From the human T2T-CHM13v2.0 reference genome, Homo sapiens: a stretch of DNA of 64,000 nucleotides. Location of the stretch: NCBI RefSeq assembly GCF_009914755.1, contig NC_060938.1. The stretch is one strand, 5' to 3'. Numbering within the stretch: position 1 is the stretch's first letter; each line of letters starts with the position of its first letter. Both the position numbers and the translations under genes were made by a program. The notes under the pieces were generated by a model. The model was not told the DNA's origin. It saw only the letters and a program-made list of their open reading frames with translations, and made no database searches. Below are positions 1 through 64,000 of the stretch, in pieces.

Positions 1-794
1 TGGGTCCTCATGGAACATTTTCATCTCTGCCTTGTCTGAGCTTTCTGCACCAGAGAAGCCCCTTTTGATACCCACTCACTTCTGAGTCCCTCATTGAAAA
101 GGTGGCAACTAAGCTTAGAGAAGGATTCCCTAATCCAAATGCAATACTTGGGGGAATATTTTGAGTATTGCTCCACCATTCTCAAAACAAACCTAATTTC
201 AGTTAACTTGAATGTAGCTGAAATTTTGTTCCATGAGGGAATCTCTGCTTTCTATGATAATGCAAGCTCATTTCAAACAATTGTTTGGGATTTAACTTTT
301 GCTCATAATTCCCAAAAGATACCAACTATTCAATGAGTATCTTAAAATAAAACTACTTTTATGACCAAATTATTATCCCCATTAGAATGGCTAGAATCAG
401 AATGTCCTAGTATGTATTATGTGAACCCCATGCGACCTTCCTAAAGTTTCTTATGCCTAAAACAGCATAAGAGAGAAAAGCATTTCCACGCTAACCTGTG
501 TGTTCACTGGTTAACAAAGGTCTAAAGAGCAGGTGAGTCAGCTGCTCCATTTCCAAACTGGACTGGACATTTACAGTCCTGCAGATACTAAAAATGATAA
601 TCAGGAAAAGCACACACAATTCTACTTTTTCTTATAATTCCCATCTTTCCCAAAGAACTGTTATAAATTCTCTCCCAAAGGTGTTATATTCATCCTTCTT
701 TTGTTGCCTCTATTTGTGATGTGTACTGAGGTGAAATATTTGTTGAGATTCAAAAACCCCATGAGATTTAACTTAAGCTTTCCCTGTCAGAGAG

Positions 795-855
795 ATTCTA
801 AGAGCTAAAAGATGGGAAGCTGGTATTTGGGAACTAGATTAAAAAGAAAATCCAA
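795..855 (+). pseudogene. Putative unnamed vestigial TRAJ relic upstream of TRAJ55
   Basis: gaagctggtatttgg identical to TRAJ54 over 15 nt, then gaactagatta...aatccaa (KLVFG/GTRLK..NP with a deletion); donor lost. Confidence 0.5.
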
Positions 856-1448
856 ATTAATCCCAAGGAGCAAGGCTCAATAGATAGTTATTTAGACATA
901 ACATGTCCACCCTGCAAGCCTAGTTGCTCAGTTGACTGGGCTGCCCCTATCTTAGTCTTGCCTGGAAGAGAAATAAGTTGTTTGCCCCATACCTGTCTTG
1001 AGAAATGTCAGCCTCCAGACCTGAAAGCTTCTTGTGATTTGGTTTATTTCTGTAGAGTTTATTATTATACACAGTGTTCTTGAAGTAATAGAGAAGTGCA
1101 TTAGAAGCTCCTGCAAATGGAAATGAAATGTAAATTTAGATTGTAAATACATGACTGCGGTAAATAGATAGCAAGAAAAAGGATGAAGAGATTAGAAATT
1201 TGCCACATTTCTCTAACCCTAAAGGGATGTTTCTATAAATAGTTTAAAACTGTTGAAGACGAAGGGGGAGGAGGAAGGAGAACAGAGGCAAACAGATTTT
1301 CTCCTAATCCTTTCCATTTGGCAAAATTAGAAATGGTTTTTCAATTAAATTTCCCTGAGCAGAGGAAGAAACCATGTCTGTTTCCACACTAAAATTCCTG
1401 TGGGTGGGAGTCTCTAGAGTTGATTTGGAGGATGGATCCCTGTTAGTG

Positions 1449-1505
1449 ACAAGTGCTGGTAATGCTCCTGTTGGGGAAAGGGGATGAGTACAAAAATAAA
1501 TCCAA
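1449..1505 (+). pseudogene. TRAJ55: TRAJ55 pseudogene
   Basis: Degenerate RSS tgatttgga-12-gttagtg (1421-1448); KCW*CSCWGKGMSTKINP with in-frame TAA; donor gtaagt. Confidence 0.92.
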
Positions 1506-2038
1506 GTAAGTGTGGAGGGACAAGAAGATCTCACAGTGCAGGATTTCCCCTGGATTTTCTGCATTGCCTTTTCACCTTTCCTGTCTTAGCACGACAAATT
1601 AGGTCCCAGATGAGCAGGCCCTCGCATTCAAACCGGAAATTTTAAGGAGGAAGCCAGATTAACTTTACTCGGGAGACCTAGTAGACTCTGACTTTAAAGA
1701 TTCTTTTAATCCAGCTGTTTTTAGGGAGAGCTCTGTAAAAGATGAAAGAAATGTTTTAAAAAAAAATTAAAATTCTGTGGGGTGAAAACAAAGATGTTAA
1801 ATATTTGATTGGCAAGGCAACTGGAAAATCTGGACCATGTCTACAACTGCTAAAGGAGGCTTTGTGAAAGAGAAAATGAGCAGCCCAAGGAGATCCTGTC
1901 CTAAACTTCTCTGGCCAGTGAAATTCGGGCCATTCTCTGCCACAGCCCTGGACTGCTAGGAGGGCAGATCATATGTCTTCCTCAGTGGGGAGAGGTGGGC
2001 CCTCGCTGGCAGTTTCTGTAAAGCCTCGTGCTGTGGTG

Positions 2039-2098
2039 TAATTCAGGGAGCCCAGAAGCTGGTATTTGGCCAAGGAACCAGGCTGACTATCAACCCAA
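2039..2098 (+). CDS. TRAJ54: TCR alpha J segment 54
   Basis: RSS agtttctgt-12-tgtggtg (2011-2038); IQGAQKLVFGQGTRLTINP; gtaagt. Confidence 0.97.
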
Positions 2099-2540
2099 GT
2101 AAGTATGACAGGGTGAAGCTACATGCAGCTGAGTACAGTCTTTTCCTTTCTAGACCGTGTCCTGCAAGCTCTCCTTGAGGGACGTATACTCATTTTGCAT
2201 TGTCCTTTGTAGAGAAGCAGACCAGGAAAGACAGGAAAGCCCTCAAATTTCCACTTTTAAACACCTCCCTGTAAAAACTGTCTCGCTTCCCTCCCCTTCT
2301 ACAATCAGTTTCTAGTAAATCAGAATCCGGTGAATTGATATGCAATTTCAACGAAAAAAAAAGCAGAGAAATAGTTACCCCAACAAGTGCAAAAAGTAGA
2401 AACTATCTGAGTACCAGCCAAGGGAAGATAATTAGGAAAGAAAAAAAAAGAAAGAAATGGATTACTGGAACCATGATGGCAGCTTAGTCACAAAGAAAAT
2501 GATAAAAAAAAATTAAAATTAAATTTCAAAAACTTTAAAG

Positions 2541-2579
2541 ATATATACATATATATATATCTATATATATATGATATAT
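2541..2579. repeat. (TA)n-like simple repeat
   Basis: Direct reading. Confidence 0.85.
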
Positions 2580-2755
2580 TGTCCTCTGGAACTCCAGCAC
2601 TCACCTACAGCAGCTGCATTCTGGACTTATTATCAAATAACCTATAAACCTGTAGCTTAATGAAGAGTTGAGCAATCGTGACTATATTGACCCCCAGGAC
2701 CCTTCTGCAAAGAGCAGCTTCTGTTCCTGTTTCTGTAAAGCCTTCTGTGGCTGTG

Positions 2756-2821
2756 AGAATAGTGGAGGTAGCAACTATAAACTGACATTTGGAAAAGGAA
2801 CTCTCTTAACCGTGAATCCAA
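2756..2821 (+). CDS. TRAJ53: TCR alpha J segment 53
   Basis: RSS tgtttctgt-12-ggctgtg (2728-2755); NSGGSNYKLTFGKGTLLTVNP; gtaagt. Confidence 0.97.
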
Positions 2822-4492
2822 GTAAGTTTGAAGGGAGTGGGGGAAGGGGGAATTCAAACACTTCTGATTTAATTACTTGCCCCTCCAAAACATTCCAGCT
2901 TAGGTTCCAAATCTAATGTTTGTGCTGGGGGGATATGGTGCCCATCAGAGGGATTAGAACTCCACTGTACAAAGACTAAATTACTTTCAGCCCAAAACAT
3001 TCCTATCATTCATCTTAAACAAGATTATTGGTGCAAGGAGAAAAACTGAATACAGAATCCTGAGGGATCCAGCTAAGGGTCAGGAAATGTTTGCCGAAAA
3101 GATAAAGAGGAAATTGGCATATCGTGACTACGCAAATGCAGTAGACCAAATATAAATTGTCCTGACTTAGATACTAACACTCCTCTTAAATTTATCGCCT
3201 GAAATAATGGAACCCTGCAACTTCATTAACTAATGCTGAAAATTCTATAAGCAGGCTCCTTTTCTTCTTTTACCTTCACTTTACCTCTCTGAAAAGAACT
3301 GTTCTCAATCCCCAGTCTGGTAACTGAGGTCCAGTCAGTTAACTGTCTGGTTAACTCAGGCAGAGCATTTAACCCCACTTTTTCTTTGGTTACCAAAATA
3401 GTGGATTCAGCCTCCACTTTACTTAGTTCACCTGAGAAGGGGAAAATTCATCTGTCCTCTGAGTCGTGAGAATAGAGCAGTACATTCTCTCCTTCAAATA
3501 TACACCCACCCTTCCCTAATGGTAATGTGTGAGTACTTAGAAAAGTTTTTAAATGTTAGATATAAAAGTAAGGCACAGTGGTTGCTAATGGCACTTCTTG
3601 AAAATCTGCGCTGCTGGTGGACTTCTGAAAGTGGTGCTTATAAACTAAGGCTGGAGAAGACTGACTTGTAAAATTCAGATAAAATGAAAATGGGAAAAAC
3701 TTATCAAAGGGCCCCGGTCTCCTAAGTGCCCTGATGTTGAGTAAAGGCCAAATGCCCCAGTTTTACTTACTCAGATCTGCTTTCTGTGATTAAGAAGAGA
3801 TGCACACTAGAGAGAGGCACTTTGAAAAACACAGCCCAGGCAAAATTCTTAAAAAGACTGGCTCTGGTGGCGGGGCGGGTGGTGAAGGACTCAGGGACAC
3901 CGTGCATGCAGCATTGAGGGAGTTAATGCAGACTTGCTAGCAGACAGCTTGGAACGTTCTGGGATAGGCCCTGCCTGAAGAACATGCAGTGTGGTTAGCC
4001 ATCAAGTTCCCATGTGCAGAAGTGCCTTGCTCAGCAGGGGCAAAATCAGCACGTCTGTGGCAACAGCAACAATGAATAATATATGATGTTAAATCCCAGG
4101 GGTTCAGCAGTCTCCACTGAGGTCTTATCAAATTAAAGCTTCAAGGGGATTCATATGAACATCCCAGGAGACTCAAGGACTCAGTCGCTTTTCAGAGGGT
4201 GGGCAGCCAATGCTAGGGACCAGACAGTAGGCTTTTTTCTTTGGTTTCTTACCGGAAGCACACTAGGGCGGGGCTCTGCGGTGGGTTTTCCAGAATGCAG
4301 AGAAGCTGGGAGCCCCTCTCAGCACTTGGTCAGCCTCTTAGGGGACTGAGAACTGTAACAACTCCTACCTTTTAAAACATTGACGAGGTCAGGGTGTTTG
4401 ACAGCCTAACCAGGCAAAGAAAATATCTGTGCAAGGCTAGCATTCTTCCAGAGCTCTGGACAGTAATCGTATGCCAGATTTTCCATGCAGTG

Positions 4493-4564
4493 GATTCTAG
4501 CTGCAGGAACTATATGGCAAGGCTGGAGTCCAAGGAACCCATGATTAAATTCTGTTTTCCTGCA
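4493..4564 (+). pseudogene. Putative unnamed vestigial TRAJ relic, TRAJ52-like
   Basis: Heptamer tgcagtg as in TRAJ52, patchy similarity to the TRAJ52 coding sequence, intact gtaagt at 4565. Confidence 0.55.
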
Positions 4565-5081
4565 GTAAGTGGAACACAGAGATTATTGCCACAGCAACAC
4601 TTTGGGTGCCTGTCTGTTTGAGGACCTCAGCTGAGGGCAGGCATCTGGTTTTGCTTATGTCCTGCGGAGGCTGAAGAGAGGGTGGGAAGCCCTTTAGACA
4701 GTGAATACTGTGAAATAGTGAAGAGATGGGAAGGGTCGTTTGAATCCCTGACTGCTGTCCTTAAAAAAAATGGATACGTCTTCTTAGCTAAATAATAGCC
4801 TTTTTCTCTCACCCTTTTCATGATAGTAAGCAAGCTAAAACTTTAACCCTTTGTAACAAGTGGTTGCTTGAAGACATGACTAAACAGGCTAGCATAAATT
4901 CAGCCCAAAAAAAGTCTGAGTTAAGAAAACTAAATTCTATTAAAGAGGTGTCTGTTTTTCACACCCCTGGGGGACAGGGTTTGATCATCACCACATCATG
5001 AAACTGCCTGGATTTTGCTCTTCACATTTTTTGTGACATCCAGACACAGCCAGGGTGACTCCCAGGATTCCTGTGGTTGTG

Positions 5082-5137
5082 TCTGTTGGCAACAGAAGCA
5101 TTATTTGGTCAAGGGATGAAATTTACAGGAACCCCAA
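5082..5137 (+). pseudogene. Putative unnamed vestigial TRAJ relic between TRAJ53 and TRAJ52
   Basis: ggttgtg heptamer; open frame LLATEALFGQGMKFTGTP; phase-1 gtaaat at the canonical distance from FGXG. Confidence 0.65.
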
Positions 5138-5979
5138 GTAAATGTGCAAAAGCCTGCCCCTAATAGAGACCTCACTTAACCCTACCACTGTGGTCACCGG
5201 GCTGCTCTGTGAGGTCAGAACACCTCAGGTGAGACTGTGGAGTAACCAGATGCCCTGGTTTTCCTGGGTTTCAGGGGTTTTCCAGGACAAAGGTCATTCT
5301 TTGCTAAGCCCAGAATGATCCCCAGGATAGTTAATCACCGTAAGAAGGCACAGATAAAAACTTTTTTCTGTGAGCTACTACTTACATTTCACCAAATTCA
5401 AGACTGACAAAAAAACTACGTTGTGTGAAAGCTCAGTTACATGTGCCCATCATTTTTATTTCTTATGCTAGGGCATGAAGGGAAGCTCAGGAGATCCTGT
5501 TTCATGAGGCTACAGTCTAAATCTCATCTAATTCTAGTCAGTCTCCAAAAAGCTGAACACTCTCCTCTTGTCTCCTTGTAATCAATTCATTGTCATCAGA
5601 AATGTGTGACACCTCGAGGGGAGGGGAGGACGTGTCTTGAAAACTGATCAGAGAAATTGTCCTGAAAATGATGCTGTAAAATGGAAATGAGACCTTTAGA
5701 AAGAGAGATGCTGAACATGAGAAATCAGTAAGCCTCAAGACAAAAACCAGAGGAAATGGAGAGAGATGGGAGGCAGGAAGCCGGACCTCGGGGGACGCAG
5801 CAGGTCAGTGTCCCAGGACCAGAGGTGGAAATGGTCTTCCAGCCTTTGGTGGGATGAAACTGAGCCTCACAGACCCAGGCCCCTTTGGGTGAGTTTATTC
5901 TCCCCAGAATTAAAAGAGGAGGAAGTCTGCGAGCTTCAGAAGTCCCCCTAGGGTTCTTGTAAAGGCCTCCAGTGCAGTG

Positions 5980-6048
5980 CTAATGCTGGTGGTACTAGCT
6001 ATGGAAAGCTGACATTTGGACAAGGGACCATCTTGACTGTCCATCCAA
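5980..6048 (+). CDS. TRAJ52: TCR alpha J segment 52
   Basis: RSS ggttcttgt-12-tgcagtg (5952-5979); NAGGTSYGKLTFGQGTILTVHP; gtaagt. Confidence 0.97.
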
Positions 6049-6934
6049 GTAAGTGTAACAAGACACAGCAGTATACTGGAAATTCTGGAATGTCACCCCA
6101 GTGTCAGGTTTTAAAGAACCAGATATTGCTTAAAGTTAAGTGGTGTCCTCTGAGGTCCTTTCTCTTCTTTAACCTCAATATTCACAGATTTTCTTTTGGA
6201 CCCTGAGTTGTTAGGTCTGTCTCCCTGCTGCGTGTACAGCTGACCTTGACCCTGGAAAGTCAGAATCTTTCCTGCTTTCAGTGTCTTCTCTGGAGGTGAT
6301 GCCCTAACTTTTTTGAGGGGGAGGTCATCCTTTCCAAATGACTCCCCTGAGTAACCTGTTCTAATGTTTAGTAGCATTCCCTGTCAGAAGTCCTTCCTTA
6401 CCTCAATCTTAAATTATTCTTGGTATAGCCGAGGCCGTTTCCACCAGCGTCATCCACAATAAAGAGGAAAATTGAGAGCGGAGTTTGAATAGGTATGTGG
6501 TATTTGGTTCAGAATGGGTTTTAAATGAAAGTGGAGAGGGAAAAAATGAAACCTGAATGGGAATCTGAGGTCTTATTTCAAATCCCTCTCTGTTTCCTGT
6601 CTGTCATCTCCTTTTGCTTCTATAGATGCAAAACTACAGAGAGAGAGGCGGGGAGAGAAAGGATAGACAGAAATAAACATCCACTGTGTCCATTCCCTGT
6701 CACTGAAACCACCAGGCAAGGGATTACAATTAATTCCAAAGAGTTTCAGATACACGGCTTAATACCTTTCTCCTTGTGGTGACTTGTATCCTGGCTGATA
6801 ATTAGAGCAGATAGAAAGATTTGGCTTTGGTGTGTTTGCCGCTGCACCCCGCTGGGAAGAGACAGAAACTTGACTGTTTTTTAAGATTCATAAAGTTCCT
6901 TCTGTCAGTCGTTGTAAAACTCCCTGAAGCAGGG

Positions 6935-6997
6935 AGATGCGTGACAGCTATGAGAAGCTGATATTTGGAAAGGAGACATGACTAACTGTGAAGCCAA
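6935..6997 (+). pseudogene. TRAJ51: TRAJ51 pseudogene
   Basis: Broken heptamer agcaggg; MRDSYEKLIFGKET*LTVKP with stop; donor mutated to gcaagc. Confidence 0.93.
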
Positions 6998-7661
6998 GCA
7001 AGCTGGAAAGACCTAAACTCACAGTGTTCCTTATGTACTTTTGCTCCCTTCCCCGTTTCAGGCCTTTTGGCTGTTTCCTGTAGGGATTCTAAGAGAGTCA
7101 AATGGAAATGGATTGAAGAGAGTCTGAAGCCCCGTGGGTGCTCAGAAATGATAAATGAAAGGAATAAGAGACAGAAAGGGAAACAAAGTTGAAAAGCAGG
7201 AATATGTCTTTCACTGCAGCTTGATAAGACTGAGATGTGAGGTGGGTGTCAGAGAAGGGCATGATCGCTCCAGCTGCTATTGCAGAACACTCTGTTTTCC
7301 TAGGATCTCTATCAAGGGCAGTGTCCTCTTATGCCAAAGGGATGAGTCAAGTCCCTATATTTCTGGAGTAGCTGCCCTTGTGCAGGCATAGTTGGTCAGG
7401 CAGACAGCACAATCCCAGCTCAGTGTGTATGGAGGAGGCCACCTGACATTGCCAGCTGTATCTGCTCCATTCAATGGCAGCATAAATCCATACCAGGTGG
7501 GTGTGGATTTGGAATATGCCAGTGCCACTACAAGGCTGAATGTTGAGTTGTTGTGATCATCTTGAATGTGTGAGATGCCTCCAAGTGAAGTCTGGTTCTA
7601 ATGAGCAGGGTGCAGGTTGGACCAATATTGCCCATTTTCTGTTGAGTTTCTCCAAGCCCAG

Positions 7662-7728
7662 TAGTGTGGGAGCCAACATTGAGAGACTGACATTTGAGCT
7701 AGGGATCCTATTGACTGAAATATGCCAA
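7662..7728 (+). pseudogene. Putative unnamed vestigial TRAJ relic between TRAJ51 and TRAJ50
   Basis: SVGANIERLTFELGILLTEI, nonamer-like attttctgt with 12-bp spacer, broken heptamer, donor lost. Confidence 0.6.
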
Positions 7729-8344
7729 AGGGATCTGAAAGGTCAAAACTGCCTTCAGAGCTCAGCCTTTGTTGTTATCTCTCTGGCAGTTGTCATTTCA
7801 GCAAAATGCATCCACTTAGAAAGCTCAGCTCTTCATTAGGCAGACAAATGAGAACAACATATTGACCAGAGATAAGGAGTTGGGAGCCCAGATCTCAGCC
7901 TCTGAGAGCCTGGCATTTCCAGTTCTTTAATCACATGAGCCAGTGAGCATATGCTATCTCAGAGAAAGCAGATCAATGGTGCCTGAGGACCTGGTGTCAC
8001 CAAGCTAGGGCTTAGAGACAGAAATGAGATGCAGATGGGGATGTTGTGTGAATTGGGGAATAATAGAGAAGTGAGGAGGAGACAGGGAGTTCAATGATGC
8101 TTTTTAAAACCAGCAGCATGTGAGAAATTGTAATGACACAAAGGTGAAGAAGTATGTATTGCATATAATCCTAGCAAGTTTCCTACCATTCCCAACAGAA
8201 TCTAGCCTCACTGTGGCTCCAACTCACAGATCCTATAGGTAATGCTGAATCGTACCTGAGATGCCTTTTGAAGTGGCATCAAGACTGGGCTCTAAAATCT
8301 TTAAGAGTCACCTGTCAGTTATTGTAAAGGTTTGGATGGCTGTG

Positions 8345-8404
8345 TGAAAACCTCCTACGACAAGGTGATATTTGGGCCAGGGACAAGCTTATCAGTCATT
8401 CCAA
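8345..8404 (+). CDS. TRAJ50: TCR alpha J segment 50
   Basis: RSS agttattgt-12-ggctgtg (8317-8344); KTSYDKVIFGPGTSLSVIP; gtaagt. Confidence 0.97.
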
Positions 8405-9116
8405 GTAAGTGTCCCTGGGGTGCTGCCTGTGGAGTGCGCTGGGGCTAACAGTCTCATACATTAGGGCTTAAATGACTGTGCAGATGGCATCGTGGTTGAG
8501 GACACAAAACTGAGAGAATCGAGATACATTGACTCTGATCAGAAAAAAAGGTCACGGAATAGCAAACATAGGTTTAGTCCTTAAAAGGTAGCATAGATAA
8601 CATGGGACTTGAACGTGGCAATTTGAAAAACAACCTGTGGTCTATCAGCACGTTCTCACTGCACACGGGGGATAAACAGGGGTGGGGGAATAAGCAATGG
8701 ACATTGCATGATAGGGGTGCTAGGGAAATGAGGCAGGTCAGGAAGAAGGAAGGTGATCAGAGCCTCATACGGAGTTAATCTAGAGAAGATGAATTGTTCC
8801 ATAAGTTTCACAAAGAAATAAAGTCCAAAGATATAATAAGAAGTCCTGATTAAAATCCACTTCAGAATCATATGATCATCAGGAGAGAAATTAAGTCTTA
8901 AAAGAAAAAGAAGTTTTTAAATGTAGGTCCATAAAACAAATGGACCTACACCTTTAATTAGACAGCAAGCAGCACAAGATGCACGTTAGCCTTCCTTTTA
9001 ATCCCCTCTCAGGAGGAATCAGTCCCTCCAGCTGCACATGGTCACAGCTGCTCTAAGCCCTGGAGCTCCTTCCCAGTAATACCCTTGCTCCTGTGCCTGC
9101 ACAGGGAAAGGAGATG

Positions 9117-9143
9117 CCTGCCTGCCTGCCTGCCTGCCTGCCT
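9117..9143. repeat. (GCCT)n microsatellite upstream of TRAJ49
   Basis: Direct reading. Confidence 0.9.
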
Positions 9144-9161
9144 ACCGGTCTGCCTTTTGGT

Positions 9162-9175
9162 CCGCCGCTTGGTGG
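9162..9175 (-). promoter_or_regulatory. CTCF-like motif in the region orthologous to the J-alpha-49 germline promoter
   Basis: Reverse complement CCACCAAGCGGCGG resembles the CTCF core; a promoter upstream of Traj49 is known in mouse. Confidence 0.35.
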
Positions 9176-9239
9176 GGCCCCAGGTGTAACCTCTGGCTGT
9201 CTCTTCTGCCTGGTTTTTGTTGAGCTTCCTATCACAGTG

Positions 9240-9295
9240 GAACACCGGTAACCAGTTCTATTTTGGGACAGGGACAAGTTTGACGGTCATTCCAA
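9240..9295 (+). CDS. TRAJ49: TCR alpha J segment 49
   Basis: RSS ggtttttgt-12-cacagtg (9212-9239); NTGNQFYFGTGTSLTVIP; gtaagt. Confidence 0.97.
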
Positions 9296-9486
9296 GTAAG
9301 TCAAAGAAAATTTTCCATCACCATTGTGTTGAGCAAACCCTTTAAACTGCAGAAAGAGCTGTCAAAGTCTGCTACTCTATTTCTCTGCTTCTAGGTATAA
9401 CTTTATCTGGACCAGAGTAAAGAGGCCCCCGACCCACCCCGAGAATGATTTATGCTTGGACAGGTCTTTATTTCATTCCTTGAACT

Positions 9487-9666
9487 ATCTATCTGTCTAT
9501 CTATCTATCCAGCTATCTATGTATCTATCTATCTATCATCTATCTCAGAAATAGTTGTTTTTAACAGTTGATTCTGTGCCTCACCCAAATTGTCATTAAC
9601 TAAATGCAGATGTGCTGCCACACTGATAAACTTCATTGGAAAAAAAGAAAAAACCAAACCCAGAGA
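9487..9666. repeat. Left arm of inverted repeat flanking TRAJ48, including (TATC)n
   Basis: 9547-9666 is the reverse complement of 10856-10975 with 4 mismatches. Confidence 0.9.
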
Positions 9667-10242
9667 ATGTTCCTTGAACATTCCTGAAGTGGGGGGGCAG
9701 GCGATGTCACTTGCAGTGACAGCTGGCCTCTCTAGCTCACCCCCACATCTGTGCCAACCAGAGAAGCTGGGCCCTTTGTAGCACAAGCCTCAGGAGCAGA
9801 GAATGGAGGGACATTCTCAACTGAGAGGAGAGGGACTAGGAGGCTAGATGGGAAATGAGGTGACTCTACAGAAAATCGAATATGGGATGGTATAAAAGGA
9901 TGAGAAAGATGGCAGGGGGTCCACGATCGCTCTTGTATTTAGACCTGGGGGATGCACTGATAGATACCACCTGGAGAGAGAAAGAGGATTTCTGTTTCCC
10001 TCTGAAGAAAAATGTGGCAGAAAAATCAAAACAGATCGCACATGTCAAGCCTCTCCTAATTACAGCCTTTCATTCTGGTTTCTCTCAGCTGTTCCAGCAG
10101 GAAATGGTAGGAAAGGGTCATTGGTGCCTTTGATGTTGTGGAAGCATTGCAGGAAGGAGATTTGCAAGAAACGGGGCAGGGGCTTGCAGTAGAGTCTGGA
10201 GAGTTTAGAATGATGGTTTTTGCAATGACTTAGAACACTGTG

Positions 10243-10305
10243 TATCTAACTTTGGAAATGAGAAATTAACCTTTGGGACTGGAACAAGACTCACCATCAT
10301 ACCCA
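10243..10305 (+). CDS. TRAJ48: TCR alpha J segment 48
   Basis: RSS ggtttttgc-12-cactgtg (10215-10242); SNFGNEKLTFGTGTRLTIIP; gtaagt. Confidence 0.97.
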
Positions 10306-10855
10306 GTAAGTTCTTCATCCTTGGTCAGGAAATCAGCCTGCATAAGATTCTGGGGATCATAGTAGACATGCAGGCTTAGAGAATTTTCATCTGTCCTTGT
10401 TCATAACTGGTAGAGACAGGTGGCAGCCAAATATCTGAGTTTTCCGGGGGAACTCCAGTCCTGACTATTTAATTCAAAACTAGAAAATATGATTCACAAT
10501 TCTGTTTTTGCTGCTGCCGTCAAGTGCTAATGTGGCATGTGAAGAGAATTCAGGCAGAATGACTGCATCTTCACTTTCATCTTGTGTGATAATTTTAGCT
10601 TTGAGTACTGCAAGTGTTTGGGAGAAATGGTAGAAACATAGAATATCAAAGAGACAAGCAAACCAAGAGACCCAGAGAGGCAGGCAGACGGAACGTCAGG
10701 CAGTATAATTTTACAAAACTAATTCAGTGTTGTGTCTCTCTCTGCAAATGGCAAGGTATCGGGAAAGGTGCTAAGAGCTAGTGCTCCGGGTGGGGCAGGA
10801 TTATCTAAATAGAAAACTAAGCACTGATCTCAGGGGGAAAGTTTAAACTTGGAAA

Positions 10856-11481
10856 TCTCTGGGTTTGGTTTTTTGTTTTTTTCCAATGAAGTTTATCAGT
10901 GTGGCAGCACATCTGCATTTAATTAATGACAATTTGGGTGAGGCACAAAATTAACTGTTAAAAACAACTATTTCTATGCAGCCATAAAAAATGATGAGTT
11001 CATGTCCTTTGTAGGGACATGGATGAAACTAGAAATCATCATTCTCAGTAAACTATCGCAAGAACAAAAAACCAAACACCGCATATTCTCACTCATAGGT
11101 GGGAATTGAACAATGAGATCACATGGACACAGGAAGGGGAACATCACACTCTGGGGACTGTTGCGGGGTGGGGGGAGTGGGGAGGGATAGCATTGGGAGA
11201 TATACCTAATGCTAAATGACGAGTTAGTGGGTGCAGCACACCAGCATGGCACATGTATACATATGTAACTAACCTGCACAATGTGCATAAGTACCCTAAA
11301 ACTTAAAGTATAATAATAAAAAAAAACAACTATTTCTGAGATAGATAAATGATAGAGAGAGGGAGATACTGGATATATATACACAGTTAATGACAATTTG
11401 GGTGAGGCACGGAATTAACTGTTAAAAACAACTATTTCTGAGATAGAGAGAAAGAGAGAGATACTGGATATATATACACAG
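10856..11481. repeat. Right arm of inverted repeat, interrupted by L1 and partly tandem-duplicated (11387-11481)
   Basis: Direct reading against the left arm; ttaatgacaatttgggtgaggcac...aacaactatttct occurs twice. Confidence 0.88.
10976..11321 (+). mobile_element. 5'-truncated L1 3' end (L1PA2/L1PA3-like)
   Basis: L1 ORF2 tail and 3'UTR (gggagggatagcattgggag...acttaaagtataataa), poly(A), 16-bp TSD aaaaacaactatttct at 10960-10975 and 11322-11337, TT/AAAA site. Confidence 0.95.
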
Positions 11482-12602
11482 GGTAGAAGAATGTAGAGAG
11501 AAACATGGGCAAATATATTCTTTTGCACCTACAATTAAAAGCTGTGGAAAATTTGAATATGTTCACTTTGTAACCAAAGACAACCACACAAAATGGAACG
11601 GAAAGCATGCTTGCAACAGCGAGAACTGGAAGTATGGAACCTTTCTGTCTTAACCACTCAGTTGCCTAGAAGAATCTTTTTTCTATTTTGCTGCATTAGA
11701 AATTAAAGGCATGAGTATTGAGGATTTGGGTAGGTCAGACTTTTATAGTGACAATCACATTACAAAGCACCTCTTAGCTAGGTTGGATAAAGCACCTTTA
11801 AACATCAAAGTCTTTTTCTTCTTTCTGGATGAGATAGAAAAATGGTCTCTCCTCACTCTGTATCTAAGGACAGGGGGCTCAGAGAGTTCCAGACTTACAA
11901 AGTGAGACTGCAGCAGAGCTGAGCCATGGGACCTGGAGGGACCCAGTGACGGTTAGTCTGCTCCCTCCCACGGGTGCTATAGTAGCCACAACCGTTCAGG
12001 AAACCGTCCCCAGGTGAGAACGTAACACACGCAGGGAAAATCCCACTGCTACTAAGAGCAACTCAGCATAAGAATGCATTACCCAGCAAGGGACAGTCAG
12101 AGGGGCTCTAAACCAGAGCCCCAAATATTTGAAAACTTTATGTGGAAGCCAGCTATAACAAGTTCGTTTTCCAAGCCGTGCTTCCAGAAGCTGTTAGTGG
12201 TTGGTAGTTGCTAAGGGTTTTGAAACTGGAGGACATCATAGCAGAGTGGAATTATTTGGCACAAGGGGCTATGATTAGAATTAATGAGATGAAAGAAAAT
12301 TCTGGCTAGAAGACTAGAAAAATCCGGAAAGAAAAGATACAGTAAACCTTGGGGGAGTTGTAGCATTTATCCTAGTCCAAGCAGCAAAGAGCAGACAGAA
12401 GCCAAATTCCAATAAACAATTGGCCTTTTTACTTTTACAAGTTTCTGCAATTATCACAATGTCTTCAGCTTCTTGGGCAAATATCAACAGGTCCTAAATG
12501 CAAAGTGGAACAGTCCTCTGTTTCCAGAACCGAGTAGCTTAGCCCCGCCCCACACACCACCCATGCTCAACCACTGTTTTTGTAGAGGAGTTTGACGCTG
12601 TG

Positions 12603-12659
12603 TGGAATATGGAAACAAACTGGTCTTTGGCGCAGGAACCATTCTGAGAGTCAAGTCCT
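12603..12659 (+). CDS. TRAJ47: TCR alpha J segment 47
   Basis: RSS tgtttttgt-12-cgctgtg (12575-12602); EYGNKLVFGAGTILRVKS; gtgagt. Confidence 0.97.
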
Positions 12660-13153
12660 GTGAGTATAAAACACACTCAAGTCCCAACCTGGGTTTCATT
12701 GCATATTAAATAAACTTTTTCTGGCTGGGAAGTATTTGATTCTAAAGAAAGGAAAAGTGAAATTCCAAGCGCAACGCAAGCATTTCATTAGTGTGATTCA
12801 TTAAGAATTTCCATGGGTTGCCTTCGAGAGCGTTAATCACATCCATTCACTGGTGAGACCCACAGTTTGAAAATTGAGTTAAATTTGAAAAAAAATTGTC
12901 ACCATCTCTGTAGACCACAGTGCTTGCTGTTTGGGTGTCTAGACTTCCAAAATGGAACCTCAATCTGTAGTTTCGAGCTTGGAGATTTATCCCGAGCCCG
13001 TGACTTAGAGATGTGTAAGAAAAGCTGCACACTGCTGGGCCTTGTAGGGCATTTGTGGGATCAGTGTCATGAAATAGCCTGGGTAGACAGGTTGGTGAGG
13101 AGACACTGGTGACAGGTGTCTGCCCTGTTTCTGTAAAGCTGCTGACAGCCGTG

Positions 13154-13216
13154 AGAAGAAAAGCAGCGGAGACAAGCTGACTTTTGGGACCGGGACTCGT
13201 TTAGCAGTTAGGCCCA
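13154..13216 (+). CDS. TRAJ46: TCR alpha J segment 46
   Basis: RSS tgtttctgt-12-agccgtg (13126-13153); KKSSGDKLTFGTGTRLAVRP; gtaagt. Confidence 0.97.
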
Positions 13217-13675
13217 GTAAGTCTGAGCAGAAAGTAAGATATTTATGCCTTTTCCTATTATTTGTTCTAGCCTGACATTTGAGTTGTCCTCCTTTGGATT
13301 CCAGATCAACAAACCATAGTGTCTTTTCATACTCCTTTTAATATTTGTGGCTAAGGGCCCTCCGTTCTTCCCATCTGTCCTACATGAGGGTCCTGTGGCC
13401 AGGTCCACATTCATAAAGAAGCCAACAGTGATGCAGTTGGTTGGCAGTGTGTCAAGAAACTGCAGTCATCATCTCCAGGGCCCTTACTCTGGTTATGTGT
13501 GTTTCAAGCTTTTATGCCAGCAACAGAGGAGAGGGAGAAGTGACCAGTAGCAATGACCAGGGCTATTAGCTGTACCTGGTGTCTGTGGGTTTCAGAGCAG
13601 CTGTGGAGGTTACGGGAGGTTCAGGGCATGAGTTTTTCTGGCAGAGGAGTTTATGTAAAGGGTTGGCCCAGAGTG

Positions 13676-13741
13676 TGTATTCAGGAGGAGGTGCTGACGG
13701 ACTCACCTTTGGCAAAGGGACTCATCTAATCATCCAGCCCT
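13676..13741 (+). CDS. TRAJ45: TCR alpha J segment 45
   Basis: RSS agtttatgt-12-cagagtg (13648-13675); YSGGGADGLTFGKGTHLIIQP; gtaagt. Confidence 0.97.
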
Positions 13742-14571
13742 GTAAGTGCTTTTGCCTGGGAGGTGGGGTTCAAAATGCAGTCCTCATGGGGACATTTCTA
13801 AACCTTGGCTCATGTGCTTCTGGTGCCACTACCATTTTTGGCACTATCCTACTTACATGGGAGGTTTTGAGCCATGTAGACAAGGAGGTGATGCAGTTTG
13901 TGCTTTGGAGGACTCCTGAGATCTGCCCTTTGGCAACTGTGTTTGAGTAGGAGTCCCTCATTGGAAAATCTGGATGCCAGCAGACAAAAGATATGAGCTT
14001 AGGATGGGTCACAAACAAATGGAGGCCACTTTGCCAGCAGCACCTTTGCAACGAAAATTGCTTTCATAGGAAATGTGGAAATGGCTGTGTAGATAGAGAT
14101 TTGGCCATTTCTCCTTTTCTGTCTTTATACCCTCTTCTCTGCCTGACTTAGGGACCTTAAATTAGAGCAGTTATTAATCATTTGATTTCTCGGCCCCATC
14201 ACTCATCAAGTATGACAAGAGGGATTCATTAAGATAAAACCCAGAAACAGAAAGGACAAAGAATTCAATTCTCAATGTCTTCAGAGTTGAACTTGACAAC
14301 TCCTCAGCCTTAACCATCTAGTCAGCACCCCATGACCAACTGAGGTCAAAGAGGGCAACCAGCAGGTAATGTTAGTCAAGTGAGTATCTGGCCAGAGCCC
14401 AGCTGCCCTCACAGGAATTAATACTGTGGAGTTTGGGAAAGGGAAATGCATCTGTGAGGGCTCACCCAGGCTGCCCATCTGGGAGAGATCATGGGGAGAG
14501 TTCTGAGTGAGGGAGTGAACACCAGATGGAAAGTCAAGCAACAGGTTTCTGTTATGAAGCATCTCACAGTG

Positions 14572-14634
14572 TAAATACCGGCACTGCCAGTAAACTCACC
14601 TTTGGGACTGGAACAAGACTTCAGGTCACGCTCG
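14572..14634 (+). CDS. TRAJ44: TCR alpha J segment 44
   Basis: RSS ggtttctgt-12-cacagtg (14544-14571); [20 protein letters not shown]; gtaggt. Confidence 0.97.
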
Positions 14635-14942
14635 GTAGGTAACAGAAACCGTGAGGTAACTTAACTGTGTGTTCCTTTAAAACAGGGGATACTGCAGAGG
14701 GGATATCCTGGCTGGATGTAGTCCTTCCTTCCTTCCAGTGGGAGGTGATCTCACTGAGGACACATACCTGCATTCAGTCAGTTCTTGTGCTATTTTTATA
14801 CCTGTTACGGAGGCTTTCCTTTCCACCTGTGAAAACAGAACCTCTCTGCTCCAAGCTTCTTCAGTCTTTATTACCCTATGTATTTCCTTTAGAACAGTGG
14901 TTTGGGAATTAATTTATCATCAGGACTTTGTCTCTGATGATA

Positions 14943-15144
14943 TCACTCTGGGCAACAAAATGAAAGGGCTCTCAAATAGAGAACAGAGAGTCCTGAATAC
15001 TCGGATAACTTCTCCAGAGTGATATGTGTTATGCGTAATGGGATGAAGTGGGCTAGAATGACCTTCCAATGACTGTTTTGGAGACACACTAAGGAAACTT
15101 GCTTAACATCCTATATCCTTAACTTGTTAGAACATTGGTGAAGT
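14943..15144 (+). repeat. Direct repeat, copy A (202 bp)
   Basis: Matches 16749-16950 with 5 transitions. Confidence 0.95.
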
Positions 15145-15663
15145 AAAGCAAAATCTTGACCCTCTAAGAACATAAACAAATGCCAACTCCTCTCCCCCAA
15201 AGCACTGCCATGTTTCATTATGTGCAATTATGAAACAAATACATGATAATTTATATGAAATTACATAGATGAGTAGTTTGAGTATTTTGACCCATGAGTA
15301 AGATGCAAATTGTAGAAGTTCTCAGGTAGTTCTTCATAAAAAGTTGTCCCTGAAGACAAATAGTGTACCTGGGCATAATTTGTTTGCAGTGTTGGTTTAT
15401 GCACCATTTGGGGACCTGTTTGAAAGCTGATTATGTCCCAGTGTGCCAATTTGGGGTCTCAATTAACTGTGCTCAGTGCACTGATAAGTGCCCATATTTA
15501 CAGTCTAGAAGCATGACAAAATGACCCCATTTCTGTAGGAAAAGGAGAATGGAACTGTGTGTGGCGTGGTACTTGTCAGTGCTGCTCCCCCTTGTCCCTG
15601 CCATGCTGGGAGGTGGCTGCAAGTTTTCCCCAGGAGGTTTTTGTTAGCGCATGTATTACTGTG

Positions 15664-15717
15664 ACAATAACAATGACATGCGCTTTGGAGCAGGGACCAG
15701 ACTGACAGTAAAACCAA
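15664..15717 (+). CDS. TRAJ43: TCR alpha J segment 43
   Basis: RSS ggtttttgt-12-tactgtg (15636-15663); NNNDMRFGAGTRLTVKP; gtaagt. Confidence 0.97.
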
Positions 15718-15980
15718 GTAAGTTGGGGGAATGGGTCAATCTTAAAAGCTGACCTGAGTGAGCAATGGTGCTGTTCTGGGCAGTTTCTGTGGGGTTAAGA
15801 CACTGCCACTCCCAAGAGGATCTAAGTACCTGGTTTCTTTGTGCCTGAGACCCTGAGCTGGTTGGAAGTCTGTTAGTTGATGAATTCTGGCAATCTTAAG
15901 GATTAGGTCAAGAAGAAGTAGAAAATTTCACTGGTTTCTTCATTGGCTTGGCTCTGGATATATAAAAATGCTAAATATAA

Positions 15981-16280
<300 letters not shown>

Positions 16281-16637
16281 TATGGCTGAGAAAGTGGCAT
16301 GGTGCTCCTGGTCCCTAAAGTAGCCCCTGGGACCTCAATGTTGACCTCCTGTGCTGGGTGGGATGTTTCTGCCCAACCTTGCTATTGTGCCTCTGGCACA
16401 AGCATTCTGTCAGAACCCAGTGTCCTAGGAACAAAACAGGGGATTTACGATCAAGTTCAGATCTATCTGCACAGCCAGCTGTTAATTTTAGAGAACTGTC
16501 CTGACCTTGCAAAGGAACTGGAAACAGAGGCTGCAAGGTGGGGAGACTTCCACTAGAGGGGAAGGTGATCTCACTTGCTCAGCCTTCCCCTCCATCCTTC
16601 CCACCTGTTGATTATTGTAAAGCCCCATAGGACTGTG

Positions 16638-16703
16638 TGAATTATGGAGGAAGCCAAGGAAATCTCATCTTTGGAAAAGGCACTAAACTCTCTGTTAAAC
16701 CAA
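16638..16703 (+). CDS. TRAJ42: TCR alpha J segment 42
   Basis: RSS gattattgt-12-gactgtg (16610-16637); NYGGSQGNLIFGKGTKLSVKP; gtaagt. Confidence 0.97.
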
Positions 16704-16748
16704 GTAAGTGTTGGGGATTCAAAGTCCTGATTTATCATCAGTACTTTG

Positions 16749-16950
16749 TCACTCTGGGCAACAGAATGAAAGGGCTCTCAAATAGAGAACAGAGAGTCCT
16801 GAATACTCAGATAACTTTTCCAGAGTGATATGTGTTATGTGTAATGGGATGAAGTGGGCTAGAATGACCTTCCAATGACTGTTTTGGAGACACACTAAGG
16901 AAACTTGCTTAACATCCTATACCCTTAACTTGTTAGAACATTGGTGAAGT
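16749..16950 (+). repeat. Direct repeat, copy B (202 bp)
   Basis: Matches 14943-15144 with 5 transitions. Confidence 0.95.
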
Positions 16951-17407
16951 GAAAACAAAAGCAGTAAGTGCAACTAAAGTGCAATGCAGAGTGAGTGAGA
17001 AGAGACTTACCAACTCCTTTCTCTGTGATATCTTCCCCCCACCTTCACCCTTGAACCCCACAGAATTGTTTCTGTCCATGCCCCTGGCTGTTCCCAGTCC
17101 AGACCAGCACGTCGTTCTGCTGGACATAGGAAAACTCCAGACTTCATAACATGTCACAGGGCCCCCTCCCTCAGATGGCAGATCTCAATATTGATCACCC
17201 ACATCACTGTGGGGAGTGGTGACCTTGTCAGCAATGGTCTCATGGAAGAGGGAAGCTTTATTTACACCATCAAGGGCCCATGGATGACCCACAGTCTGTG
17301 TGACTGCTGTGTGATTGGTTTTCAGACATTAGCTTTAATAGGAATCATAGGAGAAGGGACATGGTGGCTACTGCAAGGGGTTTTTTGTTTAGGGAGAACG
17401 CACTGTG

Positions 17408-17469
17408 GAACTCAAATTCCGGGTATGCACTCAACTTCGGCAAAGGCACCTCGCTGTTGGTCACACCCC
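17408..17469 (+). CDS. TRAJ41: TCR alpha J segment 41
   Basis: RSS gttttttgt-12-cactgtg (17380-17407); NSNSGYALNFGKGTSLLVTP; gtgagt. Confidence 0.97.
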
Positions 17470-17892
17470 GTGAGTTTTTGTGGTTTACTAATTGTCCTCT
17501 CTGGAAAGAAATCCAATGGGACCTGTTGAAACACAGCTGAATTTAATTGCTATGCTTAGCATGCAGTTGTTAACTATGTCTGATGTGTGAGCAAGATATG
17601 AATACATGTTTCCCTGGAGGCTGGATTTGGTTATCAGGTCTCGGGGCAGTTTGATAAATTGTACTAATGCTGCAATCACTGTTTTTCAAAGGTCCACAAA
17701 GCACGTTGTGGCTTTGGGAAAGGCAGAGATAAGAAGCAAAGCTTTGTGATAGAGACAGAAACAAGGCCATGAAAAGGGAAGCTACCAAAGCAATGGCATA
17801 GCCAAGGAAGTGTGTCCTCAACAGATAAGTGGCAAGGACCCTGTTGAGTTGATGCTTGTGTTGTCTGGTAGAATTAAAAAATAAGATGAGTG

Positions 17893-18198
17893 GGCTGGGC
17901 GCAGTGGCTCATGCCTGTAATTCTATCACTTTGGGAGGCTGAGGCAGGTGGATAGCTTGAGGTCAAGAGTTCAAGACCAGCCTGATCAACATAATGAAAC
18001 CCCATCTCTACTAAAAATACAAAAATTAGCCGGGCGTGGTGGCGGGCACCTGTAATTCCAGCTACTTGGGAAGCTAAGGCAAGAGAATCGCTTGAACCCG
18101 GGAGGCAGAGATTGCAGTGAGCCTAGATCGTGGCACTGCATTCCAGCCTGGGTGATAGAGCGAGACTCCGTCTCAAAAACAAAAAGAAAGAAAAACAG
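17893..18198 (+). mobile_element. Alu (AluS)
   Basis: Full dimer; TSD aaaaataagatgagtg / aaaaataaggcgagtg. Confidence 0.95.
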
Positions 18199-19439
18199 AA
18201 AAATAAGGCGAGTGGACTGAGGACTCCAGTGAAGGGAGGGCAGCAGGAGTTCCAAGCTTGGCATGGCTTTCTTCCTCTACGAGAATAGCAGAACAATGTA
18301 ACTTTCTCTAGAGAGAGAACAGAGCCCTTGATTTATCACATCAATGCTTCTGTTTAGGTAGCCCCCTTCCTCACCGTAGGGACAAAGCAGGCCCCCACAT
18401 GGACTTCACCCCCTTAACTAGGCTGGCCAAGCCAACCCTATGGGAGAGGCAGAGAATCCCAGGACTGCAGAGGGCCTCCCCATGTCCACTAGATTATCTG
18501 TAATAAAACAGAATATTTATCCAAGTTGTGAAGCTGTGAGGGAGAGGGTAATCGTGATAGATTATAAAAAGCAATATTGAAAATTATACAAGCTGTCTCC
18601 ACACTTGCAGAATTCAGTGTGTTTTTTGTTGTTATTGGGTTTTTTTCTGTTAGAATTACAGAAACAGGGGTGCTTTCCTGCAGGCACCCTGTTTGCAAAA
18701 ATGTCTGCCATCTCACATTTCAGTAGTATTTCATCAACAATCTTCTGCACACGAACCAGCTGTGACAATAAGGTAATGGGGCTGATTTGTTAACAAATCG
18801 AGTTTATACATTTCAATGAGTGGCCTAGTCAAAACACTCAGCTTGAAGCATCCAACACTGTCCATTGCTTTCCCCCTCCCTGAAACCACCCTCAAAGGCC
18901 AAAACACTTTCTTTTTGTAGCATCCATGATGGCTTTATCTTTTAAAGGTGGATTTTACTCTTGATAATCAAAATCCTTTCAGAACCAAGGCTATTAAATA
19001 GAGGAGAGAATCGACTAGTTACTGATACTGTTTTGGATCCAAAAATAGATGTAACTATAAAATAATGTCATGGGTTTGTTTATGTGGCTCATAAACTGGC
19101 TCTCGGGGGGAATCCTAGATGGAATATTTCAGAGGGTTCAACAGTCATTTAGATGCTTAAGTCCTCATATGTTCACTAAATCAGACTCTTTAATTAATAA
19201 ACATGCATAAAGATAGCATGAGATTGAAGAACTTTTGCAAACTCGGACCCAATAGAAGCAGTGAAGACTTTCTGTATGAATTAAGATATAATCCGAAATA
19301 AATTACTTGTAGAAAAATACGAGGTCAAGGCCTTTCAATGGGGAAAGTGCATGTAATGCCCCTTTTATTCATGGAGAGTAAAGCTGCTTCCATAAATGGT
19401 AACATTATGTTGGTTTATGTAGAGACACATAACACTGTG

Positions 19440-19500
19440 ACTACCTCAGGAACCTACAAATACATCTTTGGAACAGGCACCAGGCTGAAGGTTTTAGCAA
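19440..19500 (+). CDS. TRAJ40: TCR alpha J segment 40
   Basis: RSS ggtttatgt-12-cactgtg (19412-19439); [20 protein letters not shown]; gtgagt. Confidence 0.97.
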
Positions 19501-21351
19501 GTGAGTATTACAGACAAGACAGGCTGTATTTTAAAGGTTGTTGGTGTTCATGTTTGAGGGACAAGGGAAGGTAGGACAAGGGAAATACCCATGTAAACTG
19601 TGCAAGCTAAAATCACTGCTATCTGAAGCGGCAATTCTGGGTCCCTCTACTCTGGACAGGAGGGGCGAAGGAGAGCTCTGAGGCTTACCATGATGGACTT
19701 ACTGCCGATTTCATAAGAATTGTATCCATCATTAGCAAAATGTTTATGACTTGAAGGCCTCAAGAAACTCCTGTTAACACAACAGGAGTTCTGTGTTCTT
19801 TATTCTTTTAAAACTATATTCTCACTTTACATTTTTCACTCATTTTTCTGCCTTTTTTTATGCGTCTCTCCTCTGTGCAACTCAATGCTTCATCTGGGCA
19901 TTCATATTTTGAGAAATCATCTCAAGAGGAAATCATGTCCAGATCCTAGCATGTCACTCAAAGCTCTCTGAAATCTGGGCCCTTTCTATTCTCCAAATTT
20001 ATTCCCACTGATTCCCTTTCATGAATGCTCTGCTCCAGGAAAACTAGGTATCTCCCTCCCTTGAATATTTACACATGCCCACACCTGTACCCTGTGTCCA
20101 TACATCAGACATCCTGGACCCACCACCTAAAACAGGCTTGCACAGGTGACAAAATTTGGCCTCATCATCTCTCAGCCTTGAGACCCAGCACAGGCATCAC
20201 CAGATTTAGTTTCATAGGAAGAGCATGAAAAATCATATCATTTTTTAATTAAGCAGGCCAAGGTAAGAGATCCATCAGACAAAGAAGCAAAGTAGGAAGG
20301 AGAGAGATGGCTTCTGTAATGGGTTTGCAAAGGAGAGCTCTGTCCCTGAAATAGCACTAATATAATCCAAGTAGGAGATTTACAGGCTGCATGTTTCTTG
20401 GTTTCCCTTTGGAGTGCTCCATTCCTAACACCAGTTGTTAAGCCCCTGGTCCTGAATGTGGCCGGGGGTGAGGAAGTGGGAGGAGACCATGCTGGCCACT
20501 CAGTGGTGGTGCCCATGGAGTTTCGGGCTCAGACTTTCTGTGAGATACCTCAAAATTGAGAGAAGCTCAAAAGGATCATGCAGCAAAAATGGGAGAAGTC
20601 ACCTTCTTAGTCATAAGAGGATTATTTCTGATTAGTCCTTGAGCTGTGTTATGTCCTGGGGAAGGGACAGTAAGAGTAGAAAAGTCTCTCCTAGGACAAG
20701 GATAGGAAGTGGTGAAAAGTCCTTTTCCTGGTGACTAGCAAAGCAGGGGATGAAAAGATCTGGAGTTGGAGTCCAGGGTGGATTCCAGGGCAGACAACTG
20801 CATAGGACTGTCTCGAGTTCTGTGGATTGAAAAGGTTGGGCATCCCTTCAGATGTTCCTGAGCTGACCTCAGTCAGAGGTGCGTGGCTCCAGCACCCAGA
20901 AGGTGTGACCAGCACACCAACCCCTCCTCCCAGGTGGGCCGTGACAGCTTCCCTCAATCCCTCCCACTCTGACAACAGTCTCTCTGATTGCTTTTGCTTT
21001 GGTGCTCTGGACATAAACTGTTCCTACTTTGTCCAAGTGAGGTATATAATTTTCAGAACGCTGGAGAATTATTATCTAAAACACCAGTGGATACGCTACA
21101 ATTTTGGCATTCAGTATTCTGGGCTTGTGCAGGAAAACTCTTTCTTTAGAACATGTAGAAAGACTATCCTTTAGTTATCCAGTGTGGAAACAGTCCTGAA
21201 ATCCAAACTGATACTGCGATCCTGTGCCAGGTTATTACTGTGACAATTACTTAATATTCTCTGTGCTCACGATATCACTCCTTCCAGAAGATCTTTAGGG
21301 AAAACTTAGTTCAGTTTCTAGGAGGTTTTTGCTCAGCCGAAGATCACTGTG

Positions 21352-21414
21352 TGAATAATAATGCAGGCAACATGCTCACCTTTGGAGGGGGAACAAGGTT
21401 AATGGTCAAACCCC
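21352..21414 (+). CDS. TRAJ39: TCR alpha J segment 39
   Basis: RSS ggtttttgc-12-cactgtg (21324-21351); NNNAGNMLTFGGGTRLMVKP; gtgagt. Confidence 0.97.
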
Positions 21415-21981
21415 GTGAGTATCTCTGCTGAATCCATAATGAATGCTCTAATTTCAAAAGGAAGCCGTAGCACTGAGCTCTGTTTTCTGTTTTCTCTACT
21501 TAATTTTATCTTTTATATTAATTCTAATGGTTACATGTTATCGATACATGGCATATGTATATATGAAAATGGACATACATGTAACTGTCTGGCGTGGGAA
21601 CAAATGTGCTGGAGAAAAACAGATTTCTTGTCCTTTTTGTCTTAACCATTTGGGTCAGAAGGTCTGACTGAGTAGAACATGGGCTGGGTGAGCACTGCAG
21701 TGGGGGAATCCTTCTCCAGCAGCTTTGTCAGAATTATGCTCTTTGCTGGCCTGGTCAGAAGGCAGCTTTGTCAGGAGGTGGAAGGATGAACTAGTTAACC
21801 TCAGAAGAGCCTTTCCACTCCGACCATGCTGGGAATAGACCGCCATAATAAACAGTCTTTTCCGCTGCCTCTTTAGCCAACGTCCCAGCTGGAGGAGCAC
21901 GCCGGCCAGATTTGGGGATTGAAAGGGATTTCCTGATACACATTGGCCTGGTCGGTTTTGGTAAAGCTTTCTATGACTGTG

Positions 21982-22043
21982 TAATGCTGGCAACAACCGT
22001 AAGCTGATTTGGGGATTGGGAACAAGCCTGGCAGTAAATCCGA
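21982..22043 (+). CDS. TRAJ38: TCR alpha J segment 38
   Basis: RSS ggttttggt-12-gactgtg (21954-21981); NAGNNRKLIWGLGTSLAVNP (W-G-X-G); gtgagt. Confidence 0.97.
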
Positions 22044-22864
22044 GTGAGTCTTCGTGTTAACTCTGTCAAACCTGTCTGTGCAGTTTGAAATATCTCAGAA
22101 ACTGCCTCCTTCTTTTTTAGCCCTGAGGTTTAAGATATCTAGTTATGGCTAGTGTTTTCTTCCTGTCCACCAAAGCTGAACCCTTGCCTACCCCTCAATC
22201 AAAATAACTAGATAGAGGGATCCATATGAGCAGGGTAGGAAGGCCATTGGAGTGTTCAGCTGTTTTCTTAGAGAGCAAATACATTCGTGCATTCCAAAAA
22301 GGCCTGTGTGGGAGCACTGAATATTACAGAAGGTGAGTGTGTAGCACATTTCATGGCTGCTTTAGTCTGCACTATGCCAACCTCACCGTGGGCCATTGGT
22401 AAATACTGTTGCTTTCTGGCCAAAGACAGGTCAAGTGCTGGGAACTCTCGGGACTCACAGTCACGCTAGTGACCGTGCTAGAGCACATCTCCCCACTGTG
22501 GATTATCCAGAATGACTCAAACTTGCGATATAACTCCTGCATCTCTCAGTTCTCTTTGGCTTAGAGCCTTATTGTGGATTTGCTAGAGGTAACAGGAAAG
22601 GAACTGATTTCATCCTAATTCTAGCCTCTTCTGAGAAGTTATTCTCTGCAAGAGTCTTCAGGAGCATCTTACAGACCACCTACACTATTCAGAATTTTGT
22701 TCCGCACACCACATTGTGTTCCCAGCAGTGTTTGCTGTGGCTTTGGCTGGGGCCAGGTCCTGAGTCAGTTCTGGAGCTCCAGGCTTGGCAAAGCTGGATA
22801 AGGGCAAGGGGAGTTGTACAGCAGAACCAAAGGGCTTCAGGAAAGACATCTTTGATATAGACAT

Positions 22865-23100
22865 TAATGAATTTCTAAATGGGCTTCTATATGCTAACCT
22901 GATAAGACTCTCTGGGGAGAAGGTCATGCTTTCCTTTGCAGCTCTAAATATAAGACACATGCAGAAAAAAAAAAAAGAATGGGAAATGTCTGTTACAGTG
23001 CCAAAATGAAGATAATCAGTATAAATATTAGATTTGTCTTAATATTAAGTTTATGAAATGTAAGTCTTTCAGAAGAACTATCTCAGGATATATTTATTAG
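22865..23100 (+). repeat. Older direct repeat, copy A
   Basis: Colinear with 24988-25216 (taatgaatttctaaatg...gtgccaaaatgaaga...tttattag), roughly 80% by eye. Confidence 0.85.
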
Positions 23101-23189
23101 GTCAATGAAATATTTTATCCATGTGACTGGTATACACACTTCAAAGGAGAACCCAAAATGGCAGGCAGGGGAGGGTGGCTAATGAAAGG

Positions 23190-23420
23190 TATGGCATAGT
23201 AGTTAAGAATATGAATTTTGGAATAAAACTGTTTGGGTAAATCCTAATTCAGAAGGTTACTTAATCTCTTTATGCCTCTTTTTTCTCATCTGTAAAATGG
23301 GGATGGTAATAGTACCTAGCTCACTGAGATGTTACGAGATTTAAAGAGCTAATACCTATAATGGACTTTGCATAATGGCAGCCCGATTGAAAGTTTTCAG
23401 TTAATATGTTTTTATTGCTA
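23190..23420 (+). mobile_element. MIR remnant (boundaries approximate)
   Basis: MIR core ttacttaatctct...ctcatctgtaaaatggggatggtaatagtacct. Confidence 0.75.
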
Positions 23421-23501
23421 CTATGTCAGGTTGCTGGAGGGAAGGAAGAAAAATGGAAATGATCCCCATTTATAGTTTTTGTAAAGTACAGCATTAGAGT
23501 G

Positions 23502-23563
23502 TGGCTCTGGCAACACAGGCAAACTAATCTTTGGGCAAGGGACAACTTTACAAGTAAAACCAG
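23502..23563 (+). CDS. TRAJ37: TCR alpha J segment 37
   Basis: RSS agtttttgt-12-tagagtg (23474-23501); GSGNTGKLIFGQGTTLQVKP; gtaggt. Confidence 0.97.
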
Positions 23564-24153
23564 GTAGGTCTGGATGTTTCCAAGTGAAGTGCAGTTATCC
23601 ACTCTGTTCATTTTTTGTTTAATCTTCTCTGTCTCAACTTCTAACCAAAAACTCTTACTCTTAGGTTATATTTTCCTTTTATAAAAGTAAGTAGAATGTG
23701 TGTAAAGTCTGGTTGATATGATCCTTTCTAACTCACTTGGTTTCAGCTAGTGGCAAAAAGAAGGGTGTATTGGATCTGGAATTCTTAGGTTAAGGCTGAG
23801 AGAATGTGAGTTTGGCTGACTTGGAAGAAATAAAAACATCAAATGTGGGTGGTTCACACAAAAGAAGGTGATTTTTCATAATAATATACTAAAGTAGAAT
23901 CCACCCTTGTGACCACCAGAATTATTCAAGTACAGTCTTCCAAGGACAAAATGGGTAGCATGGAAATGATATGTTTTTTTGGGGGGAAAAAACATGGGGA
24001 GAGAGAGAGAAAGGGGACTATTAGTTGTCTGGATTGTTAGGAAACATGGAAGACAGCACTTCTTGTTGTAAGGTTTGGCAAAGGTTATCACCAAGTAGAA
24101 GTCCAAATGTGTGTAACATACCCCTGGCAAACGTTATAGAAGAAGGAAGCTGG

Positions 24154-24442
24154 GGCCGGGCACGGTGGCTCACGCCTGTAATCCCAGCACTTTGGGAGGC
24201 CGAGGCGGGTGGATCACGAGGTCAGGAGTTCGAGACCATCCTGGCTAACACAGTGAAACCCCGTCTCTACTAAAAAAAAATACAAAAAATTAGCCAGGCG
24301 TGGCGGGCGCCTGTAGTCCCAACTACTACAGAGGCTGAGGCAGGAGAATGGCGTGAACCTGGGAGGTGGAGTTTGTGCCACTGCTGAGATCGCGCCACTG
24401 CACTCCAGCGTGCGCGACAGAGTGAGACTCCATCTCAAAAAA
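24154..24442 (+). mobile_element. Alu (AluY-like) inserted at the head of an AluJ
   Basis: gctaacac and gaatggcgtgaacc diagnostics; perfect TSD agaagaaggaagctgg. Confidence 0.93.
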
Positions 24443-24452
24443 AGAAGAAGGA

Positions 24453-24790
24453 AGCTGGGAGCAGTGTCTCTCACCTGTAATCTCAGCATTTTGGAAGGCT
24501 GAGGCAGGAGGATCACTTGAGGCCAGGAGTTCAAGACCACCCTGGGCAACACAGTGAGACCCCCATCTCTACAAAAAATAAATAAATAAAATTTTTTTAA
24601 AAATAGCCAGGCATGGTAGCATGCACCTGTCATCCTAGCTACTGAAGAGGTTGAGGCAGGAGGATCACTTGTGCCCAGGAGGTCAAGGTTACAGTGAGCC
24701 AAGAACACACCACTGCACTCCAGCCTGGACAACAAAGTAAGATCCTGTCTCTAAAAATATATATTTAAAAATATAAAATAAATAAGTTAA
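24453..24790 (+). mobile_element. Alu (AluJ-like)
   Basis: Diverged dimer with gaggatcacttg diagnostics and an AT-rich tail ending ~45 bp before the TRAJ36 RSS. Confidence 0.9.
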
Positions 24791-24861
24791 AGAAGGAGGA
24801 AGGAGATGAAGAAAATTTGGCTTAGTAGGAAAGTGTTTTTGTACTGGGCAGAAACACTGTG

Positions 24862-24920
24862 TCAAACTGGGGCAAACAACCTCTTCTTTGGGACTGGAAC
24901 GAGACTCACCGTTATTCCCT
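24862..24920 (+). CDS. TRAJ36: TCR alpha J segment 36
   Basis: RSS tgtttttgt-12-cactgtg (24834-24861); QTGANNLFFGTGTRLTVIP; gtaagt. Confidence 0.97.
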
Positions 24921-24987
24921 GTAAGTCCTTACCTCTTGACAAAAAAGCTCTTAGTCTGTAATGACAAGTTCTCACATCCCAGACACC

Positions 24988-25216
24988 TAATGAATTTCTA
25001 AATGAGCTTCCATGTGTTAAACTGATAAAACTCTCTAGGGAGAAGGTCACCCTTACCTTTGCGGCTCTAAATGTAAGACATGTTGTAAGAAAAATTGGGA
25101 ACTGTTAATTGCAGTGCCAAAATGAAGACAGTGATTACAAATATTGGGCTAGTTTTAATGTTAGATTTATAAAATATAAGCCTTTCCAAAGAACCATCTC
25201 AGGGTGCATTTATTAG
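24988..25216 (+). repeat. Older direct repeat, copy B, immediately 3' of TRAJ36
   Basis: Colinear with 22865-23100. Confidence 0.85.
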
Positions 25217-26395
25217 TTTGTGTCTATACAGCCCAATTGTCCAGTTACTTTGATTAATGTTGGTAGCTGATGCAGATATTTAGGGACTTCCTTGAGAAAA
25301 CTTCTTTGTGCTCAAAATTGCATGAATTGAATGGCACATTACCTAAATAATTGCCAAATCTGTTTCACTTTGTGCTGTATAGACTCAGCCTAATAAAAAC
25401 AAATGCTGTTGTGCTTTTTCCCAGTCTGTCTCCTCTCCACACAGAAAGTTTCCCTTTCTACTAAACAGCATCTCTTCACACGAAGAAAAGATGCCCAGCA
25501 AGCCATTTGACTTATTGCTGCTGCTAGTTTGCATTTATATGACTCCTTTCCTTAGAAGGGATGAAGACACTTTATACGACTTATTAGCTAAACAGATTGA
25601 CAGCCTAATTAGGAAGAGAGAAACAGATTCTGAGTATCTTTTTGTGGCTGCTGTTCCTACCCCCTCGTGTAGAACATTTGGTCAGATGGCTCTTTGAGAC
25701 AGAAATAAGACAGGGACGTGGTCTCTGCTTGTAGTGTGGGACGTCTCAGCTGCACCTAAGAGGTTGTCACAGGAGTACTAAATAGGTCAGGGCAACTGAC
25801 ACAGCCAGGAAAATTTCTTTCCCCTAGAACTTGTGTGTGCTCACCAAGCAAAGCGTGACTAATTTTGACATCCATTGTTAGTGTGTGTCTACCCTTCTTG
25901 CCTTTGTTTTCAGACCCTTCCTCTCTAGATCCTTTTCCTTCCATCTCCAACTCCTGTATGTAAATCCCTGCTCTCTCCTTTGAATTCCTGACTGCTATGC
26001 CCATGCCCAGCACCGGCACCCCCACGCACACTGCTGCCTGCCTCTGTAACCATCAGCTGTATTTCTGAGGACTTTCCTAGCTCCTTGAGTGATCCTCAAA
26101 TGGCTCAGGGCCCTGAGGGAATCTTTGCTGAGGGTTGGCCCCAGCAGAGCCGCTGCAGAGGTAGAGGTGGCCACCAAGGGACACAGACTGCCTGCATGAA
26201 GGCTGGAGCTGGGCCCAGGATGAGGAAAAGCCTCAGGAAGGAGGGGCTGACACGAAATAAGGAATACCATGGCATTCATGAGATGTGCGTCTGAATCCTC
26301 TCTCTTGCCTGAGAAGCTTTAGCTTCCACCTTGAGACACAAAACATGTGGTTATGAAGAGATGACAAGGTTTTTGTAAAAGAATGAGCCATTGTG

Positions 26396-26454
26396 GATAG
26401 GCTTTGGGAATGTGCTGCATTGCGGGTCCGGCACTCAAGTGATTGTTTTACCAC
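26396..26454 (+). CDS. TRAJ35: TCR alpha J segment 35 (non-canonical C-G-X-G motif)
   Basis: RSS ggtttttgt-12-cattgtg (26368-26395); IGFGNVLHCGSGTQVIVLP; gtaagt. Confidence 0.95.
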
Positions 26455-26523
26455 GTAAGTATATCTTTTCTCATTTCTGTGGGCTGTTATGTCCGTAAAT
26501 CATATAGAACAGTTCTTCTTATG

Positions 26524-26541
26524 CACACACACACACACACA
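26524..26541. repeat. (CA)n microsatellite downstream of TRAJ35
   Basis: Direct reading. Confidence 0.85.
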
Positions 26542-27400
26542 CCCATTTTCCAGTCACTGAGGAGAAACAGTCTCTGGGTCTACCTACACAGCCAGTTTGA
26601 CCATTAAGATGGTCAAATTCATTTTTCAAGATAATTTTAACTGGTTCCATTTAATGCTGCCAACAGCCAAGGGCATTAGCATGTCGTGGGAACCTAATCT
26701 ATGTTCACTCACTGCTGTGGGAGGACAGTCATTTCTTCTTCTCCCCTGGCAGTCAGACTTCAGAATCCAGCTGACCTTTTCCATGCCTGTCTCTTCTGGC
26801 AGATTAAGTGGTTATTTCCACTAACTTTCTTGTGGAAAAACACACAAGACAGATATATTCTCCTTCAGTTTTTACTAAGAAAGTTTTGTGGTTATCATTT
26901 TGACAATAAACTTCAGCTAGCATAGTCCCTACTATTCATGTTAATAATATCTTGACTTGAACCATCATATTTTCCCCACATCATTCACAATGCATTTCAA
27001 TGCTGTAACCCACTGCACCATCCCCAGCCCTTTTATCTTCACAACGTTCTCTAATAAGGTAAACAGGATCATACATCATCAAACATATGTCACAGACAGA
27101 AAAGCTGACACACAGACAAGTTAAATAATTTAAGTCAAACCAAAAAAAAATCATAACTGGGATTAGAGCTTGAGATTCCCTATTTTCTTACAGTGAACTG
27201 TCTTGAGCTGTCACTTAATGCATTGAAAACATAATAAGCACAGGCCATAGGCATTTTCAGAACATGAAACTTGACTGAAACAAAAACTGACTGTTTGATT
27301 GCTTTGGTGTTTTAAATGTATCCCCAAATCTCCTTTGCTATTGATAGTCATTTGGTGCCAGTGACAGGGAAGAGCAGAGGGGCTTAGGAGGTTTTTGTAG

Positions 27401-27827
<427 letters not shown>

Positions 27828-28353
27828 TAAACAGGAACGTTCTCACAGCACTGCAGGCCACCCTTACCAACTCCGAGCTCTGTAGGGGCCTTTAGCACCT
27901 ATAGCTGCAGAACCTTCTATAAACCAATTAATCTATATGTGAACAATTTAACCTATATGTGAACACCATGGTACTGAGTAAAATCTTACCAGCAGTGAAA
28001 AGAAGGCACTAGAGCGTCAGATGCATTATGACTCTAAACAAATGATCTGTTTCCCTCTTTTGCATTTTTATTTAAAATATCAGGGAAGGTGAAGCAAGTT
28101 CAACTTCTCCAATTTGAAAACTGTTTCTGAATTATGCTTCCCTTGTATGCAGAGAGACCTAGATTGACTTTGGATGTTTAGTCATTCGATTTAATCAAAT
28201 GTAATTAAATGAGCAAATAATCTCCAATAGCCAATATTCCTATGTTGTTTCATTGTTTTATGTGCTTTGCTCTAGACTTTTTGTCTGGGCTTTGTCTCTA
28301 ATAGGATCCCCGGAAGGACAGTGAAGGTTTTTGTTAAGGTTTTTGTGTCTGTG

Positions 28354-28410
28354 TGGATAGCAACTATCAGTTAATCTGGGGCGCTGGGACCAAGCTAATT
28401 ATAAAGCCAG
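28354..28410 (+). CDS. TRAJ33: TCR alpha J segment 33 (canonical MAIT J)
   Basis: RSS ggtttttgt-12-gtctgtg (28326-28353); DSNYQLIWGAGTKLIIKP; gtaagt. Confidence 0.98.
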
Positions 28411-29092
28411 GTAAGTCTCAGAGATGTGACTGCACGGGAGAGGAGACACTAGTTGAATAATGCACAAAGTGTAGCATGCAGATTATATTTTTAAGAACAA
28501 GTCAGCCTGCTGGAGACAATGCACTCAACCCAAATGGGGTCTCCACTCCCAGTGAGAAGCATGTCAGCCGCTAACTCTTTTGTTTGGTCTAGTAGCTTCC
28601 GGAATGAATAATGCTTAAGTAGCCCTCTAAGAGAGCAGAGCCAGGTTGTTAGGGAATATCTAATTCCCTCTGATATGGTTAAAACTCTTTGCCAAGGGCA
28701 GAACCAGCCTCATTCCATTGGAAGAGCAAATTCAGAGAAAAAGGAAAGGGTCACACAGCCAAAGACGGTAAAATGTTCAAAGGTGAAAAATAGCCAAGTC
28801 TGCAGCTCTCCTGACATCCTTGCCTCAGGCTGCTGTCCCACGTGGAGAGCAGATGCCTGCAAAGCTCTCGGTCACTTGCTGGAGTCACTCAGGGTTCTGG
28901 GCCTTGGGATGTAACTTAAATGACAGTGTCAGGGCACTGTCAGAGGAATATGAAGGCTGCAGCGATGCCTGCAAGTCAGCTTTTGCTACACTGGGACTGA
29001 GGTGTTCTAAGCCTGGAAAGACACAAAGCTGTCCTCATCCCAACCTGCCGTGCCCCTCCTTGAGGGTTAGTGTAAGGCTCTGAAGGACTGTG

Positions 29093-29158
29093 TGAATTAT
29101 GGTGGTGCTACAAACAAGCTCATCTTTGGAACTGGCACTCTGCTTGCTGTCCAGCCAA
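29093..29158 (+). CDS. TRAJ32: TCR alpha J segment 32
   Basis: RSS ggttagtgt-12-gactgtg (29065-29092); [21 protein letters not shown]; gtacgt. Confidence 0.97.
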
Positions 29159-30719
29159 GTACGTAAGTAGTGGCATGTGTCAGGTGGATTCTGTGTCCAT
29201 GGCAAGTAGGAAGCGACAGCCACCCTTAGGTGGAAAGGATGGCTGAAGGTTGACTTTGTTCACTGCTGTCATCTCTTATCTGCCGTGATATAGCAGGCTG
29301 TCAAAATTCCCATTCTCCTGGATGGCACACCACAGTCAGGGGAGGGGAAACATGCTAATTTTATGATAAACCCCAGGGGAGAAAAAGACTACTGTGGGAA
29401 AATTTAGTTGAGAAAATCAAATTGTTCTCAACTAAATGCTGCAGGCTTTATGCTTCTGTGAACCCAGTTTCCCAGTTATTCATTGACCCTGAACATACGT
29501 TTACCTGTGCAAATACAATCTCTCCTAACCTATTTATACAATTCTGTGTCTGCCGGTCCAAATGCCTTCTTCTATAGGCCATGTTTTTATTTCTCTTCCA
29601 AAAGAGACTCCAGAGCCATCCTTGGGAAGAGTGCTGAGAAGTCAGGCAGGCCTAACTCCCAGGGGTCAGGGAGGGGAAAGAGAAGGCTAAGGGTAACTTA
29701 GCTCAGTACTAGAACTGTGATCCACGTATCTGTCACTCTATTTCCTACGTTTGCTTCCCTTTTGTTTTCTCTAGAATAAGTTCTTTTTGTTTGCTCTGGA
29801 CACCCACTGCTCCCAGGATGAAAGGAGAGAAATGAGATCAGTTTTGAACACTTCCTCTTGAAATATAAAGAATCAACAAGTTACAGTCATGTTGGGGACT
29901 TCTTCTCTCTCCAAGCTTAAATTTCTATTACGTAAGCCTTACTTTTAACCAAGAAAGTTAGTGACATGGTATCACTGTCTGGGATGCTCACCCCTCTCTC
30001 TTTTCTCCAGATACTCCGTGTATACTAAAGCTCAGCCAATGCTCAGCTTTGTGATAAAGGAGCTGTTGTGTGTCTTTATCTCTGCCTTTAGGATACAGTC
30101 TTTTTTATAACAGAAAGTGTTCACTTCTCCCATTTATTTCATGGCTGGACTCTCTACCCCTTCCTGGCTGAAACAGCATATGGGTCCATGGTGGAACTTC
30201 TTTGGGAAAAAAAAAAAATAGAACTGTTTGACTTTTGCCACTCTTCCCTCATGAAATGTTTTTTAGGCTATCAAATAAGCATTATTACACATTGAGAAGG
30301 CTTTGAAAAAACTTGATCACTGAGTCTGGAGGTGAGCTGGGATGGCTCTGTAGCTGGAAAATATCCCTGTGGGTGTAGGAATGTACCGTCCCTTCAAACT
30401 TGTGTGTTTAGGGCTGAGCTCACACATACGACAGCAAGAGTTGTTAACAAATTAGATTCAGCTTTGGCAGTTTTATGCCTAGAAATGCAAAAGAATTTTA
30501 AAAGCTCATAAGTTTGGCATTTTTAAAGGAGACATTGTTTGCTTTATGTTGCAGAGCCAATTTTTCTTCCTATCATAAAAGGCCAGAAACACAGAGAAAG
30601 CAAAAAAAAAAAAGGAAAAAAAAAAAAAACACAAGGAGAGTCTAACTGCCCCCTCACCACAGTGCTATGTGTTTGGTAGGGTTTTACTATGGGTTTCAGT
30701 AAAGGCAGGAAGTGCTGTG

Positions 30720-30776
30720 GGAATAACAATGCCAGACTCATGTTTGGAGATGGAACTCAGCTGGTGGTGAAGCCCA
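30720..30776 (+). CDS. TRAJ31: TCR alpha J segment 31
   Basis: RSS ggtttcagt-12-tgctgtg (30692-30719); NNNARLMFGDGTQLVVKP; gtaagt. Confidence 0.97.
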
Positions 30777-32603
30777 GTAAGTGGCCATGTTTTATTGATA
30801 TTTGACCAAACAAATAAATCCCGTGAAGTTAGTGGAGATTTAATTTAATATGTAAACAAATCTACTTCTTGAAAAATGACTTTTGTGAATACATGAAACA
30901 CTCGTGATTATTGAGACTAGAGCAATAATGATAAATAAAGGCAAAATGAGACCACCCCAAATCACCTTTAACATTGTGGCTTAGCCCTCTTTCTTCTAGA
31001 GAGATATGGGGCCATGAGCTATTTACAGCCGCAGTATCTCTTAAACTATGTTCTGCAATGACTTGTGTGTTTACTCTGATTTTAGCCACAGAATTTGTTT
31101 TCCATTCTATTAAAAATGAGAATCTATCTCATTTTAAATGCTACTAATATTTATAAGGTACCTTCTTTGTCTCTTGTGCCTGCATATATATTCATTTCAA
31201 AAAGATCTCATAAGAAACCCAAACATTGTCGCATTTTGACAAATGTCCACATCTAGTCCCGTAATGTCAAATTTCACTAAAAACACAGCCTGACTATGCA
31301 AATGCAGTGGAAGAAAAAAACAATTCAGAAATGGATTGACACTCCCAGGTGGCTTTATAAACACCTAAAAGGAAATCCAGAGTGAAATAAAATGGCAGGT
31401 ATGATAACACGATTTTTTTTTAATGATCAATTCCTCCATGGGGAATAAAAGTTTTTAAACTTACCTCCTTGAAAAGGAGGGAAATAGGAGTTCAGGAGCC
31501 TGGCATTCCCAGGTGTGCTCCTGGGGTGTGTGTTTCTCCACATTGCCATTTTGGAGACAATAGGACCCATCCAAATGTCCAACCAAAAAACTAATATTAA
31601 GAGGCTGGAGTCACCACATTGACTGTCTGTTATTAAACCCTATAACAGGTTATAATTAAGATTATGGAATGACTAACCCAAGGAGCTTTAAAATAGGATA
31701 GCCTAGTTTTAAACGGTTCAGCCTTGGGAAATGCTGGAAGACAAGGAAATGAGATAGATGACTCCATAGGTTTGTTTTACGTCTGGTGAACATATCCATC
31801 CCATGTTAATTTTTTTTAACGACTATGATAAAGAGCTTCTTTGGGGTCAGGTAGAACCCAAAGGAGGAAGAGAAAATGGGACTTGGTTCTTTAAGTGTCA
31901 AACAAGGATCCAGCCAGGGTTGAGGGCAATGGCATAAGGCTTCCCTCTCTTGGTGGTGAGAGACCACATCCATGGACTGTGGAAGGAGAACATTTTCTAA
32001 AAGACGGGGATCCCTTGGGCTAAAATGAATGATGCTCATGACCCCCAGCTAGGGCAGGGCTATAATGAGTACAGCAAACATAAGGCAAGGTATCCTCAGA
32101 ATTTGGTGACAGGGCAAATTCTAGAACTTAAGGCTTAGAGCCAGGGTGAAGGGAAGACTCTGTAATGCAGTTCCTTCTCAGGTGGAAATCCAGATATGTG
32201 CCCTAAGTGACCTATTCCTGCCCCATTTTTGTTTGGGCTCTGAAAAGTGGATTCCTAGCTCAGTGGCTGTCTGCCAGGTATCTTTTGCCTTCAGTAACAG
32301 AATTATGTTTGATATTGGAAAGGAGTTTGTTGTATTGTTGGCTTTATAATTCACTCTCAGTGTCAAATGAGGTCATTCAACTTCCTCTCGCACATTTGCA
32401 ATAAGCAGCATGAAATTCAAGCAGAACAACTAGAAGACACAGAGAAAGATGGCTGAGCTGATAATGAGGCCTGTTTATTACAGGAGAAGAGACAATATAG
32501 GAATCTGTTAAGTCCCATGAGGTTGAAATATCCACCAAAAAATATGCAGCTGTCCCCCAAAAAAAAGTCACTAGGAGTTTTTGTTATGGTCCCAATCACA
32601 GTG

Positions 32604-32660
32604 TGAACAGAGATGACAAGATCATCTTTGGAAAAGGGACACGACTTCATATTCTCCCCA
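32604..32660 (+). CDS. TRAJ30: TCR alpha J segment 30
   Basis: RSS agtttttgt-12-cacagtg (32576-32603); NRDDKIIFGKGTRLHILP; gtaagt. Confidence 0.97.
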
Positions 32661-33690
32661 GTAAGTGCTGTTTATGTGATTTTCTGACATTAACTCCCAC
32701 TGAGTTCAAACTGCTGAGAGTGTTCAGTAGGAAAGTTTCTAAGACATGTGGGTGGCCTGTAGGTCCTGGGCTCTTCTCTTGCAGAGGTCCAGTCCTCAGC
32801 CTTTCCACAGCTGAGCCAAATACCAAATTCTCCCCTCCAGGGCTGGAAAAGTTGCTACCAGTCCTCTGCTACCCAAATATAAATTATTTTTTTATTGTTT
32901 ATTAAGAAGAGTAAAAGAATCGTGACACTTTGTCCAGAACCTATTTTCCAGTCTTTTCCCCCAGGCTTGTCCCTGGTAACCTCTGTTTGGACTCATTGTT
33001 AAGCCCAGCGTGATTTTTGGCTCCAACTAAATTGATTTTGGAAATGACTCCAGCATACCTATGACCCCTCTCCTTCCACCCTCCATAAAAGATTTATTTT
33101 TCTTTATTTGGCCTCTGCTGAGATTCCTGGCTTTGATGCCCCAGGATCTCTCATTTCCCTTGTTCCAGGGATAAGTGAGAGATGACTTTTTAAAGAGCTA
33201 CTTTCATCTTAGAGACAACAAAGAGAGTATGCCAGCAAGAGCAACATCTTGCATTGAGCCTTCTCACTCTATGCCATTTTCCAAATCTTTTTCTTTATTT
33301 AGGATAAGTGACCACTCCTTTTTATTTCTAGTACAGCAAAGAGTACATCATGATGTCAGAAACAGGGATTTCCTTTGGAATGTTTTTCACAGGCTAACAA
33401 TAAGCTAGAAGTCTGCAAGCAATTCAGAAATGCATCCCTGAGCTACAACTCCATGTATGGAAGCTCATCAGCAGGGTAGACAGGCAAAGCAGAAACATTT
33501 TAATTATACCATACTTTGTAGAGATTGGGGGAGAAGTGGGCAAATGCGTGCTAAGGAAAAACAAAAACTATGGTTAAGTGGGGAGATTTCTAGATGGTTC
33601 TAACAGGGAAGAAGACCAACAAGAGGAAACTTCCAGGAAAACCACCAAGGCCAGGCATTCAGGGTTTTTGTTATGGAGGAAATCACTGTG

Positions 33691-33750
33691 GGAATTCAGG
33701 AAACACACCTCTTGTCTTTGGAAAGGGCACAAGACTTTCTGTGATTGCAA
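33691..33750 (+). CDS. TRAJ29: TCR alpha J segment 29
   Basis: Consensus RSS (33663-33690); NSGNTPLVFGKGTRLSVIA; gtaagt. Confidence 0.97.
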
Positions 33751-33754
33751 GTAA

Positions 33755-34432
<678 letters not shown>

Positions 34433-34547
34433 CCAAAAGCCATTTTTAAATACATTGCAGGTTTCTATTTAATGTTGTTATTCATTTTGATTTGCCCAAG
34501 TAATACATTAAAATTTCTCATTGTAAACCATTCAAATTACAGATAAA

Positions 34548-34864
<317 letters not shown>

Positions 34865-35373
34865 TCACCTTGGCCACTTCCTTCAGTATCAGTTTCCTCC
34901 TCCCCAAAAGTGACCACTGAAACCAGCTTGGTGTGTTGTGATGAGTTTCTCTGTGGAATATGTTTATGTGAAATCCCATCTTCAACCAGGAAAGCTTGAG
35001 AGGGAAAGGGCTCAGACTGCAGTTTGCAGGATTTCAATTAGATATAAGGAACAGTTGATTAGATGTAAGAGCTGTTAGCAAAGGAAAACCTTATAAAAAC
35101 TAGGAGCTCTTAATAACTAGACAGGTCTTTGGTCAGACAACACACTGACTGAGGACAGGAGGATGGATTCGATGACCTCTGAAAGTCCAGCCAGGACTCT
35201 GGAGGACTCTGAGGAATGGTCTGTTCCATAGCCTGCCTCTGTAATGCCCTTCTCTCTTGCCTATTGTCTGGTTGTTGTTACAGTCTGAGCTTTTGTCAGA
35301 GCTGCTCCTATGCTGTGAGTGGTCTGATTTTCTCAGCATCTCTGGGGTTTTTGCAAAGAAAGGAAACTCTGTG

Positions 35374-35439
35374 CATACTCTGGGGCTGGGAGTTACCAAC
35401 TCACTTTCGGGAAGGGGACCAAACTCTCGGTCATACCAA
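35374..35439 (+). CDS. TRAJ28: TCR alpha J segment 28
   Basis: RSS ggtttttgc-12-ctctgtg (35346-35373); YSGAGSYQLTFGKGTKLSVIP; gtaagt. Confidence 0.97.
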
Positions 35440-36023
35440 GTAAGTTCTTCTTTCTGGCTAATTATTCTTCCCGAGAAGCCTGTCTTCCATCATGCAGAAG
35501 CTGTCAAAACACAGGTGGTGTTTTCTTTGCTTGGTTTGTGTTGGGTGGTTAGTAATATCAGTTGGAAAACAAGGTTATTAATGCACATATTCCCTGGGGC
35601 ATTGTATTCGGACATTTAATATCCATGTAGTCTCTCCCTGTGAAAATATGTGAACCTCCACGAAAAGAAAGGTCCAAGGAAAGTAGCAGGGAAAAGGCAG
35701 GAATTGGATGAAAATAGCCAAAGAGCCTGCAGGAATATAAACAAGGCAGGATCCCAGGAGACAGAGCAGTAGCCACTTGGAGTGAATTTCCCAGGAGGTG
35801 CTCCTGCCAAGGCCCATACCTTCAAGGAAAATTAAGGCAAATAGAATTGGGCTGGGGAGTTGCTACTTATTAGTATTCCTCCCACGTTCTAACCTAATTA
35901 TAAGGAGGTTGTTTTGGCCATGGGCAGTCATCTCAGGTTTTGTTTTCCTGCTTTCCTCCCTAACCTCCACCTGTCTTCCTAGAGGCCTGAGTCAAGGTTA
36001 TTGCAATAGCACTAAAGACTGTG

Positions 36024-36082
36024 TAACACCAATGCAGGCAAATCAACCTTTGGGGATGGGACTACGCTCACTGTGAAGCCAA
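36024..36082 (+). CDS. TRAJ27: TCR alpha J segment 27
   Basis: RSS ggttattgc-12-gactgtg (35996-36023); NTNAGKSTFGDGTTLTVKP; gtaagt. Confidence 0.97.
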
Positions 36083-36719
36083 GTAAGTTGTGTTCTTCTT
36101 TGCCTAGGCCTTCAGGGGCAATCAATCAAATCATTAGTTTGAAAAAGACTTTAATCCTATGCATCTGGTTGGGCTCTTTATTAATGTTCTTTCCCCAGGC
36201 CAAAGAGAGTTGGTTCTCTTCCCTGCTTTAAAATGAGATATGAGTGCATGTATGCACACACGCATGCCCACATGCAGACTCTTGCTCTAGCTCATGGTAA
36301 GGGCTTCTCAGGAGCATATACAACATTTTGAAAGAAATAGAGAAACAAACAATAATGAGCCAATGGAGCTGTCAGGAAGGTTCTCCACCACCCCTGACCA
36401 GGCTTCCCAGCAGGATCTCTGGCCATATAGGATGTGCTTGCACTATATCGGATGGTCTAGGATGGGAAATATCTCTCTGTAATTAATTCCAAAATTTGGC
36501 AACCCTTATTGCCAGAAAGTACTTCTCATATCTAAGTTTGATCTCCCTGCTGCGATTTAAATATCTACTTGAAAAGAACCACTAGAACTCTGTACATCTG
36601 GATTGAGAATCAAGTAACTGCCATAGAATATGAGGCTGAGCACTAAGCCCACCTCTGCAGCACCTCTGACGTGTCATGGGTCCCCTCTGGACATTTTGAG
36701 CTCAAGTAATAATGGATTA

Positions 36720-36965
36720 AGCAGGATAGCACAAGCTTTGGAAACAGAAAAACCTGAATTCAAGTCCTTGCTCCACTACTTACCTAGCTGTGTGACCTTG
36801 AACAAGTTACTTAATCTCTCTGAGCCTCAGTTTCCCCATCCACAAAATGAAGATAAAAATATTCCTACCTCGTTGAGTCATCGTAAAGATGAAATAATAC
36901 AGCTAAAGTAGTTAGCATAGTGCTCAGAACATAGAAAAAGCTCATTAAACCCTCGCTATTAATAA
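36720..36965 (+). mobile_element. MIR remnant (boundaries approximate)
   Basis: gctgtgtgaccttgaacaagttacttaatctctctgagcctcagtttcc. Confidence 0.8.
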
Positions 36966-38196
36966 TAATGATAAACATCATCTCTAACCCACAGCAGAGC
37001 CTTTGTTTGGCCCCTGGGGCTCTTCTGTCAAGGTTCTGTTGTGCATCAGCAGCAGAGCTGGAATTGGGGGGAGGGTGGAGAATGTCAGCCTGTTCTATGA
37101 AATTCTTCACCTGGGATTTGAAAGTGGAAATACAAAGAATCCTGACTAATTTAAATACAAAATCATCCAAGTGTCAGAGGCAGGGGAGAGGTTTCTGCAG
37201 AGAGCTGCATAGCTGGGATCCTCAAGGCTACACACACACGCTTGGAGCAGGGATGCGGTTCACAGGATGGCAGGGCAAAGGTTGCAGAACTGAAACCTTG
37301 TACTTCCCCATCACCAAAATGACCCCAGCATGATTTCCTTTAAGGTGTCCCGAGCCCCTTCCCAAAAGACAGGCTCCCCATGTGGAGGGGCAATGACAGA
37401 GGGAAGATGGAAACTTTATGGGAAGGGCGATCTATCCCAAGGTTGTCCTTCTCCTCTTCAGGGTAGTGAAGCTCATGAGAAATATGGCTCCTGAAAATAG
37501 CCACTAAATGAAACTCTCCAACCTGGAGGTAGAGGATCAGTAAAGTCTGCAGAGGCAAAATGAGGCAGTTTATTTCAAAGAAAAGAGGTTGAGGGCAAGG
37601 TGGGAGTTAAGTCACACATCTAAATCTGGGAAAGGAAGCATTAAACAGAAGACGGAGGGGCTCGGCTCTCCACCTCCACCAGGATTCAGACCACAGGACA
37701 TGGCTAATACTGCAAGAAGGGAGTTAGGTTAGTGGTAAAACCTTTCTAATAGGTTTTTGAACAGTGAAAATGAGCTGTCAGGAGTAGTTGCCAGGGCACT
37801 TTCTCTAGAGAGTTTTTGAAAGGAGATAGACACCCTGCTATCAGAGGTGATTGGAGTGCAGCCCTGCCTCGAGGCAGGAGGAGAAATGAGAGAACCTCTT
37901 AAAGCCTCTTTCCAGCCCCCAGAGCCTGTCTCCATGAAAAAGGCCCAGGCTCATTAATGCAGAGCTGCATCCTCCAGGACACAGGGGGTTGCTGGGTTGT
38001 TAAGTTTGGAACCTTTGCCGGCTTAGTGGTTACCAAACTCCTTTTGTTCTCAAGACTTGACTTGATAAATGGGCTGGCTTTATCCCTTTAAAGCCAAAAA
38101 CACAGGTTCTGAGTGCTGTGTTGTTTGTGGTGTTGAGATGCCCAGGCTGGAGGGAGGAAGCTCTAGGGGGTTTTTGCTGAGCCCAGAAACACTGTG

Positions 38197-38256
38197 GGGA
38201 TAACTATGGTCAGAATTTTGTCTTTGGTCCCGGAACCAGATTGTCCGTGCTGCCCT
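38197..38256 (+). CDS. TRAJ26: TCR alpha J segment 26
   Basis: RSS ggtttttgc-12-cactgtg (38169-38196); DNYGQNFVFGPGTRLSVLP; gtaagt. Confidence 0.97.
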
Positions 38257-38562
38257 GTAAGTACAGTTAAGTGGAGATAGAAAATGAGTCCAGTGCTTGA
38301 TGTGGGGAGAAGCTGCAGGGTCTTGAGGCCAGGAGTCCACCGTGACCTCAGGAGTGGTGATGGAGAAGAAGGTTAAAAAAGGAATGAGAAACAGAACCAT
38401 AAGGACAATACAGAGGAAGGGTTCATTTTCGGGAAGGAAAATCACAAGGCCGTGTGATTAACGCTGGAGGAAATGCACTCCTTTGGAGGGTCCCTTCTCA
38501 GGAGGGCTTTGTGTCGGGGAAAGCTGAGCTGTTAGGTTTTTGATGCTGAGATAATCACTATG

Positions 38563-38622
38563 CAGAAGGACAAGGCTTCTCCTTTATCTTTGGGAAGGGG
38601 ACAAGGCTGCTTGTCAAGCCAA
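38563..38622 (+). pseudogene. TRAJ25: TRAJ25 (open frame, non-functional RSS)
   Basis: EGQGFSFIFGKGTRLLVKP with donor gtaagt; heptamer cactatg (38556-38562) lacks the invariant GTG. Confidence 0.93.
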
Positions 38623-38945
38623 GTAAGTGACATATAATTTATATGTGCTGAATATGATTATCTCCAAGAGGAAAACTTGCCCTCTTTTCCACGGGTGCCT
38701 CCTTGGGTCAGGAGGACATTAAAGGTGTTGAGCAGACCAAGGCCCAGTACCTCGTCACCTTCTTCATCCTTGAAGGAGCTTTAAGAGGTGTGGAGGGGAA
38801 GAAACCCACCAGGACCCCACCAATAAGCCCAGCCTTGAGACCCCTCCACTCTGTCAGACTTGAATAAGAACCATCTGAGAACAAGGTCTTCCTCAGAAGG
38901 GGACTCCAGCATAGTCATCCCCATTTGATAGATTTTGAAACTCAG

Positions 38946-39243
<298 letters not shown>

Positions 39244-39719
39244 AGCTCAGGCAAGTAGAGGCCAGTGATTAACACTCTTCCAATAGGAACAGATCCCAAG
39301 CAACCTGCAGTAGTTTTTCCAGTAGGCTCGTGAACTCAAAACATCAAGTTATTTAAATGACAGGGCAACCGTTGTGATCAGCTGTCATTTGAGTAGTGCT
39401 GAGGACTGGGTCTGACCTTGAGTAAACGCCTAGGCTGGTGGGTTTCTATCCCTGCAGCATCTAAAGCGGACGCCCAGGCTTCACTGACCCCAGCAGTCTG
39501 GCTTTCTGCCCTTGCCGCCCAGGAGGTGCAGCTCTTGGCACACACCATCCTTAGTGTCTTGAAAGAAGAGAAATTAAAAGAGAAAGGGGGAAAAGCTTAT
39601 ATCTCATATCATGCAGTTGCCTCATTTTGTAGCAAGATTGTTTCCCCATGAGCAGTTTGTCTTCATTCAGCAGCTGTCTTCTCTGGGGAAGCCATTTTGT
39701 AGAGGTGTTTGTCACAGTG

Positions 39720-39782
39720 TGACAACTGACAGCTGGGGGAAATTGCAGTTTGGAGCAGGGACCCAGGTTGTGGTCACCCCAG
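39720..39782 (+). CDS. TRAJ24: TCR alpha J segment 24 (Leu8 allele)
   Basis: RSS ccattttgt-12-cacagtg (39692-39719); TTDSWGKLQFGAGTQVVVTP; gtaagc. Confidence 0.97.
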
Positions 39783-40166
39783 GTAAGCCCCATTCCCTGG
39801 AGCCTCACCTGCCCTTAGTATTTGGCATGCCCTGCATGCCAAATATTTCTAGCCGAGACTATGAGAAACACATCTGAAAGGAAGCCATTTCCCTGAACAG
39901 CAGTACCCAAAGCCATTAAGCAAAAATGAGAGATCAGACTGGTGTTAAATAGAAACGTTTTTGGATAAATAGTAATTCTCATTATTCTCTATCAGTCTCC
40001 TGTGTGAATACCCTTATTTCCCTTATAAGGAAAAAAGTTACAATAAGCAGGATAGCCATGATTCATGCTGTGGTGTGGGAGCAATCTGCTGTGGATTTGG
40101 GGGTGGAGGATTAGAAATGTGTTCAGGCAGACTGGATGTGTTTTTGACAGGATATGTAACACAGTG

Positions 40167-40229
40167 TGATTTATAACCAGGGAGGAAAGCTTATCTTCGG
40201 ACAGGGAACGGAGTTATCTGTGAAACCCA
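40167..40229 (+). CDS. TRAJ23: TCR alpha J segment 23
   Basis: RSS tgtttttga-12-cacagtg (40139-40166); IYNQGGKLIFGQGTELSVKP; gtaagt. Confidence 0.97.
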
Positions 40230-41790
40230 GTAAGTATAAAATTGTATCCCTGGATTAAGCAATGTCTGTGGATTAAGGGCTGATTTAGACCCAATTATAC
40301 ACCATATGAAGAATGTTTAGAGAGGGGGATGAGCATCAAATAGGAAGCCAATCGTCGTCCTGGCTAGGATCTAGCATCTCAGTGCAAAATGGGCTATGTA
40401 AGTGTGCCTCTGGGAATTGCTCCTGAATATATGTGTTGGGACTAAAATGTATGACTGGCTACTTGTTGTATTGGCTGGGATCATATCCCTGGATTTGTGC
40501 AGTAATTGGTGACAAGATTTCTAATTCCTTAACAAACCTTCTAAGGCACTATTCTATTTGGCTAAGATTATGTCAATTTATAGAAGGAAAGAACCTTGTA
40601 AATAATGATCATTAACCAAAAGTAATGTGATTAGTCTCTCTCAAAGTCTGAAAAACCACTTTTTTTTAAAAAGTTTACTCATGACTACTGAGGGACACTT
40701 CCTGTTTCTGAGACTTTCAGCCAAAAATTCGTACAGCGTAGCCTCACGGAGCAGAGAGAACCTTGACAACATTCCTTTTTGACTTTCTCCATGGATGAGA
40801 AAACTGAGGCTCAGGGAAGAGACAGATCCCGGCCCCACAGCCAGTCTATGGCTGAGCTAGAACTAGATTTTAGGTCTCTAATTTGCCAAACCTGTCAGTT
40901 GGCTCAAACTTGAAGTTTGAAGAGTCCGCAAGATTCATCTGACAAATATTTTCATGTACTTGCCCTCTGCCAGGCTCGTTGCTGAAACCAGGGATCCAAC
41001 AGGAAGCAAACTCAGTGTGATATTGCCTTCATGAAACTTACATTCTGGAGGTGGATTCCATGTTTCTTCCCAGATATGACAATGCTTACCCTGATTTCTC
41101 TTGGGCATGGCTCTCTTATACTATCATCACTTCCTTAGGAAATACTAAAACTAATTTTTGCTGCAGTTTAAAGTCCTTGAGCAGATAACTAACACACATA
41201 CCACTTTAGTCAGGAGAAGGGAAATGCCCAAAAGTGAAGTAGAAAACTAGGAATTTGTCTGATAATTGATTATTATAAAGTTATTTTATCAGTGTGAAAT
41301 GAGTGGCCAAATTAACTGGACAATGCCAGCTCTGTACCTACCTCACTTTGATTCTATAGACTCAGTCTCAGGAGGATTCAAGAATTCAGACAGTTCTCTG
41401 ATGACATAATCCAGTGATGCCCACAACAGAGGAGGCGTATTCTCTATTCTGGACTTTGTGAGTCTCCTTGGATGAAAAGATTCAAGTGCTGTTTTGACAC
41501 CTAAAATCAGAGAGTATTTGCTCTATACATATATCGAAAATACACAGTTAATGTTTAGAACTTTGTAGTGGAAAGTGGAAAGCAAAGGTCCCCTAAAAGA
41601 AAATGGGATTGTAAAGACGAAGGAGGGTTAGTTTAGGATTTGTAGAAAGTCAGTTTGGCTACTCCAGACCAAACCTAGATTAACAGTGATGCAGGCCTAA
41701 TTCATAAAGGAAGCACTGCCAGCTCTTTATTCAGTGCTTTGCCAACCTGGCCTGTTTGATCTGGTTTTTGTTGTTGAGCAAATCATAGTG

Positions 41791-41853
41791 TTTCTTCTGG
41801 TTCTGCAAGGCAACTGACCTTTGGATCTGGGACACAATTGACTGTTTTACCTG
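41791..41853 (+). CDS. TRAJ22: TCR alpha J segment 22
   Basis: RSS ggtttttgt-12-catagtg (41763-41790); SSGSARQLTFGSGTQLTVLP; gtaggc. Confidence 0.97.
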
Positions 41854-43350
41854 GTAGGCTGCCTCAATTAAATACTATTTGCACTGATTTACTAATCTAC
41901 AAATGTATTCTGTACATGTAACTTAATGGGCCTGAGGTTGAAGATGGGGAGAGACAGCAACAATGCATACTAGAAAGGGTAATGCGAGCAGAGAATTATT
42001 TATCAGAGACCAAGAAGAGAAAGAGAAGCTTTTTGCTAAGGCTTTTAGTAATAGGAGTTAATGAAAATGAATAGAAAAAAATTTCATTTTAACTTAGAAG
42101 AATTGCTGAATAATGGGAACAGATTCCATAAGGGGAACCTCTGCTTCTGAAAATATTTGCACTAGGACCAGCCTACGTGCTACAAAAACTGTCTCACACC
42201 AAGTCTAGTTGGTCACTTACATTTTTAGCCTATTCTAGTAGCTATTTCTAAATAAGTCTTTAAACATAGAGGTGCCTATATTTAAGATATTTAAATGAGG
42301 CTCTATTTCTATAGCTCTCTGGTGCCCTTCCAGCAAAGCATTGCTGTAACACATTGCTTATCATTTCTACAAGTGAGAACAAGTAAGCCCCTGGCCCTCC
42401 AAAATTGCATGAGTATTATAATTACTTGGCTTAGATTGAAGTCACTTCTGTGTTACTTCTCATAACTGTGTTCATTTGTTGAGATCTGTTTAACTCCAAA
42501 CTGTGTGGGCGTCTAACTGTTGGCACTAAGGTTTCTTTTCTCTTGAAATTGCCAGCAAAATATTTTACCCATAAATAATGTTTCATCTAGACTTGCAAAT
42601 GACAACTAACACTGCAGGCTCTTTTTTTTTCTTTTGCTTTGTTTCCTTTTTTCTGAAGGGAATATGCAAGCAGGAAGCAAAAAAAAAAAAAAAGCCAAAA
42701 TGTACAGTTTGACTGTGGGGTCTGGGAGGAGAGTGTCAATGTGGATGCTAAAATATACATGGTTGTATAATGTAGGTACTGTCACAGAGAGGCTATAGTG
42801 ATCTTATTAGATCATACATACAGAGCACCACTGGTCAGCTGGCGTTGCTCGGGGTGTCCTTAAGAAAAGCTCAGGTCTAGTTGTCAAGTGCAACCCAGAT
42901 TCAGATACAGAGTCTCAGAGAGAAGCTTCCAGATCACCCTGGAGCTAAATGCAGAATATGAATTTTCCCCTTAGTTAAGTCTACCTGAGGGGAATTTTCA
43001 TTTATAATTAGGAAAAGAGAAAGGTAAAGAACATTTACTTGCAGTGTCCTGTTTCAAATATTGTGTGCATTGAGCACAGAGGACACAAGAATGAACCCAA
43101 GCAGAAAACTAAAGAAAAGAAATCAATAAAACCACTGAAGAAAACCAGTTGCCCTTATCTTGCCTGTCTCTGATAATGAATGTGCCTTCCCTGCTCATTC
43201 CTCACTTTGGTTCTCAAATTTTCCAGGGAATTAGCAAAGAACTGGTAGGGTTGGGTTAGTCTTGGTCTAATTTGGTTAGTCATCTCTGGATAACAAGTCT
43301 CCTTTTTAGGAAGTGCCAGGGGATTTTTTGTAATGCCAATAAACATGGTG

Positions 43351-43405
43351 TACAACTTCAACAAATTTTACTTTGGATCTGGGACCAAACTCAATGTAAA
43401 ACCAA
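43351..43405 (+). CDS. TRAJ21: TCR alpha J segment 21
   Basis: RSS attttttgt-12-catggtg (43323-43350); YNFNKFYFGSGTKLNVKP; gtaagt. Confidence 0.97.
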
Positions 43406-43819
43406 GTAAGTTATAGTTGCCTAGAAGAAAAAGTTACCAACACATTATGCTAAATTCTTCTTTTCAGTCTGTATTTCAGTTCTTTTATTTTGCATTTTGG
43501 GTCCCCACCCATGATATTTTATTAGTCCTTATTCATATGTCACTTGAACAGATATGTAGTAAACAAATCTCATGATCGAGTAGACATGCTGAAACTGCCA
43601 ATGTTCTCAAGGTGCTATTCTTTATAAGGAAAATGCCCAAATTTTAACTGTTGCTACTGAACAAAAGAGCATTTGGATATAATTTAAAGCACCCCTGAAT
43701 GTCCAGGATTTCAGAGAGGAGACATGACAAATTAAAATTATATGTATTATTTAAAGATGAAAAGAATTAGATCCTCTTGAAAATACTCTAATAACTAACA
43801 TTTCTTCAACATTCGCAAT

Positions 43820-44035
43820 ATGCAAAGCACCTTTCATACCTTGACTCATCTGACCCTCCTAACAACCCTCTGGGATAGATATTACCTATCTCCGCTTCCA
43901 CAGATGAGGAAACAGTGTGAAAGGTAAAACTAAAGCAAAGAGGTTGAAATAGTTACCCAAGGGCTCACCGCAGATGAGGGGCAGAGCTAGATTAAGAGCC
44001 TGGCCTGCCTGTCCCCTAGCCCACTCTCTTAACCA
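43820..44035 (-). mobile_element. MIR remnant abutting the TRAJ20 RSS (approximate)
   Basis: Reverse MIR core aacaaccctctggga...acagatgaggaaac. Confidence 0.65.
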
Positions 44036-44075
44036 TGGTCTTGGTGAGGTTTGTGTAGGGCGACCTCGCACTGTG

Positions 44076-44132
44076 GTTCTAACGACTACAAGCTCAGCTT
44101 TGGAGCCGGAACCACAGTAACTGTAAGAGCAA
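44076..44132 (+). CDS. TRAJ20: TCR alpha J segment 20
   Basis: RSS ggtttgtgt-12-cactgtg (44048-44075); SNDYKLSFGAGTTVTVRA; gtaagt. Confidence 0.97.
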
Positions 44133-45013
44133 GTAAGTAAGAAAGAAAAGTCCAGAATAATTTTAAGCAAAATGGTGGGTAGGTTTTTCAGCAATTTCAC
44201 CTAGGAAGTGCAATGTCAAGAACTAAATTCTAAGAGCTTTCCCAGTTTGTGTTAGAACCATAATTTTTCTGCCTCACACGTCTCCCTCGCCTTCTCTGTC
44301 ACCTCAGAACAGCTCCTCCTAAGGCATGCCTTCACAATGGTACATTTGTTGGTGGCGCAGTCTTTGTGGTCAGATAAAAACTGAGCTAATTATCTGAAAT
44401 TATCTCAGGTCTCTAAGTGAGAGAGTTAACTCCTTTCAAATATTTGAAGAACTACGATGTAGACCAGGTAAGGGGTGAGTGTGGAGGCCAAATCAAAACA
44501 AGCAGGTGCAAGATGTGCCCCAACCTCCCCTCAAACATTGTTGAACAAGTGGAACTGCCCTGCAGTGGAAAGGCTGCTTTGTGAAGTATGGAACTTTTCT
44601 TCCTTAGATATCTTCATGCCAGACCCCTAAGGTTAACCATGAGATGTTGCAGAAGGCACTTCTATGCCATTTTAGCTATTAGATTGAAACACCTCTGGGC
44701 TCCCTTTCAAATCTAAATGCTAAGATCCCATGACTCAAGCCTGGAGGATTAATAGGTGAGCTCAGACTTGTTTCTTCTATTTTTACTATTTTGATAGCCA
44801 AAGAAATAATTCATCAAATTATTCATAAGCTAAAGCCTACTTGGGATTTTTACACCTAGAAGATGGTGGGGTATGATTTCCCAGTGCAGTAAATGAGAAA
44901 ACAATAGGAGACATCAAGGAGGAAAAAAAGAAGGAAGAGATAAAGGGAATGTCTTAAGGGAGGCTCAGAGGTTGAATGAAGGAAATGAGGTGATTTTGCA
45001 GAGGACAGATGTG

Positions 45014-45073
45014 GCTATCAAAGATTTTACAATTTCACCTTTGGAAAGGGATCCAAACATAATGTCACTCCAA
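45014..45073 (+). pseudogene. TRAJ19: TRAJ19 (open frame, defective RSS)
   Basis: YQRFYNFTFGKGSKHNVTP with gtaagt; nonamer-like tgattttgc only 7 bp from heptamer agatgtg. Confidence 0.92.
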
Positions 45074-45400
45074 GTAAGTGAGCAGCCTTTTGTACTCGAA
45101 AATAGGGCCAGGGGAGCAAAGTTTCTTCCAATTTAAACACACTCAAAAGGATGTGTAATTGCTTTCTGATGGGAGGGAACTCTGAAGGTAGAAAGACTAT
45201 TGTTACCACAGATCACTTGTCCCTGGAGATATAGCATCTGAGGACTGACTGTCTAGCTTAGACTGCTGTCTGCACAAGAAGAAGACTTACAGATGCTTAA
45301 GGAGGATGGAGGCAAATTTTCAACCCTGTACTCCAAAGCTGAGGGGAGAGGGGATGGGAAACATTAGGGCTGGGTTCATGTAAAGGGGACCAGCATTGTG

Positions 45401-45466
45401 CCGACAGAGGCTCAACCCTGGGGAGGCTATACTTTGGAAGAGGAACTCAGTTGACTGTCTGGCCTG
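45401..45466 (+). CDS. TRAJ18: TCR alpha J segment 18 (invariant NKT J)
   Basis: RSS ggttcatgt-12-cattgtg (45373-45400); DRGSTLGRLYFGRGTQLTVWP; gtgagt. Confidence 0.98.
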
Positions 45467-46592
45467 GTGAGTGAGTCGCTTTCTATTCCAGGAAAATATT
45501 ACTGTGGAGAAATTAAAAGGGGAGATGAATTAACTCCTTTAGTCTTGAAACTAAAGAGATATGTGTACTTCCCCTCCTGGAGGACCTCAGTCCCTAGGTA
45601 GATTAGGACGAGGAAGCAGAGGGAGACAAAGGCGATGGAAAGTCCCTTTTAGGAACCCAGGAATCAGAGAGAACTTGATGGTCCCCACCAAAGGCAAAGA
45701 AGGGAGGTCCCACTAAAACATGTGAGCATCCTAAAACACCTGCTCTGGTCCACCCACAATATTTGGTGAAGGACATGGCCCTCCACCCAGAATGGGCAAG
45801 CAAACTAGACCAGCTTTCTAAGGTGTGTTTTTCTTGGGTCCTGTGACTCTTGGCCGTCTCCCTGTCAGAGGCTCCATCTGTCGCTGCACTTTCTTATTGA
45901 GAATGGCCTCTCCGTGGTTCTCTGTAAACTTTCCCCAAGAAGCCTGTTTCCATGCTTCCTCAGCACTTAGCCTCACCGATGGATGGGCTCTAGAGTAGCT
46001 GGAGGGAGTCTGGGTCTGAAACTTTCACTGAGAAAGTAAAGTTGATCCGCAGTATCCAGTGGATATGGCAGCTGGGAGGACCTAGGACTGAAGTACTCGT
46101 CCTCTCTTTGGGGCCTTTCCTGGGCACTCGATTGAATACAGAAACCCTGTTAGCAAGTGCATGCATGTATATGAGTGTGTTCATTCAGCATTTCCATTCT
46201 GAATGTATGAATAGCCTTACTCTGAAGACTCCCTGGAGCTTACAGGGCTTTCTGTTTTCAGAGAAAATTGCCTTTGTGAGACAAAAATGGCCAAGTGGGC
46301 CCCTGAATGAGGTTATGGTTGAGAGCTATTAATATTATCCTTATTCACAGAGCAAGATCCGAATTCCCAAAGCAGAGTAGACAATAACTATGTGAAGGGC
46401 TTAGACCCAAATATGTGCCCACTTGCAAGCATTCCAGCTCTATGAAGAGGATACAGTGCTAGGAGATAGGATTACCCTGCACATTGCAAACCCTCCACTT
46501 TTCCAAGACCATAGAAAATGTCCTTTGTTGAGCACCAACTGAGTGTTATTTTCTTGGTCCCTGTGGTTTTTGCTGGGCCTTAAATCATTGTG

Positions 46593-46655
46593 TGATCAAA
46601 GCTGCAGGCAACAAGCTAACTTTTGGAGGAGGAACCAGGGTGCTAGTTAAACCAA
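46593..46655 (+). CDS. TRAJ17: TCR alpha J segment 17
   Basis: RSS ggtttttgc-12-cattgtg (46565-46592); IKAAGNKLTFGGGTRVLVKP; gtgagt. Confidence 0.97.
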
Positions 46656-47494
46656 GTGAGTACTGGGGCTTGACCCACAATTGAGCCTTGTCATCAATTT
46701 GCAATTCAATGTGCCGTATTGGCCCAAATTAATGTCTCAAACTTGTCTTTAAAATGTTTCATGTTGCTCTTATGCATAAACATGCACTTATGTACAAATT
46801 CAGCATGGATAAAGGATATTGTCATCTTGACATTTTCTAGAATCTATTTTCTTAAGAGAAGGCACATAGTAAAAGGTACTTTTCTTATTTCTTCACATTT
46901 CTTAACTGATTTTCCCAAGAGGCAGAGGAACTTGGACGTGGCGTTTCTGTCTATTCAGAGTAGTTGATTTGAATATGGTCACAATAGCAGAGCAAGGACT
47001 TACAATTTCTAAGGTTCAAAATATTGCTGTCTGTACCAGCCTGCAGCCTCTATAACCATTATTCTGATTTATTTCCTCTGGCCCTCATTTTTCCCAATTA
47101 ATGTAACTGAAATATTGGTAACCATTATCTTCCGGTTCACAGAAAGTGTGTGAGGATTAAAAAGTCGCTGCTGTGAAAAGGAATTGAGCTGGAGGGTTTT
47201 CTTTTGGGGGATTATTGTTTTGTTGATGGTATTGTCTCTTTCATTGAGGGAGAGAATAAGAAAGGAGGCATACTTGAAAGGCAAGGTAATATGATCAATA
47301 CATGAACGTGTGCAAAATAAATCATTAAGGCATTCAACTAGAAGCCAAAAAACAGTATGGACCCCGGCTCAGCCACTCACTCACTAGGCAGCCATGAGAA
47401 GATCACCAAGCTCTCCCAGCCTCAGTTAACCTAAAATGTGGAGATTATTATTCCAGCCTTGACTACTTCAAAGGATGCTATGAAATTCAGATGA

Positions 47495-47855
<361 letters not shown>

Positions 47856-48275
47856 TCATGATTTTTAATAGTTAGATTTTATGCAAAATTTCATTTGAGG
47901 GTAAACTTAAAGGTGAACAAGTTTAATGGACTTTGGCCATGGCAGAGAAATGGTTAGGTTTGGATATAAGGTGGACCTCTCTAATTATAAGAAAAAAAAG
48001 GAACATGAGAATTGGTGAACAAGACCTTCCCTGGAGATCTTCAGAAACCTGAGGTCACTCAGGAGAGAAATGTGTGAAGTTGAGAGCTTACAGTAAATGG
48101 TCTCTGAAGTTTCCCACCATTCCAAAGAGTGCGTGAGCTTAAAATTTTTCGTGAGTTTAGCTAAATATGTGCTTAGTGTTAGATTAGGTTTCAACCAAGC
48201 AAAAGAACCCTGGGAGAAGTACTCTGCTTGGAAATGAAGCATCCTTTGGTTTTTGTGGTACAATAGATCACTGTG

Positions 48276-48335
48276 GGTTTTCAGATGGCCAGAAGCTGCT
48301 CTTTGCAAGGGGGACCATGTTAAAGGTGGATCTTA
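48276..48335 (+). CDS. TRAJ16: TCR alpha J segment 16 (F-A-X-G motif)
   Basis: Consensus RSS (48248-48275); FSDGQKLLFARGTMLKVDL; gtaagt. Confidence 0.97.
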
Positions 48336-48929
48336 GTAAGTATTATTACTAATGAATTCTTAATTGATTAGTTTTTGAGACAAGTAATAAGCTTTTTTGG
48401 AAATCTAAGTGGACTGCCAAATGTTCTCGATTTATCCATATTTCATGGGGAGCAGAGCATTCTTCATGCCTTCTCCATCCTCACTTCTGCCAGGTAGCAG
48501 TTTGCATTGTTAACAGGGAAGCAGAATGGAAGCTTAACAGAGAAGCAGTATGGAAGACGTCTCCTTAGCCCAGTGGTCAGTTGCATCAGAGAAGTCTGCT
48601 CTGAAATGCGAACACTTTCTCTTTCAGCTGGCAGCCCCCTGCAACCTCAGTGCCCTCCATGGCCAGGGCCAAAGCTTCCAGGTGCCCAGATAACATCCCA
48701 AAGTCACTCTGAGAGAAGAGAGAAAATCGGTCTTACTTTACCTTTTCTAACCAGGAATTTACATGGTTAGTTTTACATCTAACACTTCAGCAGGGAGAAG
48801 ACATGATCTAAGTGTCCATGTGGACACTCTGTGTGACTCGGATCCAGGATCTGCTCTTTCAGCCCCTCCATTTATCGCAAAAGGGATGATGATTAATTCC
48901 TCCATGCCTAGACTTCACTTTAGACATCA

Positions 48930-49205
48930 CCTCAGAGAGGCCTGTCTTACCCAGCCAATCTAACAAGCCATCAAACACAGCCACTGCCTGGCTGCTCTCT
49001 ACCCTGTTATTTAGCCTGATTTTAATTCACACACTTTCATCACTTAACATTATACTATCTGTGTATTTATTGTTTGCCTTCTTCTAGACCGTAGACACCA
49101 GGAGGACGGGGACAGTGTCTAAGTGGCTCTCACCGTATCCCTAGTGCCGGCACAATGTCTTTACACATCGGAGGTGTTCAGTGAACAGTTACTGAGTGAA
49201 TAAAG
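48930..49205 (+). mobile_element. L2 3'-end remnant (approximate)
   Basis: gtatccctagtgccggcaca...gtgttcagtgaacagttactgagtgaataaa. Confidence 0.6.
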
Positions 49206-49377
49206 GACTTAGCACCAACTGCCGCTCTTTTTCATGAAATTACAGAGCTTTGCTATTTCATACCCAAATACTAAAACCTACTGAGATTTTTGCAAATTTC
49301 CATCATTTATAGTTATATCCAAGGTGGATTTGAGTGAGCAGGTACATGAGGTATTTGCAGGGCCTCATTTCACTGTG

Positions 49378-49437
49378 CCAACCAGGCAGGAACTGCTCTG
49401 ATCTTTGGGAAGGGAACCACCTTATCAGTGAGTTCCA
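49378..49437 (+). CDS. TRAJ15: TCR alpha J segment 15
   Basis: RSS ggtatttgc-12-cactgtg (49350-49377); NQAGTALIFGKGTTLSVSS; gtaagt. Confidence 0.97.
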
Positions 49438-50075
49438 GTAAGTACCTGATAATTATTGATCATAGTGCTTGTACTTATCCTGTAGTCATATATTGCACAG
49501 GTGACCAAATGCCTCCTATTTCTTTGAGTTAAGGAATATTGACATTTGATGAGGAAAGCCATTTAAACACATGGGAAAATTGGATGTTGTCTCTCACCCC
49601 TAATACTCCAACCATAGCCCCTGTCCTATTCCATGCTCTTAAAAAAATTTTAATTGATAGAAGAAAGAAAGATTATCTACAAGGATATGAGCAATTTGCT
49701 AAACAGTGGTAAAACGAGATTATGTACAGGTGTTGATTCCTAGGTAAAAATGGGGGTCAGAGCTGCTATCCTTTGGCTAGTAAAACAAGATTACTTGGTG
49801 AAATTATGTAAATCTCCTCGAAAGAAATAAGTTTCAGAGTTGTCTAGAGAATATCACTTGGACTGTTCTCAGGCTTTCCACTACATCTATTGTACCACTA
49901 TGGTGCCCTGAAAAGAGGCTTTCTCAGGCTTAATTCCATGGCTTAGTCTTTATTCCAGTATCAAAAAGGGGGAATCCCAGCCAGAGCTCCCATGAGGGAG
50001 GATAGCTGCATGCTAACCACATTAATCTATTATCAAGGTAACTCGGTCATTTTTGTCAGGCAGCACAGTGCTGTG

Positions 50076-50127
50076 ATTTATAGCACATTCATCTTTGGGA
50101 GTGGGACAAGATTATCAGTAAAACCTG
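50076..50127 (+). CDS. TRAJ14: TCR alpha J segment 14
   Basis: RSS catttttgt-12-tgctgtg (50048-50075); IYSTFIFGSGTRLSVKP; gtaagt. Confidence 0.96.
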
Positions 50128-50823
50128 GTAAGTAGGCAATATGTCACTAAAGTAGGAGGCTTAATGTGGCTACTGAGACCCACTAAACTTACTGCAGTAT
50201 TTGGAAGGCCCAAGTGTCAAGAAATTAATGGTTTATGCAGACTTAAGTGGATTCCAATGAAGGAAGAAATGTTAAAGTAATGGCACAGAGGATAGAAGAG
50301 CTAGCTGTGAAAAAAAATAGCCATGTGGATGAACCAAACGCAACAGACTGAAAGAGCCTAGAGAGTTGATCCTAAAGAAAAAGGCAGAAAGTCTGGCTGA
50401 GCACTTCCAGTTCTTCTGACCTGGCTTGATTAGTGAATCTGGGCCACAGTATCTTTATCTATAAAATGAAAACATTTAATATCACCTCAGATTTTTTGTT
50501 TTAATTTTGTGGGTACATAATAGGTGTATATATTTATTTTAAAGATAAGCTAATATATGTGAAAGTATTTTGTAAATTCTTAAATGCTATCCACATGTAA
50601 AATATTATTTGTTTATAGAACAAAAAAAACTATGTCAGATTTAGAATTCTTTTAACATGAGAATTTGTAGGTTCTTAGTGAAATAGCCATTTACATGTGA
50701 TCTGTAGCCCTAGGCATTGGTAAAAAGCACTTTCTCTTCTACTGAAATATAGTGGCTCAAATGCTACCCAAATGAAAAGGGCAGGGGAAGGGAAGTCATT
50801 TTGTAAAGGCAGGCATTACAGTG

Positions 50824-50886
50824 TGAATTCTGGGGGTTACCAGAAAGTTACCTTTGGAACTGGAACAAAGCTCCAAGTCATCCCAA
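50824..50886 (+). CDS. TRAJ13: TCR alpha J segment 13
   Basis: RSS tcattttgt-12-tacagtg (50796-50823); NSGGYQKVTFGTGTKLQVIP; gtgagt. Confidence 0.97.
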
Positions 50887-51686
50887 GTGAGTCCAATTTC
50901 CTATGCTTTCCTCTTCCTTGTGTTGTCTTCTCTCAGACCGTAACATTTGGAGCACATAAAGAGATATTATGGGCCTGCTCTTTTCTGGCTGTTTCAGGAG
51001 ACTGAAAAGGATTGTATAAGAACATCCTTTAGCATGTTCTTAGTATTGTTTTGTCCAGTGTGTGTTTCTTCTTAATATCAAAAAAAACTAAGACATTGCC
51101 TGTGAAGCCAATGGAAAACAGTAGATTTGCAAAGAAAAGAACTAAAGAGAAGACAAGTGGTACTTTTTACCAAGCTTAAAGCAGAGAGGGTGTCCTTTAA
51201 TCAGAGGGATGCTTGGTTCTGGGGGCTGGATAGGACTCAGGTAAGTAACAAGGCTACCACTGAGTCACTGAGCTTCTAAAATGAGTTGACTCGGGGGAGC
51301 AGGAAGCTGCCACTCATGATGATCTGAATGCTATTCCGTGAAGTTTCAGATTGATTGAAGTTAAAATTAGGGGTGACACTATGTCAGGAATCTAAAAATT
51401 GATAACTGTAATGGAAATGAAAGAAGGGCTAGCTACATCTGTTGGATAAATGGAGTTGAAAATCATGAATTTGATGGCGACAGACCCAGAGAGTTGGGCA
51501 GGTAGAAACTTCATTTCAAGTGATATGCAGTAAATACCCCAAATTTGAGTCAAATGGCCTGTGTAAAAAGGAAGTGAAAATGTAACCCGTATCTCCTTGT
51601 AGGTGAAAAGGCCATATCTCTAGGTCTTAGGTATGAAAAGGATGTGTGGGCTTCTGGGTGTTTTTGACTGACTAAGAAACACTGTG

Positions 51687-51746
51687 GGATGGATAGCAGC
51701 TATAAATTGATCTTCGGGAGTGGGACCAGACTGCTGGTCAGGCCTG
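51687..51746 (+). CDS. TRAJ12: TCR alpha J segment 12
   Basis: RSS tgtttttga-12-cactgtg (51659-51686); MDSSYKLIFGSGTRLLVRP; gtaagt. Confidence 0.97.
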
Positions 51747-52249
51747 GTAAGTAAGGTGTCAGAGAGGCAACAGAAAGATTGAGGGTAAAATGTCTTCATG
51801 TCTCAGGAAATGATTGTATAATGCAAAATGAGCTGGAGTTTTTTAGGAGCACTGTTACTAGAGTTCTGATGTCTGGTTCTAGCAAAAGAACCCTAATATA
51901 GCTGTAATCCCTCTCTAGAAGGAACAAGGAAGAGGATTCTTCTCTGAAAGCTCCTCCTAAGATTTATCCATCCTCTGCCAAAGTGTCTTGTGGATCCAGG
52001 ATACTTACATCTTTGTTAGCAGTGCTGGCCCAACCTGCTCAGCCTCAGATCACCTATCCCTCATTTGTAAAATGAGGATAATATTTAAGCTCATGGCACA
52101 GTTGAAGCCCAAATGAGGTAGTGGAATATATGCAGATTATTAATCCATTTGGCTCATAAATGAAGGTTTTCTTTCCTTTTCCCTAAGTAGATCATGGGTT
52201 GAAATACCTAACACTGCAAATCATTTTTGTATGGGGATTTGCTATAGTG

Positions 52250-52309
52250 TGAATTCAGGATACAGCACCCTCACCTTTGGGAAGGGGACTATGCTTCTAG
52301 TCTCTCCAG
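52250..52309 (+). CDS. TRAJ11: TCR alpha J segment 11
   Basis: RSS catttttgt-12-tatagtg (52222-52249); NSGYSTLTFGKGTMLLVSP; weak donor CAG|gtacat. Confidence 0.97.
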
Positions 52310-52914
52310 GTACATGTTGACCCCATCCCACCCATGTTTTCCCCTTATCTGGTTTAAGGCTTCCATATGTATTGCGTGTTATCCTCATGGATTTCATCAT
52401 CCTTGTTTTATTATCAATGTTCTGTGAATTTAAGATTGAGCCTCCATGGACTCTTCATTTAAAAATGAAAATAGCTAATAGAAGAGTTGGAAATAACAGT
52501 AGAACTAATTCACTAGGTCAGGATGGAGAAGGGAGTAATACCCTAGACAATTAGGACAAACGTGGTTTTTCCAGAAATAGACTCACTTCCTGTTTAAAGC
52601 CTAGACTGTGGTCTCTCCCCGGGCACCCTTCACATTCCTCTAACCCTCCATATCCCAAATTTAGCTGTGGAATCTTAGACAATCTGTGACCTATGCAGCT
52701 ACAGAAATCTTTTCTTACTGAGAATATCTGCCTATTTGAACCAAAAGATCCTTGAGAATAGACAGTCTCTAATATTCCATGAAGTGTCTGATATGGTCCT
52801 TTTACAAAAGTAAATACTTGATAAATTCTTGCTTAATTGAAGTTAAACACCCAAAGAAATCAGGTTTCCAGGCCAAAGGGAAGAAGAAAATTAAGCAAAT
52901 GACACAGTACATTT

Positions 52915-53065
52915 GAGCGTGTAGTGGGGAGGAAGAAATGCTAGATTGGGATTCAAATAGAGCCATGTTTTGGTCTCTGCTGCCAACTAGCAATGTAACT
53001 TAGACCAGATCTCTTGCCTCTAAGCCTCAGTTTCTTTATCTGTAAATGGGGAAGTGGGTCCAATG
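52915..53065 (+). mobile_element. MIR remnant (approximate)
   Basis: gcctcagtttctttatctgtaaatgggg. Confidence 0.65.
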
Positions 53066-53244
53066 GCCTCTTTGGCCTCTTAGTACAAAAAGTCTATGAA
53101 TGTATCCCATTTGGGGCACTTTTTTCTCCTAGGAGTAACTCAATAGCTATTTTAAAGCTTGAGTGTTTTCTAACTCATTAGAGCACATCAAGAAGAGGGG
53201 TGAAGTGACAAAAGGGAGTTTATTGTGAGGCATCAAACACTGTG

Positions 53245-53308
53245 ATACTCACGGGAGGAGGAAACAAACTCACCTTTGGGACAGGCACTCAGCTAAAAGT
53301 GGAACTCA
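53245..53308 (+). CDS. TRAJ10: TCR alpha J segment 10
   Basis: RSS agtttattg-12-cactgtg (53217-53244); ILTGGGNKLTFGTGTQLKVEL; gtaagt. Confidence 0.97.
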
Positions 53309-54074
53309 GTAAGTATGAGATTCTATGGTAATTACAAAATGTATTCTGGTGACAATAAGTGGAAGAAAAGGTGATGTAATTTTTGTCATTGTATCTTATT
53401 TTTAATCTATTACTGAAGCATTAAGAATTGTGACATCCAGATAAATTAGTGAAAGTATTCAAAGGCTATATAAGCATGCTTTCTTTAGGGTGGAATTTAG
53501 CTAACCACTAAGACTTTTTCCAAGATATGAGATTTTCAGCTCTCTTCAACGTGAGAGTTTTTAATACTAGTATTAAGCTAAACGATGCTCAATGGAAGAA
53601 AAGAGCTAGAAGAGCAGAAAATTGCACCGTCATGATCAAATAGATCCTTTCTACTTCCACTGCCATGGACTCAGTGATGCATTTAGAAGAGGGTATTCAA
53701 GGTCATTTTAGCCATGCCCCAAAAAAACCACTCCCAATTCATTCCAGAGATTGTGCCCCCTTATGCTAAACATCATCCAAGAAGAGTCAGTGAAGTACAG
53801 AGAAAGGAACCCAGGGCTTCTTGTTTCGGTCCAGAGTTCTAGGTTTGATTTGGTCCCAACTGGATGTGTGATATTGGAACGAGTCATTGCCCCTCTCTGC
53901 ACCTCAGACTCCTCCAGTGGATGAGGGGGTCAAAGCCCTCAAAATCTGTTGTTCTGGGATTTCGCTATTATACCACCCGAGAGTTTATAGGACTCGAGAG
54001 TATGGAATCTTGTGAGTATTTCATAAACAAATTCTATGACCCTCAGGAAATAGCCCTGTTAATCAACAACCTAA

Positions 54075-54295
54075 CTTAACATAGAAATAATAACCACCAT
54101 CTCAGTCCCTACCATGTTTAGATACGATGCTAGATGCATGACATGTAGAATTGTTCATCTGAAATAACTCTGTGAGGTAAGGGGAAGTATCTTATTTTAC
54201 AAAAGAAGAAACTGAGGCTCAGAGAAGGAAGTGCCCAAGATCCCAAAGCTAGTAAGTAAAGGGCCTAAATTTAAACTTGGGTCTGCCTGCCTGAC
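54075..54295 (-). mobile_element. MIR remnant (approximate)
   Basis: attttacaaaagaagaaactgaggctcagaga. Confidence 0.65.
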
Positions 54296-54315
54296 TAAAA
54301 AGCCCTGCTCTTTCT

Positions 54316-54501
54316 TTTTTTTTATTTTATTTTATTTATTTATTTATTTATTTCTGAGACAGAGTCTTGCTCTGTCACCCAGGCTGGAGTGCAGTGCAGT
54401 CTCAGCTCACTGCAGCCTCTGCCTCCCAGGTTCAAGCGATTCGATTCTCCTGCCTCAGCCTCCCAAGTAGCTGGGGTTACAGGCATGCGCCACCACACCT
54501 G
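54316..54501 (-). mobile_element. 5'-truncated Alu (right arm only)
   Basis: Right monomer plus tail; TSD aaagccctgctctttct on both sides. Confidence 0.92.
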
Positions 54502-55301
54502 AAAGCCCTGCTCTTTCTACTGCATGATGTCGTAGAGCTTGTGCTCTAGTTTACTTAGAAATGAGAGGTGATGCCAATCACAGTGACTGGTGAAATGCTT
54601 GGAATTTATCTTTTCTACTTTAGATATTGCTGTGAGTTAGAGAGGGTGCTTCGGGAAATCTTGACATGGATGCCCCAAGTGTCTAAAGAGTTCTCCTCCC
54701 CTTTCAATGACAAAACAAAGTACAGAGTTGCTGGGAGCATTTACCCCAATAGGGAGAAAAGAGAGGGGAGCTGGCTGCAGCCACTCCCTTGTTCTGACTG
54801 TCCCTTTCCTTCGCTGTTTCTTGTATTTTCCCCAGGCAGACCAGCCACCAATATAACTGATCTACAAGAGCCTGACTCCTTTGTGAGTTATAGAGAAATG
54901 CAGGGTGAAGGCACTTTGCACATAGAACTTTAGCTCTGAGAGACAGCCTCAAAATATCTAGTTCACCCCTCTTTATTTTCCCAATAAGGAAATTAAGACC
55001 CAGAGAGGTTGGCTGAATTGTCTAAGGTCAGTGCGAACTAGGGCTGGGACTAGAACCTGGAGATCCTGGTCCTGGGGCCATATTCTGTGACTGCTGTTTG
55101 GTGAACTAAACTTCTGATAGGTAGGAAGTGTGAGTTATGCTCATAAACAGGAAAAACAAATAGGTTTTACAAGGGGAGTATAAAAATGTCCTCCTTATTA
55201 CTAGCACCTTAGTATAGGCTCCCTAGACCTGCTCCCCAGCTGTGGTGTAAAAATGGAAGGAGAAGGAAATGGCCCATTTTGTCGCAGTGCAAATCACTGT
55301 G

Positions 55302-55362
55302 GGAAATACTGGAGGCTTCAAAACTATCTTTGGAGCAGGAACAAGACTATTTGTTAAAGCAA
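55302..55362 (+). CDS. TRAJ9: TCR alpha J segment 9
   Basis: RSS ccattttgt-12-cactgtg (55274-55301); GNTGGFKTIFGAGTRLFVKA; gtaagt. Confidence 0.97.
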
Positions 55363-55892
55363 GTAAGTTCCATGAAATAACCTGATTTATATTACAGTTG
55401 AAGAACATCTGTTTTCATTGATTTTTTTCTTTTTAGGGGGAAGGGGACATAGTTTTGTCTGCCAGTTAAATTAGAAGATACATTGGCAATAATAATGTTG
55501 CACTGTACATTATCCATGGGCATCACTCTTGCAAGAAACATGTATAATAACAAACAGTTAAGTGTGGATGGATAAAACTTCCCTAGGTCCTATCTAGAAC
55601 TGAAACTCTGTAATTATATTAATAACTTTTTTAACTTGAATATTAGTGACATTTTTATATAACCCAAGGTATACAAAGCAGAATCTTCAGTTGGGTTCTA
55701 TCTGATTTGTTGTCATCTTCCAATGGTCTTAGGAAAATTAAGGTTAAATAGTAAGATTAGATGCCTCCTACCACTTTGGTACATGCATGCAGACATAGAA
55801 ACACCCTTAGTAACTAACTTGCATGTGACTTGGCAATCCTAGGCTATGGCCCAGTGACAGGGTCCCATTTTGTACAGAGTTATGTCAGAGTG

Positions 55893-55952
55893 TGAACACA
55901 GGCTTTCAGAAACTTGTATTTGGAACTGGCACCCGACTTCTGGTCAGTCCAA
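55893..55952 (+). CDS. TRAJ8: TCR alpha J segment 8
   Basis: RSS ccattttgt-12-cagagtg (55865-55892); NTGFQKLVFGTGTRLLVSP; gtaagt. Confidence 0.97.
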
Positions 55953-56923
55953 GTAAGTCAAATCTGCAGAAATGTGTAGCCCTATCCTCAATATTGGGCA
56001 TATATGGATATAATTATTCTGGTCTATAATAGATTATTATTACTACTATTTTGTTCTTATTAATCATAACAATGCTGCTAATTTCAAATATACATTTTCT
56101 GCCATATTATTATTTTTACCTTTAAGGAGAATTATTGTCAAGATATCAGGAGGGAAATATTTGAATTTCCTTTGAGTCAAGTTTCTTATTTGTTCGTCAG
56201 TTCCCACCTCTCTGCTGAGGGTCATATGAACCTCACGATGTTTTGGTTTTTATACCGCCTTCTTATTATCTCTCTTAGAAATGCTTCCTTGGTTTTTCCT
56301 TGCCTAAGCACTTAGATTTTGCAGCTCACATTTACCCAGAGTATACTTAGCTTTTAACCTCTCCCAAAACTGGCCTCCCTGTCCCAATAATTATGCACAG
56401 TAAAAGTCAGTTCAATTCAGTAAATGATTATTGAGTATCATCAACAAACCAGGGAATCATCATTGGTTTTAAAAGAAAGAAACAAAGAAAAGAATTTTTA
56501 AAACCCTAAGCTATCTTAGGCTTCTGATCTCAAGAACTTCCAGTCTTATCAGAGAAACTAAGCACTCATAATAAAAAGTCTAACAAAAATTTATATGTGT
56601 ATGTGCCAAGATAGGGGGGTGGGTTTCCTGAGGGCTGGAGACAGGACAGGTATGACCATGCACAGCCGCATTCTTTGGCAGAGAACACACATGATTCCCC
56701 CAAATATGTTTCTGGAAACGGAATTGAGTCTGTTCTGTGCTGAGATCTTTGACTTTCTTGAGGACAAAAGCCCCCTTGGCAGTTAGCATCCTTGAGCGGG
56801 GGTGAGGACAGAAACAGGAATGAGTCAGGCGTGAGTCACCCAAGACTCTCACTCAGCCCCAAGAGGATGGAGTGACTCTGAGTCATGCCGAGGCATGTCT
56901 TTAGCATGTGCTCCAGCACAGTG

Positions 56924-56986
56924 TGCATTTATGGCAAGGTGAAAAATACATTTTTGCACATGTCACTAGGAAAATGGTACCTTCTT
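56924..56986 (+). pseudogene. Putative unnamed vestigial TRAJ relic between TRAJ8 and TRAJ7
   Basis: tgtctttag-12-cacagtg then 63 nt HLWQGEKYIFAHVTRKMVPS; donor lost. Confidence 0.55.
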
Positions 56987-57369
56987 CTCAGGCATGGCAG
57001 ATGAAGTAGGAAAATGCCCGCCTGCTCTCTGGTATCTTTAGAAATACTCACACCCATCCAGCCTATGTAGGATACAATGTTTTTCATGAAGTTTTATGAA
57101 GATTCTGTTTTTCCCAAAGGAGAAATAGCCAAAGCTGTGTTTATTGATAGCTGTGATGAGGAAAATGAAGGCCAACAGGTAGCAGTGGGGTCTGGTGCTG
57201 TTTATACCTTTTAGGGAGGTTCCTTCAAGTCTTCATACCACCCATTACAAGGAAAACTTTAGCATCCGCCTTTCAGGGTTTCCAGATCTTAGAGCTACTG
57301 TGAAGGGGATGTGTCTTCAGAGAAGGGGTGGGCAAAACCAGGAGGTTTTTGTAATACACTTACACAGTG

Positions 57370-57428
57370 TGACTATGGGAACAACAGACTCGCTTTTGGG
57401 AAGGGGAACCAAGTGGTGGTCATACCAA
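57370..57428 (+). CDS. TRAJ7: TCR alpha J segment 7
   Basis: Nonamer ggtttttgt 57344-57352, heptamer cacagtg 57363-57369; DYGNNRLAFGKGNQVVVIP; gtaagt. Confidence 0.96.
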
Positions 57429-58819
57429 GTAAGTGAGCTGGGATCCTCCTGCACAAATGGCCACAGCCACCCCCATCGCTACCCTGTGCTGGAGAGCCTC
57501 TTATCATATTTCCATGGGAGCGGGGGAAGGACATGCCATTCATCAGTGCTATATCGAAGAACCTTAGGCGGCCACTGTCCCAAATCTTTGCCTGTCCCTG
57601 GTTTCTTTCACTCTCCCCTTCTCTGCATCTCCACTGACCACACTCCCATTCTCATGTAAGCTGCCCCTGATCTTCCCTGAGGCTGGATTTCAGATTGAAC
57701 AAAGGACCACAGAAGTGAGAGCTGGAGGGGACCGTGGGGACATCTTGCTCATGTTGCAGAGGGACCTGATGCCAGGGTCTAGCATCTGTCCAAGACCGTG
57801 CTGATGGTCAGTGCACAGCAGTGGAGGGGCCCCAGCCCTTTACTCCCACCCTGAGTTTGGTGGAGCCACACACTCTTTGCTAAGTGACCCTCAAACCCAG
57901 TGTGAGATAAGCTGAGTGTTGACAGTGCCCACCTGCTAGGCAACCAAGTACTGAGTTCCTGCCCCAGCTCAGGACTGTGGCGCAGGCCATGACCTCCCTG
58001 AGCCTCAGTTTTCATATCTCTGAAGTAGACAGCATGGTCTCTGTTTCCTCCCATCTTTCAAAAATTCTATGGAAATTATTGTGACTTTTTTCTCTGTAAT
58101 TGTAGGGTTTCACAGAGGCAGGGCCTTGTCTGAGTCAAGGTCATTAGAAATAAAGGAATCCAAGGGCTTTGGATGCCTTGGCCTAATTCTAGGTGGTAAA
58201 GAGGGAAGGATGAAAGCACAAATCACAGGAAGTGCCTAAATCCTGCTTGGATTTAGTGTTGCCTCAAACAGGGATATGCAGAAATCCAACCCCAGGGTCT
58301 CCCATAGGAAGAAGACTAGGAGTGGGAAGTGCCAAAGAGCTCTGGAAAGGAAAAGAGAACAAGGAGCACTCTGAGAAAAGGAGGTCAGAACAGCTTCAGG
58401 AAAAACGTCACATAAAATTTCCTTTGCTCTCTGTCCTCGCAGCACTTTCAGAAGCTCCTTGCATCTGACTAAAGAGTAGCAGAGCCAGACCCTCAGAATG
58501 TCTGCCCCAAGCAAGCAGAGTGTGGTGTTTGTATTGGGGTGCTGGGAGCAGACATGGGGAGTTGCTGCCCTGCTTCTCTGCTGATGGGAAGGTGGTATTT
58601 TCCCCTGGGTACACGGGGGCCAAAGAGCTCTCCAGTCCCCAGCCCCTGGCTCCCGCCCCTGGGCTCCAGCACTCGGGGGCTCTAAGGACAGCAGTAGGAG
58701 ACTTTCTACAACTCAGAGAGTATTCAGGAGGGTTTCCCAGGATGTTGCCCAATACCATGGGGCAATTGGTAGAGGGAGGTCACATGAAACAGGTTTTATC
58801 AAAGGCTGTCCTCACTGTG

Positions 58820-58881
58820 TGCATCAGGAGGAAGCTACATACCTACATTTGGAAGAGGAACCAGCCTTATTGTTCATCCGT
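58820..58881 (+). CDS. TRAJ6: TCR alpha J segment 6
   Basis: RSS ggttttatc-12-cactgtg (58792-58819); ASGGSYIPTFGRGTSLIVHP; gtaagt. Confidence 0.97.
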
Positions 58882-59384
58882 GTAAGTATTATAGAAATGA
58901 TCAAGGGAAATTTTGCAGACAGATTATATTATGGAAGGATACTGTAGTAGTGAGAGTTTGTGTTGTGATCTATTCCATCATTAAAGGAGTCCTTTGTTGC
59001 CTGGGAGTAACTATCAGTGTCAGGTCTGATGAGATGATTGAGGCTGTGCCGGACAAGGGTTTTGCACAATGATTTCAGAGGACAAATCCCCAAGTTGTGA
59101 AAAAAGACTTCACTCTTGGTTAGGTTTCTAAAACAGAACTTTCTTCTTGGCAACCAAGGGGTCTACTCTGCCCCCTCACTCCTATGTCTCTTCCACCTGA
59201 GACTCTGTCACCACCTCCCCTAGAATCCGTGAGATACCTTCCCCTGAATTAGAGCATACCAGCCAGGGTGCTGAGGCACTCTGTGGTACTGGAATGGATG
59301 GTACAGGGATGCGTTTCTGGGCTTCTGGCTGCAAGAAGCCTCATCCTTTCCCCCAGTGTAAAGCATTGCTGGGAATCATCCCAT

Positions 59385-59625
59385 TATGAGCTACTATTTA
59401 CTGAATGCCTGACACGTACCAGTGGCCATTCTCTTGTCTTTTATGTAATCCTCATTCAGTGATTACACACATCCTAATAATAGGTAGCCGATATTTTGCC
59501 CATTTTACAGGTGAGGAAACAGAGGCTTGGGATAAGTAAATTATCCAAGATTATATAGCCACGAATGACAGAGCTAGAGTTTAACTCAAATCTGTTTGAC
59601 TCTAGGGCCTTGTTATTAACCGTGC
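59385..59625 (-). mobile_element. MIR remnant (approximate)
   Basis: cccattttacaggtgaggaaacagaggctt. Confidence 0.7.
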
Positions 59626-59993
59626 CACCACCATGCCTCCTGCATTCTGTGAAGGAAGACTTCACACCTCAAAGGCCATCTGTTTGGCCTTTGGTTTGCC
59701 CATCCTGAGCCTTCTTACCATAGCGACCATGGCATGGTGACTCAGCACTTCTGAAGAGATCAGCAGAGTCATTGGGTTGGGTGGCAGAATACAGGTATGG
59801 CAGGGAGGGAAGGAGAAACTTAGGGGGACTGTTTATTGCGCATACAGTTAGAGAGAAAGAAAAATGTATCATCAAACCATAGAATAGGCTGCTTAAAAGT
59901 TTTTCTCCCAAGAAACTGTGAGTGTATGAGGGTCATGGGCAGCTGCCCCCAGCTGGCAGAGGGCAGGATTTTGTACTGTGATGTACCAGGGTG

Positions 59994-60053
59994 TGGACAC
60001 GGGCAGGAGAGCACTTACTTTTGGGAGTGGAACAAGACTCCAAGTGCAACCAA
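59994..60053 (+). CDS. TRAJ5: TCR alpha J segment 5
   Basis: RSS ggattttgt-12-cagggtg (59966-59993); DTGRRALTFGSGTRLQVQP; gtaagt. Confidence 0.97.
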
Positions 60054-60644
60054 GTAAGTACCCAAACTTAGGCTCTGGCCAAAGACACAGAAAGGCCCTA
60101 CTCTGCTTTCTTAGATGATGAATCTGTACTTCCTGAACTAATTTTTCATGTTTCTTTATGAGGCTTGAATATCTTGAAATTTTAATTCCTAGCCACTAGC
60201 TTAATAGTCTGTTTTCTAACGGTAGTATTTGCCAATGGGAATTGGCCATTTCATCATTGCAGAGACAGATTCCTTTGAGACAAAAGATCTTTATCAGAAA
60301 AGAAACTGTGACTGATTATGCCAAAAGATTTATTTTTGTTCCATTTAGTTTTCATGAAAGGTGATGAATTATGCTTCCCAAAGACTCTGGGCATTGGACA
60401 CACTTTCTCAAAACTGCACATCCAATTGAGAGATATAGGAAGAACTTAGAGCCTAAATAATGCCATAAAAATAATAAAAAGTTTGTAAAAAGGAACCATA
60501 TAGAAATTAAAGAAGAAATGAAATAGTCTTAATGAAAGAAGATAACAGAACTGCATTAGAAACGAATGGAAATATTTAGAGGGTTTATGTATTCAACAAA
60601 TATTTATTGGACAATTATTTTATTCCAAGCACTATGTTAAGTGT

Positions 60645-60790
60645 GAGGAAGGGAATGGGAGGGAAGGGAAGGGAAGGAAAGGAAAGAAAGGAGAGGAAGT
60701 AGAGGAAGGACCGGGAGGGAGGGAAGAAGGAAGAAAAGGAGGAAAGGAGGGAAGGAGGGAGGTTCTCTTTCATCCAGGGAAGGAGGGAGA
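60645..60790. repeat. GA-rich low-complexity polypurine tract
   Basis: Direct reading; (GGAA/GGGA)n-like. Confidence 0.9.
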
Positions 60791-60924
60791 GTCTCTGCCA
60801 TCTGGGAGCTCAGAGTGCAAACAGACAACTATAGCCTATTGTCACCACGTCATAGTGGAGGTACATGCAAGTTGCAATGGAAGCACAACAGAAGACATGA
60901 CTAGCCTCCAATTCTCATTGCCTG

Positions 60925-61045
60925 GTACATACACACATCCTCCACTATACCTTAAGCTCCATGAGGGCAGGACCCTTTTTCATCCTCACAGCTCTACAGC
61001 TCAGCACAATGCCTGGCACATAGGTGTCACCAAACAAATGATTGT
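60925..61045 (+). mobile_element. L2 3'-end remnant (approximate)
   Basis: taagctccatgagggcaggacc...cagcacaatgcctggcacataggtg. Confidence 0.7.
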
Positions 61046-61945
61046 GGGGAAAAAAATGCCTTCTGGCTAGATGAGTTATGATTTATACATTAACAAATAT
61101 TCTCTAACAGAGAGAGTTGTTAGACCTCAAAACCAGGAGATTGCAGAATCCATCCAGATGTCTGTGGTGGGAGAAGGCCCATCTCTCAGGGAAGAGCACC
61201 TCTGTATTTATCTGTTCATATGTGTGCTTCATCAAAGCCTCTTCTCAGCCATGGTTCAGGCTGAATTTATAAAGCTTGAAACCTATCGTATTTCTCAAGA
61301 ATCAGAGATCAGAGGTGGAAGGTTTACAATATCTCGATAAGTAAGCAGTACAAATGAGTTCTAGCAGTAAAAAAGAAAGAGGTCTAATGATAAATATATG
61401 AAGCCTGTCTCCACTTGAGAGACCTCCTAGAAAAGATTTGTTCTAAGGAAACTTTTCTCCATTAGGAGCAGAATCATCTTGGAAATATACAGCTCCAAGT
61501 TGTGTTAGAAAGGTGTGTACAAAGAAGACCAAAAATTCACATTTGGAATAAGGCATTAAAGTTGCCATTGTTTCTAGTAGGGAAACCCTGCAAAGTGTTG
61601 GGGCATCGTAGATCCTGCATGTTGACGCCTGCAACTAATCTGCCCCGGAGCTGTTCCGACAGTGGCTGGAGCATTTGCTGCACAGTTGCATAGGTGTTCA
61701 ACAATTGCCAAAATAAAATGAAGCTATTTCGTGATGATTAGAAAGAAATAATCAGCATCAATGAGGCCTCTGATGCATCTTCAGGAGTGAGTAGGTGGAA
61801 TGAAGACCTGGTAGGTGAGACTTTTCTCTCTTGTCAGAGAAAGTTTGACTTGGGGGAGCCTGGAAAACAGGGACAGGAGATGGAGTGCCCCAGCCAGGCT
61901 TGCCCTGCCCAGGTCAGAGTTCTTGTAAAGCACCATCTGATTGTG

Positions 61946-62008
61946 TGTTTTCTGGTGGCTACAATAAGCTGATTTTTGGAGCAGGGACCAGGCTGGCTGT
62001 ACACCCAT
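61946..62008 (+). CDS. TRAJ4: TCR alpha J segment 4
   Basis: RSS agttcttgt-12-gattgtg (61918-61945); FSGGYNKLIFGAGTRLAVHP; gtgagt. Confidence 0.97.
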
Positions 62009-62925
62009 GTGAGTATGACCCTGCAAGTGACCAGTGCAAAAAGAACTGACCACTTGTCTATGAGAAAACAGGTGATGATCTATAGCAAACTTGGGGATAT
62101 ATTGAGAAGCACTCATTTTCCATTCCTACAAGCTCTCTTGGTGACTTAAAATGTTCCCATTTCTCATATGAAACACAGAAGTGCCAAGAGCCAATTGCGT
62201 AAATGAAAATCTGAGCAGAATAATTTATAGAAACATAAAAAGAGTTCCAAATAATGAGTGCTTTCAAGCGAAGCTGATAATATCGGCACCAGATAATCTG
62301 AACATTCAGGAAATTAGCTAAGTGCCCTTGGGGGAAAGAGATGAGTTAATGGCAAACACAAATTCTCTTTTATTGCAGCATGTAGCTAAATTCCCTGGAT
62401 TGGCTAATAAACATGGTATGGGGATCCCTACTCATAGAATCTTCCTCTCTGGAGTTAGGAGAGTTTTCAGCTTCCTCCTAAGGGTAAAAGTGGCCCAGAC
62501 CCCTAACTGAACGGCAAGTATACCACATGCAATTACAAGGTATAGAGGCAGCAATGTAGAGGGAGGCCCACAGACCTGGGGAAAATCTGGGCTCTACTCT
62601 CACTGGCTGTTTTCAATAAAGCCTCCACTTTCTCAGCAGCAAAATGACTATAACTACATCATAATAATATGAGATAATGGCCAGAATGTAAAAAGTGATC
62701 AATAAGTAGTAGCTTTTCTAAAATATTATTATAATTATTATTATTGAGGCTTTGCTTATACTAAGGTTTACACTATCATAAAGGGAAAGGAGAATCGCTT
62801 CCTTGGGAAATAAAAGATGTAAGCAACAAAGACCCAAGGAGCCTTTTAGAATGTTGCTCTGGGACCCCAGTGGCTTCCAGCAGATTAGCATCAAGAAGGT
62901 TATCTCAAAGACCTTACCCACAGTG

Positions 62926-62987
62926 GGGGTACAGCAGTGCTTCCAAGATAATCTTTGGATCAGGGACCAGACTCAGCATCCGGCCAA
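62926..62987 (+). CDS. TRAJ3: TCR alpha J segment 3
   Basis: RSS ggttatctc-12-cacagtg (62898-62925); GYSSASKIIFGSGTRLSIRP; gtaagt. Confidence 0.97.
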
Positions 62988-63390
62988 GTAAGTAGAATGA
63001 AGCAGGAGAGCAAGGGAGGACGGACAACTATTTCTTCTTTGTCCAAAATGCCAACTTGAACCCAGGTATTTTCCTCTGTGGGCTCCAAAATGGTTTCTTC
63101 CACCCATCCCCAGAAAATCCTCCCATCCAGCTCTCGGTGCTCTGCAGACATCATCCTTAGGCTGGGACCTTAGGAACCATGAGGCAGGCAATGAGCGAGT
63201 ACTCCTGAACCTTCCACAAACATATCCAAGATACTGCTGCCTGGAATTGAGGTTTTTGTTCTAGGGAATTATTGGTTTATTGAAATCATATGAAGTCACA
63301 ACCTCAGCCCAGGGAATCACAGCAGAATGGAACAGGAGGAGAACTTTTGTATCAGAAGCGAAATTTCAGTGCAAAAGAGCAGAAGGTTTA

Positions 63391-63767
<377 letters not shown>

Positions 63768-63818
63768 TTAAGTAATAGGTAGGTCCTGTGAGTTTGTGCA
63801 ATGGTGTCACCTACGGTA

Positions 63819-63884
63819 TGAATACTGGAGGAACAATTGATAAACTCACATTTGGGAAAGGGACCCATGTATTCATTATATCTG
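63819..63884 (+). pseudogene. TRAJ2: TRAJ2 (open frame, non-functional RSS)
   Basis: NTGGTIDKLTFGKGTHVFIIS with gtgagt; heptamer tacggta (63812-63818) lacks GTG. Confidence 0.94.
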
Positions 63885-64000
63885 GTGAGTCATCCCAGGT
63901 GGCACCACGTGCAACCCCATGGGCCAGTGTCACTAATCCTTTCTCTGGAGATATCACTTATTACTATGGTGAGGCTTGCTGTAGATGTTGTAACTAATTT

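What the first reader, a model, noticed from the sequence alone, without database searches (positions are those of the whole stretch)
795..56986. Possible hidden layer of unnamed fossil J segments between the named TRAJ genes
Seen: at least a dozen inter-J intervals hold a + strand 50-70 nt stretch with decayed J architecture (heptamer-like site, K/R-L-x-F/W-G-x-G-T-like frame, ending near cca a, sometimes a GT donor); each is listed separately below. Established: the human nomenclature numbers 61 TRAJ, and none of these positions matches a numbered gene. Inference: the ancestral array was denser, and the 'spacers' are partly dead J units whose leftover heptamers and donors could act as RAG decoys or cryptic splice sites in germline transcripts. 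This could contribute to the known high non-coding conservation of the J-alpha region. Caveat: short degenerate motifs invite false pattern recognition, and I read mainly the + strand.
Basis: partly seen in the sequence, partly recalled or inferred. Interest (0 to 1): 0.8.

Follow-up and report, generated by a model that had tools for sequence, protein, structure and literature searches.

The report
A few unnamed dead TRAJ segments

Summary
The window holds TRAJ55 to TRAJ2, 54 units, all on the + strand. A profile HMM of all 54 RSS+J+donor units was scanned over the masked inter-J DNA on both strands, over 200 dinucleotide shuffles, and over 440 kb (both strands) of other human DNA.

Five + strand loci rise above every control:
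- A: 5054-5145
- B: 7662-7717
- C: 10876-10961
- E: 37190-37264
- F: 61511-61578

A, C and E are firm. They also pass an independent ungapped RSS-plus-core test that nothing on the minus strand or in 400 kb of control DNA passes. B and F are probable.

All five score better than the named pseudogene TRAJ55 does when it is left out of the model. They sit preferentially in the longest inter-J gaps (P = 0.01).

"At least a dozen" is not supported. The relics cover under 1% of the inter-J DNA. Only C keeps a plausible RSS and only A keeps a J-type splice donor.

Verdict: real, small and ordinary; new members of a known kind, J pseudogenes. The cross-species test could not be run with these tools.

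The parts
5054..5145 (+). Relic A, between TRAJ53 and TRAJ52 (longest gap, 3120 nt). Weak RSS-like site 5054-5081 (heptamer GGTTGTG at 5075-5081). Open J-like frame 5082-5137 reading ...ALFGQGMKFTGTP, with FGQG at 5104-5115. Donor GTAAAT from 5138.
   Evidence: HMM 7.1 bits, 7.4 with the 50-J model. Ungapped core+donor PWM 8.0-8.6 bits against -0.7 to -1.0 for the best minus-strand site. FGXG-to-donor PWM 20.2 bits, next best 3.9. Exactly 7 codons plus 1 nt between FGXG and GT, as in all 54 named units. J-end+donor 12-mer 12.2 bits, the only inter-J + strand position that high; named donors range 5.3-18.0. RSS PWM only 1.2. Single copy in the genome.
7662..7717 (+). Relic B (probable), between TRAJ51 and TRAJ50. 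Heptamer-like TAGTGTG at 7662-7668, then a J-like frame ...ERLTFELGILLT. No donor, and no RSS12 at the right spacing.
   Evidence: HMM 9.9 bits, E 0.03; 9.5 with the 50-J model. Best local match is to TRAJ52. RSS PWM -4.2; ungapped core PWM -2.1. Single copy. It ends where the RefSeq 'enhancer' 7717-7876 begins (hub table).
10876..10961 (+). Relic C, between TRAJ48 and TRAJ47 (second longest gap). RSS12-like site: nonamer TTTTTTTCC, 12-nt spacer, heptamer CAGTGTG (10897-10903). J-like frame ...QFG*GTKLTVK, with TGA at the X position of FGXG. No donor.
   Evidence: HMM 13.2 bits, E 0.003; 14.8 with the 50-J model. RSS PWM 13.2, second best of all inter-J + strand sites. Combined RSS+core 17.0 against a control maximum of 8.4.
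9547..9666 (-). Inverted copy of relic C and its flanks: the left arm of an inverted repeat around TRAJ48. It carries the same RSS-like site at 9646-9619 on the minus strand.
   Evidence: Arms 9547-9666 and 10856-10975: 120 nt, 97% complementary, 1189 nt apart; 116 of 120 identical. Only three copies in the whole genome, all local. HMM 7.2 bits on the minus strand.
11387..11439 (+). Partial direct copy of the 3' half of relic C, lying behind an inserted L1 3' fragment.
   Evidence: 53 nt, 96% identical to 10923-10975. HMM 5.9 bits.
37190..37264 (+). Relic E, between TRAJ27 and TRAJ26 (third longest gap). RSS12-like site: nonamer GGTTTCTGC, 12-nt spacer, heptamer AGCTGGG (37211-37217). J-like frame ...THTLGAGMRFTG. 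No donor.
   Evidence: HMM 10.1 bits over model positions 2-80; 7.3 with the 50-J model. RSS PWM 17.0, the best in all inter-J DNA and within the range of named J, 14.4-30.9 for 50 of 54. Combined RSS+core 21.1. Single copy.
61511..61578 (+). Relic F (probable), between TRAJ5 and TRAJ4. Heptamer-like AGGTGTG, then a J-like frame ...QKFTFGIRH*. No donor, no nonamer.
   Evidence: HMM 9.0 bits, E 0.058; 7.7 with the 50-J model. FGXG-to-donor PWM 1.3. RSS PWM -7.1. Single copy.
33006..33067 (+). Candidate D, not supported.
   Evidence: HMM 6.3 bits, but below 4 bits with the 50-J model. Combined RSS+core 3.0.
795..870 (+). At noise level.
   Evidence: HMM 2.8 bits at 813-832. Read by eye, it shares a run of about 14 nt with the TRAJ54 core.
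56896..56990 (+). At noise level.
   Evidence: HMM 3.6 bits with the 36-J model. Combined RSS+core 1.4. Core PWM -2.2 to -4.8.

Best explanation
The inter-J DNA of the human TRAJ array contains a small number of genuine, unnamed, dead J gene segments. In this window three are firm (A 5054-5145, C 10876-10961, E 37190-37264) and two are probable (B 7662-7717, F 61511-61578).

They are leftovers of birth-and-death turnover in a tandem array. Each was once an RSS12 + J + donor unit in the array's orientation. After it lost function it drifted neutrally. Different modules survive in different relics:
- A keeps the open FGQG frame and the donor.
- C and E keep the RSS12 and a damaged core.
- B and F keep only a heptamer-like site and a damaged core.

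They most likely do nothing now. C has since been copied in inverted orientation, so TRAJ48 sits inside a 120-nt inverted repeat.

Shown: the excess over controls, the module anatomy, the placement in long gaps. Inferred: ancestry from live J segments, neutrality, and an age of roughly 0.2-0.3 substitutions per site.

The remaining J-like frames that a reader can find by eye are what chance gives on either strand.
For: 1. Profile HMM excess. Five + loci score at least 7 bits against a shuffle mean of 0.20 (0 of 200 shuffles reach 5). Random human DNA gives 0 hits of at least 6 bits in 400 kb. The only minus-strand hit is the inverted copy of C.
2. The same five loci come out on top with a model built from 50 J, leaving out TRAJ55, 51, 35 and 19.
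3. Independent modules coincide. The two best RSS12-like sites in all inter-J + strand DNA lie directly in front of the J-like cores of E and C, at J-type spacing. The combined RSS+core score is at least 12 for E, C and A. No minus-strand site reaches 12, and the 400-kb control maximum is 8.4.
4. A has the exact FGXG-to-donor length of all 54 named units and the only J-type donor junction in the inter-J + strand.
5. Left out of the model, the named pseudogene TRAJ55 scores 3.5 bits and every other named J scores at least 24.8. The five relics score 7.1-13.2, so they are better preserved than one already named relic.
6. They lie in gaps ranked 1, 2, 3, 6 and 18 of 53 by length, P = 0.010.
7. 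A, B, E and F are single copy in the genome. C has only its two local copies, so none is a dispersed repeat.
8. Two more such hits lie in the 6 kb upstream of the window, at 13.0 and 6.3 bits.
9. Simulated neutral decay of named J gives 7-13 bits at about 0.2-0.3 substitutions per site.
Against: - The donor-less ungapped core PWM shows no + strand excess: 3 versus 3 hits at 3 bits or more, control 1.6. Its single best hit is on the minus strand, at 2677-2720 (15.0 bits).
- A local control region 3' of TRAC gave one 22-nt hit of 8.8 bits. B (9.9) and F (9.0) are only just above the best control hit.
- The control DNA is modest: 440 kb counting both strands.
- No orthologous sequence from another species could be examined, so descent from a live J is inferred from anatomy alone.
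- Annotated arrays of cattle, sheep, dromedary, dog and mouse have 59-62 non-duplicated TRAJ, reported as corresponding to the human and mouse genes. They offer no intact counterpart (passages only).
Confidence: 0.75

Rival explanations
1. One reading: a pervasive hidden layer of a dozen or more dead J units fills the spacers, most of them too decayed for a profile to detect.
For: In the decay simulation only 47% of dead J still score at least 6 bits at 0.3 substitutions per site, 21% at 0.4 and 8% at 0.5. Five detected relics could therefore stand for ten or more. Weak + strand hits exist in other long gaps (17675-17745 at 1.8-2.0 bits; 813-832 at 2.8 bits). Two further hits turned up in only 6 kb upstream.
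Against: There is no excess below the top five:
- Hits of 4-6 bits: one on + (a duplicate of C) against two on -.
- FGXG frames: 19 versus 16 versus 13.6, with flanks like control DNA (p = 0.36; p = 0.79 without A and C).
- RSS-like sites are equal on both strands and in control DNA.

The claim cannot be told from chance with this sequence alone.
Confidence: 0.15
2. All candidates are chance matches of short degenerate motifs.
For: A 22-nt chance match of 8.8 bits occurs in control DNA. FGXG frames are common everywhere. The minus strand holds a 15-bit ungapped core match at 2677-2720.
Against: 0 of 200 shuffles reach the observed count. There are no hits of at least 6 bits in 400 kb of random human DNA. 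RSS and core coincide at E and C. A has the exact J architecture. The loci are placed in the longest gaps, P = 0.010.
Confidence: 0.03
3. The stretches are young fragments copied from living J segments by partial duplication or gene conversion, not remains of separate ancestral units.
For: C has demonstrably been copied twice locally. B resembles TRAJ52 most closely.
Against: The best local alignments to any of the 54 named units are short and weak: scores 17-21.5 at +1/-1 scoring. A, B, E and F have no second copy in the genome. Their scores fit about 0.2-0.3 substitutions per site of decay, which is not young.
Confidence: 0.05
4. At least one candidate, A, is still a usable and overlooked TRAJ of the ORF class.
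For: Open frame, FGQG, exact spacing, and a donor of 12.2 bits, above 9 of the 54 named donors. In the HTGTS-TCR-seq paper the human libraries used TRAJ bait primers (section 2.8 read). I infer that a join to an unannotated J would not appear there.
Against: The RSS12 PWM is 1.2 bits, against at least 14.4 for 50 of 54 named J, and the nonamer is unrecognisable. The core GMKFTGTP departs from the consensus. No expression data were available.
Confidence: 0.05

Closest known systems
TRAJ55, TRAJ51 and TRAJ60: the named human TRAJ pseudogenes
   Same: Dead J units in the array's orientation between functional TRAJ genes. TRAJ55 has lost its RSS (PWM -0.1) and its FGXG motif, and scores only 3.5 bits when left out of the model. 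TRAJ51 and TRAJ55 have no annotated counterpart in cattle and sheep (Table 4 as quoted in the passages).
   Different: The five loci carry no name in RefSeq (hub table) or in the IMGT gene order. They are better preserved than TRAJ55 but far worse than TRAJ51 (24.8 bits).
Named J pseudogenes inside other J clusters (IGHJ1P-IGHJ3P, TRBJ2-2P); recalled, not checked in any call
   Same: Precedent for pseudo-J segments interspersed among functional J segments and catalogued as such.
   Different: Those have names. Whether they are as decayed as the loci here was not examined.
Cryptic recombination signal sequences
   Same: C and its inverted twin carry a CAGTGTG heptamer, a 12-nt spacer and a T-rich nonamer, PWM 13.2. 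That is above three named units (TRAJ55, 51, 19) and just below TRAJ2 at 14.4.
   Different: No evidence of cleavage. Apart from E and C, RSS-like sites in the spacers are no more frequent than in control DNA.

Membership tests
TRAJ gene unit (J-RS + J-REGION + donor) | Lies inside the TRAJ cluster in the transcriptional orientation of the array | tested here: met
   All five loci are on the + strand between named TRAJ genes.
TRAJ gene unit (J-RS + J-REGION + donor) | Nonamer, 12-nt spacer and heptamer directly 5' of the J region | tested here: inconclusive
   RSS PWM: E 17.0 (but heptamer AGCTGGG), C 13.2 (heptamer CAGTGTG), A 1.2, B -4.2, F -7.1. Named units score 14.4-30.9 for 50 of 54.
TRAJ gene unit (J-RS + J-REGION + donor) | In-frame F/W-G-X-G motif | tested here: not met
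   Met by A only (FGQG). C reads FG*G, E reads LGAG, B reads FELG, F reads FGIR. 52 of 54 named units match the motif.
TRAJ gene unit (J-RS + J-REGION + donor) | Fixed distance from FGXG to a GT donor (7 codons + 1 nt) | tested here: not met
   Met by A only, with donor 12-mer 12.2 bits. The block is ungapped in 54 of 54 named units. The same rule is described for zebrafish J elements (PMC10322711 figure legend).
TRAJ gene unit (J-RS + J-REGION + donor) | Found rearranged to TRAV or spliced to TRAC | not testable with these tools
   No repertoire, HTGTS or RNA data are on hand. The human HTGTS libraries in PMC12822386 used TRAJ bait primers.
J pseudogene / relic (as TRAJ55) | Similarity to the J profile above chance, in array orientation, with disabling defects | tested here: met
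   Scores 7.1-13.2 bits against a shuffle mean of 0.20 hits at 7 bits or more, and none at 6 bits or more in 400 kb of random DNA. TRAJ55 left out of the model scores 3.5 bits.
J pseudogene / relic (as TRAJ55) | Orthologous intact or better preserved J in another species | not testable with these tools
   No other vertebrate genome is held. Annotated arrays of cattle, sheep, dromedary, dog and mouse hold 59-62 non-duplicated TRAJ, reported as corresponding to the human and mouse genes (passages only).

The most novel reading that the evidence does not exclude
Relic A (5082-5137) is not quite dead. Its open FGQG frame, exact J length and good donor would let it splice to TRAC in germline transcripts, and occasionally after heptamer-only RAG cleavage at GGTTGTG. 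That would make it an overlooked 62nd TRAJ, which repertoire pipelines would discard as unassignable.

In the same vein, the RSS12 of relic C and its inverted twin at 9619-9646 could give rare deletional and inversional joins on either side of TRAJ48.
Probability: 0.05. Interest if true: 0.55.

Novelty: new member of a known kind. Interest (0 to 1): 0.3.

Why it matters
The human J-alpha array shows traces of at least three to five lost units in this window, plus one or two just upstream. The ancestral array therefore probably held somewhat more than 61 segments, and its widest gaps are partly explained by dead units.

It also shows that the 61-gene nomenclature is uneven. The named pseudogene TRAJ55 is less J-like than five unnamed stretches.

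Practically, A (open frame and donor) and C (plausible RSS in both orientations around TRAJ48) are specific sites to check in thymocyte RAG-break, junction and splice data.

The relics do not explain the high non-coding conservation of the region, because they cover under 1% of the spacer DNA.

Tried and rejected
- Top hit C as a dispersed repeat. It occurs on both strands, so I first took it for a repeat family. A whole-genome search found only three copies, all local, so it is a locally duplicated relic.
- Shared origin of A and E. Their cores read alike (GMKFTG and GMRFTG), but a wider alignment of the two regions found nothing beyond a 20-nt chance match.
- Candidate D (33006-33067). It drops below 4 bits with the 50-J model.
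- Ungapped PWMs for core only, core+donor, and FGXG-to-donor. Only A stands out, and the donor-less core gives no strand excess.
- FGXG frame counts and their flanks. No excess.
- The stretch at 56896-56990 as the remnant of the second TRAJ8 found in cattle and sheep. It lies between TRAJ8 and TRAJ7, but its best local matches are TRAJ23, 42 and 14, not TRAJ8. Left open.
- Literature. Six full-text searches found no report of unnamed J relics in the human TRAJ region. Subscription papers, including the 1994 Koop et al. locus papers, are not in that library, so earlier mention there cannot be excluded.
Earlier findings of this scan were not open.


Full report
WHAT THE WINDOW IS. The 36 TRAJ genes listed by the hub have the expected anatomy on the + strand: nonamer, 12-nt spacer, heptamer, J region with FGXG, GT donor. 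A profile HMM built from those 36 units found 54 strong hits, all on +. These are the 36 plus the 18 unlisted ones, TRAJ19 to TRAJ2. I aligned all 54 units. From about 17 nt before the FGXG codons to 8 nt past the donor the alignment has no gap in any of the 54, a block of 59 columns.

I masked the 54 units and scanned the remaining 58,659 nt on both strands with the 54-unit HMM (nhmmer, all filters off).
- + strand hits: 10881-10961 (13.2 bits), 37189-37264 (10.1), 7662-7717 (9.9), 61513-61578 (9.0), 5102-5141 (7.1), 33006-33067 (6.3), 11397-11425 (5.9).
- - strand hits: 9643-9561 (7.2), 2725-2697 (4.9), 4597-4554 (4.0).
- In 200 dinucleotide-preserving shuffles made in 500-nt blocks, hits of at least 7 bits on + averaged 0.20 (maximum 2), and 0 of 200 shuffles reached the observed 5. 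At 9 bits or more the observed count was 4 against a mean of 0.07. The minus strand was at background.
- Twenty 10-kb stretches of the same genome, at positions drawn at random, gave no hit of at least 6 bits in 400 kb counting both strands; the best was 5.6.
- Twenty kb just 3' of TRAC gave one hit of 8.8 bits, a 22-nt FG-core match.
- A model built without TRAJ55, 51, 35 and 19 returned the same five + loci on top (14.8, 9.5, 7.7, 7.4, 7.3 bits). It dropped 33006-33067 below 4 bits.

THE TOP HIT IS A RELIC THAT HAS BEEN COPIED. The hits at 10881-10961 (+), 9643-9561 (-) and 11397-11425 (+) are one sequence. A search of the whole genome found just these three copies. The structure is as follows.
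- An inverted repeat has arms at 9547-9666 and 10856-10975: 120 nt, 97% complementary, 1189 nt apart. It encloses TRAJ48. 116 of 120 positions are identical, and the similarity runs on into a CTAT/GATA microsatellite.
- Behind the right arm lies what I read from memory as an L1 3' end, about 10976-11321. It is flanked by a 16-nt direct duplication. It is followed by a 53-nt direct copy of the 3' part of the arm and by a pair of 36-nt direct repeats 95 nt apart.
- I take the + copy as the original because it has the array's orientation. That is an inference.

ANATOMY OF THE FIVE LOCI.
- A (5054-5145). Heptamer-like GGTTGTG, then a 56-nt open frame ...ALFGQGMKFTGTP, then GTAAAT. The distance from FGQG to the donor is 7 codons plus 1 nt, as in all named units.
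- C (10876-10961). TTTTTTTCC, 12 nt, CAGTGTG, then ...QFG*GTKLTVK. No donor.
- E (37190-37264). GGTTTCTGC, 12 nt, AGCTGGG, then ...LGAGMRFTG. No donor.
- B (7662-7717). TAGTGTG, then ...ERLTFELGILLT. Closest to TRAJ52.
- F (61511-61578). AGGTGTG, then ...KFTFGIRH*.
- A, B, E and F are single copy in the genome.
- None lies in the repeat-masked stretches listed by the hub. That list holds only stretches of 100 nt or more.

INDEPENDENT UNGAPPED TESTS.
- RSS-only PWM (28 nt). RSS-like sites are equally common on +, on - and in control DNA. At 10 bits or more the counts are 3, 3 and 2.5 per equal length.
- The two best + sites in all the inter-J DNA, at 17.0 and 13.2 bits, are the ones directly in front of the cores of E and C. 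Their spacing is within the range of named units.
- Combined RSS+core score. Three + sites reach 12 or more: E 21.1, C 17.0, A 12.1. The best minus-strand site is 8.0, the inverted copy of C. The maximum in 400 kb of control DNA is 8.4. Among named units TRAJ55 scores 3.6 and the next lowest scores 27.7.
- J-end+donor 12-mer. A's scores 12.2 bits, the only inter-J + strand position that high. The named units range from 5.3 to 18.0.

RESULTS THAT CUT THE OTHER WAY.
- The donor-less core PWM shows no strand excess. At 3 bits or more it gives 3 on + and 3 on -, with 1.6 in control DNA. At 0 bits or more it gives 4 on + and 7 on -.
- Its best hit of all is on the minus strand at 2677-2720 (15.0 bits...QKLLFAEGS; HMM only 5.2 bits). 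That site lies next to the RSS of TRAJ53 and inside a TRD-AS1 exon.
- F/W-G-x-G 12-mers number 19 on +, 16 on - and 13.6 per equal length of control DNA.
- Outside the motif itself their flanks are no more J-like than in control DNA. The Mann-Whitney p is 0.36, or 0.79 without A, C and C's copy. Only A stands out, at -2.8 against a control best of -15.1 among 102.
- So a reader looking for FGXG-like frames will find well over a dozen on either strand.
That is noise level, whatever they look like by eye.

HOW THEY COMPARE WITH NAMED PSEUDOGENES. With each unit left out of its own model, 53 of the 54 named units score 24.8-65.4 bits. TRAJ55 scores 3.5. The five unnamed loci, at 7.1-13.2 bits, are more J-like than one segment that already has a number.

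PLACEMENT. The 53 gaps between units average 1078 nt (median 909). The five loci lie in gaps ranked 1, 2, 3, 6 and 18 by length. The mean length of the gaps that hold them is 2124 nt, against 1383 nt expected for randomly placed bases; P = 0.010 in 100,000 draws. This fits the idea that the longest gaps are long partly because a unit died there.

AGE AND NUMBER (INFERENCE).
- I mutated the 53 named units other than TRAJ55 in silico, with transitions 2:1 over transversions and a few small indels. Each mutated copy was scored with a model that left that unit out.
- Median scores were 29.0 bits at 0.1 substitutions per site, 13.6 at 0.2 and 5.3 at 0.3.
- The fraction still at 6 bits or more was 0.79, 0.47, 0.21 and 0.08 at 0.2, 0.3, 0.4 and 0.5 substitutions per site.
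- The observed 7-13 bits therefore fit about 0.2-0.3 substitutions per site. From memory, that is of the order of, or somewhat more than, the neutral divergence on the human lineage since the placental radiation.
- This agrees with the literature I could read as passages: 61 TRAJ in human, with the IMGT order table listing only TRAJ61 to TRAJ1; 60 or 62 in cattle; 61 in sheep, or 79 with a duplicated TRAJ29-39 block; 60 in dromedary; 59 in dog and 60 in mouse.
- The cattle and sheep TRAJ sets are tabulated under the human numbers. Cattle TRAJ genes keep the order of their murine and human orthologues. The dog genes are numbered after the mouse genes.
- TRAJ51 and TRAJ55 are absent from cattle and sheep, and those species have a second TRAJ8. 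None of these papers reports a J set without a human number.
- The simulation also means that five detected relics could stand for perhaps seven to a dozen dead units. The sequence itself gives no statistical support for any beyond the five.

BEYOND THE WINDOW. In the 6 kb upstream the HMM found the six named units TRAJ61-56 and two more + hits.
- One of 13.0 bits lies at window -4650 to -4599, between TRAJ61 and TRAJ60. It reads ...RFTSGTGTWLTTAAL followed by GTAAGT, one codon longer than a J.
- One of 6.3 bits lies at -151 to -101 and reads ...DYKLIF....

WHAT THE RELICS COULD DO.
- The six candidate stretches, D included, sum to 486 nt, 0.83% of the inter-J DNA. They cannot account for region-wide non-coding conservation.
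- As RAG targets, only C and its inverted twin combine a consensus-like heptamer with a 12-nt spacer and a T-rich nonamer. E's heptamer ends GGG next to the coding flank, where the named J heptamers mostly end GTG. That these flank-side bases are needed for cleavage is recalled knowledge. A, B and F have at most a heptamer.
- As splice donors, only A qualifies.
- I could not consult break, junction or RNA data. In the HTGTS-TCR-seq paper, whose section 2.8 I read in full, the human libraries used TRAJ bait primers. I infer that joins to an unannotated J would not appear there. The passages I saw of a preprint on TCR germline variation describe novel alleles of named TRAJ genes only.

PRIOR REPORTS. 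Six full-text searches found no paper describing unnamed J relics in the human TRAJ region. The original locus papers (Koop et al. 1994, recalled) are not in the searchable library. Prior mention therefore cannot be excluded.

VERDICT. These are new members of a known kind. Interest is modest.

Noticed in passing
window 9547-9666 (-) and 10856-10975 (+): TRAJ48 (10243-10305) sits inside a 120-nt inverted repeat with 97% identical arms, 1189 nt apart. The similarity continues into a CTAT/GATA microsatellite. The genome holds only these local copies. Such a repeat could mediate inversion of TRAJ48 or form hairpins; whether it is polymorphic is unknown.
   Followed up: partly
window 10976-11481: What I read from memory as an L1 3' end (about 10976-11321) is inserted into the right arm of that repeat, with a 16-nt target-site duplication. 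A 53-nt direct copy of the arm's 3' part follows at 11387-11439, and a pair of 36-nt direct repeats 95 nt apart lies at 11351-11386 and 11446-11481.
   Followed up: partly
L024:1350-1420 (window -4650 to -4580), between TRAJ61 and TRAJ60: Another unnamed J-like unit outside the window: 13.0 bits, frame ...RFTSGTGTWLTTAAL followed by a GTAAGT donor, one codon longer than a normal J.
   Followed up: partly
   Followed up: no
window 2677-2725, minus strand: A J-like core on the wrong strand (...QKLLFAEGS...). It scores 15.0 bits with the ungapped 44-nt core PWM but only 5.2 bits with the HMM. It lies directly beside the RSS of TRAJ53 and inside the TRD-AS1 exon 2605-2711. It is either a chance match or an inverted fragment; not resolved.
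   Followed up: partly
window 1415-1513 (TRAJ55): The named pseudogene TRAJ55 scores only 3.5 bits against a model of the other 53 units, and -0.1 with the RSS PWM. It is less J-like than five unnamed stretches, so the nomenclature is uneven.
   Followed up: yes
window 17675-17745, between TRAJ41 and TRAJ40: A nonamer-like GTTTTTCAA, a heptamer-like site, and an FGKG frame almost directly behind it. Two weak HMM hits of 1.8 and 2.0 bits. It could be a J with most of its 5' part deleted, or chance.
   Followed up: no
window 7717: Relic B ends exactly where the RefSeq 'enhancer' feature 7717-7876 begins. Probably coincidence.
   Followed up: no

What the first reader, a model, noticed from the sequence alone, without database searches (positions are those of the whole stretch)
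5054..5143. Unnamed open-frame J-like segment with intact FGQG and phase-1 donor
ggttgtg (5075-5081) precedes 56 nt reading LLATEALFGQGMKFTGTP with no stop. The GT (gtaaat, 5138) lies exactly 11 codons + 1 nt from the Phe, as in true TRAJ. The nonamer position (ggtgactcc) is degenerate. This is the best candidate for an unnumbered TRAJ ORF that might rearrange rarely.
Basis: partly seen in the sequence, partly recalled or inferred. Interest (0 to 1): 0.7.

Follow-up and report, generated by a model that had tools for sequence, protein, structure and literature searches.

The report
Decayed, unlisted TRAJ-like relic segment
Between the human T-cell receptor joining segments TRAJ53 and TRAJ52 lies a worn-out, unlisted copy of a joining segment that keeps its hallmark motif and splice site but has lost the signal needed for rearrangement, so it is most likely an inert evolutionary leftover.

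Summary
Window 5082-5137 (+) reads LLATEALFGQGMKFTGTP without a stop. The Phe codon is at 5104, and 11 codons plus 1 nt later comes GTAAAT at 5138; GGTTGTG lies at 5075-5081.

It is more than chance. On a 40-nt J-core matrix built from the window's 52 non-pseudogene J segments it scores 15.2 bits. That is above the curated pseudogene TRAJ55 (11.1), and the next unannotated hit scores 5.6. The iid null expects 0.0024 such hits per window, and 4 of 300 Markov-simulated windows reach the score. Its local alignments to the J segments exceed all 300 shuffles.

It is nevertheless badly decayed:
- The recombination signal scores -1.5 to 1.6 bits, against 10.0 or more for every J with a recognisable signal.
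- Framework residues Thr, Leu and Val are replaced by Met, Phe and Gly.
- The coding core without the donor scores only 3.7 bits.

It is absent from RefSeq and from IMGT's 2022 gene order.

Verdict: an ancient, unlisted TRAJ relic, which would count as an "ORF" under IMGT's rules, and very unlikely to rearrange. Orthologues and repertoire reads could not be tested here. Interest is low.

The parts
5054..5062 (+). Position where a 12-spacer J nonamer would lie (GGTGACTCC); degenerate
   Evidence: Nonamer sub-score -4.9 or -7.4 bits; the 51 J nonamers score 0.7 to a median of 10.3. It matches 4 of 9 positions of the recalled consensus GGTTTTTGT.
5063..5074 (+). 12-nt spacer position (CAGGATTCCTGT)
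   Evidence: Spacer sub-score 0.5-0.9 bits, which is uninformative.
5075..5081 (+). Heptamer-like GGTTGTG; the coding-proximal GTG is kept
   Evidence: Heptamer sub-score 5.4-5.6 bits. Only 0.35% of minus-strand positions reach it; J heptamers run from 0.7 to a median of 10.0. It is the best RSS position within the J-like distance from the donor.
5082..5137 (+). J-like coding segment, 56 nt, open in the J frame (LLATEALFGQGMKFTGTP + 1 nt)
   Evidence: The length lies within the J range of 52-69 nt. Best local alignments are to TRAJ37 (30), TRAJ54 (25), TRAJ52 and TRAJ50 (23); 0 of 300 shuffles reach the maximum or the mean.
5104..5115 (+). FGQG codons (J motif F-G-X-G)
   Evidence: This sub-part contributes 11.2 bits of the core score.
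5116..5136 (+). Framework-4 remainder, decayed: M-K-F-T-G-T-P in place of T-x-L-x-V-x-P
   Evidence: Columns 13-30 score -7.5 bits. Thr is 50 of 52, Leu 45 plus Val 6 of 52, and Val 45 plus Ile 7 of 52 among the J segments; here they are Met, Phe, Gly.
5138..5143 (+). Splice-donor-like GTAAAT in phase 1, preceded by CCAA as in most J segments
   Evidence: The last 10 columns contribute 11.5 bits. The +5 base is A; 51 of 52 J segments have G there, and only TRAJ11 (GTACAT) shares the A.

Best explanation
Window 5054-5143 is a vestige of a TRAJ gene segment. It is an old member of the tandem J-alpha array that lies in the array's widest gap (TRAJ53 to TRAJ52) and has been decaying without selection.

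Shown:
- It keeps the F-G-X-G codons, the CCAA|GT donor at the exact J spacing and phase, the last three bases of the heptamer, and residual similarity to other J segments along its length.
- It has lost the nonamer and half the heptamer, and it carries substitutions at three near-invariant framework-4 residues plus the +5 base of the donor.

Inferred:
- Without a usable 12-RSS, RAG does not cleave it at any appreciable rate, so it contributes nothing measurable to the TCR-alpha repertoire.
- Its open frame is a chance survival over 18 codons.
- Were it ever joined to a V segment, the transcript could probably be spliced in frame to TRAC. The resulting chain would carry FGQGMKFTGTP in place of FGxGTxLxVxP, would probably fold or pair poorly, and would be replaced by a secondary rearrangement to a downstream J.

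Under IMGT's categories it would be called an ORF-type or relic J, like TRAJ19 or TRAJ55, if it were listed at all.
For: Sequence as described.

J-core matrix from 52 J segments: 15.2 bits, above curated TRAJ55 (11.1), and above TRAJ61 (5.5) and TRAJ59 (below 0) in the flank. The next unannotated hit scores 5.6. The exact iid null expects 0.0024 per window, and 4 of 300 Markov-3 windows reach the score.

It is the only non-J match of the FGXG-N23-GTRNNT pattern: 47 matches, 0.11 expected.

Local alignment to the J segments: maximum 30, mean 15.8; 0 of 300 shuffles reach either, and among real non-J 62-mers 1 of 300 reach the maximum and 0 of 300 the mean.

It matches 13 of 16 columns that are at least 90% conserved, the same count as TRAJ55 and TRAJ51.

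No close paralogue: core identity is 19-28 of 40, against a J-to-J mean of 25.3. The flanks have no homology in the window, and the stretch is single-copy in the genome, so it is old and is neither a recent duplicate nor a dispersed repeat.

It lies on the + strand in the largest of 53 inter-J gaps (3158 nt; median 947).

Decay: RSS -1.5 to 1.6 bits against 10.0 or more in J segments with a signal; the T, L, V residues are lost; the donor +5 base is A.

RSS quality tracks use. TRAJ1, 2, 19, 59, 51, 55 and 60 were never seen, and TRAJ25, 46 and 14 barely seen, in 20 people (PMC5059964, passages). One RSS SNP abolishes TRAJ12 expression (bioRxiv 10.1101/2022.08.25.505097, passages).
Against: A gapped nhmmer profile of the J segments gives only E = 2.7 (3.2 bits), which is noise level, although TRAJ55 fares no better at E = 1.1.

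Without the donor columns the core scores 3.7 bits, below two other unannotated places in the window (6.2, 5.7). The case therefore rests on FGXG plus donor at exact spacing, and the loose pattern has about a 10% chance of one hit per window (0.11 expected).

The 5' part alone is only marginal (15 of 300 shuffles).

The weak RSS-like signal is reached by 2-4% of control windows.

No orthologue, transcript or rearrangement data could be examined. 'Does not rearrange' is inferred from the signal's weakness, not observed. The segment also lies, by analogy with mouse, inside the TEA-dependent TRAJ61-TRAJ52 recombination centre, where RAG is concentrated (PMC3005232, passages).
Confidence: 0.8

Rival explanations
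1. It is a rarely used but real J segment. The GTG-ending heptamer acts as a cryptic 12-RSS inside the highly accessible 5' J-alpha recombination centre. Occasional V-J joints are spliced through GTAAAT to TRAC and appear as unassigned or mis-assigned reads in repertoire data.
For: Open frame, FGXG and a phase-1 donor. The coding-proximal GTG of the heptamer is kept, and its score is in the top 0.35% of background positions. One functional J (TRAJ11) also lacks G at donor +5. In mouse the TRAJ61-TRAJ52 interval is the primary RAG1-binding zone (PMC3005232, passages). Repertoire pipelines assign reads only to the 61 listed TRAJ genes (PMC5059964, passages), so use would go unnoticed.
Against: The RSS is 8-12 bits below the weakest J segments that have a signal, and those weakest ones are already unseen or nearly unseen in 20 people. 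The same paper states that RAG1 binding depends strongly on direct RSS recognition. The nonamer T-tract is absent. Framework-4 T/L/V are lost, so such chains should fail selection. The peptide appears in no paper of the searched library.
Confidence: 0.08
2. It is a chance resemblance: one of the roughly 20 chance FGXG-coding motifs in the window happens to have a GT-A-rich hexamer 34 nt downstream, and it never was a J segment.
For: FGXG motifs are common (15.7 expected per window). The loose motif-plus-donor pattern has 0.11 expected hits. nhmmer gives E = 2.7. The core without the donor scores 3.7 bits. 4 of 300 simulated windows reach the matrix score. Open frame P = 0.32.
Against: Matrix score: 0.0024 (iid) to about 0.013 (Markov) expected per window. 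Alignment to the J segments exceeds 300 of 300 shuffles. It has the correct strand, a J-like length, a heptamer-like GTG at the right distance, CCAA before the donor, and a position in the largest gap of a regularly spaced array. The curated pseudogene TRAJ55 scores lower on the same tests.
Confidence: 0.08
3. It survives as a functional non-recombining element, for example a splice donor or exon used by germline (TEA-initiated) J-C-alpha transcripts, or a regulatory sequence, and not as a J segment.
For: The best preserved part is the donor region (11.5 bits). TEA transcripts elongate through this interval in mouse (PMC3005232, passages).
Against: No transcript, conservation or chromatin evidence was available. 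RefSeq lists no exon or functional element here; the nearest is a silencer at 4585-4634 (hub table). The donor carries the rarer +5 A.
Confidence: 0.04

Closest known systems
TRAJ55 (human TRAJ pseudogene, window 1449-1505)
   Same: A decayed J in the same array. The core motif is partly kept (WGKGM...), with the same Thr-to-Met change after G-X-G, a negative middle of the core (-15.0 against -7.5 here), a preserved CCAA|GT donor, an RSS near 0 bits (-1.0), and an insignificant nhmmer hit (E = 1.1). It was never seen in repertoires.
   Different: TRAJ55 has an in-frame stop and Trp in place of Phe, and it is named and curated. The candidate has an open frame and an intact FGXG, scores higher on the core matrix (15.2 against 11.1), and is unnamed.
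TRAJ19 (IMGT 'ORF' J, window end 45073)
   Same: An open frame with FGXG and a phase-1 donor, altered framework-4 residues (FGKGSKHNVTP) and no recognisable RSS (-11.1 bits). It was not found in any of 20 individuals. It is the closest model for how the candidate would be classified and would behave.
   Different: TRAJ19's coding core is much better kept (30-nt core 20.4 bits against 3.7) and its donor is the canonical GTAAGT.
TRAJ51 (pseudogene) and TRAJ61 / psi-J-alpha (ORF)
   Same: Non-functional members of the same array. TRAJ51 has an RSS of -3.6 bits, and TRAJ61's core scores only 5.5 bits on the J matrix.
   Different: TRAJ51 keeps a good coding core (27.4 bits) but has a stop and a GC 'donor'. 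TRAJ61 is described as taking part in the deltaRec-psiJalpha deletion, while the candidate's signal is nearly gone.
Cryptic recombination signal sequences (heptamer-only CAC sites)
   Same: The candidate's signal is reduced to a heptamer whose coding-proximal bases are kept while the nonamer is lost. That is the anatomy of a cryptic RSS (recalled general knowledge; scores).
   Different: Here the cryptic signal sits in front of a J-derived exon with a splice donor in phase, so a rare cleavage could give a spliceable V-J-C transcript.

Membership tests
TRAJ gene segment (functional J-GENE) | 12-spacer recombination signal (nonamer, 12 nt, heptamer) abutting the 5' end | tested here: not met
   The RSS matrix from 51 J segments gives -1.5 bits (nonamer -7.4, spacer 0.5, heptamer 5.4). 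J segments with a signal score 10.0-30.5 leave-one-out. 4.3% of 2063 control windows do as well; with the J19-contaminated matrix the values are 1.6 bits and 2.0%.
TRAJ gene segment (functional J-GENE) | F/W-G-X-G motif | tested here: met
   FGQG at 5104-5115. Alone it is not distinctive: 70 matches against 15.7 expected.
TRAJ gene segment (functional J-GENE) | Framework-4 pattern after the motif (T-x-L/V-x-V/I-x-P) | tested here: not met
   Met, Phe and Gly stand where 50 of 52 J segments have Thr, 51 of 52 have Leu/Val and 52 of 52 have Val/Ile. The final Pro is kept (42 of 52).
TRAJ gene segment (functional J-GENE) | Splice donor 11 codons + 1 nt after Phe (phase 1 into TRAC) | tested here: met
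   GT at 5138 with the exact spacing. The hexamer GTAAAT has A at +5, shared by 1 of 52 J segments. Its strength was not measured because no splice-site model was available.
TRAJ gene segment (functional J-GENE) | Open reading frame in the J frame | tested here: met
   18 codons without a stop; chance probability 0.32.
TRAJ gene segment (functional J-GENE) | Found rearranged to TRAV and spliced to TRAC in T cells | not testable with these tools
   No repertoire data were on hand. The peptide is in no searched paper. Supplements and raw reads were not searched.
TRAJ relic / pseudogene of the J-alpha array | Sequence homology to J segments beyond chance, in array orientation and position | tested here: met
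   Core matrix 15.2 bits (0.0024 to about 0.013 expected per window). Alignment test: 0 of 300 shuffles. On the + strand, in the largest inter-J gap. Caveat: nhmmer E = 2.7.
TRAJ relic / pseudogene of the J-alpha array | Orthologous J (functional or relic) at the same place in other mammals | not testable with these tools
   No mammalian genome other than the window's own is held. Published cattle, sheep and mouse TRAJ lists name nothing between TRAJ53 and TRAJ52.
Listed IMGT/RefSeq gene | Has a name in the curated gene tables | tested here: not met
   The hub's RefSeq table has no row between TRAJ53 and TRAJ52. IMGT's 2022 gene-order table gives TRAJ53 (81) then TRAJ52 (82) (PMC8945572). The live IMGT and OGRDB databases could not be consulted.

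The most novel reading that the evidence does not exclude
The human J-alpha array holds at least three unlisted J-derived relics, one in each of its three widest gaps in this window. The one at 5082-5137 is still occasionally cleaved by RAG as a cryptic signal inside the primary recombination centre. That would give rare in-frame, spliceable TCR-alpha transcripts with a non-canonical framework 4 (FGQGMKFTGTP), which current 61-gene references discard or mis-assign.
Probability: 0.07. Interest if true: 0.45.

Novelty: new member of a known kind. Interest (0 to 1): 0.2.

Why it matters
If it is only a relic, as I judge, it matters little. It would add one unlisted vestige to the 61-member TRAJ list, help explain why the TRAJ53-TRAJ52 gap is three times the usual spacing, and illustrate birth-and-death decay in an array otherwise conserved one-to-one among human, mouse and cattle. 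On the practical side, germline references and annotation tools that rely on RSS detection or profile searches will not see it, and it is a possible sink for rare unassignable reads. Specialists would take notice only if deep repertoire or junction data showed real use, or if orthologues showed a working J at this place in other mammals.

Tried and rejected
- nhmmer profile of 52 aligned J segments with flanks. It recovers 52 J segments at E <= 2.1e-11 and TRAJ51 at 5.7e-7, but not the candidate (E = 2.7) or TRAJ55 (E = 1.1). It is therefore not useful for relics.
- Alternative RSS registers around 5030-5112. None is better than J start 5082; TCCTGTG at 5069-5075 scores about -15.
- The nonamer-like ATTTTTTGT at 5026-5034 (8.2 bits). 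It lies 40 nt from the heptamer, which is neither a 12 nor a 23 spacing, and equally good nonamers occur 52 times on the minus strand. I treat it as chance.
- Recent-duplicate hypothesis. There is no close paralogue among the J segments and no flank homology, so I rejected it.
- Dispersed-repeat hypothesis. 4900-5300 is single-copy in the genome, so I rejected it.
- Specific kinship with the relic at 37241, which shares G-M-x-F-T-G. The alignment score is reached by 27 of 500 shuffles, and 11 of 18 middle matches is common in the window, so I rejected it. A CpG transition from ACG to ATG could explain the recurrent Thr-to-Met change, but that is inference only.
- The first RSS matrix included a spurious auto-located 'RSS' for TRAJ19. 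I redid it without TRAJ19 and give both values.
- Literature. Searches for new, novel or unannotated TRAJ genes, for TRAJ52-1, TRAJ53-1, TRAJ62, '62 TRAJ' and '63 TRAJ', for the peptide, and for the 1994 locus paper found no description of this segment. '62 TRAJ' in cattle is the extra TRAJ8-2. The original 1994 human locus paper is not in the library and was not seen.

Full report
**The observation.** GGTTGTG occupies 5075-5081. The next 56 nt (5082-5137) read LLATEALFGQGMKFTGTP in the frame that leaves one base over. The Phe codon is at 5104-5106, and GT follows at 5138 (GTAAAT), exactly 11 codons plus 1 nt after the start of the Phe codon. laid the segment beside the 36 J segments named in the hub's table. 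The layout (nonamer position, 12 nt, heptamer position, coding part, CCAA|GT) is the same, and the 56-nt length falls within the 52-69 nt range of the array.

**Is it more than chance?** I located all 54 J segments of the window: 36 from the table and 18 more found by scanning. I named those 18 TRAJ19-TRAJ2 by order, which is an inference, because the table says only that 18 more genes are not shown.

- A 40-column matrix (Phe codon to donor +6), built from the 52 non-pseudogene J segments, gives the candidate 15.2 bits.
- Leave-one-out scores of the 52 J segments are 22.5 or more. TRAJ51 scores 27.4 and TRAJ55 11.1.
- The next unannotated position in either strand scores 5.6 and the one after that -1.6.
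- An exact iid null gives 1.9e-8 per position, or 0.0024 expected per window on both strands.
- Third-order Markov simulations are less generous: 4 of 300 windows reach 15.2.
- An earlier matrix from 34 J segments gave 19.5 bits, against 6.7 for the next hit.
- The tool's own pattern search (TTYGG-N4-GG-N23-GTRNNT) finds 47 places, all on the + strand: 46 at J segments plus this one, with 0.11 expected.
- Local alignment gives an independent test that also uses the 5' part. The 62 nt of J plus donor align best to TRAJ37 (score 30), then TRAJ54, TRAJ52 and TRAJ50, with a mean of 15.8 over the 54 J segments. None of 300 shuffles reaches either value. Among 300 real non-J 62-mers from the window, 1 reaches the maximum and 0 reach the mean.

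**Results against the reading.**

- FGXG alone means nothing: 70 matches against 15.7 expected.
- The open frame has P = 0.32 by chance.
- A gapped nhmmer profile scores the candidate at E = 2.7, although the curated TRAJ55 does no better at E = 1.1.
- Without the donor columns the core scores 3.7 bits, below two other unannotated places (6.2 and 5.7).
- The score is carried by FGXG (11.2 bits) and the CCAAGTAAAT end (11.5 bits), while the middle is negative (-7.5).
- The 5' part alone is marginal: 15 of 300 shuffles.

I put the probability that this is J-derived at close to 0.9 and chance at under 0.1.

**Context.**

- The 401 nt around the segment are single-copy in the whole genome.
- The surrounding 1 kb has no other homology within the window.
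- Core identity to the J segments is 19-28 of 40, against a J-to-J mean of 25.3, SD 2.8. It is therefore an old, separate member of the array and is neither a recent duplicate nor a dispersed repeat.
- It lies on the J strand in the largest of the 53 inter-J gaps (3158 nt; median 947).
- Scanning 10 kb upstream and 8 kb downstream of the window found only the known TRAJ61-56 and TRAJ1. On the same matrix TRAJ61 scores 5.5 and TRAJ59 below 0, so the candidate's core is better kept than three named TRAJ genes.

**State of decay.**

- RSS: a 28-column matrix from the 51 J segments with a recognisable signal gives -1.5 bits (nonamer -7.4, spacer 0.5, heptamer 5.4). The comparison values are 10.0-30.5 for those J segments (leave-one-out), -1.0 for TRAJ55, -3.6 for TRAJ51 and -11.1 for TRAJ19. 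4.3% of 2063 control windows do as well.
- A first version of this matrix included a spurious TRAJ19 signal. It gave 1.6 bits and 2.0%.
- Only the coding-proximal GTG of the heptamer is convincing: the heptamer score is in the top 0.35% of background positions.
- Of 16 core columns that are at least 90% conserved, 13 match, the same count as TRAJ55 and TRAJ51. The three misses turn Thr (50 of 52 J segments) into Met, Val/Ile (52 of 52) into Gly, and the donor +5 G (51 of 52) into A. In addition, Leu/Val (51 of 52) is Phe.

**How it most likely works (or does not).** Published repertoire data calibrate the RSS scale.

- In 20 healthy people TRAJ1, 2, 19 and 59 and the pseudogenes TRAJ51, 55 and 60 were never seen. 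TRAJ25 and TRAJ61 were barely seen, and TRAJ14 and TRAJ46 were poorly used (PMC5059964, passages read).
- On my matrix the lowest-scoring J segments with a signal are TRAJ46 (10.0), TRAJ2 (10.1) and TRAJ25 (10.6). The candidate lies 11-12 bits lower still.
- A single SNP in the RSS of TRAJ12 is associated with loss of its expression (bioRxiv 10.1101/2022.08.25.505097, passages read).

I therefore infer that the segment is essentially never cleaved. If it were, splicing in phase to TRAC is plausible, because TRAJ11 works with GTACAT. The chain would lack the framework-4 core residues, however. All of these functional statements are inferences; none was observed.

**Comparison with what is known.**

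- RefSeq (hub table) names nothing between TRAJ53 and TRAJ52.
- IMGT's published human gene order lists TRAJ53 (position 81) and then TRAJ52 (82), and counts 61 TRAJ genes (PMC8945572, passages and table read).
- IMGT's human/cattle/sheep comparison has one TRAJ52 and one TRAJ53 per species and no extra gene there (PMC7824213, passages and table).
- A sheep study counts 61 TRAJ genes (PMC4574546, passages).
- The cattle study counts 62. Its human-mouse-cattle tree shows one-to-one-to-one groups, with TRAJ8-2 as the only extra (PMC4289303, passages, supplementary file MOESM6).
- The 45-donor expressed-repertoire study reports new TRAJ alleles; no new TRAJ gene appeared in the passages I saw.
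- Searches for novel, new or unannotated TRAJ genes, extra TRAJ numbers and the peptide found nothing. Searches were uninformative.
- The 1994 locus paper, the live IMGT and OGRDB databases, and papers' supplementary read tables were not seen.

The closest analogues are TRAJ55 (same pattern of decay, including Thr to Met) and TRAJ19 (open frame, FGXG, altered framework 4, no RSS, never used). [quoted passage not shown]

**Verdict.** It is a new, degenerate member of a known kind. Interest is low (0.2). The boldest reading not excluded is rare cryptic use inside the recombination centre, together with two further unlisted relics in the next-largest gaps of the array (see noticed in passing). 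I give rare use about 7%.

Noticed in passing
window 10876-10966 (+); copies at 9547-9666 (-) and 11387-11439 (+): This is a better preserved unlisted J-like pseudo-segment than the finding itself. It has a 12-spacer RSS-like signal (TTTTTTTCC / 12 nt / CAGTGTG, 10876-10903) scoring 12.8 bits, within the range of J segments with a working-grade signal. It is followed by 63 nt ending FG*GTKLTVKN: the 30-nt core scores 27.9 bits, there is a TGA at the X of FGXG, and there is no splice donor. nhmmer gives E = 0.0028. An inverted copy (96.7% over 120 nt, with the same RSS on the minus strand at 9619-9646) and a partial direct copy exist. These three places are the only matches in the whole genome. 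The two full copies flank TRAJ48 as an inverted repeat. An RSS-bearing decoy, with a second one in inverted orientation, might take part in non-productive or inversional rearrangements; this was not tested.
   Followed up: partly
window 37190-37280 (+): A third possible J relic, in the TRAJ27-TRAJ26 gap. The RSS-like signal (GGTTTCTGC / 12 nt / AGCTGGG) scores 13.1 bits, from a good nonamer and a heptamer lacking GTG. At a J-like distance it is followed by LGAGMRFTGW (30-nt core only 1.8 bits), with no GT at the J spacing. Its resemblance to the finding's GM-x-FTG is not beyond chance: 27 of 500 shuffles.
   Followed up: partly
window gaps after 2821, 10305 and 36082: The three largest of the 53 inter-J gaps (3158, 2297 and 2114 nt; median 947) are exactly the three that contain the J-like relics. 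The only non-J positions with an RSS score of 12 bits or more in the window (two on the + strand, one on the - strand) are those of the two relics above. This fits the idea that wide gaps mark dead members of the array.
   Followed up: partly
window 15724-15763 (+): Just 3' of TRAJ43 (end 15717) the frame reads WGNGSILKADL followed by GTGAGC. The core matrix gives 5.6 bits, the second-best unannotated hit, but this is within the simulated null (95th percentile 7.3).
   Followed up: no
window about 44999-45073 (TRAJ19): No recognisable 12-RSS lies upstream of TRAJ19 (best -10.4 to -11.1 bits), although its coding core and donor are good. This agrees with its absence from repertoires in 20 people.
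   Followed up: no
window 5026-5034 (+): The nonamer-like ATTTTTTGT (8.2 bits) lies 40 nt upstream of the candidate's heptamer, which is neither a 12 nor a 23 spacing. Equally good nonamers occur 52 times on the minus strand, so it is probably chance. It could also be the old nonamer displaced by an insertion.
   Followed up: partly
window 52310-52315 (TRAJ11 donor): TRAJ11, listed as functional, has the donor GTACAT. It is the only one of the 52 J segments without G at +5.
   Followed up: no

What the first reader, a model, noticed from the sequence alone, without database searches (positions are those of the whole stretch)
9487..11481. High-identity inverted repeat bracketing exactly one J gene (TRAJ48)
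9547-9666 is the reverse complement of 10856-10975 with only 4 mismatches in ~120 bp. Homology continues through the GATA-type microsatellite beyond the L1. The ~1.2 kb loop holds the TRAJ48 RSS, exon and donor. Inference: (i) arm-to-arm recombination could invert TRAJ48, turning it into an inversional or non-productive substrate; (ii) pre-mRNA could fold to loop out or mask the TRAJ48 donor or attract ADAR; (iii) gene conversion may keep the arms alike. I do not recognise the arms as a known interspersed repeat.
Basis: partly seen in the sequence, partly recalled or inferred. Interest (0 to 1): 0.7.

Follow-up and report, generated by a model that had tools for sequence, protein, structure and literature searches.

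The report
Dead J gene copied backwards
The mirror-image repeat around the T-cell receptor gene TRAJ48 is real; it is likely an unlisted, dead J gene segment plus a backwards copy of it that DNA-break repair likely pasted in 1.2 kb away in an ape ancestor, and it probably has no function today.

Summary
The inverted repeat is real: 9547-9666 vs 10856-10975, 4 mismatches in 120 nt. A genome-wide search finds only local copies. (1) The right arm is likely an unannotated relic TRAJ segment between TRAJ48 and TRAJ47. It has a 12-RSS-like signal with intact CAC, a 63-nt J-like body reading FG*GTKLTVK, stop codons and no donor. A position matrix scores it 27.3 bits (0 of 150 shuffles reach that), but nhmmer gives only E=0.021. 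(2) The left arm is the inserted copy: 184 nt, a 10-bp target-site duplication and a 3-nt fold-back filler. Human TRAJ49-48 spacing exceeds the bat's by 188 nt against 194 predicted. This fits the known repair-mediated duplication class, likely of ape age. A partial tandem copy and a later L1 insertion hit the same relic. The functional ideas get little support. Joining to TRAJ48 deletes the left arm, so it cannot mask that donor in TRAJ48's own mRNA. Two long-read catalogues list no inversion or large variant here. The three copies are equidistant, so there is no conversion signal. The remaining lead is RAG use of the relic signals.

The parts
9476..9485 (+). Target-site duplication, copy 1 (10 bp)
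   Evidence: Identical to 9670-9679; a 10-bp repeat so placed arose in 34 of 20000 random positions
9486..9669 (-). Inserted inverted copy, 184 nt: GATA-type tail 9486-9546, high-identity arm 9547-9666, 3-nt filler 9667-9669
   Evidence: human minus bat TRAJ49-48 spacing is +188 vs 194 predicted
9619..9646 (-). Inverted copy of the relic's 12-RSS-like signal (CAC intact, heptamer 6 of 7, nonamer 5 of 9)
   Evidence: RSS matrix 13.0 bits, best minus-strand site in the window
9556..9618 (-). Inverted copy of the relic J body (FG*GTESTVK)
   Evidence: Combined score 16.5 bits; next minus-strand site -2.1
9665..9683 (.). 8-bp fold-back at the inner junction that can template the 3-nt filler; 2-nt microhomology with the donor at 9665-9666
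   Evidence: chance 189 of 20000
9670..9679 (+). Target-site duplication, copy 2
10215..10311 (+). TRAJ48 with its 12-RSS (10215-10242), exon (10243-10305) and donor; intact and in the normal orientation
   Evidence: Annotation
10856..10975 (+). Right arm (R1), the likely donor of the insertion
10876..10903 (+). 12-RSS-like signal of the relic J
   Evidence: 13.0 bits; 3 of 34 real TRAJ RSSs score lower in leave-one-out
10904..10966 (+). Likely unannotated relic TRAJ segment, 63 nt, FG*GTKLTVK, in-frame stops, no GT donor
   Evidence: Matrix 27.3 bits vs 0 of 150 shuffles; nhmmer 10.2 bits, E=0.021; best donor score -10.4
10976..11321 (+). Young 5'-truncated L1 3' end with poly(A); 16-bp TSD at 10960-10975 and 11322-11337
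11338..11386 (+). GA/TA-rich tail of R1, homologous to the left GATA microsatellite
11387..11481 (+). R2: tandem partial copy (about 95 nt) of the relic's 3' half and tail, without the RSS

Best explanation
The right arm is likely a long-dead, unannotated TRAJ segment, and the left arm is a 184-nt inverted insertion with a 10-bp target-site duplication that was likely copied from it during germline DNA-break repair in an ape ancestor; the pair is probably a neutral scar. Shown: the arms, the flanking 10-bp repeat, the 3-nt filler inside an 8-bp fold-back, the L1 with its 16-bp TSD, the tandem copy, and the stops and missing donor shared by all copies. Inferred steps: (1) A staggered break 180 nt downstream of TRAJ49. 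(2) One end primed on the opposite strand 1.2-1.4 kb downstream and copied about 180 nt (synthesis-dependent annealing or polymerase-theta-type end joining). (3) The end folded back locally, added 3 nt and rejoined. (4) The tandem copy R2 arose at about the same time, perhaps in the same event, since both new pieces end near the same point of the tail. (5) The L1 entered R1 afterwards. The changes were likely tolerated because they hit a dead J and intronic DNA.
For: Only local copies genome-wide. TSD, filler and microhomology at the junctions. Human-bat J spacings agree (r=0.993; 15 other intervals differ by +18 +/- 41), except TRAJ49-48 (+188, insertion predicts 194) and TRAJ48-47 (+372; L1 alone 362, L1 plus tandem copy 457). 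Pace 2009 proximal duplications: mean 162 nt, apparent peak distance about 1200 nt (flagged by the authors as possibly an artefact), and 2 of 39 breakpoints with microhomology plus TSD plus filler. The relic has the orientation and the commonest length of the array's J genes and outscores annotated pseudogene TRAJ51 (27.3 vs 25.6). The left copy lacks the L1, and its tail fits R1's tail better than R2's (53.5 vs 41.5). No structural variant was listed at the locus.
Against: No primate orthologue or empty site could be examined, so age and order are inferred. nhmmer supports the relic only weakly (10.2 bits, E=0.021; best reversed-sequence hit 7.6). With the donor included, its score drops to 9.9 against 26.1 for TRAJ51. 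All 34 real J genes score higher in leave-one-out (minimum 33.2). No parent J was identified. Neutrality is inferred from missing evidence of function and was not tested. Two 'all primates' duplications in Pace's chr14 rows are only 4-5% diverged, so an older age is possible. The bat-human gene matching rests on spacing alone.
Confidence: 0.72

Rival explanations
1. Same origin, but the relic 12-RSS signals are still cut by RAG. The right copy would act as a non-productive decoy J, and the inverted left copy as a substrate for inversional joins.
For: The CAC and 6 of 7 heptamer bases are intact, and the RSS matrix score of 13.0 exceeds 3 of 34 real TRAJ signals. In mouse Tcra-Tcrd about 1% of junctions go to off-target sites, mostly convergent CAC motifs (PMC4995090 passages).
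Against: The nonamer matches only 5 of 9, against 6-9 in the 8 real J signals printed. The left copy points the wrong way for the convergent joins that dominate. No 23 +/- 1 spacer gives better than 6 of 9. No human junction data were seen.
Confidence: 0.12
2. The arms matter as RNA: in germline transcripts and in pre-mRNAs rearranged to TRAJ61-49 they would pair, be edited by ADAR, and loop out the TRAJ48 donor as a competitor.
For: The arms pair fully in both the minimum-energy and centroid folds of 9485-10980; duplex -193 kcal/mol. Two of the four differences leave an A opposite a C, a context recalled as favoured for editing.
Against: TRAJ48-rearranged alleles have lost the left arm. The inverted Alu pair at 34099-34857 gives -464 kcal/mol, so duplex RNA is not special here. 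The left arm appears absent in bat by spacing, yet bat's positional TRAJ49 and TRAJ48 are listed functional. Some editing is likely as a by-product, which is not a function.
Confidence: 0.07
3. The arms recombine or convert each other, giving a recurrent TRAJ48 inversion or concerted evolution.
For: 97% identity and 1.2 kb distance.
Against: The longest perfect run is 46 nt, and the three copies are equidistant. No inversion among 18 chr14 rows, which include inversions of 866 and 874 nt. TRAJ48 is in the normal orientation in CHM13, and TRAJ49-48-47 offsets are identical in GRCh38. The test for conversion has low power (4 variable sites).
Confidence: 0.04
4. The duplication is as described, but the J-likeness of the arm is chance in AT-rich DNA.
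For: Weak nhmmer score; no donor; no identifiable parent; bat, cattle and sheep have no annotated J at this place.
Against: 27.3 bits against a maximum of 9.9 in 150 composition-preserving shuffles, -2.1 on the minus strand and -7.7 in 127,116 bases of other loci. Scores hold against local composition (core 17.9, RSS 10.0). Signal, spacing and orientation all fit together.
Confidence: 0.05

Closest known systems
Repair-mediated duplications (Pace et al. 2009, PMC2671141; abstract, passages and chr14 rows of Table S1 seen)
   Same: Single nearby donor under 5 kb away, 184 nt, microhomology plus TSD plus filler, no poly(A), low divergence
   Different: The acceptor is not in a masked transposon, so their pipeline would likely not see it. 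None of their chr14 rows seen (places 1-60 of 63, the whole under-5-kb sheet) lies near the TRAJ array (hg18 position recalled). The donor here is a relic J.
[quoted passage not shown]
   Same: Junction filler sits in an inverted repeat motif of at least 4 bp within 30 bp of the join
   Different: Described at induced breaks with short inserts; here it caps a 180-nt copy from 1.2 kb away, and the enzyme is unknown
Annotated human TRAJ pseudogenes (TRAJ51, TRAJ55, TRAJ60)
   Same: RSS-like signal, FGxG-like body, stops or lost donor, + orientation in the array
   Different: Absent from RefSeq and from the IMGT gene order; more decayed at the donor; present as one whole, one inverted and one partial copy
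Cat TRAJ62-TRAJ65 (PMC6945721, passages seen)
   Same: Extra TRAJ genes stated to have no human or dog orthologue
   Different: Their positions and sequences were not visible, so orthology is only a lead
Polymorphic inversions between inverted repeats (PMC10150506, passages and Table S1 chr14 rows seen)
   Same: Inverted arms around a short spacer
   Different: Arms are only 120 nt; no inversion is catalogued here

Membership tests
Repair-mediated duplication (proximal class) | Insertion of at least 50 nt found at one other genomic place within 5 kb | tested here: met
   184 nt; donor 1189 nt away; the only other match is the donor's own tandem copy
Repair-mediated duplication (proximal class) | Break-repair junction marks (microhomology, filler, deletion or TSD) | tested here: met
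   10-bp TSD, 3-nt filler, 2-nt microhomology
Repair-mediated duplication (proximal class) | No poly(A/T) tail | tested here: met
   The insert ends in a GATA tail homologous to the donor's tail
Repair-mediated duplication (proximal class) | Empty orthologous site in an outgroup | not testable with these tools
   No primate sequence is held; indirect support from bat spacing, +188 vs 194
TRAJ segment (relic) | 5' 12-RSS | tested here: inconclusive
   Heptamer 6 of 7 with CAC, 12-nt spacer, nonamer 5 of 9; 13.0 bits
TRAJ segment (relic) | F/W-G-X-G motif at J-like distance from the RSS | tested here: met
   FG*G 29 nt after the heptamer, giving 63 nt, the commonest length (8 of 35)
TRAJ segment (functional) | Open frame and GT splice donor | tested here: not met
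   Three in-frame stops in R1; best donor score -10.4 vs median 11.0
TRAJ segment (relic) | Orthologue in another species | not testable with these tools
   None annotated in bat, cattle or sheep; cat extras not visible
Interspersed repeat or DNA transposon ends | Dispersed copies elsewhere in the genome | tested here: not met
   3 of 3 matches local; no repeat library was available
L1-mediated retrocopy (left arm) | Poly(A) tail and TT/AAAA target site | tested here: not met
   Neither is present at the left insert; both are present at the L1 in R1
RAG transposition or RAG-cut product | Breakpoints at the heptamer border, about 5-bp TSD (recalled) | tested here: not met
   Breakpoints at 10856, about 10921, 10975 and 11386, none at 10903/10904; TSD is 10 bp

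The most novel reading that the evidence does not exclude
Humans carry a hidden 62nd TRAJ, the orthologue of one of the cat-only TRAJ62-65 genes. Its RSS and its ape-specific inverted twin are still RAG substrates that drain V-J joins into dead ends and seed rare inversional rearrangements that RNA-based repertoire sequencing cannot see.
Probability: 0.1. Interest if true: 0.6.

Novelty: new member of a known kind. Interest (0 to 1): 0.32.

Why it matters
If the best reading holds, the value is modest. It adds an unlisted J fossil (with two weaker candidates) to a heavily curated locus and gives a clean, datable example of three germline insertions stacked on one dead gene. If the relic signals are still cut by RAG, DNA-level repertoire and leukaemia breakpoint studies are missing a class of non-productive and inversional TCR-alpha joins, and the prediction is testable at two exact coordinates.

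Tried and rejected
Dispersed repeat family: rejected. L1 retrocopy or transduction as origin of the left arm: no poly(A), no endonuclease site. RAG-made event: breakpoints do not touch the heptamer. Inversion with staggered breaks as origin: TRAJ48 keeps the array's orientation. Parent J of the relic: not found. TRAJ48 aligns without gaps at 54 of 98, TRAJ21 scores slightly higher globally, TRAJ42 is best in the core (24 of 34, median nearest-neighbour identity 25), and flank scores single out none. A 23-spacer reading of the signal: 4 of 9 at spacer 23, 6 of 9 at 22. Paper searches: TRAJ48 plus inversion gave 5 papers, none on this by title and abstract start. Six possible names for an extra J gave 0. 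Relic or unannotated TRAJ gave 2 and 2 papers, none describing it by listing, and two of them were checked by passage. The editing search was uninformative: 15 of 6,851 listed, none mentioning TRAJ48. Most subscription papers, including the 1994 sequencing papers of this region (recalled), are outside the library, so absence from print is not shown. Cat supplements held no gene table as text. Earlier scan notes were not available.

Full report
Observation. 9547-9666 is the reverse complement of 10856-10975 with 4 mismatches in 120 nt (at right-arm positions 10875, 10922, 10948, 10952) and 1189 nt between the arms. A whole-genome search with the arm returned 3 matches from 3 candidates: itself, the right arm, and a 55-nt partial copy at 11385-11439 (the tool skips very common words). 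A search with 9300-10975 found only GATA-microsatellite matches elsewhere, with 40 of 140 candidates scored. The arms are therefore a local duplication. That the loop holds exactly one J is expected: 62% of 1189-nt windows in this array do.

Anatomy of the right side. The right arm ends at a 346-nt element with a poly(A) end and a 16-bp target-site duplication (10960-10975, 11322-11337). It has 862 genome candidates, the 39 scored others 96-98% identical. It differs from the column majority of 19 near copies at 7 of 335 sites (2.1%, 95% interval 0.8-4.3%). After it come a GA/TA-rich tail (11338-11386) and a tandem copy, about 95 nt, of the arm's 3' half plus tail (R2, 11387-11481).

The left arm is the inserted copy. 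The segment 9486-9669 is flanked by a 10-bp direct repeat (9476-9485, 9670-9679), which arose in 34 of 20,000 random placements. Three extra bases at the inner junction lie in an 8-bp fold-back (9665-9683) that shares 2 nt with the donor end and 3 nt with the target repeat; such a fold-back arose in 189 of 20,000 placements. Independent support comes from the published bat gene table (PMC8514952, supplement part 1). Matching genes by spacing, 17 human and bat J-to-J distances correlate at 0.993. Fifteen differ by +18 +/- 41 nt (range -52 to +96). TRAJ49-48 differs by +188, against 194 for the insertion. TRAJ48-47 differs by +372, against 362 for the L1 alone or 457 with R2. I compared only TRAJ61 to TRAJ43, and TRAJ51 has no bat match. 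The left copy has no L1 and its tail aligns better to R1's tail than to R2's (53.5 vs 41.5), so it was likely copied before the L1 arrived.

The arm is likely a relic J. On the + strand the right arm reads as a T-rich nonamer-like stretch, a 12-nt spacer, a heptamer with intact CAC (10876-10903), then 63 nt ending FG*GTKLTVKN, with two more stops upstream in frame and no GT donor. A position matrix trained on 34 annotated TRAJ genes (RSS plus 34-nt core) scores it 27.3 bits. That is above pseudogene TRAJ51 (25.6) and level with the lowest J genes outside the training set. Nulls: maximum 9.9 in 150 local shuffles of the window, -2.1 for the best other minus-strand site, -7.7 in 127,116 bases of other loci. 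The scores survive a local-composition background (core 17.9, RSS 10.0). Results against: all 34 training genes score 33 or more in leave-one-out; nhmmer finds only the core, 10.2 bits, E=0.021, with a best reversed-sequence hit of 7.6; with the donor added it scores 9.9 against 26.1 for TRAJ51, though the best unrelated minus-strand site is -14.8; and no parent J stands out. I put the relic reading at about 0.9. The FG*G stop and the lost donor are shared by all three copies, so it died before the duplications. The IMGT human order runs TRAJ48 straight to TRAJ47 (PMC8945572 passage). Cattle and sheep have one gene each for both (PMC7824213 passage), and bat has none between them. The cat has four TRAJ genes, 62-65, stated to lack human and dog orthologues (PMC6945721 passage); their places could not be seen.

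Age. The arms differ by 3.3% (0.9-8.3%). In the 55 nt shared by all three copies the distances are 3, 2 and 3, each copy carrying private changes. Among Pace's chr14 proximal rows, human-chimp events differ by 0-3.1% (4 rows), those shared with orangutan by 0-7.0% (4 rows), those shared with rhesus by 6.0-13.4% (4 rows), and the 9 all-primate rows by 4.1-17.3%. An ape age is most likely; an older one is not excluded.

Mechanism. The insertion fits the repair-mediated duplications of Pace et al. (PMC2671141 passages): 824 human cases with the donor within 5 kb, mean 162 nt, no poly(A), and 2 of 39 inspected junctions with microhomology, TSD and filler together. The fold-back meets the snap-back criteria of synthesis-dependent end joining (PMC5728401 passages). 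The inferred course is a staggered germline break, copying from the opposite strand 1.2-1.4 kb away, a local fold-back, and rejoining. The enzyme is not known. The left copy and R2 end near the same point of the tail, so one event may have made both; microsatellite drift prevents a decision.

Inversion: the longest perfect run is 46 nt, well under the roughly 200 nt recalled for efficient homologous recombination. The T2T inversion catalogue of 41 samples has 18 chr14 rows, none between 14.17 and 28.74 Mb, though it holds inversions of 866 and 874 nt (PMC10150506 Table S1). The targeted long-read TRA study of 11 samples has 17 rows starting or ending within GRCh38 22,489,000-22,491,999, all 1-3-nt indels; only DEL and INS types were seen, so it says little on inversions (PMC9903726 Table S1). 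RNA: the arms pair in the predicted fold, but joining V to TRAJ48 deletes the left arm, so only germline transcripts and those using TRAJ61-49 hold both arms. An Alu pair at 34099-34857 forms a stronger duplex. Editing as a by-product is plausible and untested. Conversion: no signal, at low power.

What remains open. The relic's signal scores above 3 of 34 real TRAJ signals, and RAG uses convergent CAC sites in about 1% of mouse Tcra-Tcrd junctions (PMC4995090 passages). The right copy faces the V genes correctly; the left copy does not. A low rate of dead-end joins to the right copy is plausible, but an effect on the repertoire is unlikely (0.12).

Verdict. This is a real feature and a new member of known kinds: a repair-mediated duplication of a likely unlisted J pseudogene. 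My searches found no description, but they miss most subscription papers. Interest 0.32.

Noticed in passing
window 5104-5143 (+), between TRAJ53 and TRAJ52: Second unannotated J-like relic: core FGQGMKFTGTP with a donor-like end but no RSS. Three-part score 12.2; two-part 8.7, a level 1 of 150 shuffles reached; nhmmer 3.4 bits.
   Followed up: partly
window 37190-37274 (+), between TRAJ27 and TRAJ26: Third candidate relic: RSS-like 14.9 bits without CAC, weak core, no donor; borderline.
   Followed up: partly
window 9705-9721: 7-bp hairpin with a 3-nt loop, 26 nt from the insertion site.
   Followed up: no
window 9472-9485 and 9679-9689: The reconstructed empty site is itself a near-tandem 10-11-nt repeat, which may have helped the break or the rejoining.
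   Followed up: no
window 34099-34857: Closely spaced inverted Alu-sized pair (376 nt apart, 82%), the strongest predicted RNA duplex among those tested.
   Followed up: partly
TRAJ61 to TRAJ43 versus bat: J-to-J spacing is conserved between human and horseshoe bat (r=0.993), so spacing alone can flag lineage-specific insertions; bat lacks a TRAJ51 match.
   Followed up: partly
window 9115-9155, 9694, 11320, 11443-11448: The only indels seen near the locus in 11 long-read samples fall in the TGCC repeat, a G run, the L1 poly(A) and the R2 tail.
   Followed up: yes
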